Shown here in pieces: positions 1 through 64,000 of a DNA stretch of 64,000 bases. A model generated the notes under the pieces. The model was given only the letters and a program-made list of their open reading frames with translations. It was not told the DNA's origin and did no database searches. Positions within the stretch are counted from its first letter, which is position 1. Every line of letters starts with the position of its first letter. This DNA is from Dudresnaya verticillata (taxonomy: Eukaryota). The DNA lies in contig OZ374563.1 in NCBI GenBank assembly GCA_977862235.1, forward strand, positions 868,001 through 932,000, in the 5' to 3' direction. The position numbers were made by a program, and so were the translations under genes.

Positions 1-1143
1 CTCCTTAAGCCGGCCTTGATGCTCGGCGGGGAGATGTCCCAAGTCCATATCGTCTACTGACGGAGGTTTGGCCGTGGTTGCCTCGATAGACTTCGTGAAA
101 GTATCCGGCTGTGCCGCAGTATTATCGTTCGTTTGAAAACGGAAATCTTGGTTTGCCTTCTCTTCCTCGGCCTGTTCCTCTGTGAGGCCCAAAACATCGG
201 TTAGAATTACGTGACTGGGGAACACTGCTGTCGGATGTGGTAACGCCGTGGCGACGACTTGGCCCTTGGCCAGCGCCTGCGGGCGGGGAGAGAAGTTGGC
301 AACCAGAATACGAAACGCTTTTAGCGGCTCCACTTGACCAATCCCGTTTGTAACGGCCAACCCTTGTTTGTCGTACAGCGTTCCGAACGGTTGAATTCTG
401 ATGATGCTGGCGCGTTCGGTGGTCACCGATACCCATTGCTGCGCCTTAGGCGGGATGATCGCGCGCTCGGCGACTCGGATCTTGGGCGACGTCCTCCCTT
501 CGGCCTTGCCGTATTCCTGTTCCGTTGGTAACGGAGGATACGACGGAGGTCGGCGCAGCGGGCGGCGCATTATAGGGACACGAGTCCCGCCATCCAATTC
601 GACCTCGCGACTTCGCGGATATATTGCTTCGACGATGCGGTCGCAAAAGTCGCAGCCGAGTATAACCGGCGCAGCGAGTCGTTCGCAAACGATCAGTTCC
701 AACTTGACGACTCTCCGTCCCAGACGAACGACCAGGTCGATGGTGCCTCTTGTCTGGATCGCCTTATTGTTGGCGTCGGCTATGACGGGGAGGCTCTTTG
801 CCACGATGCGCGATCGCGCTTCCAGCGGAATGTCGTCAATGCGAATGAAATTCGGACCAGCCCCCGTGTCGAGGACAGTGCGTTTACGTGCCAAGGTACT
901 AACGGTTGCGCCCGAATCGGCGTACACCTTGTAGTTCCTCTTGGCCATTACGAACAACTGCCCTCGCGCCTGGGGGGGCTGGTACCTTCGCCATGGGCGT
1001 TTTAATGACGTCTGTGACGACTCTATCCGCCCGTTGGTGTCATCAGTAACTAACTTCGGGCCCTCCTTCCGTGTCAGCACCCGAGGCCTAGGCCTCTCTT
1101 CGTGGTGCGACACCCCAGTGTCAGGAGTTGGTGCCCGAGTTAG
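1..1143 (-). CDS. pol: Element A pol N-terminus (aspartic protease), -1 frame relative to gag, open to the window edge
   Basis: Frame is open from the GAAAAAC-TAA site at the gag end through LFVMAKRNYKVY...VLDTGAGPNFI (DTG protease motif); near-identical to C 23919-25070. Confidence 0.85.
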
Positions 1144-3710
1144 TTTTTCGCCCGCGGCGGTGCTTGTGGCGCTACATAGCGACTGATCATCGTCGGATGA
1201 CGTTCTGGCGCGTGCGGCATGGGTCCACCTCGTGGCGATTGTGGTCGTGCAGCACGGCGAGCAGCGTCGCGGTCGCGCGTTCCTTGCAACGTATATACGC
1301 ATCAGCGGGGACACCAGCCTTCTCGGCTTCGGTTAGTCCTTCATAGTTGGTAATAACCTTCATGAAGTCGCTCATGCGGAGGAAGCAGTCCGGCGCGATG
1401 TGTCCGCGGGCGTAGCATTGGTGGCATACCAGCTGCCGACGCGCGTCTTGACGGGGCGGGCCTCTGTCCTGCCATCCGGGCCTTGCTCGGTGGACGTGAG
1501 GAGCATACTCGGAATAGGGGACGCGGGGAGCGGGTACGACTGCGCGCCCAAAGGCGAGAGCGGGGTCCATATCCCTTTCGTCTTCGTCATCGACGTAGCT
1601 TTCCGTCGGTAGAGCCGAGGTTGGCACCGACGCCTGCTCGTCTGCCAAATACAGATCGCCTTCGGCGTGTGTTTCCATGTCATCGACAGGACGACTAACG
1701 TCTCGGAACTCGACGGAGGACTCCGCGATCATAGCGCGCGCTCCAGGCTTGGCGCCTCTCGTCTGTAGACGCAGTACCCCTCGGGTATCGCCGATGGCGG
1801 ATCGCGGTGTGCGTACGGCTTGAGCCGGTGTCAGTAGGTCACGTCGTGCTGACGCGGAACCGGCCCTGCCGTGTCGTGCGCGGTTGGAATCCCCTTCGTC
1901 TTGTGCGAAGTGGACCAGCCGCTCAAATGACAAATCCGCCCTTGGCGTTTCTTCTCGGAAGCGAGCGACTAGGGACCTGATCGACGGGTCTAACCCGTCG
2001 ATTTACAGCGTCATCTTTTCCCAATCGGGATATACGTTACCGCAACGAATACACGCACCGGCTAGCCGCATCCAATAGGTCGTCTCGTCCTCGCCTTGCT
2101 TTTGGGCAGTCGACCGTAGGGCGAGGACAGCGTCCCTGATCGCCGCTGGCGTAGCATACGTACGGAGGAGGTACTGTACCGCCTCCGGATACGAGGAAAC
2201 TCCGCCGCGATGGCGAGAAGACGTCGACTTGACGGAGCGGAATTGCGTGGCTGCCGTACCTCGCAAGAAGTACGGCAGTGCGACGAACACTTGGGCTTCG
2301 CTCATCTCCAGCGTATCGGCTTCGTCCGCGTAACGCGTCAGGAACTCGAAGACCATGACGGGGTCGCTGCCGTTGAAGGCGGCGTCCTTCATGGTCAGCT
2401 CCAAGCGCTTAATATGGTCCTTGACCTTACCCGTATCGCGCTCCGAGCATTTTTGCCCTACGTCTCTGCGACGGTAAGTCCTATACGATAACAACTGATC
2501 GAAAAGGGGGTTGGAGGGGCGTAGCTCCTTCAACCCCTTGAACCGCTTTCCGCGAGGTCTTGCGGCACTGCCGAGAGCTGGGAAGTCGTCTTCTTCAGAC
2601 GAAGAGTCTGATGACTCCCCGTCACTTGACGAATCTGAAGAGGAAGAGGATGAGTCCCCACATCGATGACGGTTCTTCTTCCGTCTCTGACGCAGCTTGC
2701 GTCGGCGTTTCTTCCGGTCCTTACGTCTGTCACGATCTTCGCATGAGCTCTCGTCACCCGACGGTGGACCATTGCGCCAGTTGGCGGTTTCAAGACGCTC
2801 TAAGCGAGTCGCAAGTCGCTGAAAGCGTTCGCGTGAGCCAAGCTCGGAATTCTAATGAACCGTTATTGCCGGCGGTGGTTGTGTACCCTCGCCTTGGGCG
2901 TTTTGGTTCGTCAATAGACGGTCGAGGTCGGATCGAAGTCCTTGTAGGGCGCCGTTCCGATCCTCTTCCAACGTCTGTAGACGACTTGCGATTCCTCCGA
3001 CACTGTCGTCCAGCAACCCGGCGGATCGAGCGAGCATCGCATCGTCCTCTAAGACGCACACTTCTCGGATCCGTTCGCGTGGTATCGTTACGTTACTCAC
3101 GCGGACGGCCGAGGGTGACGCCGTTGGCGGCTGGCTTTCGCGGTTTGACCGGTCGGGCGTCCCTTGCGCCCTTTGAATTGGCGAATTCGGCTGGCTGGCT
3201 AGCCGGAGAACAACCGGCACTGCCGTGGGGAGTGGGGCAACATGCCCCTTGTGTCAATGGTTCGTCAGCGACGTTGCGCTCCGCGGAGCGCCCTTGATCG
3301 TCGTTGACGTGGTTGGTTGGTTGATCCGGAAGTTCCGGTTGTCCCTCGACGATGTCGGCTTGTGTTCCGTCTACGACGTCCTGTTGCTCGGCTTGTACTG
3401 TATCAGCCGAGTCAACATAGGAGCGGTAGGTGCGGAGGGCCGATCCCTCGGGGACTGAGGTGCGGACGACGACGGGGTTGTGGCGCGTCGGCGGGGGAGG
3501 TAATTCTCCTCCGTTGAGCGACGCGTGGGAGCCTGCGTGGCCGTGGCCCAGGGGTAGCGTCGGGAACGCCGACGCGATCTCGGGGCTCACGAGGCGCCCA
3601 GACCTCGTTGTCATCCGCTGTAGCGACCGTTCTGACGCGGGTACACTCCCAGGCGTCGAAGACGGTCTTCTTGAACTTGGGCCTCGCGACGGCGGCGGTC
3701 GTGAGGCCAT
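1140..3710 (-). pseudogene. gag: Element A gag, broken by frameshifts and stops; CCHC zinc knuckle
   Basis: ORF fragments 3710-3093, 3220-2852, 2533-2003, 1933-1187; FNGSDP...FL capsid-like motif; CHQCYARGHIAPDC knuckle; collinear with C gag. Confidence 0.85.
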
Positions 3711-3817
3711 GATACAATCGTAGAGTTGCTTGAACGTCGTGGAAGATTAGCGACAAACGTCTAAAGACGAAGGGTCGGACGTCGCACGACGGAGGAACTC
3801 GTTGAAACGTAGCACAA

Positions 3818-3835
3818 TTCTAGGTCGGGAGACCA
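3818..3835 (-). promoter_or_regulatory. Primer-binding site of A (TGGTCTCCCGACCTAGAA), probably tRNA-Tyr
   Basis: Starts with TGG 2 nt inside the LTR end; identical 18-mer in B and C. Confidence 0.8.
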
Positions 3836-3837
3836 GA

Positions 3838-4195
3838 TGTGGTGCAAAACGTCTGAGACGATAGACCGCCGAGCAGTTCGGGGCTCGGTGGGTAGCTGCG
3901 CCCTTGGCGGTGAGTAGCCCCGCCTTGGGCGACTTGTTGGTAGAGCAAAGGACACGCCTTGGGCGGACTGTAGACGCCCGAGGCGGAAAGAAAGGGAAAA
4001 GGGAACAGAAAGGAAACAAAACGGGAGCACGTCAAGGACGGGTAGAGACGTGGAAGCACGGGAGGTAGACGCTTAGCCGTAGGCAGCGGTAGGGTACGCG
4101 CGTGCGGAACGGGGAAGTCTGGACCAAGGCCGGCTTGTCCGGGGTTTACTCAGCGTCTCGGACGGATTACCTAATATACTACGTGAGCGACGGAG
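3838..4195 (-). repeat. Element A 5' LTR, 3' portion (R/U5 side)
   Basis: Reverse-complement match to the 3' part of the C LTR (about 20885-21232); terminal TGTGGTGCAAAA on the + strand. Confidence 0.88.
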
Positions 4196-4833
4196 TGTAG
4201 TAGAATGGCTTTCAAGCAAGAGTAGACGGCCACACAGCACGACAGTTGTCCTGAAAGCGTGATCCCACTCGCGTGGTTGGTAGCTCCAAATGGGGTGGTA
4301 GAGACTTGAGAGGGCGGCAAGCCCTGCAAAAGAGGGGAAAAGGGAAGGCGAACCGTACTGCTTAGAGCAGTCGTCGTAGGTAGCACGGCTTGTAAACGCC
4401 TAACGGGGGTTGTAGCGGTGATACCGTGAGAGTCCAACAAAGGGGAAAAACCCAAGGCATACACCGCTGCTCGTTTAGTGCGGGGCCCCTGCTACTCAGG
4501 GGCCTAATAAATACGGCGGGAGCCGAAAAGGTACTACCCGCTCAGTTAGAGCTATAATGCTAACAGTGAGCTAATACTGTACACTAACAGTTACACTAGC
4601 GATTAAAAATAGGAATGAGCGGTCATACCGCTTCCGTACGTACGGCGCCATTGTAAGGCGCCACGCCCAAAATAGACGTGCCATCATGGCGCGTATCCAC
4701 CACTCAGCGCGCATAGTGCTCACGTAGTTAATTGTCCAATGGCGAGCAGCCATCTCACTCCTGTATCCCACGCCTTACAGGCGTCGCGTGTACACGTGGC
4801 TCCTTACAGCGCCCCAGCGCTCGTTATACCACA
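4196..4833 (-). repeat. Element B 3' LTR (638 bp)
   Basis: Direct repeat of 16844-17482; only one G indel and one near-terminal substitution seen. Confidence 0.93.
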
Positions 4834-4850
4834 CGGCCCCCTTCTTAAAA
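4834..4850 (-). promoter_or_regulatory. Polypurine tract of B (TTTTAAGAAGGGGGCCG on -)
   Basis: Purine run abutting the 3' LTR; an 8-bp-stem hairpin ACTGAGCG-ACCG-CGCTCAGT lies next to it (4850-4869). Confidence 0.75.
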
Positions 4851-5525
4851 CTGAGCGACCGCGCTCAGTAAGGAGCTGTACAGCGATGCTGTTTCCAAAG
4901 GCTATAGCCGTTTTGAGATTGAGATTTGAGATCCTGTGGTTCGTTCATTGGCCCAGCGTGAACGTTTTGCAAACGCCTCCCAGCGCCCCGTCTCGACGAG
5001 GCGGCAGGTCACTGTGTGCACGGCTTGAGCCGTCGGCGTCGGCTCGACCGGTATCGATTGCGCGAAACGCCAGACGGGCGCGCGGTTATTTTAACGCCGG
5101 CTTGCAGCCGTCTTCTCGCTTTCGGTGCCCACACCCCTCAACAGCCGTCGCTTTTCACCTGACCGCCCTGCTCTCCGCTCATCGCATCCGCCCCGCTTGA
5201 GCGGTTCCATCATCCACACTGCGGTTCTCACCATTGCACACCGGCGCCCAGCGTTGAGCCCTACGACCTCCGCCGTGCGCGCCCCGCTCTTCCCGGCTCA
5301 CAGCCGTTTCCTCAGGTCGTGCTCGCCAGTCGTTGGACTTGGCTCTGGAGCCGACTTTCAGGCAGGAGAACGTTTGCCGCGCCGTAGAAGTAATCAGGTA
5401 GCGCTCACTACCCCTCGGGGTCAGTTCTGGAGCCGACGCGAATCAGGAGAAAGGTCTCCGAACCTTAGAAGACGCGATTCGGAAACGACTTCCAAGCCGT
5501 TGACAGTCTTGCGCACTATATCGAG

Positions 5526-7811
5526 ATGGCGCCGCAACACTTGGCGTATGGAGCCGCCGGCTCTAGTGCGAATGTCTTGGGACATGAGGTGGACGCGGCT
5601 GGTGTGCCGATAGCGATCTCCCACAGCCGCGACTGGCTCCTGCGTACCTACCTCACACATCTGAAGATGCGGGCGGGAGCTAGTCGCGAGGAGGTGCGTC
5701 GAATCGGTGGTCGGACGGCTCAGAGTCGTGTGTGGAATCGCCATATGCGTACCCGCGTGGGTATTCTGACTGGCACAAACCGGTTCTTACCGCGTCTTGC
5801 TGGTGATGGCGAGTCCCTTCAGTGGGACCTGGCCTATGTGCGCTTCAAGCACGAGATTGCTTGGAGCAACAACGTGACTCGGAAGTTGACTTCCCAAGCC
5901 GAGATGCTCTATGAGGTCCACCAGAGCGGAGACTGGGACTTACGGCTGGTCATGCATGAGCTTCCACTCATTCGACAAGGTAGGGATAACTTCCCGTACA
6001 CTATGGCCCGCGTTGTGCGGTGGGATGAGTCATCCAACTTAAAATATGCCTTGGATAACCCACAGACGGCTATGCCGTTGGAACATTCCCGCTTCGAGCG
6101 GAAGCAACGCCACAAGACCGGGTGTCTCATCCCGTGTCACTGTCAAGAGGTGACGGCTATCAAGCCGCAGTGCTACAATGGAAAATATCCGCAAGTCCCT
6201 GATGACCATAAGAACTTTGAGGTCTCGCACTCCATGCCGGTCGGGACCCCGACGATTATCGCCTATCTAGGTCTCGAGATGATGGCGAAAGCCATGGATG
6301 ACAGTGTGCTTTGGAGCATTTACCGCCACGAGTGGGTAGTACTCGTCGTGCAGACCCTGGTATATGAGGCCCGGCGAGGCCTGTTGTACTTCATCGGTCA
6401 ACCGTTGCGAACAGCTATTCGGGCTTTAAACCCTAAGGAGCTTACCGCGGATGCCGATGACGCTAAGGACTTGGAAGCCCTGCTGATCTTCGTCGAGCGC
6501 ATTCGCTGGGGCGAGATTACCAAGCGTAATAGACATCTCCCAGAGAACACTGGCAATTGTACGCCGGTTTACAACCGTGGCGACTGGGTCGATTTTGATC
6601 CGCAGAAGTGGCATCCAATGCTGCCTGAATATCTCATACAGCCGGAGCCATCCGAGGCGAACCCGCTCATTCTGGACGAGGGTACTCGTATGCCCGGAGT
6701 GACAGCCGGTTGGGTTTGTTCCCGTTGGCGTGAACCGGGTCCCGAGACCCCTGAGCAAGTTCCCGTCTTCGACGAGACTGTTGGTGGACAGCCACAGGGA
6801 CCTCATACCCCACCTGCCATGGGCTATTCGAAAGCCGACCACGTTATAAGAGACGTCTTCAATAGGCGTGGTTTAGCCATCCGGCTTGCTTGCCAGTGGG
6901 AAATGCGTCATCTCAACGTACATAGTCTGGCAGACTGGGTGGAGGAGGTCATGGTGGACTATGAGTCCAATTGGTTGCAGATGCCGGGTCCGGCCGACGA
7001 GATAGAGCGTTTGCGGGCTCACTTCGCCGCCCTTCCTCCTCTGTCGGGCCGTTCGCGAGTAGGGGACGTGAAGCCGCGTCGCGGCATTGGCCACGCTGGT
7101 GCGTCTGGCATCAAGCAAGAGTCGACTGGAGTCGAAGATGGTGATCCTCGTGCCCACATGAGCGAAAACCCCGCAGCGATTCCGCGTGAGGAGTCGTCCG
7201 CCACCGCCGTGCAGACCACATCTACAGCTGTTAAGTCTGTTACCACGCCTTCGGTGGCGGTCGGCTCAGCTTCTACTGCGATAGCAACAGTCGGGGCTCC
7301 GACCCTTGCGGCACCAACCACGGGTTTACCCGACTTTGCCCCCGTGGGCGAGTTCCTCGGGGCAGACTTTCCTCGCCGTGGCTCTCAAGCCACGAGGGAA
7401 GTGTCGACCAGGGTCGCTGCAGTCGTACCTGTGTCACAGGACAAGGAAACTGCGGGCTCAAAGCTCGATTTCAATGTCCAGGAGGGCGCTTCTCAAGCGA
7501 AGAAGGCCGTTCCGCCTTCAGACGACGTAGTCGTTAAGACCGAATTAATCATTAAGGAAGAGGACGAGGTGGACACCGCTAGGGGTGAATCCCCGAGAGC
7601 CAGCTTTGATGATATGGAGATCGACGCCATAACGACTCGCAGTCGTGGAAGCGAGCTTGACGCAGGCGCCCAGCGTGGTCGTACCTCGCGTCCGGTGGGG
7701 CGCGGCCGTCGCACGGTGCGTGAAGTCCGCCGCGTCGTTATTTCCCATTCGGCTCCTCAGCCGGATCCGCCCCTTGGGGAGGATGAGGTCATTGACCTTT
7801 TGTCAGACTGA
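5526..7811 (+). CDS. Element B antisense accessory ORF, 761 aa, unknown function: conserved globular N-half plus disordered acidic tail
   Basis: Uninterrupted 2.3-kb ORF between pol and 3' LTR, opposite strand to pol; aligns by eye with the antisense ORF of C (YLG.E.M, W...[ED]WV, I.W, GDWV.[FY][DN]P). Confidence 0.85.
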   Translation: MAPQHLAYGAAGSSANVLGHEVDAAGVPIAISHSRDWLLRTYLTHLKMRAGASREEVRRIGGRTAQSRVWNRHMRTRVGILTGTNRFLPRLAGDGESLQWDLAYVRFKHEIAWSNNVTRKLTSQAEMLYEVHQSGDWDLRLVMHELPLIRQGRDNFPYTMARVVRWDESSNLKYALDNPQTAMPLEHSRFERKQRHKTGCLIPCHCQEVTAIKPQCYNGKYPQVPDDHKNFEVSHSMPVGTPTIIAYLGLEMMAKAMDDSVLWSIYRHEWVVLVVQTLVYEARRGLLYFIGQPLRTAIRALNPKELTADADDAKDLEALLIFVERIRWGEITKRNRHLPENTGNCTPVYNRGDWVDFDPQKWHPMLPEYLIQPEPSEANPLILDEGTRMPGVTAGWVCSRWREPGPETPEQVPVFDETVGGQPQGPHTPPAMGYSKADHVIRDVFNRRGLAIRLACQWEMRHLNVHSLADWVEEVMVDYESNWLQMPGPADEIERLRAHFAALPPLSGRSRVGDVKPRRGIGHAGASGIKQESTGVEDGDPRAHMSENPAAIPREESSATAVQTTSTAVKSVTTPSVAVGSASTAIATVGAPTLAAPTTGLPDFAPVGEFLGADFPRRGSQATREVSTRVAAVVPVSQDKETAGSKLDFNVQEGASQAKKAVPPSDDVVVKTELIIKEEDEVDTARGESPRASFDDMEIDAITTRSRGSELDAGAQRGRTSRPVGRGRRTVREVRRVVISHSAPQPDPPLGEDEVIDLLSD

Positions 7812-8720
7812 GTCTCCGATGGCTCAAGCCAATTAGTCATCACCGTTTCCCTCATCTCCTGTCTGGATGCCTTTGTACTTCGCCTTGCTTGGGCAAGAGC
7901 GGCTTAACCGCTAAAGTAAAGTATTGATGTTACTGTATCCCCTTCGGCTGGAAGCCGATTCACTCTATGTAAGGGCGTCTGTGGCTGCGTTTCCTTCATT
8001 GAGGGCGTGGGTCGCTGGCGAATATTCCAGCCTCCATCAGCATCTTGGCGCAAAGGTGTATACCACTCCTTGGAGGAGTTGGGCATCGAAGCTCCTTGCT
8101 ACTGCCGAGGCATCATGGTGCCATGGCGCACGCGCCGTGGCGTAGAAAACCAAGACGAGTTTGATTCGTGGTTCAATCCGCCTCCAACCGCAAGTTGACC
8201 AGTCGAGACGGCGCCAGCAATGGTCAACTCCCCTCTACAGTAGAACTTCTGTGATACTGTAGAGGCGAGCGTTTTTGGCGCCAGTTTGCGTGGTTGTCTG
8301 CCAGACAAATTTTGATTCGTGGATGGATCGCACAAACGAAATCTAATTCGCTGATGATTACGCCTCCCTACCCCTTTGGGGGGGGGGCGGGGAGCCGTTC
8401 GGTACATGGTAACCGATTTGGCTATAGTACGCCAGGCATTTGACTTCAGTCAACGGGTAAGGTTTCTCGTAGGCCTTCCACTGAGTGGTCGTCCCGCGAC
8501 TGTGGTATAGGAGATATGTCGATAAAGCCATTGGTAATAACCATCACGAAAAAGCATCTCGCTATACCTAGCACATATTGTAGTTGTGACCGCTCAGCGT
8601 CTAGGCGCTTGCCAAATCAATCTTGCTTTAGCAACGGTAGTTACTACGATCGTAGTCTACGCCATCGTCCTCTTGAGGTCCTGAGCCTTATAATCATCTT
8701 CCAACCTTGAGTTTCCAACT

Positions 8721-8928
8721 CATCTATCCAAATGTTTCCAAACATCTATCCAAACCTGGAGCTTCTGCTCCTCTATCCAGTTTGAATTTCCGGTTCATCT
8801 ATTCCCGCATCTATCCAAGGTTTCCAACCTGCTTTGCATCTATCCATTTTCTTGAACTTCCAGTTCAGCTGTTCCACATCTATCCAAACATCTATCCAAG
8901 GTTTCCAACCTTCTTTTTTATCTATACA
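8721..8928. repeat. Degenerate short-repeat array of CATCTATCCA (about 9 copies) interleaved with TTTCCAA
   Basis: Copies at about 8721, 8743, 8770, 8797, 8808, 8837, 8877, 8889, 8919. Confidence 0.8.
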
Positions 8929-9146
8929 TTTCCAATTTTCCAACGGGGTCCATATCCTTCAGATAAACTGATATACATGGGCATAGCCATTGCTATCCCG
9001 TGGATCGGTTCGGCGATCCGCAATCGGACGTTATCTTCGTTTTCCTTATAAGGCTTCTGCCTAGCGTAGAATTACACACGTAAGCGTGCCGCGAGGTAGC
9101 ACCGAATCATGACGCTTGAGTTACCATCAGATTGGTCGACCAGTGG

Positions 9147-12100
9147 TTATTCCGAGAAGGGAATCCTCTTCGAACGGTGATACCGTTTGATTAGATTCGC
9201 TGGGAGGTGTTCTCGCGGTTCCCAGGTGTCCTGTGATGCAGGGCACTGGTACCAGCGCACCTTGCACATTTTCGACTCGGAGTCGTAGTCGACCAATTTG
9301 TCATAAACATGCTCCCGTGGCGGGGCTTTCTTGAAGCGTGAAAACTTACGACGCGGGGTCGTCCCATCTGCATTAGGGGAGATCAGCTCTCCATGGGCTT
9401 GAGGAGAGCTTAGGCCCTGTGCGACCGTTGGCCCGGCATCATTCAGGCCAGGCGGTATGATAACCTCATCGCGAGGGGGCACGGTGGTAGAAACCGGGCC
9501 AGCACCACTATCGATATCCTCGATCACTTCCTGCGGAGGGGCGACAGTCTGCGCATTTGCGTATTCCGCGCCCGCTTCCAGCGGCTCCTCTCTTATAATG
9601 TTCGGCGATGGTGCGGCGCCTGGAGCATTGGTGTCTATTGACTCAAGAGTTGGTCCTGCTAGTTCCACATATCCAGGAGTAGCCTCCACGATGGGTGGGG
9701 CTAGCCCTAGAGCTCCAAGTTCTTCTTCCGGTGACGGGGCCAGAGTGACACGGTCCAGAGAGACTGATTCCCTTTCGCCATTCCTTTCCAACACGACAGT
9801 GTGTGTTCCTCTCTCGAGGATCTTGTATGGGCCAAGAGCCTTTGGAAACAACTTTCCTTCCCGTGCCACGCCTTTGGCATCTTTCATTTTCGTCTCTCTC
9901 GAGGAATACCCAGTTACCCGGGCCTAACTTCTGATTAGTCAGACGCATACGATTGTTGAAGTTGACTTCATATCGCTGTTGTGCCATGCGTAGACGTGGT
10001 AACGCTGTGTCCATCAGCTTCTCGAGTCGCGCGGTCAGCCGCTTCTTGACATTAACCGCTGGCACGTTCGCAACGTCTACCGTCTCTGCTTTCTCCATTA
10101 GGAGTGAAGTCGGCGGGTTGGATAGAACCAAGTCAACGGGAGCAAGGCCCGTCGCACGATGAACGGTCGTGTTGTATGCGTACTTCAGAGCAGACGTGAA
10201 TTCATACCAATCTTTTTGGTCTTCAGCAATGAAATGCCTCAGCCCTGCCAACAAGGTACGATTAAACCTTTCGGTTTTTCCGTTCGTCTGCGGATGATAA
10301 GTCGATGTAAACAGATACCGAATCTTGAGAATGCCGCAGACGGCTATGAAGAACTTAGACGCAAACTGCGAACCATTGTCCGACAGGACATAACGGGGAG
10401 GCCCGTAGGTGTATATCCAATGTTCACAGAACGCTTTCGCCACAGTATAAGCCGTTACCGTTTTCAATGGTATCGCTCGAGTGAGCTTTGAGAAGCGGTC
10501 CGTCATCACGAGCAGATATTCGTTGCCCTTGCTCGATCGAGGTAGCGGTCCTAGGATATCAATCCCCACGAACTCCAACGGCATAGTAGCCGGAAACAAC
10601 TTCATATGAGAAGCGTGTTGTCGTAGTTGAACACGTTCCTGTGCACATTTCACACAGTTTCGAACTGTTGCATATACTGCGAGAGCCATGCCAGGCCAGA
10701 ATACTTGTCGGCGCAAGTTATGATACATCCTTGTCCCACCGGGGTGACCGGCCATCTCCGGGTAGTGCGCGAGATGTAGGACCCGTTCTTGAAGGACTCT
10801 ATGTATCACTACCTGTAGTGTCTTGTCTATATAAGACCGTCGGACTATCAATCCTCGTTCATCTTCCAGATAGCAGCCTGGCCTTCCGGATTCAATGGCG
10901 AGTTTGATACCCATATAGAATTGATCGGTTCGCTGAGAGCGAAGAATTTCCTCCACGGTGAGCAGAGAAAGACTCTTTTCGTCCACTTCTTTCTCAGCCA
11001 CGTTGGCTATTAGTTGTTCATCCTCGAGTAACAACTCGACAGAGTCGTCCTCGGGTTCCACCTCCCAGACCTCCAAAGGTCGGGACGGGGTATCCGTTCG
11101 CGAATCTCTTCCATCCGAAAGGTCACGAAGGTCAGACCGATCACTGTCAGCGATTACAAAGCAAGGAATCTCCAGATCTGGTTCCCAGCTGGTAAAACCA
11201 TAAGTAGGTAATCGAGAGACGGCATCAGCTATCTGATTCTTCTTTCCCTTACGGTATTGAACCGTGAAGTCGTATTCGAGGAGTCGCAAGCGCCAACGTG
11301 CTAGTCGTCCGGATGCATCCGTCATACTCATCATCCATTTGAGCGCCTGATGGTCGGTGTACAAGTCAAAATGCGACCTTCCTAAATATGGTCTAAGCAT
11401 TTGCGTCGCCCAGACCACCGCGAGGCATTCCTTCTCGCCGACGGAGTAATCCCGTTCCGCCTGAGTCAAGCCTCGGCTCCAAAACCCGATAGGGTGGCGT
11501 GTTCCGTCTGGTTCCATTTGCATAAGGGCACACCCTATCTGATAGTCACAAGCGTCGGTGTCCACCGATAGAGGTCTATCTTCTTTCGGAAGTCGGAGAA
11601 TCGGTGGCGCTGTTAGCGCCTTTTTCAGTAACTCGAACGCTTCGCGCTGCTTTTCATCAAACGGAGGTAGTTCGAATCCCACATCCTTCTGAAGAAGTCT
11701 ATTAAGCGGTGATGCAACTCGTGCGAAGTTCGGCACAAAGCGTCTGTAGACGTTACACAACCCGATGAACGATTGTAGTTGAGTCTGAGTCTTAGGTTCT
11801 TTGAAGCCTTCGATGGCTTGGGTATTCTTCGTAGCTACTTCCAGTAGTCCAGGCCTGATCACGTGGCCAAGGTAATCCACACTCTTCGTGAAGAAGTTGC
11901 ACTTCTTGAGCTTGAGCGATACTCCCGCTTCTTTCAATACTGAGAGTATTTCTTGAACATGACCTAAGTGTTCGTCGACACTCTTTGAGAAGATTATGAT
12001 ATCATCCAAGTAGACGAGACAGGATTTCCATCGGTAACCCGATAATAGGATATCAACGGTTCTCTGAAAGGTCGCCAGTGCGTTGCACAATCCGAATGGC

Positions 12101-13730
12101 ATTCGGCAGAACTGGAAACAAAACGCATGACAGGTAAACGCTGTTTTGGCCTTATCTTCCGCTGCTACGGGTATTTGCCAGTAGCCCGAATTACAATTGA
12201 GAGTTGTAAAGTACTGGGCGTCGCCCAATGAGTCTAAGCACTCATCCATTCGAGGTAGAGGATATGAATCCTTAATTTTGATCGCATTCAGTTTCCTGTA
12301 ATCGACATAGAAACGGAGAGATCCATCTGGCTTCTTAACCAGTACTACTGGGCCTGCAAACTCCGAGCGCGCAGGCTCTATGACTCCTTCCTTGAGCATC
12401 TTATCGACTTCGTCTTGTTCCGCTTGTCGCGCTTTCGGTCCTGACCGATATGGTTGGGCAAATACGGGTTTGGAACCGTCAGTAAGCTCGATGCGATGCT
12501 CTGTGACTTTGATGGTCCCGAGCTTTCCGCTCCACATGTCAGCGAACGGTCATAGCATTTTGCGGACGCGACGTCTGTCAGACGCAGAGAGGTGTTCCAG
12601 TGTCAGGTCGTCGACTGTTAGGTTTTCGGTAGCGGTTTTAACGCCTGGCTTCGAGTCGGCAACGCCGAGAGCAGCAGCTAGTCCTGCCCCCTACATCGAA
12701 GGATGTTTCTGACTTAGGACTCGAGTCTTTCGACGTGGGGACTGGGGTGTCAGGGACATTGTCGATGGAAACCGAATAGACCGGCGTGGCCGTAGGAGCT
12801 GGGATGGCTCGGCCAATTACTGGTTCTTGTTGAGTCGCTGTAAGCGGGATGAAAAGTTGGCGATCTTTTCGCGGAAAAGAACGTTCTCTTGAAGCGTGAC
12901 GATTCCGTTCGTGACGACCACTTGTTGACGGTCATACAGCCGTTGAAAAGAATCCAGGAAGTGAATTCCTTTAGCCGCACACGTGACGGCGACCCAGGTT
13001 TCCGAACCGGGTTTCAAATTAGTAGTTAGGGCAACTCTGACGAGTCGCGAGTTAGGTAGAGGAGGTACCTCCATAGGTTCTCCAGAGCTTTCAGCTCGCG
13101 GGATTCCGCAGCGGCGGCGTAGGATCGGGTGCACCGAGCCGTCTCGAAGGACGACGTGTTGCTTGCGCACTCGTAACCCGTCGACGTGGGTATCGATATA
13201 GGTACAACCCAAAATCATATCCACGGCTAAAGCCTTGACTACGAAGAACGGTTGACGAACCGTATAGGTCCCAATCCTGACGACCAGGGAGATCATCCCC
13301 AAGTTAGTTAGTCGGTGGCTCGATGCTGAGGTTAAGTTAACGATCGAACGGTTCGATGAAATCTTCTTTCTGTCTTCCAAAGATAGCACATCTGCTCTGA
13401 TGAGGTTAGGGCCCGCGCCCGTGTCCAGTACTGAGAGGACTTGAGTTAAATGTTCAACAGAGGTCCCAACGGACGCGACAACTTTATAGTTGTATCGCGA
13501 GAGAGAGCAGATTGGGTCCTTAACATACTCATGATACTTAGACCCGGGGGTAAGCCCACGGGGCGTGCTAATATCTTCTTTGGAAGAAGAGGCGGAAGTT
13601 TCGGTGACACCGATCGGTCGGTTGAGGAAGCGCTTAGGAAGTCACATTCCTCCGAACGATCGGGGGGTTCCGATATGACTGATACGACCGGAGTCGCCCA
13701 GTAAACCGAAACCGGTTCCCCCCTAGCTAG
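9147..13730 (-). pseudogene. pol: Element B pol: protease-RT-RNase H-integrase-chromodomain, with frameshifts
   Basis: VLDTGAGPN protease (~13430); RT YLDD; RNase H DTDACDY...EKECLAVVW; integrase HHCC and DILGP...DRFSK...SDNGSQF...TERFNRT; chromodomain VYDKLVDY..CKVRWY...DTWEP in ORF 9887-9147. First RT catalytic Asp reads N (TTLNCNSG vs TTLDCNSG in C). Confidence 0.92.
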
Positions 13731-16440
13731 TTTTTCGGCCTACTAGCAGGAGACCGCGGTAGCGGTGGAGGTGGCGGAAGGGTTCGGGACCCTGGTCTTG
13801 GCGAGTGTGGCGCCGTCGGTTGCTGTCGCGGCGCGTCCACTGGGTGGTTCAACCCTCCTTGAAATTGGACATGGGTATTTCTACCGGGGGCCGGCCCCAA
13901 ATTTTGGGGAGGCCCTCTCGATGGCCCTGCTCCACGTTCTGACGATGCATAATCGTGATGCTCCGTGCGGGTGTTCCCGTTTGCAAATTCGGGCAGGCGC
14001 CCGATGGTGGCTAACCATGCCTTCTGTTCGCGGGACAGTTCGTAAAACTGCTGGCGTTTTAAAGCTTCAAATGACGGTTCATCCGTACGAGACAAATAGG
14101 GGCAATTAGGCTTTTTATGACCTACGCCAGGACACTCAAAGCGGATGTCGTTTGGCATGTCCTCGACAGTCACCCATCCCGGACGTTGAGTCCTCGTAGG
14201 TTGTGCCCATGCAGGTAGCCTGTTATTGTAGTTCTGAAGAACGGCGTCGACTTCTCCGTAGTACGGCCGGTCGCTTGGCACACCCGACCCCGTGTCTGAT
14301 TGGGTTACTGTAGAGGGTGGCGCTTCGCTATCAATGGCTGCTACGACAGCGTCTTCACTGTCCGCGTCAGAGCTAGTGCTCTTTGAGGTGTCCGAATCCG
14401 AGGACCGCTGAGTGCTATTTTGACGAATGAGGAGGGCGCGTCCTGACTTGTGAGTCCTCACCCGAGCCAGGGTTTTGTGAGATAGCGCTGAGCTCGCTTT
14501 CCGAAGACGTCCGCCACCCGCTAGGGCGCGGTGTGAATCTCCTTGCGCTGTCGCCAGCTCCACATAATCCGCCAATCGCACAGAGCGAGGATCCAAAGCC
14601 GACGTGCTCAAGAGTGGTTTGACCGCTGGTAGTAATCCACGTATAAAACGAGTTATCAAGTCCTGTTCGGAGTAAACTCCAGCGACCTTTCGCGCCTTGT
14701 TTTGCAGACGTCTAGAAAACGAAACTTCATCCTCGGCCGACTCTTGAGTCATCATATCCATTTCTGAAGAAATCTTCTCGATGTATACATCCTTGGCGTA
14801 GGTACGCAGAAGATAATTGATGGCTTCCGGCCATTCGTTGAATCCGCCGTTATCGTCTCCGGCTGCATCAAAGTTCGCCTCGAACATGTCCTTTGCATCC
14901 TTTTCAAGGAACTTGGGTATGACCAGGATGGCCGCACCTTCACTCACTTGAGCTTGATCAAGCTTTCGCTTTAAGGTGGCTAGAAAGCCAATAATAGCAA
15001 CAGGGTCACTCCCATCGAATCTTCGACTCCTCATCACAGATTTAATCCGTTTAATCTTCTTCGACGTGGCTTCGGTCAACTCGGATCCTCGATATGAATC
15101 GACGTTCAGTAACCGATATCTCCTGTATGAAAGGACCTGGGTAAAAGCAGGGTTTCGCGGAGTTAACTCCTTGATTCCGGCTCGTCGGGGTCCTCGCCAG
15201 GAACTCCAAGAAGGTCTGGAGAGGCCTCTAGACGTCGGTTCGTCCTCATCCGATTGCATCGGGGTATGATGCACGCGGCTTTGACGTTGTTCGTCCAACC
15301 TACGGCTAGAGAGCCGGTCTTGTCGGGAGTCCTTGGGATTGCGGCATGCGTTTGATCCGTGAGCTGTCCGGCAATCACACCGGCGGTGTTCAGACCTCCC
15401 ACGACCAAAGTCGTCGTTCCCGGACTCAACATCCGAGTTTCGTCTCGGAGATGTCCTGCGACGGTCCCTCGTACCGCGGGGCACAGGGGAGCGTCGCCGC
15501 TCGACCTCGGGGATTAAATCCCTCTCGTGGCTAAGTCGCCGCATCCTTGCTTCCAGCAATGACACCTTCCGCTTTCTGCATCAACCTCTTGTCTTAAGAG
15601 CTCGATCGCTCTGTCTTTTTCCACACACCTTGTGTCGTCTACGTTTCTACGAACGTCTTCTATAGCCATTACGGCTTCCTCTCGAGTGAGGTCGGTAACC
15701 TTGGTAAGCGTATGGAGATTTCCATGGACGGCGTCCAACTGGTCGCCCAGTGAATCAACCTGTGCTTGCAGAGTTTCGACCCTTTCTTCTTCCAATCCTC
15801 TTGAAAGAGGACCTTGTTGGAATCGAGATACGATCTCTTGTTGACACTTAGCCAACAGGCGGTCGTCACGGCGCGCCGACGCCTCGTCGAAATATCTCTT
15901 CACCTTTGAAAAGGTATCATCGGCTTGGCTTTCCAGGAGCGCTACAACGCTCGTCGTTAATGACCGTTCGATTCCCAATTCGACCAGGCGCCCTATTTCA
16001 CGTTCCGTGAAGCAGCGCGCACCCGACGAATTGTAATTCGTTCTTGGCGGCGGCCCCACGTCCGGGGTCGCCGAGTTTTCTTCTTCTAGGGCACGTCCAC
16101 CCTCGGCTTGTAGACTGGCTAAAGCCATGGATGGCGGCATCGTTTCAGGGTTCGAACCCAAATTCTCCCCGTTGTCAGCGGGGAGATCTCCGACGGTTCG
16201 AACCGTAGTTTCTCCTTCCGGGACCAGATACACACCTGGCCCCGGGACTTCTTCTCCAGCCGGGGCGCCTGTCATTCTTAGCGGACGTTCCGGCTCATCC
16301 ATTTCCGGATTTCTTATAAGGGCGGTTGAAACCGCGCAGGTGCGAGCCCCAATCGTCCTTACGGATGCAAGACTGCCAGACCGGCCAGCTCCTCGGCTCG
16401 TGATCCCGGGCCGGGTAGTGTCGCCATTAGATGTTGGCAT
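13727..16440 (-). pseudogene. gag: Element B gag, split by a frameshift near 15514-15565
   Basis: ORFs 16440-15514 and 15565-13727; IKELTP.NP.F..VLSYRRYRL and FDGSDP motifs shared with A/C gag; degenerate knuckle RFECPGVGHKKPNC. Confidence 0.85.
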
Positions 16441-16824
16441 CTTCTTGGAATTTTCGGCTCTGCAGACGAGGCAACGGGGACTTCTTCCCAGGCTTCTCGA
16501 CGGTTCGGAACCGTAGCGTTACACGTGTTTTCTCAGGATGCACGGAAAACCTGTTGAAGTAGCTCAACCCGGGCGTCAGTCCGACGTTGAAAGGTACTTC
16601 TATGGACGGTCAAAAACCGTAAACGTAGTTTGCTTGCTCACAAGATTTGACGTAACTCCGGAGCTTGAAATAAAGCGTAGAAACCGTCGACAATTAGACG
16701 ACTAGGGTTTTACCCTTCGAGAGGAAGAATTCTTGAAACTTCAACGGACTAACCGTCCTGTCTTGAGCGTCTTGATTCGACCCGTCGGGGGTAAGGTAGT
16801 AAAAGGGTCAACCCAGAGAACTTG

Positions 16825-16842
16825 TTCTAGGTCGGGAGACCA
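16825..16842 (-). promoter_or_regulatory. Primer-binding site of B (TGGTCTCCCGACCTAGAA)
   Basis: Lies 1 nt inside the 5' LTR; same 18-mer as A and C. Confidence 0.82.
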
Positions 16843-16843
16843 C

Positions 16844-17482
16844 TGTAGTAGAATGGCTTTCAAGCAAGAGTAGACGGCCACACAGCACGACAGTTGTCCT
16901 GAAAGCGTGATCCCACTCGCGTGGTTGGTAGCTCCAAATGGGGTGGTAGAGACTTGAGAGGGCGGCAAGCCCTGCAAAAGAGGGGGAAAAGGGAAGGCGA
17001 ACCGTACTGCTTAGAGCAGTCGTCGTAGGTAGCACGGCTTGTAAACGCCTAACGGGGGTTGTAGCGGTGATACCGTGAGAGTCCAACAAAGGGGAAAAAC
17101 CCAAGGCATACACCGCTGCTCGTTTAGTGCGGGGCCCCTGCTACTCAGGGGCCTAATAAATACGGCGGGAGCCGAAAAGGTACTACCCGCTCAGTTAGAG
17201 CTATAATGCTAACAGTGAGCTAATACTGTACACTAACAGTTACACTAGCGATTAAAAATAGGAATGAGCGGTCATACCGCTTCCGTACGTACGGCGCCAT
17301 TGTAAGGCGCCACGCCCAAAATAGACGTGCCATCATGGCGCGTATCCACCACTCAGCGCGCATAGTGCTCACGTAGTTAATTGTCCAATGGCGAGCAGCC
17401 ATCTCACTCCTGTATCCCACGCCTTACAGGCGTCGCGTGTACACGTGGCTCCTTACAGCGCCCCAGCGCTCGTTATAACACA
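16844..17482 (-). repeat. Element B 5' LTR (639 bp)
   Basis: Direct repeat of 4196-4833. Confidence 0.93.
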
Positions 17483-17975
17483 CGGCGGCAGGCGCGGTGC
17501 GCGGGAACTCAGGACGCGTGTCGCGTCGTCGAGTGTCTGACACGTCGTCGTCGCCATGCAGCCGCGCGCGCGGGAGCTCAGGAGTAGCTTACAGGCGCAT
17601 GCGTGTAGCATTGCGGGTGATCCGGATTCGGATCCAGATCCCTGCCACCATTGCTGGCGCGCGGCCCTTACAGGCGCGCCCCTTACATCACTGTGGATCC
17701 CGATGCCGGATCCCGATGTCCCATCCAGATCCGATCCGGATCCGGGCCAAGCTTACAGGCGTGCGCCTTGCGCCTGGCCGATCCGGATCGTGCATCTGGA
17801 TCTGGCCGTACAGTGGGCGCGTGCGCCGCGCCGCGCGGGGTAACGGCGGCCGTATGCCCGTGGGCCAATCGTCCACGACGTGTTCGCGCGCCAACGGCGG
17901 TCGACGTGCCGTCGGTAGACGTTGGCATATAATACGCTCACAGCGAAAAAGGGGCAGCCCTCCCCTTGCACCACA
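17483..17975 (-). repeat. Element A 5' LTR, 5' portion (U3)
   Basis: Same terminus as the C LTR (TGTGGTGCAAGGGGAGG), GATCCGGATC-rich; rejoins 3838-4195 when B is removed. Confidence 0.85.
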
Positions 17976-20076
17976 GATACGTGCTGAATTGCATGAGACC
18001 AGTACTCAAGTGGCAATTTAGACTGAATCAAGCATGTACGAGCTGCTGATAGCAGAATACCTTGTGTTCTTTCTACTAAACCATTGGATTGTGGCGTATA
18101 AGGAGTAGAGGTAGATACAGTAATACCTTCATCTTGAAACATTTTCGCAGCTTTCAGAAATTCTGACCCGCCATCTGTATGCAAAGACTTCAACAGTTCT
18201 CCTGTCTGTCTCTCGAATGTTTTCATGAAGTTGATCAGTAATTCAGATGCCTCTGACTTGCGTTCCATTAGATAAACTTCTACATATCGTGACATTTCAT
18301 CAATGACTGTCATAAAATATTGATATCCCTCAACAGACTTAGGGTCAACCTTTCCGACTAAGTCGACATGAATAAAACCAGGCTTCTCTGCTCTTGTAAT
18401 CTTACCTTTAAAGAAGCGCTTAAATTTCCCTTTTAGGCATGGTTCACATAGTAAATTTCCTTGGAGAGCTGCGGTAGCACTCCACTCTTGATAAGGGATT
18501 CAATATCTTTTGTGTTCCCGAGATGACCTAGTCGGTAGTGCCATTTCTGCACACTCGAGTTGCCAGTCTGCTGAGAGGTTGTTTCTAAAATTGGGACGGA
18601 GGATATGTAAGTGAGATTTATGGTCTCAGATGCAGCGCCGATGTCGCTTTCTGTCTCAGAATCACAATCCGAATTGTAATCAAAGTCGTCGCTTTCGGAT
18701 TCACAACCGTCCTCAGAGCTCCACAACTCTGGCATATCGTCAGCATCTTATTCAGTATCTGATATGTCATCTGACAGTGTGACATGGCTTCCAACTACGG
18801 CTCGCATGGCCTGAGTGAGAGGCTTTTCATTCCTTGTACAGTACTTTTTGCACGGTGTATCATCCATAGGAATATAAAATAGTCCATCACATGCTTTGAA
18901 TGCTGATCCAATTTCTCGGAGGTTATCTTCTATATCCAAAATAATTGCTCTTTCCGGCAGGAAAAGCACACAAAACCCCTTTTCAGTCAATGCTGGTATT
19001 GATAGTAGCGGCATGGCAAGCTTCGGTGCGACAAGTGTGTCTGAAAGGTTGACTTCCGTTTCAATCCCGTTAGATTTCCACAATACTTTGCTAGATCCTC
19101 TATGGGTCGCTGTAATCTCCGAGTCGTCTCCTAGAGAGATTGGAACTTTGCAGATGGCTGTATCGTTCACTGATAGTACGTCATTAGGCATGTGAGTACT
19201 TGTCCCAGAATCCAGCATCATCAGCTTTTCCTTTTGGGAGTTGGCCAAGTTCACTCGAGCCACGGCGGCCCTTTTCTTCCTTCTATCTTTCTTGTCATCG
19301 TTATCATATTTCTGTTGTTGGTGAGATTCTTTTCCACTTCCGTTTGGTATATTAGAACTGTCCTTATTGATATTAAGTCTATTCTGTGGACTATTTGGAT
19401 TTTACCAACACTTATCAATGGTATGTCCCTTCTTCTTGCAGAGTTCACAGCTTTTCTGCATTTGTGATACACGCTCCTTGATTTTTATCTGTCCTGCCAG
19501 GCTCTGATGTTCTTCCAATAATCTTGCAGTAATCTTTTCCCAAGACAAAGATTCATCTGATAGTGTTTTGACTGCAGCTGCGACCGCATTTAGCTCCGGT
19601 GCTTTAATGGAAGAAACAAGTAGTGCAATGGACAATTCATCAGGAATCGGGTTTCGCATGCTTTGTAGTTGCTCAAGAACTGCTGCCATCTGATCTATGT
19701 GAGAAGCCATACTTTTCGTGATACTTTCATTTCGCATGCTGATCAACTCGGTCATTTTGGAGATTCTTGATGCTGCGGATTTAGAATCTTACCTTTCATC
19801 CTGTTTCTGTATCATCCTGAAAGGTTTATTAATTTCAGCACGAACCACACGAAGGGCCTTATCGGAGAGCGAAGCCACAATAATATGACTGGCTTTCTTC
19901 TGATCGGCGTTGAACTTGTCTTGAGTAGTGGTACACTCGCTTGTCCATTTTTCGTGAGAGAGAACTTCTTCGATCCCCTTACTGTCGCATGCCGCCGAGA
20001 TACGAATTCGCCAAAGACGGTAGTCGTTTTTCTCATCAAGTGGCTTGATTCGGACCTTCTCCGCATGTTCAGACAT
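17976..20076 (-). pseudogene. Copia gag-protease-integrase polyprotein, disrupted
   Basis: NDYRLWRIRI gag start; CELCKKKGHTIDKC knuckle; MLDSGTSTHM protease; WHYRLGH; IDEMSRY...HTDGGSEF...PYTPQSNGLVER integrase core; several stops and frameshifts. Confidence 0.9.
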
Positions 20077-20124
20077 TTCTTCAGTATTTCAGTTTCGTAA
20101 AACAAGTATGCTAGAGGCTTGCGT

Positions 20125-20138
20125 CTGGGCCCATAACC
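20125..20138 (-). promoter_or_regulatory. Copia PBS GGTTATGGGCCCAG, complementary to the initiator tRNA-Met anticodon arm
   Basis: Directly abuts the LTR end; matches the internal tRNAi-Met PBS type known from Drosophila copia and similar elements. Confidence 0.85.
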
Positions 20139-20331
20139 TTTTTGAAAAAGTGGCGTCGCTTTTACTTGTTATGTCTTGGATCTTATGGACTTGCTAGTCT
20201 CTGATCCTTTTATATGCATCTGAATAGTTTTCCAAGCTACAATAAACATGAAGTGAAGTGTAAAAGTCAGTAGCTGTCGATAGTACAAGGATACAACAAT
20301 ATTTGTTGTTTGTAGTGTTACATATCAAACA
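20139..20331 (-). repeat. Copia 5' LTR (~193 bp)
   Basis: On - begins TGTTTGA and ends TCAAAAA (imperfect terminal IR) directly before the PBS; partner LTR is not in the window. Confidence 0.65.
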
Positions 20332-20336
20332 CTTTG

Positions 20337-21232
20337 TGTGGTGCAAGGGGAGGCGAGCCCTTTTTCGCTGAAAGCGGTCGGACTAAATACGTCGACCGAC
20401 GGAGAAACCGCCACCGGCGCTCACCACCGCCGTTGGCGCGCGAACACGTCATCAACGGCTTGCTGAGGCGCGCGCGCGCACTGCGCGCCGCGCGCCACGC
20501 GGGCACCGTACAGTGCTGGGCCAACCTGGTGCCCCGGGGCACTGTAGCACGGATCCGGATGCGATCCGGATCCGGCATCCAGATTGGCTATCTGGATCGC
20601 CTAAGCTGTAAGCTATGCGTCTGTAAGGCTGCGGGTATCAGCATTGCTGGCCCGATCCGGATGGGATCAGGATCGGACAAGTACCAGATTAGATCTAAGG
20701 CGCACGCTCTACAGTGCGCGCGCATGCGCGGCTGTAAGACAAACGCGTCCACGTGTACGTGTAAGCACCCACACAGGGGATTGTGCGGCGGTCTATCAGA
20801 CGCGCGGCTGCATGCGACGCGTGATCTGTCAGACGCGCCTCGGGACGACACGTGTCCCGAGTTCCCGCGCTACACGCACGCCGCCGCGCCGCCGTACTAT
20901 ACTTAGGTAAGCCGTCCCAGACGTCACAGTAAACGCCCGGGCAAGCCGGCCTTGGTCCAGACTTCCCCGTTCCGCATGCGCGCATTCTACCGCTGCCTAC
21001 GGCTAAGCGTCTACCTCCCGTGCTTCCACGTCTACCATCGTCCTTGACGTGTTCCCTTTCTCTTTCCCTTTTCCTTCCTTTCCGCCTCGGGCGTTTACAG
21101 TCCGCCCAAAGCGTGCCCCTTTGCTCTACCACCAAGTCGCCCACGGCGGGTCTACCTACCGCCGAGGGCGCAGCTACCCACCGAGCCCCGAACTGCTCGG
21201 CGGTCCATCGTCTACAGACGTTTTGCACCACA
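20337..21232 (+). repeat. Element C 5' LTR
   Basis: Three substitutions seen versus 32817-33712. Confidence 0.96.
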
Positions 21233-21234
21233 TC

Positions 21235-21252
21235 TGGTCTCCCGACCTAGAA
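21235..21252 (+). promoter_or_regulatory. Primer-binding site of C (TGGTCTCCCGACCTAGAA)
   Basis: 2 nt after the LTR end; identical in A and B. Confidence 0.85.
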
Positions 21253-21358
21253 TTGTGCTACGTTTCAACGAGTTTCTCCGTCGCGCGACGTCCGACTCTC
21301 CGTCTCTGACGTTTGTCGCTAATCGTCCACGACGTTCAAGCAACTCTACGATTGTATC

Positions 21359-23922
21359 ATGGCCTCACGACCGCCGCCGTCGCGAGGCCCAAGTTCAAGA
21401 AGACCGTCTTCGACGCCTGGGAGTGTACCCGCGTCTGAACGGTCGCTACAGCGGATGACGACGAGGTCTGGGCGCCTCGTGAGCCCCGAGATCGCGTCGG
21501 CGTTCCCGACGCTACCCCCGGACCACGGCCACGCAGGCTCCCACGTGTCGCTCAACGGAGGAGAGTTACCTCCCCCGCCGACGCGCCACAACCCCGTCGT
21601 CGTCCGCACCTCCGTCCCCGAGGGATCGGCCCTCCGCACCTACCGCTCCTATGTTGACTCGGCTGATACAGTACAAGCCGAGCAACAGGACGTCGTAGAC
21701 GGAACACAAGCCGACATCGTCGCGGGACAACCGGAACTTCCGGATCAACCAACCAACCACGTCAACGACGACCAAGGGCGCTCCGCGGAGCGCGACGTCG
21801 CTCACGAACCATTGACACAAGGGGCATGTTGCCCCACTCCCCACGGCAGTGCCGGTTGTTCGCCGGCTCAGCCGAATTCGCCAAGTCAAAGGGCGCAAGG
21901 GACGCCCGACCGGTCAAACCGCGAAAGCCAACCGCCAACGGCGTCCCCCTCGGCCGTCCGCGTGAGTAACTTAACGATACCACGCGAACGGATCCGAGAG
22001 GTGTGCGTCTTAGAGGACGATGCGATGCTCGCTCGATTCGCCGGGTTGCTGGACGACAGTGTCGGAGGAATCGCAAGTCGTCTACAGATGTTGGAAGAGG
22101 ATTGGAACGGCGCCCTACAAGGGCTTCGATCCGACCTCGACCGTCTATTGACGAACCAAAACGCCCAAGGCGAAGGTACACAACCACCGCCGGCAGTAAC
22201 GGTTCATTCGCACTCCGAGCTTAGCTCACGCGAACGCTTTCAGCGACTTGCGACCCGCTTAGAGCGTCTCGAAACCGCCAAGTAGCGCAGTGGTCCGCCG
22301 TCAGGTGACAAGAGCTCAGGCGAGGATCGTCACAGACGTAAGGACCGGAAGAAACGCCGTCGGAAGCTGCGTCAGAGACGGAAGAAGAACCGTCGTCGAC
22401 GTGGGGACTCATCCTCGTCCTCTTCGGACTCGTCAAGTGACGGAGAGTCATCGGACTCTTCGTCTGAAGACGACGACTTCCCAACTCTCGGCAGTGCCGC
22501 AAGACCTCGCGGAAAGCGGTTCAAGGGGTTGAAGGAGCTACCCCCCTCCAACCCCCTTTTTGATCAGCTATTATCGTACCGGACTTACCGTCTCAAAGAC
22601 GTAGGACAAAAACGCTCAGAGCGCGATACGGGCAAGGTCAAGGACCACATTAAGCGACTGGAGCTGACCATGAAGGACGCCGCCTTCAACGGCAGCGACC
22701 CCGTCATGGTCATCGAGTTCCTGACGCGTTACGCGGATGAAGCCGATACGCTGGAGATGAGCGAAGCCCAAGCGTTCGTCGCGCTGCCGTACTTCCTGCG
22801 AGGTACGGCAGCCACGCAATTCCGCTCCGTCAAGTCGACGTCTTCTCGCCATCGCGGTGGGGTGTCTTCGTATCCGGAGGCGGTACAGTACCTCCTCCGT
22901 ACGTATGCTACGCCAGTGGCGATCAGGGACGCTGTCCTCGCCCTACGGTCAACTGCCCAAAAGCAAGGCGAGGACGAGACGACCTATTGGATGCGGCTAG
23001 CCGGTGCGTGTATTCGTTGCGGTAACGTATATCCCGATTGGGAAAAGATGACGCTGTACATCGACGGGTTAGACCCGTCGATCAGGTCCCTGGTCGCTCG
23101 CTTTCGAGAAGAAACGCCAAGGGCGGAGTTCTCATTTGAGCGGCTGGTCCACTTCGCACAGGACGAAGGGGATGCCAACCGCGCACGACACGGCAGAGCC
23201 GGTTCCGCGTCAGCACGACGTGATCTACTGACACCGGCTCAAGCCGTACGCACCCCGCGATCCGCCATCGGCGATGCCCGAGGGGTACTGCGTCCACAGA
23301 CGAGAGGCGCCAAGCTTGGAGCGCGCGCTATGATAGCGGAGTCCTCCATCGAGTTCCGAGACGTTAGTCGACCTGTCGATGACATGGAAACACACGCCGA
23401 AGGCGATTTGTACTTGGCAGACGAGCAAGCGTCGGTGCCAACCTCAGCTCTACCGACGGACAGCTACGTCGATGACGAGGACGAAAGGGATATGGACCCT
23501 GCTCTCGCCTTTGGGCGCTCGGTCGTACCAGCGCCACGCGTCCCTATTCCGAGTATGCTCCTCACGTCCACCGGGCAAGGCCCGGATGGCAGGACAGAGG
23601 TCCGCCCCGTCAAGACGCGCGTCGGCAGCTGGTATGCCACCAATGCTACGCCCGCGGACACATCGCGCCGGACTGCTTCCTCCGCATGAGCGACTTCATG
23701 AAGGTTATTACCAACTATGAAGGACTAACGGAAGCCGAGAAGGCTGGTGTCCCCGCTGATGCGTATGTACGTTGCAAGGAACGCGCGACCCGCGATGCTG
23801 CTCGCCGTGCTGCACGACCACAATCGCCACGAGGCGGACCCATGCCGCACGCGACAGAACGTCATCCGACGATGATCAATCGCTATGAAGCGCCACAACC
23901 ACCGCCACAGGCGAAAAACTAA
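21359..23922 (+). pseudogene. gag: Element C gag (internal TAG 22283-22285, frameshift near 23543)
   Basis: ORFs 21359-22285, 22529-23689, 23686-23922; CHQCYARGHIAPDC knuckle in the shifted frame; ends GCG AAA AAC TAA. Confidence 0.88.
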
Positions 23923-26900
23923 CTCGGGCACCAACTCCTGACACTGGGGTGTCGCACCGCGAAGAGAGGCCTAGGCCTCGGGTGCTAACACGGAAGGAGG
24001 GCCCGAAGTTAGTTTCAGATGACGCCAACGGGCGGATAGAGTCGTCACAGACGTCATTAAAACGCCCATGGCGAAGGTACCAGCCCCCCGGGCGCAAGGG
24101 CAGTTGTTCGTGATGGCCAAGAGGAATTATAAGGTGTACGCCGATTTGGGCGCAACCGTTAGTACCTTGGCACGTAAACGCACTGTCCTCGACACGGGGG
24201 CTGGTCCGAATTTCATTCGCATTGAAGACATTCCGCTGGAAGCGCGATCGCGCATCGTGACAAAGAGCCTCCCCGTCATAGCCGACGCCAACAATAAGGC
24301 GATCCAGACAAGAGGCACCATCGACCTGATCGTTCGTCTAGGACGGAGAGTCGTCAAGTTGGAACTGATCGTTTGCGAACGACTCGCTGCGCCGGTGATA
24401 CTCGGCTGCGACTTTTGCGACCGGTTCGTCGAAACAATATATCCGCGAAGTCGCGAGGTTGAATTGGATGACGGGACTCGTGTCCCTATAACGCGCCGCC
24501 CGCTGCGCCGACCCCCGTCTTATCCTCCGTTACCAACGGAACAGGAATACGGCAACGCCGAAGGGAGGACGTCGCCCAAGATCCGAGTCGCCGAGCGCGC
24601 GATCATCCCGCCTAAGGCGCAGCAATGGGTATCGGTGACCACCGAGCGCGCCGGTATCATCACAACTCAACCGTTCGGAACGCTGTACGACAAACAAGGT
24701 CTGGCCGTTACGAACGGGATTGCTCAAGTGGAGCCGCTAAAAGCGTTTCGCATTCTGGTTGCCAACTTCTCTCCCCGCCCGCAGGCGCTGGCCAAGGGCC
24801 AAGTCATCGCCACGGCGTTACCACATCCGACAGCAGTGTTCCCCAGTCACGTAATTCTAGCCGATGTTTTGGGCCTCACGGAGGAACAAGCCGAGGAAGA
24901 GAAGGCAAACCAAGATTTCCGTTTTCAAACGAATGATAACACTGCGGCACAGCCGGATACTTTCACGAAGTCTATCGAGGCAACCACTGCCAAACCTCCG
25001 TCAGTAGACGATTTGGACCTGGGACATCTCCCCGCCGAGCATCAAGGTCGGCTCAAGGAGATGTTACGCAAGTATTCGTCTATGTGGGACGGTTCGTTGG
25101 GAGAAATCTCAACCACGGAGCACTACATCGACTTGCTTCCCAGCTCTAGACCGATATCGTCCCCGCCCTACCGAGCGGGGCCGAAGCAGAGACAACTCGC
25201 TCAAGCGGAAGTGGACCGCATGCTGCGTCAAGGGGTTACCGAACCCGCACAATCGCCTTGGGCGTCACCAGTGGTCTTCGCCCCCAAGAAGGACGGGACC
25301 CTCCGCTTTTGCGTAGACTAACGTCGTTTAAACGCAGTAACCATACGGGACACGTACCCGCTGCCGCGTATCGACGAATGCATCGACAGCCTAGGGGAAG
25401 CAAACGTCTTCACCACCCTAGACTGTAACAGTGGGTACTGGCAGGTGCCGATCAATCCGCGAGACCGCGATAAGACTGCGTTCACGTGCAACGCCGGACT
25501 GTTCCGCTATAAGCGTATGCCATTCGGCCTCACGAACGCGCCCGCTATGTTTCAACGAACGTTGGAAATACTGCTCGCTGGTTACAAATAGCGTTCGTGC
25601 CTCGTCTACCTCGATGACGTAATAATCTTCTCCAGCGACATCGACAGTCACTTCCGTCATGTTGACGAGATCCTTTCGACATTGCACCGCGCCGGGGTGA
25701 CTCTGAAGTTGACAAAGTGTGACTTCTTCACCCCGACCGTCAACTACTTAGGACACGTCATACGTCCAGGACGATTAGAAGTTGACCGAACTGTCACTGC
25801 CGCGCTACGCGAATCCAAGCATCCACGGGATCAGAAGGAGCTACGGAGTTTCCTCGGTCTTTGTAACGTCTACAGACGGTTCGTCTCGCGATACGCGCAT
25901 GTCGCTGAACCCCTCAACAAGTTGCTGAGGAAGGAACAGGACTTCCGGTTACAACCGTTTGATGAGACACAAGCCAAAGCGTTCAGTACGCTCGTCGAGG
26001 CCGTGACTCATCCGCCTATACTGGCGCTACCACAGCAGGGTCTCCCCTATTCCGTCGACTGTGACGCCAGCGAGTATCAGGTCGGCTGCGCTCTCTTTCA
26101 AACGCAGCCCGACGGGGAACGTAAGCCACTCGGCTTCTTGTCCCGCTCGCTCACCGCTCCAGAGCGTAACTACTCGGTCTCCGAAAAGGAGTGCCTCGCA
26201 GTAGTATGGTCCGTCATGACGCTGAGACCTTACCTCCAGATGGAGTCGTTCACAATCCATACGGACCATTCGTCATTGAGGTGGCTGATGGAAATCAGCG
26301 ACCCCTCCGGACGGTTAATGCGGTGGCGCCTTCGCCTTTCCGAGTTCGACTTTGTCGTGAAGTACAAAAAGGGTACTTGAATACTCAGGCAGATTCCCTT
26401 TCGCGTCTACAGACGAAGGGAGAAACCGTCGAGCCTATTGACGATGATATACCGTGCTATCACGGAAGCTACGCCGAAGACGGCCATCAAACGTCACAAG
26501 ACGATCTGTCAGACGCCGAAGGCGAGGTCGACTTCGCCGAACGAGAGTTCGAAGCGTTCGACCAAGTGTTGATCAACAACACGCCACCGGCAGATGAGGT
26601 ACTCCTTCGTCAAGTGACGCATGAAGAGTTGGTACACGCCCAAGGCGACGATAGTTACTGTAACGATGTCAGGAAACGTCTTGATGACGGGATCACCTTA
26701 CCGTTCGCAACGGATGAACAGGGCCTGTTGGTCCGAACAGTGGAAGCCCGTCCGCAAGTGGTCGTACCCTCCGCGTTACGCGCTCGCTTACTCCACCTCC
26801 GGCACCACGCCAAGTTGGCAGGGCACCCAGGGGGGCGTAGGTTGTATCATACGCTTCGACGCGAATACTATTGGCCATCGATGCCAGTGGACTGCTATGC

Positions 26901-28638
26901 GACCGTCCGCAACTGCGTAACTTGCGCTAAGAATCGCGTATTGCTGCGAAAGAACACCAAGCAATTGAAGTTGTTCCCGGCAACCGAGCCTCTCGAATTC
27001 GTGTCGATCGACATCCTGGGCGAACTCATACGCACGAAGCGAGGAAACAAGTTCCTACTCGTCATTGTGGACCGCTTCTCGAAGCTGGTCCGGACGGTCC
27101 CACTGCGTAGTATTACGACATTGGAAATCGCTAAGGCGTTTGTACGACATTGGGTCTTCGTGTACGGTCCTCCCAAGAAACTGTTGTCCGACAACGGACC
27201 ACAGTTCGTGGCTAAGCTGTTTCAGGATATCTGTCGTTTTTTGGGGGTGGAGAACCTCTTCACCACGACGTACCATCCGCAATGAAATGGCCAGGTAGAA
27301 CGATTCAATCGAACTATCCTGGCCTCGCTGCGTCACTACGTTGCGGATCATCCGAGAGACTGGGACCTGTTCACGGATGCCTTGAAGTTCGCATACAACA
27401 CACAGTTGCATTCGTCAACGCATCTCGCTCCGTTTGAATTGGTGCTGTCTAAGCCACCACGGCCACTGTCGCTCGAAGCGGAACCGTCGCTCGAAAGCGT
27501 ACCCACCGCGGGGCAATGCTACACCAAGTGGCGAACCTGATTGGCCGCACTGATGGGAACCGCTAAAGCGTCATTAGAGAAAACTCAAGCACGTTACAAA
27601 CGAAACTTCGATACCCGATTAAGGAAATCGAAGGAATCCATCGCCATAGGCGACTTAGTATTCGTACGTAAGGAATACTTCGCCCGAGGCGGGAGCACGG
27701 ATCGCGCAGAGCGTAAGCACAAACTGGCGCCAGTGGCGGACGGACCGTATCGGGTAACTCACGTTGATAACGAGACAGTAACCGTCGACAAGGGACGTGA
27801 TGAGCGGGAACGTTTGTCCCGAGACCGCGTGGTCTGGGCGCCGACCCCACCGGGTCAGGCGGCCCCTCCAATCGTCGCACCCCCAGGTCCGCCTGAGGAG
27901 CAGGACGCAGTCGCCCCCACGTCACAAGACGAAGGGACGACTACCCCAAGCACGCCACCAGCGGAACCGGAGGGGAACGCAGAGACTTCGCATACTGCGA
28001 GAGATCCGCAAGAGCGTACGACCACAGCGTCACGCAGTCGTGGGTTGGCAGAGCTTTCGCCCTTCGCCGCCGATCCCGACAACCGCGCTTCGCAATCCGT
28101 CTCCAACGACGACAATACCCCAGGGGTTCGCACCCGTTTGGAACACGTCGCTACGGCACTGCCGAATGATAACAATGAATCAGCTGAAAGCGCGTCCGAT
28201 AACGACGACGTTAACCGTGCAAGCACGAAGCAAGGCGCTGCAAGCGATGGACTCGTCTCAAGACGCAACAACCCACTTACCGCTGATCGAGCGTCCGAGG
28301 CCCAAGGCCAACGCCTTCGGCGATCAACTCGTCGAGTACGCTTCGCCGAACCGGAACAAACGCCCATAACGCAACGAGACGAACCGCCAAAGGCGCTGCA
28401 AGGACACCGGTCCAAGCCGAACGCTGTGAGCGGGAAAGAATACGTTATCGAACGCATCGAGTCGCACGCCTACGCGGATGATGGTGAGATGCTCTACAGC
28501 GTTAAGTGGTTTGGATACCCCGCTTCAGCGAACACCTGGGAGCCAGTCTCCAGTTTGCCGCGCTCCCACGTCACACGATACCACCGTCGCAAACGTATGC
28601 AGCTGCCGCCAAACGTCGACGACGCGCAACGCGGCTAA
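23919..28638 (+). pseudogene. pol: Element C pol: protease-RT-RNase H-integrase-chromodomain, with multiple stops
   Basis: DTGAG protease; LDCNSGYWQ and YLDD RT; DCDASEY RNase H; HHCC plus DILG/DRFSK/SDNGPQF integrase; chromodomain EYVIERIESH...YSVKWFGYPASANTWEP. Stops at 25319, 25589, 27283, 27538; frameshifts near 24087 and 26375. Confidence 0.93.
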
Positions 28639-29910
28639 CCCTAGTCCGGAAATACCGCTGGAAACGAATGGACGGACGATCGAGCCCACGTGCTCGCCCT
28701 ACGATCGCCAACGGCGCGGAAGCTCAACCCATGCCCTGTGGACGCGGTCGCCGGAGCGACAACGCCAACCACGCGTGCACGCCATGGACGAACGCGGACG
28801 CAAGTCGTTGCGTCATAGACAGCCTCTCGCACGCCACCTCGCAGCAGCCCCCATACGGAACCTCTGGATGGGTGCGCTGTTGACAGTGGATCCAGATCGC
28901 AAATCGAGATCCGCCGCTGGCGCCCCTCGGGTAATGAGAGGCAGTAGCGGGTCAAATTTTAATTTCCAAACACGGCAGCTCGATATCGCCCCCCCAACGC
29001 AATAATGCCAAGTGGCTGAGCAGGTGCTACGAGCCCCAGCGACGACAGGCGCAAAGTGGCAGCGCACGACAACCGTCTCCGACGTCGAGACGTGCCTCGC
29101 CCCACGGCCAAGTCCCAGGGACCGCCACCCTGCCGGCCACGGTCTCGCGCGCAAGACCCGTCGAACGTCTCCGACGTAACTCGCCGAGAAGGGGCGCACC
29201 GACAAACCCACCCCCGAAGGGGGGGGGAAGGTGGTCGAAGACGCAGTTGCTGCGGGTTCCGTGCACGAAGCGCCAACAAATCGCCAACGACTCCGCCGCT
29301 GCCTGCAGCCGCCGCGCAGTCGCGCGAGCGCGACAAACAACTCTACCCTACCCACAACGAGGAACGTCGAAGACGAAAGGGGCGGCAACGCCGAAGCGTC
29401 AAAACCTACCTCAGCGCCTTCGCGACCGTCGTCGAGGACGCCAACAAACCACGCCCAAGGCGCTGTGCAACACATGAACTACAAAAACGCTAAGTAAGCG
29501 GAAATACGCCAACGCCGCGCGCCTGACGCGCGTGAAACACGAAGAACAACGCTACTACAGCGGACCTTACTGGGCAAACAAAGCCAAGTGCCAACGCACG
29601 GCTAAGGCCAATGGCACCAAAACGCCAACGCTACTGTAGCGGGCAACCAAGAACACGACGCAAAGTCGAAAGTGGATCACAAGGTTACACCCTAAGGCAA
29701 ACGCGAAACGCGACACACAAAGACGCTGACAATGGCCGAAGTTTACTGGGCTAAAAACAAATGGGGACAACCCCTCGCCCTAGCGATCGACCACTACGGC
29801 TACATTAATCGTCAAAGACGAAGGGGAATACCCCGCTCAGCGGTCCCGCAAGGGAGCAGAAGGGCAACACAATACGCACCTCGCGTCCGCTATCCGTTCC
29901 TGAAACGACA

Positions 29911-32214
29911 TCAAGACTCCTTCGTCGCAGACGAATTGGCTGGCACGTCCCCAGCGCCTTCGGCGGACTCACGCAACGCCTCTTCGTAGAGGTCGTCCTC
30001 CGTCGTTGACGGCACACTCACGGCAGGAGCCGGGGCGGACCGCAAAGGCCTTGCCACCGCAACTGCCGGAGTGGCTGCAACAGGCGCCGCAGGCGAAGTG
30101 GGGGACTCATCAACCGCCTTGGGCGTCGTCGCTACAATATCCGCCAAAGGCGATGAAGCAATAACACCCGCCACAGGCGCAGAGCTCAAACCATCGTTCG
30201 CCTTAGGCGCGGACACAGCCCCATCCGCTTTAAGCGTAGTCAACGACTCGTCTACCGCCTTTGGCGTCAGTTCAGAAACCGCCTTGATTGGCGTCGCTTC
30301 TTCACTCGCCTTCGGCGCTGTTAACCCAACACCCGTCAATGACGCAGGAGCCCCTGGCCCCTTTGGTACCGTCAACGACGCTATAGCGGCATTCGCTTCG
30401 CTCGCCACAGGCGGTACAGTCATACTCACGTCTTGAGAAGCCGGACCATTCGCCTTAGGCGACGAAGGCTTCTCTGCCACACCGTCCTTCGATGCAGAAC
30501 CTACGACATTAGTCGATTTCGGCGCGGGCCCACCCTGAGGTGGGACCGCAGCCGACAAAGCTTGGCTCATCCACTCAGTGGGTGAGCCGCTCAGACCGCT
30601 AGTAGCGACGCCTGACGCCTGCAATAATGCAAGCACGGTGCGGCGCTGCTCTTCGGTCCAAACCGGCACCGAAGCTGGACCCCCAGAACCGTCTGCGACG
30701 TTTGATGCTTCGCCTTGAGGCATTACGATCGGCGGAGCCGGCTCAAGTATTGGCGTCGCCATAACGGCATCGCCATCATCGTCAGCGACGGGAGCCGCAA
30801 GGTCCAGAGGAGCAACAGATGGCAGGCCAGCTGGCACTCCACCGCCACCGACAGCGCCTCCGGGCAAAGCCGAAGACGCGGGCGCAGGCTCGGCAGTCGA
30901 CTCAACCGCCATAGGCGTAGCAATGTCCGTCCCAGACGGGTTCTCCGGTCCGCCATCGGCGTTAAACGCATCCTCCTCGGCCATTAAGGCGCTCAAATGC
31001 GGAGGAAAATCACCGACAAAGTCGCAGCTCTTACGCAAACCACGCGGGTGATTACCCGGGGTGAAGCGGTCCGTTTTGCGATGGCGCTCCGCAACGTTCT
31101 TCGTCGTACGACGCTTAGTCCACGGGTTATAATGGACCCAATCGCCACAGGCGGAGTGAGTCCGACTCATCGCGAATCGCGGACGGTTCGCCTTACGGCG
31201 GTTGTTCGCATACGGCACCATTGCCGGGTCGTTCCAGTCGATCTCATCCGCCACAGCGCGCAGGTTCCAGAACTCCTCGGCGTTCCGGGACCCGCCAAAT
31301 ATTTCGACTAAGTCGAGGCTGCCCAGCTGCGCCACCACACGCGGGGGTAAGTGGTACATACGGAAGGTGTCATACACCTCCCATAACCACGCATACGCCA
31401 CATTGGCGACCCAGTCCGTGTAAAACACGATCCAGTATCTGGAATATGGGTCGGTCATCAGCTCGGAACCGAGATACCTGACACACGGAGGAAGCTCTAC
31501 GGAGAAACCCTCGCATATCTTAAACTCGCGCCACACTGGCGGTACCTTCACAAAACAAAACGGCAACTTACTACGCTCAATGCGGTCAACCTGCATGTCC
31601 TGGTAAGGCACGAATGCGCCCTTTCGGCGACGCATCTCGCACTCCCACCGGATACAACGCTCCCAAAAGAACGTACCCGTACGATGCAAGTAACGAAAAT
31701 CCGCTTTCAAGCGTACGCCTAAGAGGTAGGCCTCTCACAACACACGAGGCTCAATCGACACGCTCACATGTTTGAGCGACAGCGTCCCAAGACGAGCACC
31801 ATATTCGGCTTCGCCGGCTGTGCGGTATTGTCCCGCATCATAATTGAACAGGGGCGGCGTTAACGTCGACCCCGGATAACGCGTGAAGCGACAATACACG
31901 TCTGAGACGAACTGCGGGTGGACGTCCGCACGCGACTGTCCCGCTCGCACCCAAAGCCATTCCGCAGGAACGGCACAGCGTAACTTCCATTCCAACGTCC
32001 AGACGACGCCGAGGCGCAAGCCCCCCGGCAAGAAACCGCTAGTAGCGTAATGAGCAACCAATTCTTCCTCGCGCAAGGCCTCCTGGTCGAACCAGGGGGC
32101 CCGCGCGAAGAAGTGCGCGTGATCGCGAGGGTTCTTTCCGACGAAGTCGACCGGCGAAGCGTACACCGGCGCAGCCGAAGGTGCTGCCACCTGCATGCCA
32201 TTGAACATCGGCAT
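29911..32214 (-). pseudogene. Element C antisense accessory ORF (~767 codons, one in-frame TGA at 31737-31735); homologue of B 5526-7811
   Basis: ORFs 32214-31735 and 31710-29911 share a frame and are separated by one TGA (probably from TGG); Trp/Tyr-rich N-half aligns with B; Ala/Pro/Ser-rich tail. Confidence 0.82.
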
Positions 32215-32216
32215 GA

Positions 32217-32600
32217 CGTCAACGACGAGGATGTGTTAACGCCAAAGGCGACGGTTGTACAAACGTCACAGACGACTCGTGTCCTGCGCCACTGGCGAAA
32301 GCTTCAAGAAGCGTGCGTCGAAGACGATTACTGTTGTAACGCCTTAGGCGAGGAAACGAAACCCACGTCGACGACGTTCATCTGCTGCGTCAATGGCGAT
32401 GCCACAAGCACACGACGTCGAAGACGACTACTGTTGCGACGCCTTAGGCGAGAGAAGGAAACCCGCGTCAACGACGTTCGACTGCTGCGCCAATGGCGAT
32501 GCCGGAGGCAAACGACGTCGATGACGATTAAGTTGCAACGCCCCAGGCAAGGGATATACGATAGACGTCAACGACGGAGCTCGTTGCCACAGGCGGTAAT
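32217..32600. repeat. ~100-bp period tandem repeat (about 4 degenerate units) just upstream of the antisense ORF start
   Basis: Units begin CGTC(G/A)A.GACGA at 32217, 32316, 32416, 32516; each holds about two CGCC-N3-GGCG palindromes or one-mismatch variants. Confidence 0.8.
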
Positions 32601-32816
32601 GTCGGGGCAGAGTACGCAGCCGCACGAGTACGCAAACGCAACAAGAGCGGAGTTCTTACGGCACAGCCGAGGTCGCAGTCGCACGCGGCGCACCAATACA
32701 ATACGCGAAGGCGCGGGGACTCGCTCGCAAGGCGCGGAAGTCGGCAGGGACGCAACGGCAGAACGCACGGCAGCAGGTTGAGGGTCGGGTCGTGTTCGCG
32801 TTTTGGAGGGGGATCG

Positions 32817-33712
32817 TGTGGTGCAAGGGGAGGCGAGCCCTTTTTCGCTGAAAGCGGTCGGACTAAATACGTCGACCGACGGAGAAACCGCCACCGGCGC
32901 TCACCACCGCCGTTGGCGCGCGAACACGTCATCAACGGCTTGCTGAGGCGCGCGCGCGCACTGCGCGCCGCGCGCCACGCGGGCACCGTACAGTGCTGGG
33001 CCAACCTGGCGCCCCGGGGCACTGTAGCACGGATCCGGATGCGATCTGGATCCGGCATCCAGATTGGCTATCTGGATCGCCTAAGCTGTAAGCTATGCGT
33101 CTGTAAGGCTGCGGGTATCAGCATTGCTGGCCCGATCCGGATGGGATCAGGATCGGACAAGTACCAGATTAGATCTAAGGCGCACGCTCTACAGTGCGCG
33201 CGCATGCGCGGCTGTAAGACAAACGCGTCCACGTGTACGTGTAAGCACCCACACAGGGGATTGTGCGGCGGTCTATCAGACGCGCGGCTGCATGCGACGC
33301 GTGATCTGTCAGACGCGCCTCGGGACGACACGTGTCCCGAGTTCCCGCGCTACACGCACGCCGCCGCGCCGCCGTACTATACTTAGGTAAGCCGTCCCAG
33401 ACGTCACAGTAAACGCCCGGACAAGCCGGCCTTGGTCCAGACTTCCCCGTTCCGCATGCGCGCATTCTACCGCTGCCTACGGCTAAGCGTCTACCTCCCG
33501 TGCTTCCACGTCTACCATCGTCCTTGACGTGTTCCCTTTCTCTTTCCCTTTTCCTTCCTTTCCGCCTCGGGCGTTTACAGTCCGCCCAAAGCGTGCCCCT
33601 TTGCTCTACCACCAAGTCGCCCACGGCGGGTCTACCTACCGCCGAGGGCGCAGCTACCCACCGAGCCCCGAACTGCTCGGCGGTCCATCGTCTACAGACG
33701 TTTTGCACCACA
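32817..33712 (+). repeat. Element C 3' LTR
   Basis: Direct repeat of 20337-21232, preceded by PPT GGAGGGGGA. Confidence 0.96.
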
Positions 33713-34571
33713 CTTTGTATTCGATATATAGATATGAAGTCAACTTCATAATGCATTTGCATCTGAGTCATCGTGCTGATAAGGATGCTGCTGCATCCGA
33801 CCCATTCTGACACCCGCGGCCCATGTTGACGGTGTGTGTGCGTGAGTGGTAGAGGTGGGCTAGCGGGGACGAAATGAGCGATGTAGCATGGGTTGTGGCG
33901 GAAGATGGACGGTACTGGGCACAGCACCTCTCTCTGTCTTCGCGCGCTTTGCGCAACCAATGATGGAGCAGAGAATGGCACTGTGTAGCAAGAGAATACC
34001 TCACGCGCGTGCGGTATTGGGGTGATCAATAGACATTTTCGGCTGGATATTCTATTGAAATTTTACGCGATTAGAATAGATTCGCCGCGGTAGAGATGGG
34101 AAATTCTTCTATATATATATATATTTACTGAATAGCGAACCAGTAGAGATGCTCTTAGGTCTACAATCCCTACAACGAGCCACTCGTCAGGTCAACCCTT
34201 GCATACCTGGAGCATCCCGAGAAGGCAAACTTCTCAGGCCGTGCAGAATCAAGAGAGCCGGTGCAATGTTGTGGAGAAGACCAAATGTTGGACAGGACGA
34301 AGAAAAGGTCCGTGATTCAATAGGATGGAGGCGTAACAGGCACCGCATAATGTACACGGGATGATTCAGGACGTTTCCTCGGAAGGAACGGCACTGAACC
34401 CAGCAAATCCCACTCTAAAATGCACGGCAAGAAATCGTTTACTCATTCCACTCGCCAAATGTTAAGTCACGGCTGTATCACACATAACACGAGCGATACC
34501 TGCTACTGAGAGCAGCAACAAGCGACGTTCGACACAAGGAAAAGCCCAAGCCGACGAAGAGGGCGTAAGCG

Positions 34572-34802
34572 TCACATTCTGGCATACTCACAGGGAAGCT
34601 CTTCAAAAAAGCAAGTGTGAATGGGTGTGTTCTCGATATGGCAACATTTAAACCCGGGTTGGCAGCTGTGGGCGCCGGGCTCACAAAACCCGAACTTGAC
34701 AGCGGTGGGGATGCTTTTGGCCTTTAGCGGGGCGGGTGCGGCCGCCGTGAACGAGAAAAACAGGCCTGCGGCGGAGAGGAGGAGGAGAAGGAGACGGGGC
34801 AT
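34572..34802 (-). CDS. Small secreted cysteine-rich peptide, 76 aa, knottin/ICK-like C-C-CC-C-C framework
   Basis: Signal peptide MPRLLLLLLSAAGLFFSFTAAA; C-x6-C-x5-CC-x9-C-x6-C; TATAAAA on - about 110 bp upstream (34912-34918); identical protein in copy 2. Confidence 0.75.
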   Translation of the reverse strand: MPRLLLLLLSAAGLFFSFTAAAPAPLKAKSIPTAVKFGFCEPGAHSCQPGFKCCHIENTPIHTCFFEELPCEYARM

Positions 34803-35789
34803 GGCGAAGGTCGGGTTGGTTCGTTTCTTGGAGGGGGTGAAGAATGAGGTCGCAGGAGCGAAGGGCGACGATGACGAGCAACTCAGAGTGGTGAGGATGA
34901 CGGAGGCGTGCTTTTATACTAAACCTACGGACTCATCTTTCTTACAGTGCTTTCTAGAACATACGCTACGTAGTTCTTACGAAACGACGAGCAAGCACAA
35001 CATGCACACACCCTGCCAGCTGCACAGTGCCAGATGCGAGGCAGATCCGCCGAGATACACGTGGAGATTGCCGGGGACGTTCAGCGATGGCAGTGTGATC
35101 ACCGCAGCAAGACGCTGGAAGCAGCCCGCGGAGCTGGCTGCTGTATTCTTGACAAGGGCCTGCGGGGTTCCGAGTCTGAACTTTGCAACCTCGTGAGAGA
35201 AATGGCAGAGTCTGGTACATATGATTGCATAAATTGTCTCTTGCCGCACATCCCTCTGTGCGGGGTCGCTCGCAACCTCTCGCCGGCGGCGAACATCACA
35301 GCACTACTTAGCCTCCACAGCCCCGCCGCTAGACGCGCGTCCAAGGCAGACAAGAGGACTAGTAAACTGTGTGCACAACAAGCCGCGCTTTACTAGCGCT
35401 CTTGCCCGCTTTCGCTTTCGCGTCTTACCCTTAGTAGCAGGGTTCTGGCCTACAGAGTTGACGCAAGTCGTTCGCTGTGCCTGCCTTTGCTTCCAAGTTG
35501 TTGGAAGCAAAGCATATCAAAAGTATCAGGTCGTGCGGAATACAGCAACGGACAGCCTTGCGGCTTGCGGTTCTCCCTGTCCCAGGCGAGGGCGAAAGGG
35601 TGGATGCAGACAGAAACCCCCCGGTGCCGCATTTTGCAGGGCCGGGAAATAAGCCAAGGTGATATAGTTTGAGCATCTCGTTGGCATCTCGATTTCATTA
35701 CAGTGGCCGAAAAGAAGGGGTGACACTCTGTGCCATTTGTGCCATTTGTGTCATTTCAAGAGTGCTTGTGACATTTATGCTTCTCCAAA

Positions 35790-35940
35790 GCATTACAGTA
35801 CTGCCGGCCATGGGCGGCCTTTTCCTAAAATCTTTACTGAAACCAAGGCACACCCTCCACGCTCCCCCAAGGAAGTCCCGTCCCGTGCAAGGGCTTTTCT
35901 CACGCGGCATTCCATCCTTTTGGCCCTCGGCGAAGCTTTC
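35790..35940 (-). pseudogene. Degenerate fragment resembling the C-terminal domain of the orphan X/Y family
   Basis: KSPCTGRDFLGGAWRVCLGFSKDFR aligns without gaps to KAPVGSENFAVVLKKFRWTFSEDYR; HGRQYC follows in a shifted frame (cf. HGRRFC). Confidence 0.4.
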
Positions 35941-37205
35941 AGATGGGGAAGAGAAGAGGTCAGGGCACAAATTGCCATGCAGCGTGGCAAAGTGTCGCTT
36001 TGGAGTTCTCACGGAATCGCGAGATGCAGATAGCACTATCGTGGATCCCAACAGGTTCATCCCCACTACTAGCCGACAATCCAGGGATCCATGCGAGAAA
36101 TGGGGAGTGGGCAAACAAAACCGCTGAGGCGAAAACCTTTGAAAATATACAACCGTCGGACCAGTCGGGAATCGAACTCAGTTTCCCGATTGACGATGCA
36201 CCTGTTAGCGACTACGTCAGAAATTCTCACAATGCGTGACGTGCCATCCACACACCTCCCATTCGCTGTTTCCATTTCATTACGAGCCCCGCAGTACGTG
36301 ACGTACAATACTGTACAATCCATCCGAATTTCACAAATGCACAGTATCTTCCCTCACCCTCTCACGCATTCGCTTCGGCAGTTGTTGGCGCGTGCCGGCT
36401 TGCAGTGCATTGCACTTCGCCGCGTGCGGATGACAATCCAGTACTTTACTCCACATTCAACCCCGAGCAACAATCCCGATACAATTGAGCCCACTGCAGC
36501 GCCATTCCGAATGGCTCCATCGCCGTTTCCCGCGACCAACTGCATCACGCTTTGGGTTACATCACGTCCGATGTATAACGGCGCTTTGTCACTCTATGAC
36601 CTCTCAGGGAAGCATAACATCCAGAAAAGATGCCGACTGAATTCGAGTCGCGCCTCGCTGCACACATCCCGGAATGGGCAGAATACTACTAACCGTGGAA
36701 CGTTATTATTTGCACCCATTTTCGTTCTTTCCGGTTACAAACAACGTAACAGCAACATTGCTATTTCCCATCATACCAACGCAACAGCAATATTTTCAAT
36801 TCATCGCCGTTGAGCATTTCTGCAGCTGCTGCAGTGCCCATCTCCGGTCTCGCCGCCCCGTACTGATCTACCTCACCCCTCTGCGTTCCTGCTCCCCCCC
36901 GCAAGTGTTGCAGTACCTATCTTGTCTCCGCTTCCTACTCTATCCTTGTCCCTGGTTTTCCGGTTCTTTTACGCCCGTAGCGTTGTTTGAAACTCCGAGT
37001 CCGCCGGCCAAAACGCTTACCCACCTTGGCGCACAGCGGCGCAAACTGTATCGGTCTTCTTTCCCTTTCTCTTCTGCCCAACTCGCCGGAAAGTTGCTAC
37101 GACCTCGTTCACCCTCCCCGTTCGCTTCGCCTAACTCGCTCATCTCCATTTCTCCTTCCCTGTCCATTCGTTCTCAACGGCAAAACATATTCCACTGATC
37201 TCACA

Positions 37206-38516
37206 ATGCCTTTCTTGTTCAATAGGGTTACTTCTCTGTTTGCTTCTCTGCAGACCTCTGCAATTGTGAGGAAATTTTCTCGGACTCGGTCACCATCCGA
37301 GGACTCCAACCCTGATGCACGGTGTGACGTCGCACCGGCCACGACGGGAGCGGAACAGAAGAATAAGTCTCGAAAGCGTACTACGGTGCACTCACAGTTG
37401 GAACCGGATACTCAACTGTCCGCAAGTAAGAAGACTCGCCGTGGTCCGACGTCGCCTCCCGCTTCTGGAAGATCTGAGTCCATCCCAGATTGGGGTCCTT
37501 CTCGACCAACAAAGCCTCAACACCTGAAACAGTGCATACCGACTTTGAAACGAGAGAGACGCCCACAGCTGCCCGGCAAGAGGAATGCTAGTCGCTCAGT
37601 CAGCTCCCCTCAACAAGCTAGGTCACTGTCAAATCCGTGCCTCAATAATCGTCCAGGGTCTCAGAATCTGAAACGCTCGGCACCGGGCCCTGAACAGGAA
37701 CCCGACCTTCAAAACACAGGACTGAAGAAGGTTTGTCGCAAGACGGGCGCTATAGAACCTGTTGCAGTCAGTCAAGCCCCACTCACTACCAATCTGAGAA
37801 CGTCACAGGCTGTGCAGCTGAGGCAGTCCAACTCGGATGTGGAGAGAGAATCTGCACCTCAGCAGCCCCGGCTCGTAAACTCTCGTATGGGATTGCGTAC
37901 TCCTCGACAGCTCAACATTGCATCTGTTTCAGCTTCCAAGCGCATCTATAGCGCAGCTTTGCTTCGGAAATCAGTCCCCGTGAAGAACCGCATACCCCCA
38001 CCACGCAAGATAGACTTTGATGGACCACCACCGCCTATGCCAGGCGTCCCCGAAGACTATTTCTCTCCAGGTGCTCGTGGGTCGTTTCATGCCGGCACGC
38101 GGTCGAGCTTGGAGTACATTTTCGATGCGCCTGCACGGTCCAAAGCCGTTGCTGAGTTCACCTTCAACACGGCCGACCCAATCCGAGCGGATAAAGTCCC
38201 GCATCCCGACTTGGCACCTGTTGTCAAGAAGCAAGAGCGAGAAGGAGTAGTGGGAGGGTCGTCCACGAAGGGCGTTCCTCTCGACCAGCAACCCAAGGAT
38301 GCTGGGCCTGATGGTGACGACCGGCCGTTTTATGCGGATTGGGGTGTTGAAAATCCAGGCTTCAAGGAGAGGATGAGGTCAACTCGGCGGGGATGGTTGA
38401 GAGAAAGGAAAAGGCCGCACGAGTCGGATGGGTACCAACTGGTTCTGAGAAGGTTTCGATGGACTTTTGCCGAGGAACATAGCATTCCGCATGGGTCTCT
38501 GTATAGCCCGTTTTGA
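37206..38516 (+). CDS. Orphan basic protein X (~436 aa): disordered Arg/Lys/Ser/Pro N-part plus two conserved blocks
   Basis: Long ORF (first ATG 37206); ADPIRADKVPHP and FRWTFAEEH blocks shared with paralog Y. Confidence 0.72.
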   Translation: MPFLFNRVTSLFASLQTSAIVRKFSRTRSPSEDSNPDARCDVAPATTGAEQKNKSRKRTTVHSQLEPDTQLSASKKTRRGPTSPPASGRSESIPDWGPSRPTKPQHLKQCIPTLKRERRPQLPGKRNASRSVSSPQQARSLSNPCLNNRPGSQNLKRSAPGPEQEPDLQNTGLKKVCRKTGAIEPVAVSQAPLTTNLRTSQAVQLRQSNSDVERESAPQQPRLVNSRMGLRTPRQLNIASVSASKRIYSAALLRKSVPVKNRIPPPRKIDFDGPPPPMPGVPEDYFSPGARGSFHAGTRSSLEYIFDAPARSKAVAEFTFNTADPIRADKVPHPDLAPVVKKQEREGVVGGSSTKGVPLDQQPKDAGPDGDDRPFYADWGVENPGFKERMRSTRRGWLRERKRPHESDGYQLVLRRFRWTFAEEHSIPHGSLYSPF

Positions 38517-41332
38517 CGCGGTCTCAATGCTGCAGTGCGTACAACGCAAGCTTACATTATCATCAGCTGCTACTTCCAAACATTTTCAAGTTAACATTGG
38601 AGAACAAGTAAAGGACGCTGGAAATCTGCGGTGACATGCCGCACATGCTTTCAAATTGCGTCAGGCTACAGGTGTTGTGCTTCTTATTGTGGTCTCGGCC
38701 TGCCTCGGATTCAGATCTTTTGCATACCCCATAGTTAGAATTTCTAGCACCTTCATGACTAGAGGGAGGAGGGGTGAAGAATTCGCACCAAAACCGTGGA
38801 TATGACAAACCAGCTCTTGCACTCTCCTCATGATTAACGGGGGAAACAGAGCTGGCGACAAGCTGTTTTGTCGCACGAGAGTGACGTGATAACATAGATG
38901 TTGTAAATCAATCCTCTTCGTTATTGTAGTTGCTTCTTGAAAGTGCACTACAGTATCTTGAACTTCTGCGGCCCGCGCTGAGTTGCAAGCGCGGCCATAA
39001 ATTGAGATAGGCATAGTACCCGAAGTGGACTTGAAAGCAGAAAATCGACACAGTTCTGCATTGCCACACTTTCCTGTCCCGATTCGCCAGCGGCGGCAGT
39101 TAAACTCTGGTAACTCTTTTCTCGAGATGCTCTTGTTCCCCCGCTCTCCCCCGTGACCCATCAGCACCAACTTCGTTTCATGTCTTCAAAAATCCCTGTG
39201 CTGTCACTCTAATTCACTCTTGTTGGCAGCGCGCTCGACTCTATCGGTCGTCTGCTTCTCTATTGCCCAATGGCACTTGATAGGCGCGTCCCCGGCTTGA
39301 TTCACTGTTTCTCGCACTATATGAATGTCTTTCCATACGATCTCTTACTCTAACGCACGCAGATAGTACAACACGCGAAACCGTCTTTTATGAAGCAACC
39401 AGGCCCTGATCGGAACAGGGTCCAGGGAAGGTGGATAGAGTGTGTGAACAAGATTGTGCTTGCGCCTGTTTTGTACGCGGCACTCATCTGGAAGTTTCTC
39501 GCGTTCGCTACCCATGTTTCCTTACACAGCGCACTGCATGTATCTGTGTCCTTCTTTCTCTCTCATTCCCCGACTGCTACAAAAACTCATGTGCAAACAA
39601 ACCAAGACCTTCTCATCATCAAAAATTGCTTGACATTTGTCTGAAAACTTGCAACAGGGTCCATGACTGCAGCCGACAAGATAGTCCTAGCCATGGTCCG
39701 CCGTCGTTTTACTTTGTGATGAGTACCTGTTCGTTATTTGAACTCTGGCCTATCGTTTCCTCGGCTGTTAAAGTGTACGTGGTGAGTGCGTCCAGTACAA
39801 ACATGAATGCAAGCCGTCTCCGGTGCTTACATGGTTTTTAAATACGCACTGGGCAATCAAAAGGAGTATCGGTTATGTTTGGGAACCGGAACGTTTTCTT
39901 TCGACGAGAGGGCTGAGGATGGAGTGCGTAAGCCTTTCAATAGGCTTAAGACAGGCGGATGCGTCTGACGGAGAAGGTAGCGGTTATGGGCAGTTCACAT
40001 CGACATGGGGCACTCTTTCCGTATGGATGGAACCACCGAACGAATCCTTATTTCTGATAGAAATGTGAAGGCCCACTCGGCTTTGGTGCGGAACAGAATG
40101 CCATACATAATACTCCCATTCGCCGTTTCCATTGTGCATTGTGGTTGAGGGCACCACCGGTACCTTGCGACTCCTCTTCTCACCTCCCTGTCGGGCTTGC
40201 CTTCTGAAAATGATGTCAGTGCTTGTAGAACGCAGAGCAGGCATGGCACAGATACCACTTCCGCATTTCGTTGCTACTCTCACTCATCATTTTTTGGGAG
40301 GCTTCCGCATGGATATACAGTTATCAGCAGAAACCTGTTTGGTGGAATGCACATATCTATTGTCGGTTGCCACCATACGTACCGCTGTTCGCTTCTAATG
40401 AAGCGTTTTCCCTCTACTTCAATCTGTCGTCACGCTAATTAGAACCCAACAATGACTGACACAATCTCATCCGATAGTATCATCCTGCATTGTCTAGGTT
40501 CCATGTAATATCGGGAAAGCTGTGCGCTTCCGGCAGCGAAGCGAGGTCGGGAGAGACTCACAGCTGTCCTTGAATACAACATAGCCCGTCACGCGTCATA
40601 ATTGCAACTTCCTGTGCACCACAATCCCATTGACGCCGTACCATGACCAGTCAGTTGCACTTTGCCCCGTACCTCTATCCCTACCCACCCCACCCCCACC
40701 CACACTCTTGCCCGGCATCCTAACCCGTGCTCACACAAACAAACTCCCGCGCTAAGCGACCCCTTCCCCTGCTCACACAAGTACAGCTGACGGAAGGCTC
40801 AGCCTTCAAATGTGCTGTGAACAGTGCTCTTCTTCCGGTTGCCTCGTTCTGTTCTGCACTGCTCCCAAACCGTGCCACAAGTGTTCACTCCTGGCCACTC
40901 TACACAGGTTTCTTTAAGCTTGTTTTTATTGCACTACTCGCTTCGCCCTACCTCGTTGAAGTTTCCAAGCTTTCTTTCTATCCTTCCCGAAAACAATTCC
41001 AAGCTTCCTTTAAGTTCACCTTACTGTTTCCCGCCTCGGTCTTATTCATTTGACTCTTATTGTTTCTCCTCCCTCTGCTTATTGAGCCCTTGTTTCTGCA
41101 TTCTGGCCTCAATCTTTCCGTGCTTTGTTTCTACCTCTTCCCCGCCCTGCCGCGCGTTAGTGCACCGCTTTTCGTTGCCGTCGCTGGCGTATTCTTCCCG
41201 CGCGCTTCGGGGGGAGAACTTGCTGTTCGAGTTCGTGCTACTCCTTTGCGTTCCGTCTTCACGCTTGGCGCTGCTTCCACTCCGGTTCGCCTCCATCTCG
41301 CAGTGCTGTGTTACCCTCTATCTTTTCCCAAT

Positions 41333-42433
41333 ATGTCGCCGTCCAATCACGCCAAACGCTCTACCCAGAACGTACACCAAGACGCGTTTGTTGCTTTGAC
41401 CCACGCTACCGTTGATTTCATGGCTACCTCTGCTGCACTATTGGACAAGGTCGTTGACCTTCAAAATCCTACCGCTGTGGACACCTTCCTCTCCACTCTG
41501 GCCGACCTGCCTCGTGTGAAGGCGCTCTTACCCACGTTCGAGCGCAACCCCCACTTTCAGTCCCTGCTTCGCATCTTTTCGCACTTCTCTGCTGACTCTG
41601 CTGTTTCTGCGAAACCGTCATCCGCTCCTTCGACCCCGCCGAGACCTTCGTATTTAGCGGCTACGACAACTGGTCCCGCCCCTAAACCGGTTCATCAGCT
41701 TCCAGTATTGGGTCGCAAGGGCCTCGTGGAGCATTCGAATGCTGGTAAAACACCGCTGTCTCGCAAATTCGCAGGTTCTGTTCGCCGTACAAACCGCGTC
41801 TTGTTCGGTGGGGATCAGAAGCGCTTTATTGCTGTCCGTACTGCTACTGGCGCTCCCCCGCTTGCTTCGCCTGCTGAATTCCGCAAAGCGCTCAAGCAAG
41901 GTGGTTTCCCTGGCTCATGTGCTATCGTCCGCTCTGAAGACCCCACCGTGTTCTATGTCTGTGCTTCACTACGTGATCTCACCTACACGAAAGCTGCGTA
42001 CAATTAGTTTACTGCTCTGGCCAAAGAATCGGACAACTTCGATGCCCCTCATCTGACATTTTCCCCACCAATCGCTCTCAAGAATGTATTGACGTCGAGT
42101 GAAGATATCAATACAATTGCGCGACCGCTACGAAATGAGATCAATCGTCTCGACGCTACAAGCTGTACCTGGGCTCCTCGAAAATACTTTTCTCTGGCAC
42201 TGCGCTCAGAGTATGAAGCACTAGAAGAACGAATGACTTCACTCGGGCGCACGCTACCGAGTCTTACCGAATCCGCGACGGGCGCTGCTTCTTCCCGACA
42301 ATCGCGTGTGTATCCCCGTTATTCTCGACCCGATTCTGATGGATGGACCACTGTTCTTGATTCCCATCCGCCGGCTCCTCCGTCGGCTTTGTCCCCAGAT
42401 GTAACCGACACTGCGATGCCTGCGGCTGAGTAA
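41333..42433 (+). pseudogene. ORF1 of the CRE-like element (in-frame TAG at 42005-42007)
   Basis: ORFs 41060-42007 and 42089-42433 share a frame; its stop overlaps the ORF2 start as TAATG. Confidence 0.65.
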
Positions 42434-45400
42434 TGGAAGAAACAACAACCCTCTTTCAAAAATGCCCTCGTCCGGACATCGTATTTGCACTTCGTATCCC
42501 CACCGTCAAATATATTCCAAATTGTCTTCGTGCGGACTGGCACGCTTTATGCGTCCATCTTTTTAACCGATTCGCAGTCGCATCTACATGTACTGAAAAA
42601 CAAGAACGCTTCGCTCGTGTTTGTGATGTGGCAAAGCTCGTGCTACGGTTTAATGGACGCGGAGAACCCAGAAATGGCAATAAGTCTGCACTGATTCGCC
42701 GTTTGCGTGACCGAATTCAACTGGCAATTCGCGGGCAATGGAATGAAATTTGGGAGCAAGCCTCCAGTGCCTTTACCTCGCTTCCCAATACTTCTTGCCA
42801 ACCTACAGTGGATCCAGTCCGCCAATGCCTTCGGTTTATGGCCGAGGGGGCCATCAGTAAGGCTGCACGCGCTTTGTGCTCTACTACTTCTACTGTTATT
42901 GCTAATCCCAATACCAAGACGGTCATGGAATCTTTTCACCCGCGTCCGGAAATTCCAGTTAAACCCCGCTTGCCACAATCACTCCCAGCTGCATATGCAT
43001 TCAACGAGGCGGATGTAAGACGGGCTCTTAGAAGTCTTCCAGTACACAGCTCACCTGGCCCGGATGGTCTCCGTCCGCTTCATCTTAAGGCGTTAACGCA
43101 TGCCCCGGGTGGTTCGGAGCCATCCCACTCTGCAATCGTGGCTCTGACCGCCTTTGTCAACAAATGTGCTACGGGCTCTTTACCTCCTCGCTACAGTGCC
43201 TTGTTTGGGGGTGCCTTGCTTCTGGGTCTTCCGAAGCATCCATCGTTTGTTTCTAAGCTTCGTTCTATTGCCATTGGTGGCATCCTTCGTCGTTTCGTTG
43301 CCCGCCTGTTGATGAAGAAGATTGCCCAGGACAATGCTATTCGTGAATACCTTCTTCCTCATCAATTTGCAGTGGGAATCCCTCATGGAGCCGAATCTAT
43401 TATTCACGCCATACGTTCTTTCGTGGAGTCTAATACTGAGCAAGACTATGTCCTTCTTAAGCTTGATGCCACCAACGCTTTTAACTGTGTTGAGCGTTCT
43501 ATTATTCTCAGTGAAGTTATCGAAAGAGCTCCTGGCATTGCAAAGTTTGTGCATTTCCTTTTCTCGACTGAACCCGTTCTTCTATTTGGTCAGTTTCAGT
43601 TGTTCAGTCGGACAGGTACACAACAGGGTGATCCGTTGAGCATGCTACTTTTTGCTCTCGCGATTCATCCCCTGCTCATCAACATGCTCTCTACGTTCGC
43701 CTCCATCAAACTTCTTGCTGCATATGCTGATGAAATTCATGTTGCTGTTCCGCGTTCTACTGCTTTCGATGTTATCCAGTTTCTAAAGACCCAAGGCCCC
43801 AAAATTGGTTTCAATCTGCACATAGCAGTGGGGAAAACGGAAGCTTGGTGGCCTTCTTTATCGTCCCGTCGTGTTTCTCGTTCCAACTCCCTAGGTTGTC
43901 CTATCAACAATCATTCTTTTATCACAGTTCTGGGCGCCCCTATTGGCAGTATTGAGGGCTGTTTACAACATCTAAGAACTAAGCATGAGCCCATCCAATA
44001 TTTCTGGGCCCAACTGCAGCAGCTTAATGATCCTCAACTCGTTTTTCATTTATTACGGTACTGTGCTGGAACTTCCAAGCTGTCATACCTACTGCGATGC
44101 ACTCCCCCGCAACTAACCCAAGCCATTTCATTAACACATGACTGTGGCATGCGTGGAGTGTTTGAACACACACACTTTCCACTGTCGGATGCATCCTGGG
44201 ATATGGTCTCGCTTCCCATGCGACACGGTGGACTAGGTCTTAGAAATGCCCGTCACATTGCCCACTGCAGCTATATCACCTCCGTCCTGTCCTCTCTCGC
44301 CGGGATTCGATGCCTGGTACCTTTTCATTCTCCTACTTTGCACCATTTCCTCGCCCCGTCTCTTCATAACATTCGCGAACAGCAACTACTCCGTGAAGAT
44401 CGTGAAAAATGGAGTGTTTCTTCTATATTGTCGGCCGCATCTTCCATAGGCCATGGTGTCGTTCCCGCTTTGTCCCAAGATCTTCTTCCCTATATTCAAC
44501 GAAAATTGCGACACGAACTCATGTCCCAGATGACTACTCAGCATAGCTCTCGTGCCCGAGTACGGATTCAATCTACCTCTACTGTCAACTCTAGCCGCCC
44601 TTTCAGTGCCCTCCCATATGCATCTTCTTCTACCCGCGTACAACCCGACATATGGCTCACCATGCTCAAACTCAGACTGGGTGTGGCGATCTTCCCTGGT
44701 GATCGCCCTTGTCCTGCTTGTCTCCATGGCACATCCGCTGAAGTTCCACTCCTTGATATCTTTGGACACCATGCCACAATATTTCGATCGGGAACTGGCA
44801 GCATTCGCCGCCATGATACCCTCCGAAATCAACTTGGGGCTTTCTTTCGTAATACTGCTCGGAACCATGGCGTTACTGTTCAGCTTGAACGCAACTTTTC
44901 CTACCTAGAGGAGACTGGGGATTCCCGAGTTATGGCGTCTTCTGCACGCACTGCTTCAGAAAGGCGTCGCGATTCCCGTCAATTACAACGTACTGAAGAC
45001 CGTTTCGAAGAAGACCGACGTGACCATCTTCGTATGGATCTCTATGTTGATGACCCTGCGTTTGCTCCCCTCCCGCAAGCATTTGACGTCTCCGTGGTGA
45101 CACCACACCATCCAACTACACTGTCCAAAACGCCTCGCTCTCAACATCAAGCTATTCACCGCCGCGAGCAAGCTAAAGCCCGTCATTATCGTCGCTTATG
45201 TTCTACCAACCGGATAGAACTCCATCCTATGGTGATGGACATCTATGGTGCCATTGGCTCTGGGTTCGATCGAGGCGCTCAGCGCGTGGCGAATTTCCTA
45301 GCTGCTATGAAGGGCACTTCGCCGATATCTGAGAAACTATCTCTTCTCACCCACCTCACCTCTCTTGTACTTCAATCTGTCGCGGTGGCTGTTAACCGCC

Positions 45401-45438
45401 GTTTGCTCTTCGACCGTCGCCTTTCAGATGAGTTTTAG
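42433..45438 (+). CDS. ORF2, 1001 aa: reverse transcriptase, zinc knuckle and PD-(D/E)xK restriction-like endonuclease; probably inactive
   Basis: SPGPDG, QFAVG, KLDATNAFN, GTQQGDPLS, AYADE (YxDD altered), LGAPIG, LPMRHGGLG, CPAC...GHHA, RHD, RMDL...FDVSV...REQAKARHY...PMVMDIYG. Confidence 0.92.
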   Translation: MEETTTLFQKCPRPDIVFALRIPTVKYIPNCLRADWHALCVHLFNRFAVASTCTEKQERFARVCDVAKLVLRFNGRGEPRNGNKSALIRRLRDRIQLAIRGQWNEIWEQASSAFTSLPNTSCQPTVDPVRQCLRFMAEGAISKAARALCSTTSTVIANPNTKTVMESFHPRPEIPVKPRLPQSLPAAYAFNEADVRRALRSLPVHSSPGPDGLRPLHLKALTHAPGGSEPSHSAIVALTAFVNKCATGSLPPRYSALFGGALLLGLPKHPSFVSKLRSIAIGGILRRFVARLLMKKIAQDNAIREYLLPHQFAVGIPHGAESIIHAIRSFVESNTEQDYVLLKLDATNAFNCVERSIILSEVIERAPGIAKFVHFLFSTEPVLLFGQFQLFSRTGTQQGDPLSMLLFALAIHPLLINMLSTFASIKLLAAYADEIHVAVPRSTAFDVIQFLKTQGPKIGFNLHIAVGKTEAWWPSLSSRRVSRSNSLGCPINNHSFITVLGAPIGSIEGCLQHLRTKHEPIQYFWAQLQQLNDPQLVFHLLRYCAGTSKLSYLLRCTPPQLTQAISLTHDCGMRGVFEHTHFPLSDASWDMVSLPMRHGGLGLRNARHIAHCSYITSVLSSLAGIRCLVPFHSPTLHHFLAPSLHNIREQQLLREDREKWSVSSILSAASSIGHGVVPALSQDLLPYIQRKLRHELMSQMTTQHSSRARVRIQSTSTVNSSRPFSALPYASSSTRVQPDIWLTMLKLRLGVAIFPGDRPCPACLHGTSAEVPLLDIFGHHATIFRSGTGSIRRHDTLRNQLGAFFRNTARNHGVTVQLERNFSYLEETGDSRVMASSARTASERRRDSRQLQRTEDRFEEDRRDHLRMDLYVDDPAFAPLPQAFDVSVVTPHHPTTLSKTPRSQHQAIHRREQAKARHYRRLCSTNRIELHPMVMDIYGAIGSGFDRGAQRVANFLAAMKGTSPISEKLSLLTHLTSLVLQSVAVAVNRRLLFDRRLSDEF

Positions 45439-45631
45439 ATAAGCCCCCTTACGGGGCTGTAGTCTTTCCTATGCATAAAGGTCTCCATCTCCATCTCTGT
45501 TTCCCGCCGCTTGCTGCCCTTGTTCCTACCGTTTGTATTGGCAGAAAATTTTGCTACCTCAGCATCCTCTCTTTTCTTTTCTCCAGACCAATCCTCTTGG
45601 CACAAGCTTGCAGACAGATAGACTTCCTACT

Positions 45632-46649
45632 ATGCCAAATCTCAAACGCAAAAAGGGGTATGTGAACTCCAAACCAGTGGAACAACCGTCTCAGCCGAAA
45701 AGGACTCGAGGCGAGGCCCCTACTCCTCGCTCGGATCACACACGCAGGAAGTCGGTTGTGTGTCGCAACCCGAAATGAGACACTGCTTTCATCAAAAAGA
45801 GTTGTAGCCGACAATCGCCCTCTTCGCTCGTCCCCGGGACAGAAGGGCACAGCCAGGAGATGGCGATCTAAACAATCTCCCACTGTCCGAGAAAAAAAAT
45901 CACCGCGAATCAACTTTGACGACACGCCACCTCACAAGTCAAAGGTGCCGAAGGGGTACTTTGAGACAACAGAGCTCCAATCAAGGAATTTTCCACCCGG
46001 GGGCAACGACAGTTCGCGAATATGTGTTCCACGCATGGCCTAGAACAAAGGCCATTGGGGAGTACTTGCTGAACCTGTCCGACCCCACACGAGCCGACAA
46101 AGTACCACATCCTGCTGCAGCACAGTTTGCAAATAGATGCAATAGTTCTGTACTATGGAAGCCCAGCGTAGTCCAAGCTCGATCACTTTCGCTGGCGTGA
46201 CTCCTGGCAACGAGGTGATAAAGGTTTCGGGGAAGTCTGTAGACGGCAAGACACTGGAATGTTACCAGCGCACACCGGGATGCTCCTCTGGAGAGCATCA
46301 GAAAGAAGGTGAGAAGAAGGTGGGATTCAGGGCATCTAATGTTGGGACTGTGCAGGTATTCGGAAGTGGAAAAACGGCAAGGCGCTACTTGGTGTTGCCC
46401 ATTGTGGAAGACGGAGAAACCAAAAGTGGTAAACAGCAACGCAAAGGATGCCAGAAAGCGCAGGATTTGAGTTTGTATAAGGCGGCCTTTAAGGAGGAGA
46501 TGCGTGCGCGGCGGCGGAGTTGGCTGGGAGAAAGAAAGGCGCCGGTTGGTTCTGAAAACTTTGCGGTGGTTCTCAAGAAGTTTCGGTGGACGTTTTCCGA
46601 GGATTATAGGGTTCCGCACAGCAGACGTTTTTGTCCTTGTCCGTTTTGA
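45632..46649 (+). pseudogene. Orphan protein Y, copy 1 (premature TGA 45776-45778 and frameshifts)
   Basis: Collinear with intact 54370-55380 but broken into ORFs 45533-45778, 45916-46200, 46155-46649. Confidence 0.8.
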
Positions 46650-47793
46650 AGGAAGGGAAAAGGGCAAGAATATGGGCTGGAGGTGAGGGGCTGATGTCAG
46701 GCGGAGATGAAGTCGTAGAGACGCCAGCCTTGGCAAGAAGAGCAATAAGAAAGTTATTCTCTTCGAGTATCTGTCCACGTCTCGGATAGGCAAGATGACA
46801 ACACAAGCAATCTCTTTTGTTCCTTGGTAGTCCAAGGTTAGTCTAATGAACTCAAGACCGATAACAAAAAGGAGAATCCTTATTGTTGCAGTACCACTGT
46901 TTATGCTTCTTGGAACTGTTAGCCCTCACGAGGGTACTGCAGATGTTTTGCACTGGGACCGAGGATCTGGCCCAGACGGTAAAGAAGAAGAGTCCCAGAT
47001 CATCTGGGACTCTTCTTCTTTACCGTTAGCTTTCGATTATGCAGTAGGTGCTTAAAGCACCTTGCTTGTGCCGGTATTGCTTGTGCGGGTAAAAAGTGAT
47101 TCGGTGGTTGCTGTTGCGATTGTCTTTGCGCTCCCCTTAGGGAGCGGAGTTGGTTGTTCGTGAAGCTTGTCAGCACCATAGCTGGTCCTTTTGTTTAAGG
47201 CTCATGTCATATCGGCGGTTATTGGCCACTCTTTGAGTTGCACGTTTTTGACGGGCGCCTTATTCGCGTTTCAGGACTATTGAGCTTTCACTGGTGACGA
47301 AAATCCGCGCCATTCCAAAACATCAAATGATCCCCAGCGTGCGCTGATTTGCACATCGCCTCGCCTTTTTCCGCCCTTAGGTCTACAATCCCTACAACGA
47401 GCCACTCGTCAGGTCAACCCTTGCATACCTGGAGCATCCCGAGAAGGCAAACTTCTCAGGCCGTGCAGAATCAAGAGAGCCGGTGCAATGTTGTGGAGAA
47501 GACCAAATGTTGGACAGGACGAAGAAAAGGTCCGTGATTCAATAGGATGGAGGCGTAACAGGCACCGCATAATGTACACGGGATGATTCAGGACGTTTCC
47601 TCGGAAGGAACGGCACTGAACCCAGCAAATCCCACTCTAAAATGCACGGCAAGAAATCGTTTACTCATTCCACTCGCCAAATGTTAAGTCACGGCTGTAT
47701 CACACATAACACGAGCGATACCTGCTACTGAGAGCAGCAACAAGCGACGTTCGACACAAGGAAAAGCCCAAGCCGACGAAGAGGGCGTAAGCG

Positions 47794-48024
47794 TCACATT
47801 CTGGCATACTCACAGGGAAGCTCTTCAAAAAAGCAAGTGTGAATGGGTGTGTTCTCGATATGGCAACATTTAAACCCGGGTTGGCAGCTGTGGGCGCCGG
47901 GCTCACAAAACCCGAACTTGACAGCGGTGGGGATGCTTTTGGCCTTTAGCGGGGCGGGTGCGGCCGCCGTGAACGAGAAAAACAGGCCTGCGGCGGAGAG
48001 GAGGAGGAGGAGGAGACGGGGCAT
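47794..48024 (-). CDS. Secreted knottin-like peptide, copy 2
   Basis: Protein identical to 34572-34802. Confidence 0.75.
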   Translation of the reverse strand: MPRLLLLLLSAAGLFFSFTAAAPAPLKAKSIPTAVKFGFCEPGAHSCQPGFKCCHIENTPIHTCFFEELPCEYARM

Positions 48025-50416
48025 GGCGAAGGTCGGGTTGGTTGGTTTCTTGGAGGGGGTGAAGAATGAGGTCGCAGGAGCGAAGGGCGACGATGACGAG
48101 CAACTCAGAGTGGTGAGGATGACGGAGGCATGCTTTTATACTAAACCTACGGACTCATCTTTCTTACAGTGCTTTCTAGAACATACGCTACGTAGTTCTT
48201 ACGAAACGACGAGCAAGCACAACATGCACACACCCTGCCAGCTGCACAGTGCCAGATGCGAGGCAGATCCGCCGAGATACACGTAGAGATTGCCGGGGAC
48301 GTTCAGCGATGGCAGCAAGACGCTGGAAGCAGCCCGCGGAGCTGGCTGCTGTATTCTGCACAAGGGCCTGCGGCGTTCCGAGTCTGAACTTTGCAACCTC
48401 GTGAGAGAAATGGCAGAGTCTGGTACATATGATTGCATAAATTGTCTCTTGCCGCACAGCCCTCTGTGCGGGGTCGCTCGCAACCTCTCGCCGGCGACGA
48501 ACATCACAGCACTACTTAGCCTCCACAGCCCCGCCGCTAGACGCGCGTCCAAGGCAGACAAGAGGATTAGTAAACTGTGTGCACAACAAGCCGCGCTTTA
48601 CTAGCGCTCTTGCCCGCTTTCGCTTTCGAGTCTTACCCTTAGTAGCAGGGTTCTGGCCTACAGAGTTGACGCAAGTCGTTCGCTGTGCCTGCCTTTGCTT
48701 CCAAGTTGTTGGAAGCAAAGCATATCAAAAGTATCAGGTCGTGCGGAATACAGCAACGGACAGCCTTGCGGCTTGCGGTTCTCCCTGTCCCAGGCGAGGG
48801 CGAAAGGGTGGATGCAGACAGAAACCCCCCGGTGCCGCATTTTGCAGGGCCGGGAAATAAGCCAAGGTGATATAGTTTGAGCATCTCGTTGGCATCTCGA
48901 TTTCATTACAGTGGCCGAAAAGAAGGGGTGACACTCTGTGCCATTTGTGCCATTTGTGTCATTTCAAGAGTGCTTGTGACATTTATGCTTCTCCAAAGCA
49001 TTACAGTACTGCCGGCCATGGGCGGCCTTTTCCTAAAATCTTTACTGAAACCAAGGCACACCCTCCACGCTCCCCCAAGGAAGTCCCGTCCCGTGCAAGG
49101 GCTTTTCTCACGCGGCATTCCATCCTTTTGGCCCTCGGCGAAGCTTTCAGATGGGGAAGAGAAGAGGTCAGGGCACAAATTGCCATGCAGCGTGGCAAAG
49201 TGTCGCTTTGGAGTTCTCACGGAATCGCGAGATGCAGATAGCACTATCGTGGATCCCAACAGGTTCATCCCCACTACTAGCCGACAATCCAGGGATCCAT
49301 GCGAGAAATGGGGAGTGGGCAAACAAAACCGCTGAGGCGAAAACCTTTGAAAATATACAACCGTCGGACCAGTCGGGAATCGAACTCAGTTTCCCGATTG
49401 ACGATGCACCTGTTAGCGACTACGTCAGAAATTCTCACAATGCGTGACGTGCCATCCACACACCTCCCATTCGCTGTTTCCATTTCATTACGAGCCCCGC
49501 AGTACGTGACGTACAATACTGTACAATCCATCCGAATTTCACAAATGCACAGTATCTTCCCTCACCCTCTCACGCATTCGCTTCGGCAGTTGTTGGCGCG
49601 TGCCGGCTTGCAGTGCATTGCACTTCGCCGCGTGCGGATGACAATCCAGTACTTTACTCCACATTCAACCCCGAGCAACAATCCCGATACAATTGAGCCC
49701 ACTGCAGCGCCATTCCGAATGGCTCCATCGCCGTTTCCCGCGACCAACTGCATCACGCTTTGGGTTACATCACGTCCGATGTATAACGGCGCTTTGTCAC
49801 TCTATGACCTCTCAGGGAAGCATAACATCCAGAAAAGATGCCGACTGAATTCGAGTCGCGCCTCGCTGCACACATCCCGGAATGGGCAGAATACTACTAA
49901 CCGTGGAACGTTATTATTTGCACCCATTTTCGTTCTTTCCGGTTACAAACAACGTAACAGCAACATTGCTATTTCCCATCATACCAACGCAACAGCAATA
50001 TTTTCAATTCATCGCCGTTGAGCATTTCTGCAGCTGCTGCAGTGCCCATCTCCGGTCTCGCCGCCCCGCACTGATCTACCTCACCCCTCTGCGTTCCTTC
50101 TCCCCCCCCCCGCAAGTGTTGCAGTACCTATCTTGTCTCCGCTTCCTACTCTATCCTTGTCCCTGGTTTTCCGGTTCTTTTACGCCCGTAGCGTTGTTTG
50201 AAACTCCGAGTCCGCCGGCCAAAACGCTTACCCACCTTGGCGCACAGCGGCGCAAACTGTATCGGTCTTCTTTCCCTTTCTCTTCTGCCCAACTCGCCGG
50301 AAAGTTGCTACGACCTCGTTCACCCTCCCCGTTCGCTTCGCCTAACTCGCTCATCTCCATTTCTCCTTCCCTGTCCGTTCGTTCTCAACGGCAAAACATA
50401 TTCCACTGATCTCACA

Positions 50417-51727
50417 ATGCCTTTCTTGTTCAATAGGGTTACTTCTCTGTTTGCTTCTCTGCAGACCTCTGCAATTGTGAGGAAATTTTCTCGGACTCGG
50501 TCACCATCCGAGGACTCCAACCCTGATGCACGGTGTGACGTCGCACCGGCCACGACGGGAGCGGAACAGAAGAATAAGTCTCGAAAGCGTACTACGGTGC
50601 ACTCACAGTTGGAACCGGATACTCAACTGTCCGCAAGTAAGAAGACTCGCCGTGGTCCGACGTCGCCTCCCGCTTCTGGAAGATCTGAGTCCATCCCAGA
50701 TTGGGGTCCTTCTCGACCAACAAAGCCTCAACACCTGAAACAGTGCATACCGACTTTGAAACGAGAGAGACGCCCACAGCTGCCCGGCAAGAGGAATGCT
50801 AGTCGCTCAGTCAGCTCCCCTCAACAAGCTAGGTCACTGTCAAATCCGTGCCTCAATAATCGTCCAGGGTCTCAGAATCTGAAACGCTCGGCACCGGGCC
50901 CTGAACAGGAACCCGACCTTCAAAACACAGGACTGAAGAAGGTTTGTCGCAAGACGGGCGCTATAGAACCTGTTGCAGTCAGTCAAGCCCCACTCACTAC
51001 CAATCTGAGAACGTCACAGGCTGTGCAGCTGAGGCAGTCCAACTCGGATGTGGAGAGAGAATCTGCACCTCAGCAGCCCCGGCTCGTAAACTCTCGTATG
51101 GGATTGCGTACTCCTCGACAGCTCAACATTGCATCTGTTTCAGCTTCCAAGCGCATCTATAGCGCAGCTTTGCTTCGGAAATCAGTCCCCGTGAAGAACC
51201 GCATACCTCCACCACGCAAGATAGACTTTGATGGACCACCACCGCCTATGCCAGGCGTCCCCGAAGACTATTTCTCTCCAGGTGCTCGTGGGTCGTTTCA
51301 TGCCGGCACGCGGTCGAGCTTGGAGTACATTTTCGATGCGCCTGCACGGTCCAAAGCCGTTGCTGAGTTCACCTTCAACACGGCCGACCCAATCCGAGCG
51401 GATAAAGTCCCGCATCCCGACTTGGCACCTGTTGTCAAGAAGCAAGAGCGAGAAGGAGTAGTGGGAGGGTCGTCCACGAAGGGCGTTCCTCTCGACCAGC
51501 AACCCAAGGATGCTGGGCCTGATGGTGACGACCGGCCGTTTTATGCGGATTGGGGTGTTGAAAATCCAGGCTTCAAGGAGAGGATGAGGTCAACTCGGCG
51601 GGGATGGTTGAGAGAAAGGAAAAGGCCGCACGAGTCGGATGGGTACCAACTGGTTCTGAGAAGGTTTCGATGGACTTTTGCCGAGGAACATAGCATTCAG
51701 CATGGGTCTCGGTATAGCCCGTTTTGA
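50417..51727 (+). CDS. Orphan basic protein X, copy 2
   Basis: Differs from copy 1 only near the C-terminus (IQHGSRY vs IPHGSLY) in the ORF track. Confidence 0.72.
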   Translation: MPFLFNRVTSLFASLQTSAIVRKFSRTRSPSEDSNPDARCDVAPATTGAEQKNKSRKRTTVHSQLEPDTQLSASKKTRRGPTSPPASGRSESIPDWGPSRPTKPQHLKQCIPTLKRERRPQLPGKRNASRSVSSPQQARSLSNPCLNNRPGSQNLKRSAPGPEQEPDLQNTGLKKVCRKTGAIEPVAVSQAPLTTNLRTSQAVQLRQSNSDVERESAPQQPRLVNSRMGLRTPRQLNIASVSASKRIYSAALLRKSVPVKNRIPPPRKIDFDGPPPPMPGVPEDYFSPGARGSFHAGTRSSLEYIFDAPARSKAVAEFTFNTADPIRADKVPHPDLAPVVKKQEREGVVGGSSTKGVPLDQQPKDAGPDGDDRPFYADWGVENPGFKERMRSTRRGWLRERKRPHESDGYQLVLRRFRWTFAEEHSIQHGSRYSPF

Positions 51728-54369
51728 CGCGGGCTCAATGCTGCAGTGCGTACAACGCAAGCTTACATTATCATCAGCTGCTACTTCCAAACATTTTCAA
51801 GTTAACATTGGAGAACAAGTAAAGGACGCTGGAAATCTGCGGTGACATGCCGCACATGCTTTCAAATTGCGTCAGGCTACAGGTGTTGTGCTTCTTATTG
51901 TGGTCTCGGCCAGCCTCGGATTCAGATCTTTTGCATACCCCATAGTTAGAATTTCTAGCACCTTCATGACTAGAGGGAGGAGGGGTCAAGAATTCCCACT
52001 GAAGCCGTGGGCATGACGAACCAACTCTTGAACTCTACTCATGATGAACGGGGGAAACAGAGCTGGCGACAAGCTGTTTTGTCGCACGAGAGTGACGTGA
52101 TAGCATAGATGTTGTAAATCAATCCTCTTCGTCATTGAAGTTGCTTCTTGGAAGTGCACTACAGTATCTTGGAACTTCTGCGGCCCGCGCTGACTTGCAA
52201 GCGCGGCCATAAATTGAGATAGGCATAGTACCCGAAGTGGACTTGAAAGCAGAAAATCGACACAGTTCTGCATTGCCACACTTTCCTGTCCCGATTCGCC
52301 AGCGGCGGCAGTTAAACTCTGGTAACTCTTTTCTCGAGATGCTCTTGTTCCCCCGCTCTCCCCCGTGACCCATCAGCACCAACTTCGTTTCATGTCTTCA
52401 AAAATCCCTGTGCTGTCACTCTAATTCACTCTTGTTGGCAGCGCGCTCGACTCTATCGGTCGTCTGCTTCTCTATTGCCCAATGGCACTTGATAGGCGCG
52501 TCCCCGGCTTGATTCACTGTTTCTCGCACTATATGAATGTCTTTCCATACGATCTCTTACTCTAACGCGCACAGATAGTACAACACGCGAAACCGTCTTT
52601 TATGAAGCAACCAGGCCCTGATCGGAACAGGGTCCAGGGAAGGTGGATAGAGTGTGTGAACAAGATTGTGCTTGCGCCTGTTTTGTACGCGGCACTCATC
52701 TGGAAGTTTCTCGCGTTCGCTACCCATGTTTCCTTACACAGCGCACTGCATGTATCTGTGTCCTTCTTCTCTCTCATTCCCCGACTACTACAAAAACTCA
52801 TGTGCAAACAAACCAAGACCTTCTCATCATCAAAAATTGCTTGACATTTGTCTGAAAACTTGCAAAAGGGTCCATGACTGCAGCCGACAAGATAGTCCTA
52901 GCCATGGTCCGCCGTCGTTTTACTTTGTGATGAGTACCTGTTCGTTATTTGAACTCTGGCCTATCGTTTCCTCGGCTGTTAAAGTGTACGTGGTGAGTGC
53001 GTCCAGTACAAACATGAATGCAAGCCGTCTCCGGTGCTTACATGGTTTTTAAATACGCACTGGGCAATCAAAAGGAGTATCGGTTATGTTTGGGAACCGG
53101 AACGTTTTCTTTCGACGAGAGGGCTGAGGATGGAGTGCGTAAGCCTTTCAATAGGCTTAAGACAGGCGGATGCGTCTGACGGAGAAGGTAGCGGTTATGG
53201 GCAGTTCACATCGACATGGGGCACTCTTTCCGCATGGATGGAACCACCGACCGAATCCTTATTTCTGATAGAAATGTGAAGGCCCACTCGGCTTTGGTGC
53301 GGAACAGAATGCCATACATAATACTCCCATTCGCCGTTTCCATTGTGCATTGTGGTTGAGGGCACCACCGGTACCTTGCGACTCCTCTTCTCACCTCCCT
53401 GTCGGGCTTGCCTTCTGAAAATGATGTCAGTGCTTGTAGAACGCAGAGCAGGCATGGCACAGATACCACTTCCGCATTTCGTTGCTACTCTCACTCATCA
53501 TTTTTTGGGAGGCTTCCGCATGGATATACAGTTATCAGCAGAAACCTGTTTGGTGGAATGCACATATCTATTGTCGGTTGCCACCATACGTACCGCTGTT
53601 CGCTTCTAATGAAGCGTTTTCCCTCTACTTCAATCTGTCGTCACGCTAATTAGAACCCAACAATGACTGACACAATCTCATCCGATAGTATCATCCTGCA
53701 TTGTCTAGGTTCCATGTAATATCGGGAAAGCTGTGCGCTTCCGGCAGCGAAGCGAGGTCGGAAGAGACTCACAGCTGTCCTCGAATACAACATAGCCCGT
53801 CACGCGTCATAATTGCAACTTCCTGTGCACCACAATCCCATTGACGCCGTACCATGACCAGTCAGTTGCACTTTGCCCCGTACCTCTATCCCTACCCACC
53901 CCACCCCCACCCACACTCTTGCCCGGCAACCTAACCCGTGCTCACACAAACAAACTCCCGCGCTAAGCGACCCCTTCCCCTGCTCACACAAGTGCAGCTG
54001 ACGGAAGGCTCAGCCTTCAAATGTGCTGTGAACAGTGCTCTTCTTCCGGTTGCCTCGTTCTGTTCTGCACTGCTCCCAAACCGTGCCACAAGTGTTCACT
54101 CCTGGCCACTCTACACAGGTTTCTTTAAGCTTGTTTTTATTGCACTACTCGCTTCGCCCTACCTCGTTGAAGTTTCCAAGCTTTCTTTCTACCCTTCCCG
54201 AAAACAATTCCAAGCTTCCTTTAAGTTCACCTTACTGTTTCCCGCCGCTTGCTGCCCTTGTTCCTACCGTTTGTATTGGCAGAAACTTTTGCTACCTCAG
54301 CATCCTCTCTTTTCTTTTCTCCAGACCAATCCTCTTTGCACAAGCTTGCCGACAGATAGACTTCCTACT

Positions 54370-55380
54370 ATGCCAAATCTCAAACGCAAAAAGGGGTATG
54401 TGAACTCCAAACCAGTGGAACAACCGTCTCAACCGAAAAGGACTCGAGGCGAGGCCCCTACTCCTCGCTCGGGTCACAAACGCAGGAAGTCGGTTGTGTG
54501 TCGCAAACCAAATGAGAAACTGCTTCCTTCAGAAAGAGTTGTAACCGACGATCGCCCTCTTCGCTCGTCCCCGGGACAGAAGGGTACAGGCAGGGGATGG
54601 CAATCTAAGCAATCTCCCACTGTCCGAGATAAAGAATCACCGCGAATCAACTTTGACGACCCGCCACCTCACAGGTCAAAGGTGCCGAAGGGGTACTTTG
54701 AGAGCTCCAATCAAGGAATTTTCCACCCGGGGGCAACGACAGTTCGCGAATATGTGTTCCACGCATGGCCTAGAACAAAGGCCATTGGGGAGTACTTGCT
54801 GAACCTGGCCGACCCCATACGAGCCGACAAAGTACCACATCCTGCTGCAGCACAGTTTGCAAATAGATGCAATAGTTCTGTACTAGTGGAATCTCAACGT
54901 AGTCCAAGCTCGATCACTTTCGCTGGCGTAACTCCTGGCAACGAGGTGATAAAAGTTTCAGGGAAGTCTACAGACGGAAAGACACTTGAATGCTACTGGG
55001 GCACACCGGGATGCACCTCTGGAGAGCATCAGAAAGAAGGTGAGAAGAAGGTGGGATTCAGGGCATCTAATGTTGGGACTGTGCAGGTATTCGGAAGTGG
55101 AAAAACGGCAAGGCGCTACTTGGTGTTGCCCATTGTGGAAGGCGGAGAAACCGAAAGTGGTAAACAGCAACGCAAAGGGAGCCAGAAAGCGCGGGATTTG
55201 GGTTTGAAAAAGGCGGACTTTAAGGAGGAGATGCGTGCGCGGCGGCGGAGTTGGCTGGGAGAAAGAAAGGCGCCGGTTGGTTCGGAAAACTTTGCGGTGG
55301 TTCTCAAGAAGTTTCGGTGGACGTTTTCCGAGGATCATAGGGTCCCGCACGGTAGACGGTTTTGTCCTTGTCCCTTTTGA
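54370..55380 (+). CDS. Orphan basic protein Y (~336 aa), paralog of X, intact copy
   Basis: MPNLKRKK NLS-like start; INFDDPPP...ADPIRADKVPHP; FKEEMR...FRWTFSEDH...PF. Confidence 0.72.
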   Translation: MPNLKRKKGYVNSKPVEQPSQPKRTRGEAPTPRSGHKRRKSVVCRKPNEKLLPSERVVTDDRPLRSSPGQKGTGRGWQSKQSPTVRDKESPRINFDDPPPHRSKVPKGYFESSNQGIFHPGATTVREYVFHAWPRTKAIGEYLLNLADPIRADKVPHPAAAQFANRCNSSVLVESQRSPSSITFAGVTPGNEVIKVSGKSTDGKTLECYWGTPGCTSGEHQKEGEKKVGFRASNVGTVQVFGSGKTARRYLVLPIVEGGETESGKQQRKGSQKARDLGLKKADFKEEMRARRRSWLGERKAPVGSENFAVVLKKFRWTFSEDHRVPHGRRFCPCPF

Positions 55381-56075
55381 AGGAAGGGAAAAGGGCAAGA
55401 ACGTGGGGTCGAGGAGAGGGGCTGATGTCAGGCCGACGTGAACTGGTGGAGACGCCAGCTTTGGTAAGAAGAACAGTAAGTTGTTCTCTTCGTGTAGCTG
55501 TCCACGCCTCGGATACGCGAGAGGACAACAAGAGAAATCTTCTTGTTCCTTGATGGTCTAGTAGACTCAAGACTGAACAAGAAGTAGAATCCTTGTTGCT
55601 GTAGTACCGCTGTTTGTGCTACTGGGACTTTTCAGCCCTCAGGAGGGTACACATTTTGCACTTGGACCAGGGATCCCGGACTTTTATTCGTTATCGTTAG
55701 CTTTCGATTGCACAGCTATTGCTTAAAGCAACTTTTCTTTGTCGTTGCACTCGTCTTAGGAAGTGAAGTTGGCAGAGGGTAAAGGTTGCCAACACCATGG
55801 CATGTCCTGTTTATTTAAGACACATGCCATATCAAGGGTTATTGGCCACTCGTTGAATTACACGTTTTCAATGTCCCCTCATCACTCGTTTCAGGAGCTA
55901 TCGAGCGTTGACGTACTGTATACAGTATAGCAAATACTGCGCCGTGCCTCAACAGCTGTTGATCTCGAGCTGGCACAGATCCGCGCAAGGTCTCGTCCGG
56001 CCGCCCAACCCCTGGAGGGTACCATCGACAACTTCCTCCATTCCAAGCCGCCTCGACCGAAACCTCACATCCGCA

Positions 56076-57812
56076 ATGCGTTCTCCGTTCGCCTTCTCCC
56101 CTTCGACCCACCTTGCAACATTCGCCCGAACTCGCCTCCTCTCGCGCCAGCTCCCGCGGCCGCACCGCGCATACACCCGTCCGCGCGTCCTGTGCACCAC
56201 GGCGAACCCACCAGCGCCATCAAGCCCCACCACGCCACCGGCCCCGGTGAACCCGCGGCGCCTGCGCAAGGGCGACACGCTTGATCTGGAGTTCGAGCAC
56301 CTGCTTCCGGGCGGCCGGTCCATGGCACGCGTACCGCCACTACCGTTCATCGCGTCGGAGGACGTCGGCATCCCCGTGTACGCCCCACGCGGTGCCTGCC
56401 CCGGCGACCGTATCCGCTGCGCTATCACGAAGGTCAGACGTCGCCCGCGTGCCAACGCGCAAATCCCAGCCGCTGATGCTCGGGTCTACGCAGAGGCCGT
56501 CTTTGTTGAGCTGCTTGCCTCGTCCCCGAATGCTGTCGAGTCGCCTTGTTCGCACTTTGGCAACTTCCGACTGGGCGGTGGCGGATGTGGCGGGTGTAGC
56601 TCCATGCATGTGCCGTATGCCCTGCAGTTGGAGATGAAGCAGGCTCAGGTTGAGTCCACGTTCGGAAAGGTTTGTGCCATGTATGGCGTCGATGTGCAGC
56701 CTATTCGCGCGTGCGATCGCACGTTGCACTATCGAAATAAGATGGAGTTTAGCTTTGGGAGGAGGTGGTACGAAAAGGCTGCAGATGCGGACAACGGCAT
56801 TCGGAATGGGCCTGGCGAGTACGAATATGCACTTGGGCTGCATGCTCCGCAGCGCTTTGACAAGGTTGTGCAGATACAGCAGTGCTACATTCAGCACCCT
56901 ACTGGCAACGATATTTTGAGGTTCATTCGCGACCGGAGTCCGGAGCTCTTGTTGGAGCCATATGATACCAAGATGGATACAGGTTACTTGCGCAATATTG
57001 TCTTGCGAACAGCGAAGAATGCGAGCGGTGAGATCGAGTATATGGTCAACATTGTTACCAGCCCTTGTGATGTGCCCGATAGACTAAAGGTATTGGCAGA
57101 GGAGCTGGTTCACAAGTTTCCGTCTATCATCTGTGTGATGCAAAACATGTGCGGAGTGAAGGGCCAGCACGCCGTAGAACATGGCCGCGAACGCTTCCTC
57201 TCTGGTTCCAGAGATTATTTGGAACAGATGCTTTTTGGACTCAAGTTTCGAATCTCTGCAAACTCCTTCTTCCAAACAAACCCGGAGCAGACTGAGTTGC
57301 TTTTCGAGGAAGTGAAGTCAGCTGCTAACCTCACCGGCAGGGAAACAGTACTTGACCTCTTCTGTGGAACAGGCACAATTGGACTTTCTCTCGCAGAGGG
57401 TGCAAGTCAAGTGGTCGGCATTGACGTTGTACCCTCTGCAATAGCTGATGCGCGTTTAAACGCCGCTGCGAATGGGATCACAAATGTGAGCTTTCAGAAT
57501 GGCAACCTTGAGAAGCTGAAAAGCTTCCTGGAGGAAGCAGACCTCCCCCAGCCAGATGTAGTTGTTGTTGACCCACCTCGAGCTGGACTGCATCCTGATT
57601 TGGTCCAGTTCTTGGCGAAGAGCTCAGCAAAGAGGATTGTTTATGTCAGCTGCAACCCAGTTAGTCAGGAACGAGACATAATGCTTTTGGAAGGCAGGGC
57701 ACCAGGCAAGTTTACAACCACAAGAGTCCAGCCGGTGGATATGTTTCCAAACACACCACACCTTGAGTGCGTTTGCTTGCTGGAGAACACGCACGTTGAG
57801 AATTCTTCCTGA
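56076..57812 (+). CDS. RNA (uracil-5)-methyltransferase, TrmA/RlmD (RumA) family, with TRAM-like domain and probable organellar transit peptide
   Basis: CSHF...CGGC Fe-S motif, YRNKMEFSF, SFFQTN, DLFCGTGTIG, DPPRAG, YVSCNP, VDMFPNTPHLE; Ser/Arg/Pro-rich N-terminus. Confidence 0.92.
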   Translation: MRSPFAFSPSTHLATFARTRLLSRQLPRPHRAYTRPRVLCTTANPPAPSSPTTPPAPVNPRRLRKGDTLDLEFEHLLPGGRSMARVPPLPFIASEDVGIPVYAPRGACPGDRIRCAITKVRRRPRANAQIPAADARVYAEAVFVELLASSPNAVESPCSHFGNFRLGGGGCGGCSSMHVPYALQLEMKQAQVESTFGKVCAMYGVDVQPIRACDRTLHYRNKMEFSFGRRWYEKAADADNGIRNGPGEYEYALGLHAPQRFDKVVQIQQCYIQHPTGNDILRFIRDRSPELLLEPYDTKMDTGYLRNIVLRTAKNASGEIEYMVNIVTSPCDVPDRLKVLAEELVHKFPSIICVMQNMCGVKGQHAVEHGRERFLSGSRDYLEQMLFGLKFRISANSFFQTNPEQTELLFEEVKSAANLTGRETVLDLFCGTGTIGLSLAEGASQVVGIDVVPSAIADARLNAAANGITNVSFQNGNLEKLKSFLEEADLPQPDVVVVDPPRAGLHPDLVQFLAKSSAKRIVYVSCNPVSQERDIMLLEGRAPGKFTTTRVQPVDMFPNTPHLECVCLLENTHVENSS

Positions 57813-58579
57813 CAAAGGGAATTACCTGCATGAGATTACATTCGCATTGGATACAGGCAAGGAATCCTTTCCAAGCTTTGCGATTCTGCTTTTGTCGTCG
57901 ACCTCGGCTTGTTTATACTACAGTGACTGACTGAAGAGTAAATGCTAAACATGCATATATATATCATTTGTTCAACTTCGGAGTTCTATATGTTTCGCTG
58001 GTGAAGTGTTTAATTTCACCAGTTGTTCAAAACCTATCTGCATTATCTCGAGGCCTGACACGCATGAATCACTCTTGCTGCCCGCGATATCAGCAAGGTT
58101 CAGGTGACTTGTTGGGTTCATTGTGCCGTACTGCGGTAATAGTCGCTGCTACTGTTGCTAAACAACAGCAGCAGCGACCACAAGGGTGTAGCTCGATCGT
58201 CTCTTGAACGCATTGCAAAAACACCGATCGTTCTTGGAACGAGTAAAGGTTCCAAGAACAACGTTCCAAGAACGAGTTCATCGGAATCTGCGGATTATAG
58301 TGATTGTTGCCTTCGAAAATTTCGAGAAATTGTCGATATTATTCAGCTGTCCATTCATTCTGGTGCTGCGTTCCATTATCCGGCACGGCGAAAGCAACTC
58401 GAGGCTTCATCCACTGGGTCCGTCCCCCAACAGGCATGGGAACACATGAGTGTCAACTCCCCTTGCTAGTGCAGTCTTGAGAATCCCTAGAGCTCTGCAG
58501 ATTTTTTTTCAACAAGCCCCTGTCGACACGCAACTTGGCTGGTACTGTAGCTTGTGCATTGCTTCTCGACGTCTCGAAG

Positions 58580-59509
58580 ATGGTTGCGCGAGAAGAAGGT
58601 GAGGAGCAAAAGCTCGAGCAGCGACGACTTCCTTTCCATGTTCACGAAGATGGTGAAGGAATAGATATTCACGGGTGGATTGTTCGCAGTGTGCAGAAGG
58701 CCATTGCATCTAGCACAGTTGAGGAGGGGCTCAGCGAAGAACTCGGTATTAAGCTTCCAGGTATGCTGTTTGACAAGAGTTTTCTGCAATTGACGTTCCG
58801 TGGAGAAAGACAGTATCACAGCTTGGATCAATCGCAGTCGCCCGGACAACCGTTTGAACTTGCGTTTAACGCTGTCGATGCATTAAAGATGGTTGGAGAT
58901 GCTGACCCCAACATCAAGGTCAAAGCAGCCGAGCGATGGGATTCCAAGGCAGACCGATCAGATGTCGAAATTATGACTATCCAGAAGGCTAGTGACTGGA
59001 CGTTTTCGTCGAAGTACCCAGGGACTATCAAGATAGGAGGAGATAGCTACGATGATCTTTCGAAGAGCTGGTCGCCTGCAAGCGCCGGGGCGCCCGATTC
59101 TGCTGGTGAGGTTGGGTTGTCGCCGGGGACAGTCGCGATTGACTACGATGCGCTGAGGAATACCGACATACCTATTCTGTACAGTTCGCAAGTTGTGCTT
59201 TTCGAGGATGAACTCGATGACAACGGCACCGCATCGTACAAAGTCAGGATCCGGGTCATGCCGTCATTCCTTTTCATTCTCGCTCGTTTCTTTCTGCGAG
59301 TGGATGGTGTTCTCGTTCGCATGTATGATACGCGTTACTTCCACAGATTCGGGACTGAAATCGTGATTCGGGAAACTGTTTCAAGAGAGGCGAACCTCGC
59401 TACCACTCTGAAAAGTGTACACCCATCTCTTTTGCGAGACCCGGACCTGGCATCCCAGCGCATTCCGATCTGCCAAACCAAAGTTGAGAACATCCGCTTG
59501 TTACCCTAG
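58580..59509 (+). CDS. TIP41: TIP41-like protein (TIPRL; PP2A/TOR pathway regulator)
   Basis: LPGMLF, FNAVDAL, DWTFSSKYPG, LFEDELDDNG, RVMP..F.LARFFLRVDGVLVR..DTR motifs. Confidence 0.92.
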   Translation: MVAREEGEEQKLEQRRLPFHVHEDGEGIDIHGWIVRSVQKAIASSTVEEGLSEELGIKLPGMLFDKSFLQLTFRGERQYHSLDQSQSPGQPFELAFNAVDALKMVGDADPNIKVKAAERWDSKADRSDVEIMTIQKASDWTFSSKYPGTIKIGGDSYDDLSKSWSPASAGAPDSAGEVGLSPGTVAIDYDALRNTDIPILYSSQVVLFEDELDDNGTASYKVRIRVMPSFLFILARFFLRVDGVLVRMYDTRYFHRFGTEIVIRETVSREANLATTLKSVHPSLLRDPDLASQRIPICQTKVENIRLLP

Positions 59510-59792
59510 CGTATTTTATTCTCATAAGGTCAAGTGGATCGGGCATCTTAATGCACGGGTTGCTCTGAAGCTATTCGTACTTCATTGCTTCGCGTGACAG
59601 TTCTTTGCAAGCCGACTTGCCTTCTTTGCTTTTTACAAGAAACAGCGTTCTGTTTTTCGACCGCTTTTTCGATATGCGTCATATCGGGATGGGGTATCGA
59701 CTGAGCCACCTTTCAGTACGATTCCTATTGATGATATTCGAACTCCTGCCGCATAACAAGGGCATCAATAACCACATTCACAGGGAGCACTT

Positions 59793-62141
59793 CTATTGAA
59801 CAAGGTCATTACAAAGTGCACGGATTGTGTCGTCGCTTCCAGACACATCCGAAACATCGATAATTGCCAGTGACGCCGGAGATGAGAACATTGTGACACC
59901 CTCTGTCAATGCCCATGACGAAGAAGATCCTTGCGCATGTTGATGACTAGCTCCACTTTGACCCGAATGTTTGTGGCTACTAGCGTGAGCAGTATGCGAA
60001 CCCGGTGTGCCCGTCGGCATACCGCCCCATGTTCGCAATACCTGAGCCGCTCTCACGTGTTCGCAACCACTTGCTCTAAGGATAGACCCGGACCTTGACA
60101 TCAGCAATAAAAGCCAAAGGCCGAAAGAACGCCATGATGGGATTTCCTCTGCAGTCGCAGCCTCTTCAAGACTTCCCACAGCAAAAACCACTAGCTCCCC
60201 CATGCTTTCCTCTACCTCCTCATTTTGAGTCTCCTGCAGGGTTATCTCTGCTGGATCCACGAGGTCCACCCCATCATTCGCGTCATTCATTCTCACGGCA
60301 GGTCCCAGGCACATCGCTGCACAGCATGTGACTGCCATTGACACCAGAAGAGCGCCAGATTCTGACCGGATTTCACTCTTCACTTGCGGAATAGCATCTC
60401 TAATGATTCGTTTCAAACGTTCCTTCCCACCCCAAAGACCCTTCCACTTCTCAGAAGCCCCTGGTACAGACGACCGCTCTCCAAGGAATCGCACAATTGC
60501 TTCGCAAGCAAGAACTTTGTTCCTGAAACCATATTTTGGCGCAGAGGACTGTGACTGACTAGAAGAAGAGCCCTTAGCGGCCTTCTCAAGCGCGACCAGA
60601 AGCTGAAAATCTCCACCCGGTCCTTCGCGTTGAGTCCACAAGTAGCGCAATGACTTCGCAATCTCTGTACCAAACACCTGAAGTGTGACCGCAAACGCTG
60701 TGTGAAGTGCGATTGGCAACGTGGCATCTGCACCTGGGACATTGATGTTGCCAATGGAAGCCGCAATGGATTCCAACGAGGTAATACCAACAGCAAGGCC
60801 CTTCCTGAGCCGCAAGATGAGCTGAGGTAGCTCAGGCGCGACAGCAAAGGCAGAACGAGGGGCGAATGTATCTGCAAAACCATTGACGTGGGTTGTTGAC
60901 GGGTTTTCAAGCTCTGTGATGGCGGCGTTGATCTGCGGCCATGCAGAAGGAAGTCGCCGTGCACACGCACGAACGAGGGCCACGACGCGATCATCCTGAA
61001 GCACGCTCACAAGATGTGGGGCGAGAGACGGTGCCTTCGCGGTACAGTTGCAGATCATGGTAAATGCTGCCAGAAACTCCTTCACCTCGGCGGTTAGGTC
61101 TGACTCGACGAGCGAAAAGCGATAGTGTGGAATGATCTGGACCATGAGCTTAGCGAAAGATTGCAACACACGCTCATCTATCCCTGGCGTGGCGGCGATC
61201 CACTTTAGACACGTTGACATAATGGCTCGCTGCGAGACAATGCCTGTCACCAACGAGTACGACAAGTAGTTCATCAAGCGGGTCGAAGTAGCCGAGCCCT
61301 TCACAAGTTTGATAAACAGGGCGTCAAGCACAGCCCCCTCAGAAGCGTCCGGAAGCTGCCATAGGACCTCGCCATCCGGGGCGGGGCGCTCCTTTCTCAC
61401 GGGACCGCCGCCTGGTGCACCCGGGGCAGATGATTCCTCAACAATGCTCTGCGGTGGGAGCTGATCGCCGCGCACGGGCAGGCGCTCGCGAATGGCGCGC
61501 ACAAATTCCGCCGGGTTGCGCGACGCGCGCCACGACTCGGCAACGACGTCGGCGGCCATTGGACGCAGACGGCGGCGCTCAGCGTCCTCCGCTGGAGGGG
61601 GCAGAAGCGCGTCTGGAACAGCCGAGGTGCGGGCGGAGGACGGGCGCGATGGCTGCGGCGACACGCCACCCGGCGCACCTGGCGCGGACAACCCCTGCAG
61701 GTCTGCGAAGATGGCCGCTTCGGACGTCGCAGCTGCTTTCGCGCCTGCGGCGGCAGCAGCAGCGGCGGCGGCTGCCGCGACGGCCGCTGTGGAGGCCACC
61801 GGAGAACGCGCGGGCTTTTGTACGGGCTTCCCGGGCACCGACTGCGCGGCTTGAGTGGTGGCCGGGGTGGGAGACGCGACAGGGGCGTCGGCGTCGGGGA
61901 CGGCGTCAACGGCGAGGTAGTCCATCTCTGCCGGGGCAAGCGCGAGAGCCGGGGCCGCAACAGACGCGGGGGCCACAGAAGTGGCCGGGGCAGAAGGCGG
62001 CATGTCTGCGGCGGCGTAGAGCGACACTGCATCGGCGTGCTCGGGCATGAAGCCAGAGTCCATGTCGAAGGCGGGCCCCAGGACGGACTGCGAGTCGAAC
62101 ATGGGGGCGTCCGTGTTGAGGTTTGCCAAAAGCTCGTCCAT
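59793..62141 (-). CDS. ~782-aa protein with a Med24/Med5(Med33)-like region; putative Mediator tail subunit
   Basis: Long intact ORF; SWR...LDALFIKLVKG...RLMNYLSYSLVTGIVS resembles the MED24 N-terminus as recalled, not searched. Confidence 0.55.
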   Translation of the reverse strand: MDELLANLNTDAPMFDSQSVLGPAFDMDSGFMPEHADAVSLYAAADMPPSAPATSVAPASVAAPALALAPAEMDYLAVDAVPDADAPVASPTPATTQAAQSVPGKPVQKPARSPVASTAAVAAAAAAAAAAAGAKAAATSEAAIFADLQGLSAPGAPGGVSPQPSRPSSARTSAVPDALLPPPAEDAERRRLRPMAADVVAESWRASRNPAEFVRAIRERLPVRGDQLPPQSIVEESSAPGAPGGGPVRKERPAPDGEVLWQLPDASEGAVLDALFIKLVKGSATSTRLMNYLSYSLVTGIVSQRAIMSTCLKWIAATPGIDERVLQSFAKLMVQIIPHYRFSLVESDLTAEVKEFLAAFTMICNCTAKAPSLAPHLVSVLQDDRVVALVRACARRLPSAWPQINAAITELENPSTTHVNGFADTFAPRSAFAVAPELPQLILRLRKGLAVGITSLESIAASIGNINVPGADATLPIALHTAFAVTLQVFGTEIAKSLRYLWTQREGPGGDFQLLVALEKAAKGSSSSQSQSSAPKYGFRNKVLACEAIVRFLGERSSVPGASEKWKGLWGGKERLKRIIRDAIPQVKSEIRSESGALLVSMAVTCCAAMCLGPAVRMNDANDGVDLVDPAEITLQETQNEEVEESMGELVVFAVGSLEEAATAEEIPSWRSFGLWLLLLMSRSGSILRASGCEHVRAAQVLRTWGGMPTGTPGSHTAHASSHKHSGQSGASHQHAQGSSSSWALTEGVTMFSSPASLAIIDVSDVSGSDDTIRALCNDLVQ

Positions 62142-62553
62142 GGTGGGTGGCGGGGCGGCGGCGGCGGCGGGGCGGCGGGGCGGCGGGGCGGCGGCGGCGG
62201 TGGGCGTCTCGGCGGTGGCACCGCGGCGCGCACACGCACGCGCTGCTGCTGCTCGTCTGCGCGGGGTGCGGGGTGGGTCGGTAGTCGCGCGGCGCGTCTT
62301 CTTCCGCGCGGCGTTTGACCTTTGGTGACGCGGCAGCTGCCCCGCCAGAGCGCGATCAAAGAAGGCGCATCCGGATTCCACCAATTTGCGCGTCGCAAAA
62401 CGTTGCCGCTCGCGCAGTACGCGCGCCGTTCGTCGTGATCCGCCACTGCGGAGCCCACTGCGAGATCGCCACGCGCCCGCGCGTCCCGGTCATCCCCGCC
62501 CCCGGCACCGTCCCGCCCCCGGCACCGTCTCTGCCCCAACCGCGCCCGTCGCG
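62142..62553. promoter_or_regulatory. Probable bidirectional GC-rich promoter/5' UTR region between divergent genes
   Basis: 412 bp between head-to-head start codons at 62141 (-) and 62554 (+). Confidence 0.5.
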
Positions 62554-64000
62554 ATGAGCTCCCCACTCCGCCAAGCCGCCTTCGCGGCGTCGACAACGAC
62601 CTTGCGCCCGCTGTGGGCGCTCTCGACGCGCCCGTGTAGCGCGTTCACGTCCCCGCTGCGGCTCGCGCGCGCCGCGTCCGCCGTCCCGCGCCGGCGCACC
62701 TCGCCGACCGCGACCGCCGCCCCGACGACCAAGGCCGTGCGCGTGCGCTTCGCCCCGTCCCCAACGGGCGCGCTGCATGTGGGCGGCGCGCGCACGGCGC
62801 TGTACAACTGGCTGCTTGCGCGGCAGACGTCCGGCGCGTTCCTGGTGCGCGTCGAGGACACGGACCAGGCGCGCTCGACGCTCGAGTCCGAGCAGGCCGT
62901 GCTCTCCGACCTGTCCTGGCTCGGTCTGAAATGGGACGAGGGGCCCGAGGTGGGCGGCGAATGCGGGCCGTACCGCCAGAGCGAGCGAGCAGAGGTGTAC
63001 CAGCGCCTGGCGAAGAAGCTGTTGGACGAGGGCAAGGCTTACCCGTGCTTCTGCACCGAGGAAGACCTGGAGCGGAAGAGGGCTCTGGCTGAGCAAGAGG
63101 GACGCCCGCCGCAGTACGACGGCGAATGGAGGGACGCTGATTCCGACGAGGTTCAGAGGAGGATTGACGCTGGCGAACCGTACACTGTCCGTTTCAAAGT
63201 ACCGCCGGCGAGCAGGGTTGTGATTGATGACGCCGTGCGCGGCAAGGTCGCGTGGGATGCCGATGCCACTGTCGGAGACTTCATTCTGTTGCGAAGCACC
63301 GGCGTGCCTGTGTACAACTTCTGCGTCGCCGTCGACGACGCCCTCATGGGCGTATCTACGGTTATCCGCGCCGAGGAGCACCTCACCAACACCCTGCGCC
63401 AAGTCCTGATCCTCCGCGCCCTAGGGTTCGAAGCCCCGCAGTATGCCCACTGCTCGCTCATTCTCGGCTCGGACCGCAGTAAGCTGTCTAAGCGCCACGG
63501 CGCCACCTCCGTCACGCAGTTCCGCGAGGAGGGCTATCTCCCCGTCGCCATGATCAACTATCTCGCCACACTGGGCTGGAATGATGGCACTGAGAAAGAG
63601 ATCTACACCGTGGAGGAGCTCATTGACGCCTTTGATATCAACCGCATCACCAAGTCGCCCGCCATGTTCGACGGTGATAAGCTGCGTTTTGTCAACGGCC
63701 AGCACCTCCGGGCGCTTCCGGCAGATGAGCTGGAGGACTTGGTCATTACAGAGTGGAAGAGAGCAGGCGTGTTCGAGAACATGGTTGAGCCGGGTTCTGC
63801 GCTAGGTAGCGCCGCTGTGGACCTGGTGCGTGGCTCATTAGAACTGGTCAACGACGCGAATGACGAGATGCGCGCAGTGTTCTCGTATCCACTTGAGGAG
63901 ACCTTGGCATCTGGGGAGGCTGACGAGCTGCTGGGCGACGACGGCGGTTTCAAGGAGTTGGGAGAGCTCGCACTACAGGCGTATGACGCTGGGGAGATGC
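62554..64000 (+). CDS. gltX: Glutamyl-tRNA synthetase, bacterial-type organellar, with transit peptide; runs off the right edge
   Basis: VRVRFAPSPTGALHVGGARTALYNWL (HIGH-like), RVEDTD, GPYRQSER, AYPCFCT, VIRAEEHL, KLSKRHG (KMSKS-like). Confidence 0.95.
   Translation, partial: MSSPLRQAAFAASTTTLRPLWALSTRPCSAFTSPLRLARAASAVPRRRTSPTATAAPTTKAVRVRFAPSPTGALHVGGARTALYNWLLARQTSGAFLVRVEDTDQARSTLESEQAVLSDLSWLGLKWDEGPEVGGECGPYRQSERAEVYQRLAKKLLDEGKAYPCFCTEEDLERKRALAEQEGRPPQYDGEWRDADSDEVQRRIDAGEPYTVRFKVPPASRVVIDDAVRGKVAWDADATVGDFILLRSTGVPVYNFCVAVDDALMGVSTVIRAEEHLTNTLRQVLILRALGFEAPQYAHCSLILGSDRSKLSKRHGATSVTQFREEGYLPVAMINYLATLGWNDGTEKEIYTVEELIDAFDINRITKSPAMFDGDKLRFVNGQHLRALPADELEDLVITEWKRAGVFENMVEPGSALGSAAVDLVRGSLELVNDANDEMRAVFSYPLEETLASGEADELLGDDGGFKELGELALQAYDAGEM

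What the first reader, a model, noticed from the sequence alone, without database searches (positions are those of the whole stretch)
4196..33712. Candidate new system: gypsy elements pairing a conserved antisense protein with a family-specific palindromic motif spread over the element
Seen: B and C have dissimilar LTRs and divergent gag/pol, yet both carry a ~760-codon antisense ORF at the same position with a shared unknown domain. Each family is also strewn with its own palindrome: CGCC-N3-GGCG in A/C and GG(C/T)T-N2-4-A(G/A)CC in B, both concentrated around the antisense ORF and its leader. Known: Arabidopsis VANDAL DNA transposons encode VANC proteins that bind family-specific short motifs amplified in their own element and block silencing. 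Inference: the antisense protein may be a dimeric, sequence-specific factor recognising its own family (anti-silencing, self-regulation or RNA selection), co-evolving with the motif. I know of no such description for an LTR retrotransposon but could not search.
Basis: partly seen in the sequence, partly recalled or inferred. Interest (0 to 1): 0.9.

Follow-up and report, generated by a model that had tools for sequence, protein, structure and literature searches.

The report
Hairpin-coated red-algal retrotransposons with antisense gene
A lineage of jumping genes, here in what is likely a red seaweed, carries an extra backwards-facing gene of an unnamed protein family and is covered end to end, even inside its genes, with tiny perfect hairpin-forming sequences whose shape differs between families, likely a self-tag read by one of the element's own proteins.

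Summary
B and C are chromodomain-bearing Ty3/gypsy elements of a probable florideophyte red alga. Each has an antisense ORF (761 and 767 codons; C has one stop) from an unnamed family with 139 relatives.

The "motifs" are not fixed words. In C, 79 of 82 CG[CT]C-N3-G[AG]CG sites are perfectly self-complementary. Both elements carry about 20 excess perfect micro-hairpins per kb (stem 4-6, loop 3-6), spread evenly from LTR to LTR through synonymous sites, with little or no excess of G·T or mismatched stems.

The coat is a lineage trait: 14 of 20 relatives in the RT tree have it, against 0 of 5 other gypsy and 0 of 8 copia contigs. Its geometry is family-tuned: C favours CG-based 4+3+4 hairpins 13-fold and avoids a fifth pair.

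The link to the antisense protein is unproven. L001 and L003 keep the ORF (dN/dS 0.20) but have no hairpins or motif. Best reading: a weakly selected structural self-tag read by an element protein (0.45). Main rival: fold-back copying by the element's RT (0.3). The scan's index held no earlier report of this.

The parts
4196..17482 (-). Element B, Ty3/gypsy LTR retrotransposon, inserted into the 5' LTR of element A; hairpin-coated throughout (about 19 excess hairpins/kb, mostly stems 4-6, loops 3-5, A-T pair favoured at the stem base)
   Evidence: LTRs 99.7% identical; TG..CA ends and 5-nt target duplication with one mismatch; RT/RH/IN; hairpins
4196..4833 (-). B 3' LTR
16844..17482 (-). B 5' LTR, followed by a primer-binding site identical to C's
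5526..7811 (+). B antisense ORF, 761 aa, intact: folded N-terminal region (about residues 17-403), disordered-looking tail
6057..6650 (+). Conserved core domain of the antisense protein in B (about 200 aa)
   Evidence: profile hit; AlphaFold2 pLDDT 91.8, pTM 0.88 for 232 aa
9147..16518 (-). B gag-pol with C-terminal chromodomain (about 9174-9272); several stops and frameshifts
   Evidence: Pfam; translations
20337..33712 (+). Element C, Ty3/gypsy LTR retrotransposon; hairpin-coated throughout (about 20 excess hairpins/kb; CG-based 4-bp stem, 3-nt loop 138 vs 10.8 expected; fifth pair avoided)
   Evidence: LTRs 99.7% identical; exact 5-nt target duplication; hairpins
20337..21232 (+). C 5' LTR
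32817..33712 (+). C 3' LTR
21323..28638 (+). C gag-pol with chromodomain (about 28441-28587); several stops and frameshifts
   Evidence: Pfam; translations
29911..32214 (-). C antisense ORF, 767 codons, one in-frame TGA at 31735-31737; core domain about 31083-31662; tail with degenerate 27-30-nt in-frame repeats, each holding a hairpin
32316..32542 (.). 2.3 copies of a 100-nt unit upstream of C's antisense ORF, rich in CG-based hairpins
1..4195 (-). Element A, partial copy of C's family (95% identical to C), same hairpin signature
17483..17975 (-). Remainder of A's 5' LTR, split off by the B insertion; hairpin-rich

Best explanation
These elements belong to a Ty3/gypsy lineage, likely of red algae, that carries an antisense accessory gene and, in most families, a coat of perfect micro-hairpin sequences from end to end, which likely serves as a family-tuned structural self-tag, kept by weak selection and likely read by one of the element's own proteins. 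Shown: the gene family, the coat, its strict Watson-Crick character, its even spread through synonymous sites, its restriction to this lineage, and family differences in stem length, loop length and the base pair at the foot of the stem. I put the antisense protein at about 0.4 of this model. It must have a role that does not need hairpins, because one subclade keeps it without them.
For: Reverse-complement pairs 2.6-2.7x in B and C, against direct 1.1-1.3x and mirror 0.9x. Synonymous-codon shuffles z 4.5-8.3 in 9 of 9 B and C ORFs, against -2.0 to 2.3 in 7 of 8 other window ORFs; the eighth (3.9) overlaps A's LTR. The excess ends at the element edges in the window and in L005. 13 of 13 lineage contigs of assembly G001 z 2.6-11.4, against 0 of 5 other gypsy and 0 of 8 copia contigs. 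The excess needs a loop of 3 or more and fades beyond gap 7-8. Similar density, 12-22 per kb, in the larger hairpin-rich elements. In C the 4+3+4 excess is 138 vs 10.8 for outer CG and at most about 3x, on small counts, for the other 15 dinucleotides. The next outer pair is complementary less often than chance: C 16 of 138 vs 34+-4.9 (12 of 111 vs 27.9 outside repeats), L008 5 of 80 vs 20.6, L010 18 of 119 vs 32.1. Copying would not predict that. Sister families share signatures (L008/L010 distance 0.25, L012/L013 0.27, the two smallest of 91 pairs). No compensatory double change among the A/C sites.
Against: Stem conservation between A and C is only suggestive once ascertainment is corrected: 9 of 52 CG sites differ vs 13.9+-3.0 (P 0.07), and 51 of 166 of all sites vs 47.7 (P 0.75). 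The P values were biased and are withdrawn. Hairpin positions are not shared between families beyond what the protein imposes. Signature distance does not follow RT distance overall (Mantel rho 0.15, P 0.18). Next-pair avoidance was not significant in 4 of 11 classes tried (L012 CT, L013 CT, L005 GG, B A), and the classes were chosen after seeing the enrichments. L005 and L007 have no base preference. 5 of 20 lineage members lack the coat and L011 is weak, so it is dispensable. Perfect-only excess (pooled 1.91x perfect; 0.96, 0.96, 0.98x for G·T, A·C, other) is the pattern that PMC6649704 reads as active conversion.
Confidence: 0.45

Rival explanations
1. Mutational coat: the lineage's reverse transcriptase or RNase H lets nascent or template DNA fold back and copy one arm onto the other, so perfect short inverted repeats build up wherever the protein code tolerates them. 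Family differences reflect enzyme quirks; the hairpins have no function and the antisense gene is unrelated.
For: Perfect stems only, no wobble, no strand asymmetry. Even spread and position turnover. Confined to sequence copied by these elements' RT. PMC6649704 (passages) argues the same for perfect coding palindromes in Nematomorpha mtDNA. PMC3820800 (abstract) shows RNA:DNA hybrids trigger quasi-palindrome mutations in yeast. The hairpin-free L001-L004 group is one clade, as a change of enzyme would give.
Against: Below-chance pairing of the next outer base in C, L008 and L010. 13-fold specificity for outer CG in C. 0 compensatory doubles in the coding A/C comparison where my rough estimate is 2-3, which is weak. 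No loop inversions by eye in the A/C alignment.
Confidence: 0.3
2. Host-side selection: small hairpins on both strands hide the element from a host defence (small-RNA pairing, sense-antisense duplex formation, single-strand deaminase or nuclease), with no element-encoded reader.
For: An element with an antisense gene would make both RNA strands, and only Watson-Crick stems form on both (inference). Both strands fold more stably than shuffles in B, C and L005. Spacing is slightly more regular than random in B (CV 0.71 vs 0.85+-0.05) and L007, less so in C and L005.
Against: Other gypsy and copia elements in the same window or assembly have no coat. Families in one assembly differ in signature. 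The coat covers gag-pol as densely as the antisense region. L001 and L003 have the antisense gene and no coat.
Confidence: 0.13
3. One reading: the antisense protein is a dimer binding a family-specific palindromic word in duplex DNA and lifts silencing, as VANC does.
For: C and B do have preferred stems (CGTC, CGCC, CGCT in C; GGCT, CGGT in B after correction for 256 4-mers). C amplifies them in tandem repeats near the antisense ORF. The protein evolves fast between sister families (pN 0.44 vs 0.16 in pol for L012/L013). Four relatives have coiled-coil-like segments and basic tails.
Against: Mixed half-sites are almost absent (3 of 82). No word in L005, L007, L001-L004. Signal inside coding DNA, whereas VANC motifs sit in non-coding tandem repeats (PMC5735166, passages). 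No CpG-transition excess.
Confidence: 0.05

Closest known systems
Antisense additional ORFs between pol and the 3' LTR (aORF-3R: maize Grande gene23, rice RIRE2, Silene Retand/TRP28, Botrytis Boty; PMC7264820, PMC11963269)
   Same: Same position and orientation, conserved across families, function unknown, family-specific tandem repeats nearby, proposed nuclear regulatory role.
   Different: Different protein family (no PF04195 or other Pfam match over cut-off in 88 members); chromodomain-bearing elements of a probable red alga, where Retand is non-chromovirus and angiosperm; an element-wide hairpin coat is not mentioned in the text I read.
VANDAL/VANC anti-silencing (PMC5735166)
   Same: Transposon accessory protein plus a family-differing cis signal amplified in the element.
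   Different: VANC binds fixed non-palindromic words (YAGTATTAY; AGTTGTCC/AGTTGTAC) in non-coding tandem repeats of Mu-like DNA transposons and removes DNA methylation. Here the signal is self-complementarity, spread through coding DNA, in an LTR element, and binding is untested.
Coding palindromes of Nematomorpha mitochondrial genes (PMC6649704)
   Same: Perfect inverted repeats inside conserved coding sequence, no excess of imperfect ones, gains and losses between lineages.
   Different: Those reach 284 bp in an organelle genome. These have 4-6-bp stems, about 20 excess per kb, are limited to one retroelement lineage, and have family-specific geometry.
Dispersed packaging stem-loops of ssRNA viruses, genome-scale ordered RNA structure, and cyanobacterial HIP1 (all recalled, no call)
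   Same: Many small dispersed structural or palindromic marks overlaid on coding sequence.
   Different: RNA stems normally accept G·U, which these mostly do not; HIP1 is one fixed word.

Membership tests
Chromodomain-bearing Ty3/gypsy LTR retrotransposon | LTRs with target duplication, PBS, PR-RT-RH-IN order | tested here: met
Chromodomain-bearing Ty3/gypsy LTR retrotransposon | Chromodomain at the integrase C-terminus | tested here: met
   PF00385 over cut-off 25.1: C 39.1 bits, B 26.3 bits
Chromodomain-bearing Ty3/gypsy LTR retrotransposon | RT placement inside a named chromovirus clade | not tested
   No named reference RTs were in my trees
aORF-3R class | Long antisense ORF between pol and the 3' LTR | tested here: met
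   B, C; same place in L001, L003, L005, L008, L013
aORF-3R class | Conserved across families under coding constraint | tested here: met
   139 relatives at E<=0.001; dN/dS 0.20 on 104 codons L001/L003, 0.32 and 0.41 in two nearly saturated pairs
aORF-3R class | Antisense transcription and nuclear localisation | not testable with these tools
   No expression data in hand; basic C-terminal tails in L008, L012, L013, L045 are only suggestive
Retand / TRP28 | Transposase_28 domain (PF04195) in the antisense ORF; no chromodomain | tested here: not met
   No PF04195 in 88 members or in B and C at E<=10; chromodomain present
VANDAL/VANC | Mu-like DNA transposon host element | tested here: not met
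   LTR retrotransposon
VANDAL/VANC | Fixed family-specific short DNA word | tested here: not met
   79 of 82 sites self-complementary; no word in 6 relatives examined
VANDAL/VANC | Target accumulated in non-coding tandem repeats | tested here: not met
   Even through coding DNA; only a minority of C's sites lie in repeats
VANDAL/VANC | VANC/MAIN-like fold | tested here: inconclusive
   Fold searches; see Tried and rejected
VANDAL/VANC | Binding to target and loss of DNA methylation | not testable with these tools
   Indirect only: no CpG-transition excess in 4 repeat pairs
Nematomorpha-type coding palindromes | Perfect inverted repeats in coding DNA without excess of imperfect ones | tested here: met
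   exception: B has a modest G·T excess at gaps 3-5 (176 vs 143), matched by A·C when gap 6 is added
Nematomorpha-type coding palindromes | Long arms (tens to hundreds of bp), mitochondrial | tested here: not met
   Stems of 7 or more are rare; nuclear retroelement

The most novel reading that the evidence does not exclude
A retrotransposon self-recognition system written in DNA shape: each family stamps its whole genome with micro-hairpins of its own geometry, and the antisense-encoded protein, a fast-evolving and probably nuclear protein of a new family, reads that geometry to license, protect or select its own family's nucleic acid. It would be a structure-coded counterpart of VANC. C, L008 and L013 fall in one antisense-protein clade (SH-aLRT 99.9) and share a 5'-C stem base (2.8-3.7x), unlike B; L005, in the same clade on a decayed sequence, does not, and distances are near saturation.
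Probability: 0.2. Interest if true: 0.92.

Novelty: new variant of a known kind. Interest (0 to 1): 0.78.

Why it matters
The function of antisense accessory genes in LTR retrotransposons is a stated open question (PMC7264820, PMC11963269). This lineage offers many intact, divergent proteins and a measurable cis trait that varies by family, including families without it, so protein-target co-evolution can be tested directly. Whichever mechanism wins, the result is odd. Either a whole retroelement lineage carries a second code of about 250 excess hairpins per genome on top of its proteins, or its reverse transcriptase is a palindrome-making mutator with family-specific geometry. I found neither in print in the searches I could run (open-access library only). 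The coat also gives a simple alignment-free marker of these elements and their edges.

Tried and rejected
No whole genome was held, so the genome-wide family test was replaced by public relatives.

Sequence searches for the antisense protein's identity: Pfam (only sub-threshold coiled-coil hints), PDB sequences (nothing better than E 1.5), word-indexed homolog search (none; 1 hit), exact look-up (0 of 4 in the collection), ESM Atlas (no usable hit, which shows neither absence nor novelty).

Fold searches with two confident models: Foldseek PDB and viral, no match at E<=0.001; VIA-align against 48,161 chains, best Z 2.6 (rmsd 4.8, 51 aligned) and 2.3 (rmsd 6.8, 103 aligned). This does not prove a new fold.

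Sequencing runs: none was listed for 28000-33000. Viral contigs: 4 scans, no relatives. First genome-contig scan: none. Rfam: no match at gathering score.

Rejected readings: a single degenerate protein site (mixed half-sites absent); low-complexity or codon artefact (mirror and direct controls, synonymous shuffles; the 1.5-1.6x 'complement' control in B and C is probably an offset by-product of the palindromes, not tested); ordinary RNA structure (no G·U excess); symmetric CpG deamination as the source of the CGCC/CGTC pair (intermediates absent, no CpG-transition excess); position-conserved RNA elements. My first test of stem conservation was biased by defining sites in one copy and is replaced. 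A within-lineage ORF-less control was not found: every member with enough downstream sequence has the ORF or a piece of it.

Scan index: nothing by place, sequence or hairpin words; two unrelated notes by words. Paper supplements were not consulted; subscription papers on red-algal genomes are outside the library and could bear on novelty.
Full report
**Anatomy.** The window is from a probable florideophyte red alga: the host TIP41 gene has best named hits in Gracilaria domingensis (57%) and Agarophyton chilense (55%), with unnamed hits up to 67%. It holds a nest of elements. A copia fragment carries element C (20337-33712, +) and element A (a partial copy of C's family, 95% identical). Element B (4196-17482, -) sits inside A's 5' LTR. 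B and C have LTR pairs 99.7% identical, the same primer-binding site, RT/RH/IN 55-61% identical in protein, and a C-terminal chromodomain. Both have stops and frameshifts in gag-pol.

**The antisense gene is real.** B's ORF is 761 aa and intact. C's is 767 codons with one stop upstream of the shared domain. phmmer with B's first 425 residues finds 139 representatives at E<=0.001 among 1.84 billion. The 10 clusters I looked up are unnamed metagenomic or run-assembly proteins. The family has a core of about 200 aa with conserved R, E, P, W and GD positions. AlphaFold2 gives pLDDT 84/pTM 0.85 for 425 aa and 91.8/0.88 for the core. A profile of the core hits antisense and downstream of the chromodomain in L001 (9e-17), L003 (8e-6), L005 (7e-5, decayed), L008 (3e-10) and L013 (2e-17). 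It also hits an ORF-only contig, L045. Reversed decoys reach at best 0.057, and 0 of 29 distant Ty3/gypsy loci are hit. L012, L010 and L002 show related C-terminal pieces, cut by the contig end or broken. dN/dS is 0.20 over 104 codons for L001/L003. This is a new family of a known kind, the antisense ORFs reviewed in PMC7264820 (parts 1-2 of 3 read) and PMC11963269 (passages).

**The motifs are the tip of a hairpin coat.** But 79 of 82 CG[CT]C-N3-G[AG]CG sites in C and 24 of 27 sites in B are perfectly self-complementary. Counting all 4-bp inverted pairs with gaps 3-5 gives 2.7x (B) and 2.6x (C) over local dinucleotide shuffles, against 1.1-1.3x for direct and 0.9x for mirror pairs. The excess starts at total span 10-11 (a loop of 3), fades beyond gap 7-8, is 1.85-3.15x in all 10 regions of B and C, and drops at the element edges. 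It survives synonymous-codon shuffling (z 4.5-8.3 in 9 of 9 B and C ORFs). It is absent from the duplicated repeat, the non-LTR RT, the copia fragment and host genes (highest 2.3, GluRS). Only perfect stems are enriched: pooled over 12 relatives' longest ORFs, perfect 1.91x, G·T 0.96x, A·C 0.96x, other 0.98x. B shows a modest G·T excess in one test that is matched by A·C in another.

**It is a lineage trait.** An integrase scan of metagenomes gave 7 loci. An RT scan of prokaryote genome bins gave 36 loci, presumably contaminating eukaryotic contigs; two of those bins were searched further. In an RT tree of 26 sequences, 20 form one lineage (bootstrap 100). 14 are hairpin-rich, L011 is weak, and L001-L004 (one clade) and the short decayed L006 have none. 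In assembly G001, 13 of 13 lineage contigs score z 2.6-11.4; three of these are integrase-only, assigned by identity, and may belong to the same elements as RT contigs. 0 of 5 other gypsy and 0 of 8 copia contigs exceed z 1.9. The 29 distant loci show no excess over pol in per-kb counts, though some LTR or 3' windows are raised; this was read by eye. L003 (no coat) and L005 (coat) come from the same assembly prefix, but whether they share a host is unknown.

**Geometry differs by family.** In C, 4+3+4 with outer CG is 138 vs 10.8 expected, and the next outer pair is complementary in 16 of 138 vs 34+-4.9. B has longer stems (5+4, 5+3, 6+3), A at the stem base 3.4x, and a weak GGCT/CGGT preference. 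L008/L010/L012/L013 have mainly 4+4 with C at the base 2.8-3.7x, and CTCC in L012 and L013. L005 and L007 have no preferred 4-mer. Next-pair avoidance was significant at P<0.05 in 7 of 11 post-hoc classes. Sister families are alike, but the overall Mantel test against RT distance is not significant (rho 0.15, P 0.18). Positions are not conserved between families.

**Link to the antisense protein.** For: all five hairpin-rich elements with a full downstream region (B, C, L005, L008, L013) have it. It diverges much faster than pol. C, L008 and L013 share a protein clade and a 5'-C stem base. Against: L001 and L003 carry it under coding constraint with no coat and no enriched word of any kind, although both copies are now damaged (a stop in L001; an early end close to pol in L003). 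L005 breaks the clade-signature match. C's place in the RT tree is unresolved (support 42-60), so Gag, RT or integrase fit equally well. No complete ORF-less lineage member was available.

**Mechanism.** Selection by a threshold reader and copy-conversion both predict perfect-only excess (inference; PMC6649704, passages, argues for conversion in the mitochondrial case; PMC3820800, abstract, ties such mutations to RNA:DNA hybrids). What tips me to a reader is the strict base-of-stem preference and the below-chance fifth pair, which copying should leave at or above chance. The direct test of stem conservation between A and C is only suggestive (9 of 52 vs 13.9+-3.0, P 0.07; the smaller P values were biased). 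I therefore give 0.45 to an element-encoded reader of a structural self-tag, 0.3 to RT-driven conversion, 0.13 to host-side evasion and 0.05 to a VANC-like duplex word. VANC binds fixed words in non-coding tandem repeats and removes methylation (PMC5735166, passages). Here CpG transitions are not raised in 4 repeat pairs, and the review passages I read say little on transposon methylation in red algae (PMC9861306). PMC13547354 and PMC12859917 (passages on VANC and anti-silencing) describe no LTR counterpart in the places shown.

**Verdict.** The antisense gene is a new family of a known class. The element-wide, family-tuned coat of perfect micro-hairpins is strongly supported, and I did not find it in the open-access searches. 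Interest 0.78; novel case probability 0.2, interest 0.92.

Noticed in passing
window 41054-47372, with related ORFs at 36981-38516, 50192-51727, 53935-55380: A non-LTR-type element with a 1002-aa RT ORF (42430-45438; C-terminal Cys/His knuckle and endonuclease-like motif by my recall, not tested) is followed by an extra sense region about 50% identical in stretches to a 511-aa ORF in the neighbouring duplicated repeat (tblastx). No Pfam match. Possibly another unnamed transposon accessory gene.
   Followed up: partly
window 34151-41035 and 47373-54246: 6.9-kb direct duplication, 99% identical, of unknown identity; hairpins at or below chance over much of it.
   Followed up: no
window 9147-16518 and 21323-28638: B and C both have several stops and frameshifts in gag-pol although their LTR pairs are 99.7% identical: either mobilised in trans while defective, or assembly errors.
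   Followed up: no
window 17483-17975 vs 20337-20890: A's LTR is only about 61% identical to C's in the U3-like part while their internal regions are 95% identical: fast turnover or an LTR swap.
   Followed up: partly
window 21235-21250, 16827-16842; L008 about 930; L003 and L005: B, C and L008 share one primer-binding site (tRNA-Tyr-like by recall, not tested); L003 and L005 share a different one, so primer choice does not follow the hairpin trait.
   Followed up: no
window 8711-8925: Degenerate short repeats (unit of 12 or 22 nt) in B's spacer between pol and the antisense ORF.
   Followed up: no
L008:10134-12692, L013:7213-10233, L045, L012:6695-8119: Antisense proteins of this subgroup add a coiled-coil-like segment after the core and end in Lys/Arg-rich tails resembling nuclear localisation signals; B and C lack an obvious coiled coil.
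   Followed up: partly
L005:1-1000: A separate hairpin-rich stretch (40 vs 15 per kb) outside the mapped element, perhaps the end of another family member.
   Followed up: no
G001 and G002: Two bacterial genome bins hold many eukaryotic gypsy and copia contigs, some with intact gag-pol and antisense ORFs: probable host contamination in a reference collection.
   Followed up: partly
window 55857-63999: Host genes in long uninterrupted frames: tRNA uracil-5 methyltransferase, TIP41, glutamyl-tRNA synthetase, and an 898-aa ORF without Pfam match.
   Followed up: no

What the first reader, a model, noticed from the sequence alone, without database searches (positions are those of the whole stretch)
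20337..33712. CGCC-N3-GGCG palindrome occurs about 48 times in element C with strict 3-nt spacing
Manual count of exact copies. LTR: 20409, 20428, 21083, 21138, 21160 (again in the 3' LTR). gag: 21933, 22162, 22911, 23115, 23263, 23395, 23903. pol: 24063, 24609, 25254, 26514, 26637, 27642, 27681, 27728, 28312, 28385. Spacer: 28706, 28912, 29452. Antisense ORF: 13 copies from 29955 to 31143. Leader: 32240, 32287, 32340, 32440, 32488. A simple estimate at ~60% GC gives about one. Spacings of 2, 4, 5 or 6 occur only a few times each. The motif falls in different reading frames (TPKA, SAEG, ADGG) and in non-coding DNA, so it is a nucleic-acid signal. It is essentially absent from B and rare in host DNA here.
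Basis: seen in the sequence. Interest (0 to 1): 0.85.

Follow-up and report, generated by a model that had tools for sequence, protein, structure and literature searches.

The report
Mini-hairpin code in seaweed retrotransposon
A jumping gene of a red seaweed carries about 140 eleven-letter self-complementary words, scattered through all its genes and spaced by a rule, which are predicted to fold into tiny DNA hairpins and likely serve as docking sites for a protein, a signal written in shape rather than in a fixed sequence.

Summary
The count is right: 48 CGCC-N3-GGCG in element C, against about 1 in shuffles. But it is one member of a class. C, a Ty3/Gypsy chromodomain retrotransposon of a red alga, holds 138 words CG-xy-NNN-y'x'-CG in 12.5 kb (expected 11). 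The inner bases vary but the two arms match each other; the mixed CGCC/CGTC arms occur 3 times. That rules out one fixed dimer site and points to a 4-bp stem with a triloop. Stems end at the CG, prefer a C-G closing pair and show no G-U wobble excess, which suits DNA better than RNA. Neighbours never start 11-17 nt apart and cluster at 18-24 nt. Arms change about half as often as other sites between two copies. Neighbour element B and 37 of 81 relatives are also rich in short hairpins, with other geometries; host DNA is not. Best reading (0.42): weakly selected DNA mini-hairpins read by a protein. Rivals are RNA packaging signals (0.25) and hairpins written by fold-back copying (0.2). The clade's antisense ORF encodes a conserved domain with no fold match; it is a candidate reader, untested.

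The parts
20337..33712 (+). Element C: Ty3/Gypsy LTR retrotransposon with a chromodomain; 138 CG-xy-NNN-y'x'-CG words in 20337-32815 (one LTR counted), of which 43 are CGCC/GGCG
   Evidence: CTTTG on both sides
20337..21232 (+). 5' LTR, 896 bp, 10 class words; 3 differences from the 3' LTR
21235..21252 (+). Primer-binding site, the same word as in element B
   Evidence: reading as PBS from its position after the LTR
21323..24022 (+). gag region, broken by a stop and frameshift; 31 class words
   Evidence: no Pfam gag hit in C; labelled gag by position
24023..28638 (+). pol (protease, RT, RNase H, integrase, chromodomain) in several frames; 40 class words, fewest in RT-RNase H (5.1 per kb)
28639..29910 (.). 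Non-coding spacer, 11 class words
29911..32235 (-). Antisense ORF with one in-frame stop: a conserved domain of about 380 aa, then a low-complexity tail whose T/S/A-P-K-A repeats are spelled by the hairpin words; 32 class words
32236..32816 (.). Non-coding leader of the antisense ORF, densest in class words (13; 22 per kb), with a 100-nt tandem duplication
32817..33712 (+). 3' LTR
1..4195 (-). Element A: second copy of the C family (about 95% identical), 44 class words in 1-4143
17483..17975 (-). Rest of A's 5' LTR, split off by the insertion of B
4196..17482 (-). Element B: related Gypsy element, rich in perfect stems with loops of 3-6 nt but without a fixed CG base; 0 CGCC words
5469..7811 (+). 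B's antisense ORF, homologous to C's (21% identity over 184 aa, E 3e-9)

Best explanation
Element C carries 138 dispersed self-complementary words with a fixed CG base and a spacing rule, which are predicted to fold as 4-bp DNA mini-hairpins and are likely bound by a protein with a footprint of about 20 nucleotides, so that weak selection likely keeps their density high. Shown: the count, the matching arms, the CG base, the unpaired flanks, the C-G closing pair, the absence of a wobble excess, the spacing rule and the slower change of arms.
For: Arms co-vary: 138 of 279 CG-N7-CG words are self-complementary, against 10.8 expected (maximum 18 of 50 simulations); mixed CGCC/CGTC arms number 3. 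Closing-pair polarity: CGCC 43 against CGGG 0 (expected 1.33 and 0.28); C-G to G-C closing 188:57 in C, 20:23 in the host duplication. C:G closing is reported as more stable (PMC3201870, abstract and introduction). Not plain stability: equally stable stems without the CG base number 71 against 50 expected. Extension past the CG is depleted, 16 of 138 against 34, P 1e-4. DNA rather than RNA: G-U variants with the CG base are 11 against 8.9 on the sense strand; one-wobble stems are 0.99 of expectation in C; relative L058 has G-N-N-A tetraloops on both strands, 19 and 20 against 7.2 and 7.5, and 29 of the 39 are not GNRA. Spacing: start-to-start gaps of 11-17 nt 0 against 12.3 (0 of 2000 permutations), 18-24 nt 23 against 11.2 (P 0.0005); it holds without the repetitive tail and leader (0 against 6.8; 15 against 6.4), and neighbours mostly differ in arm class, 10 of 38 the same. 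For all 213 CG-based stems, linkers of 7-13 nt are 48 against 17.8; for 217 non-CG stems 14 against 17.5. Selection: arm columns differ at 9 of 412 between A and C, other columns at 175 of 3708 (P 0.016), unpaired look-alikes at 10 of 186 (P 0.046).
Against: No binding, folding or expression was measured. ViennaRNA's best fold of a 261-nt dense stretch pairs arms of different sites rather than the local triloops, as DNA and as RNA, so the hairpins need kinetics or a protein. No 10.5-bp phasing beyond the first peak. C's loops lack a clear GNA excess (18 against 13.8). The DNA-type loop signal comes from relatives, and fold-back mutation predicts it too (PMC8794818, passages). In a relative family, fourfold-degenerate sites in arms are not conserved (174 of 1075 against 191 of 1213), though those copies look like neutral decay. 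The antisense ORF is also kept in 10 hairpin-poor loci, so it is not tied to the signal. Only two copies of the C family were available.
Confidence: 0.42

Rival explanations
1. The words are dispersed RNA stem-loops on the genomic RNA, read cooperatively by Gag as packaging or assembly signals.
For: STNV uses dispersed degenerate stem-loops whose relative spacing matters, and two loops 10-12 nt apart are called assembly-competent (PMC5699041, passages). C's preferred linker is 7-13 nt. Loops are A-rich on the sense strand, 168 A and 90 T of 414. RNA is the element's long-lived single strand (general knowledge).
Against: G-U variants as stable in RNA as the observed classes are not enriched (3 against 4.9 in the bins below 0 kcal/mol), while weak Watson-Crick classes are. 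G-U to A-C among single changes is 51:62 in stems and 540:661 in controls. No UUCG or GNRA signature. STNV signals carry their motif in the loop; here the loop is free (51 different triplets).
Confidence: 0.25
2. The words are a mutational footprint: the element's reverse transcriptase folds the nascent DNA back and copies one arm from the other, with no function.
For: Explains strict Watson-Crick matching, confinement to these elements, lineage-specific geometry and DNA-type loops. Template switching can create and repair stems and is favoured at stable loops (PMC8794818, abstract and passages). Between two relative subfamilies, two-sided compensations are 33 of 940 stem pairs against 154 of 7406 control pairs.
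Against: 0 two-sided changes among 52 sites in A against C, and arms change less, not more. 39 sites are shared; P 0.008 if about 45 ancestral sites survived at the neutral 0.70 (my assumptions). Copying does not obviously predict below-chance extension past the CG or an excess of pairs 18-24 nt apart.
Confidence: 0.2
3. The words are double-stranded sites for several homodimeric DNA-binding proteins, in the manner of VANC anti-silencing motifs.
For: Palindrome with strict spacer, unpaired flanks and AT-rich centre; the 20-23 nt peak equals two helical turns; the element encodes an accessory protein.
Against: Needs at least seven homodimers that never mix; mixed arms are at chance level. No further helical phasing. 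VANC motifs are fixed words in non-coding tandem repeats (PMC5735166, passages); these lie in all genes.
Confidence: 0.07
4. The dyads serve host chromatin, for example as non-B DNA that favours centromere identity.
For: Dyad symmetries under 10 bp are enriched at many centromeres (PMC5889037, passages); the integrase has a chromodomain and the elements are nested.
Against: Host-type genes lie about 22 kb away; nothing here locates a centromere; it does not explain the CG base or the spacing.
Confidence: 0.04

Closest known systems
Ty3/Gypsy chromoviruses; LTR retrotransposons with an antisense ORF between pol and the 3' LTR (Grande, RIRE2, Retand; PMC7264820)
   Same: Domain order, chromodomain, LTRs, 5-bp target duplication, antisense ORF of unknown function
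   Different: The antisense protein matches no Pfam family (0 of 94 members) and no solved or viral fold; no dispersed hairpin signal appeared in the passages or listings that I saw
Dispersed packaging signals of ssRNA viruses (STNV; PMC5699041)
   Same: Many degenerate short stem-loops across coding sequence, with a spacing preference
   Different: Fixed part is the stem base, not the loop; no G-U tolerance; host element is a retrotransposon
VANC-VANDAL anti-silencing motifs (PMC5735166)
   Same: A transposon accumulates lineage-specific short signals and encodes an accessory protein
   Different: VANC motifs are fixed duplex words in non-coding tandem repeats; here arms co-vary, sites sit in genes and mostly arise independently
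DNA mini-hairpins of phage G4 origins and N4 promoters (PMC13037366) and the DGR target hairpin (PMC3240598)
   Same: Short DNA stems recognised by structure; stem sequence can vary in DGRs
   Different: Those are one or a few sites with conserved GNA or GRNA loops; here there are over 100 sites and free loops
HIP1 of cyanobacteria (PMC4390886)
   Same: Highly iterated GC-rich palindrome in genes and between them
   Different: HIP1 is one fixed word across a genome, linked to methyltransferases; this is a structural class confined to one element family
Template-switch mutation (PMC8794818)
   Same: Gives perfect short inverted repeats with DNA-stable loops
   Different: Described for host DNA replication; no CG base or spacing rule in the passages seen

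Membership tests
Ty3/Gypsy chromovirus | PR-RT-RH-IN order with C-terminal chromodomain | tested here: met
   Pfam RVP (weak), RVT_1, RT_RNaseH, Integrase_H2C2, rve, Chromo E 7e-10
Ty3/Gypsy chromovirus | LTRs TG..CA, target-site duplication, primer-binding site | tested here: met
   896-bp LTRs, CTTTG duplication; PBS-like word shared with B
Ty3/Gypsy chromovirus | Placement in a named chromovirus clade by RT tree | not tested
   Tree holds no named reference elements
dsDNA homodimer site | Half-sites combine freely | tested here: not met
   3 mixed CGCC/CGTC words against 43 and 36 matched
VANC-type motif | Fixed word in non-coding tandem repeats | tested here: not met
   97 class words in ORF pieces; neighbours mostly of different class
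VANC-type motif | Bound by an element protein that lifts silencing | not testable with these tools
   Needs binding and chromatin data
RNA packaging signals | Dispersed stem-loops with a spacing preference | tested here: met
RNA packaging signals | Recognition motif in the loop; RNA-type pairing | tested here: not met
   Loops free; no G-U excess
RNA packaging signals | Capsid protein binding drives assembly | not testable with these tools
   Needs experiment
Extra-stable GNA/GNNA DNA mini-hairpins | G-N-A or G-N-N-A loop closed by C-G | tested here: inconclusive
   C-G closing met; GNA 18 against 13.8 in C, 20 against 8.5 in B (4 or 5 from one local repeat), GNNA on both strands in L058
HIP1-like palindrome | One word, genome-wide | tested here: not met
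   Seven classes; 4 class words in the 13.2-kb host duplication
Template-switch footprint | Simultaneous two-sided changes between close copies | tested here: inconclusive
   0 of 52 sites in A against C; 1.7-fold excess between distant relative subfamilies
Rfam families | Match at gathering score | tested here: not met
   0 matches in 20337-33712

The most novel reading that the evidence does not exclude
A clade of algal Ty3/Gypsy elements writes a self-identity code into its whole genome as DNA mini-hairpins. Each lineage has its own geometry (in C: CG base, 4-bp stem, triloop, pairs about 10 nt apart), read by the clade's antisense-ORF protein, a domain with no known fold, to mark or shield its own cDNA. 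This would be a structure-based counterpart of the VANC system in a retrotransposon.
Probability: 0.15. Interest if true: 0.92.

Novelty: new variant of a known kind. Interest (0 to 1): 0.74.

Why it matters
LTR retrotransposons are thought to be recognised through a few end signals. Here about one base in eight lies in a structured word imposed on gag, pol and the accessory gene alike. Each of the three leading explanations would be new for these elements as far as my searches reach: a DNA-shape code, virus-style dispersed packaging signals, or a reverse transcriptase that writes hairpins. The rule is sharp enough for oligonucleotide tests. It also offers a first testable ligand for an antisense-ORF protein, a class whose function is reported as unknown (PMC7264820).

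Tried and rejected
No whole genome is held, so copy number and genome-wide background are unknown. No sequencing run was listed; that is no evidence. Word-indexed search with the antisense domain found nothing; the HMMER scan found 357 clusters. Viral contigs: 0 loci with C's integrase and 1 distant locus with alignment A1. Prokaryote assemblies: 7 distant loci, of which 4 were profiled and are hairpin-poor. CpG protection idea: one search suggested CpGs outside arms mutate fast (64 of 409), but one search showed the rate (58 of 389) is like other dinucleotides; rejected. Protein-motif origin: rejected by synonymous shuffles. Local duplication as the source: true for the tail and leader only. 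Helical phasing: none. Fold searches: Foldseek PDB and viral gave no E under 0.001, VIA best Z 2.2, Atlas no usable hit, PDB sequence search best E 0.14; this does not prove a new fold. Literature: six searches for a prior description were read as listings only, and none showed one; subscription papers and red-algal genome supplements were not seen. Earlier findings: nothing relevant.
Full report
Observation. Dinucleotide shuffles give 1.08 on average and at most 5 of 200. Synonymous shuffles give 3.6 against 29 observed. Thirteen more lie in 1-4143, a 95% identical copy of the same family.

Setting. C has 896-bp LTRs with 3 differences, a CTTTG duplication and protease, RT, RNase H, integrase and chromodomain matches. 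It is a recent but broken Ty3/Gypsy element. The best named hits of the neighbouring TIP41 gene are Gracilaria domingensis (57%) and Agarophyton chilense (55%), so the host is a multicellular red alga (inference). B, a related element, sits inside A's 5' LTR.

The real unit. Of 279 CG-N7-CG words in C with one LTR, 138 have complementary inner arms, and the 16 x 16 table is diagonal; third-order Markov simulations give 10.8. One-mismatch words are at background, 139 against 132. A protein that accepted both CGCC and CGTC half-sites in duplex DNA would accept mixed sites, and these number 3. The arms must match each other, which means pairing within one strand or copying of one arm from the other.

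Geometry. Stems stop at the CG: the next pair is complementary in 16 of 138 cases against 34 expected. Loops of 3 dominate (138 of 279), then 4 (49 of 165) and 5 (31 of 152). The closing pair is polar: CGCC 43, CGGG 0; C-G to G-C 188:57, against 20:23 in host DNA. C:G closing pairs are reported to stabilise certain DNA and RNA loops by about 2 kcal/mol (PMC3201870, abstract and introduction). Equally stable stems without the CG base are barely raised, 71 against 50, so stability alone is not the rule.

DNA or RNA. G-U versions with a CG base are 11 against 8.9 on the sense strand and 26 against 17.8 on the antisense strand. One-wobble 4-bp stems run at 0.86-1.21 of expectation in all 14 regions tested, while perfect stems reach 2-3 times in the rich ones. 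No UUCG or GNRA signature was seen. L058 has GNNA loops on both strands, mostly not GNRA; such loops are far more stable in DNA than in RNA (PMC13037366, passages and section 4). This favours DNA but does not prove it. C's own loops show no clear GNA excess, and predicted global folds do not keep the local triloops.

Spacing. Successive sites never start 11-17 nt apart (0 against 12.3; 0 of 2000 permutations) and cluster at 18-24 nt (23 against 11.2). Both hold after removing the repetitive tail and leader. The rule holds for all CG-based stems (linker 7-13 nt: 48 against 17.8; 0-6 nt: 5 against 19.5), but not for non-CG stems or unpaired look-alikes, and there is no 10.5-bp phasing. B shows the 7-13 nt excess too (72 against 46.5). 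This is what a bound protein's footprint would leave (inference).

Selection or mutation. Between A and C, 39 sites are shared (47 in C, 44 in A, 52 in all), with no two-sided change. Arm columns differ at 2.2% against 4.7% elsewhere (P 0.016). A simple equilibrium (my arithmetic) in which only the perfect state is favoured, by ln 13 = 2.6 in scaled units, predicts no halo of near-misses and arm differences near 0.4 of neutral; 0.47 is observed. A pure fold-back bias predicts arm differences at or above neutral. The data are two copies only. In a relative family, arms are not conserved at fourfold sites, and about 30% of stem pairs are broken between its two subfamilies: density persists, positions do not.

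Relatives. The metagenome scan read 7 of 64 parts and kept 80 of 600 confirmed loci; one more came from viral contigs. In 37 of these 81, perfect stems with loops of 3 or 4 reach at least twice expectation; 27 of the 37 belong to one family. Whole sister groups lack the trait. None matches C's CG-triloop level (40 against 3.2 in pol; the next highest ratios include B 13 against 1.6, L003 11 against 1.6, and small counts such as 6 against 0.5 in L025). C's nearest relatives in the FastTree of 108 RT-RNase H rows are proteins for which no DNA could be fetched (rows under 200 aligned residues dropped, supports not shown).

Candidate reader. The antisense ORFs of B and C are homologous and belong to a family of 357 clusters with no Pfam match. 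The model is confident (pLDDT 95) and matches no fold. Profile hits occur in 25 of 81 loci, 10 of them hairpin-poor, so a link to the hairpins is only a guess.

Comparison and verdict. The element is a known kind. The signal works most like dispersed packaging signals (PMC5699041, passages) or VANC motifs (PMC5735166, passages), but fails a defining feature of each. It differs from HIP1 (PMC4390886, abstract), DGR hairpins (PMC3240598, passages) and centromeric dyads (PMC5889037, passages). PMC9861306 (passages) gave only general notes on methylation in red algae. Six literature searches, read as listings, showed no prior description. Odds: DNA hairpins read by a protein 0.42, RNA packaging signals 0.25, fold-back mutation 0.2, duplex sites 0.07, centromeric role 0.04. 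The pattern is solid; the mechanism is inferred. Interest 0.74.

Noticed in passing
window 29911-32235 (-) and 5469-7811 (+): Antisense-ORF family: 357 clusters at 50% identity, model pLDDT 95 and pTM 0.93, no Pfam or fold match; profile hits in 25 of 81 related loci, mostly antisense and downstream of pol.
   Followed up: partly
L002/L005 family (27 loci), L017, L048, L058, L060: Relatives with 2-5.6 times the expected number of perfect short stems, often tetraloops; sister groups (L007, L021, L027) have none.
   Followed up: partly
L058: G-N-N-A tetraloops enriched on both strands, mostly not GNRA, as expected for DNA hairpins.
   Followed up: partly
window 8680-8920: Local repeats in B's spacer (ATCTATCC words and GGTT-TCC-AACC hairpins).
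   Followed up: no
window 17483-17975 against 20337-20890: The U3 part of the LTR differs by about 25-30% between A and C, whereas gag differs by about 5%.
   Followed up: partly
window 17753-19401 (-): Fragments of another retroelement (integrase core; Copia-like by recall), AT-rich and without a clear hairpin excess.
   Followed up: no
window 34151-41035 and 47373-54246: Near-identical (99%) duplication with an unannotated 511-aa ORF; a LINE-type RT ORF (42430-45438) lies between the copies.
   Followed up: no
window 55857-62489: Host genes: RNA methyltransferase, TIP41 (best named hit Gracilaria domingensis, 57%) and an 898-aa ORF without a Pfam hit that holds 7 class words against 2.1 expected in very GC-rich DNA.
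   Followed up: partly
window 9933-9974 and 33731-33772: 42-nt inverted similarity (79%) between B's pol and the DNA just right of C.
   Followed up: no
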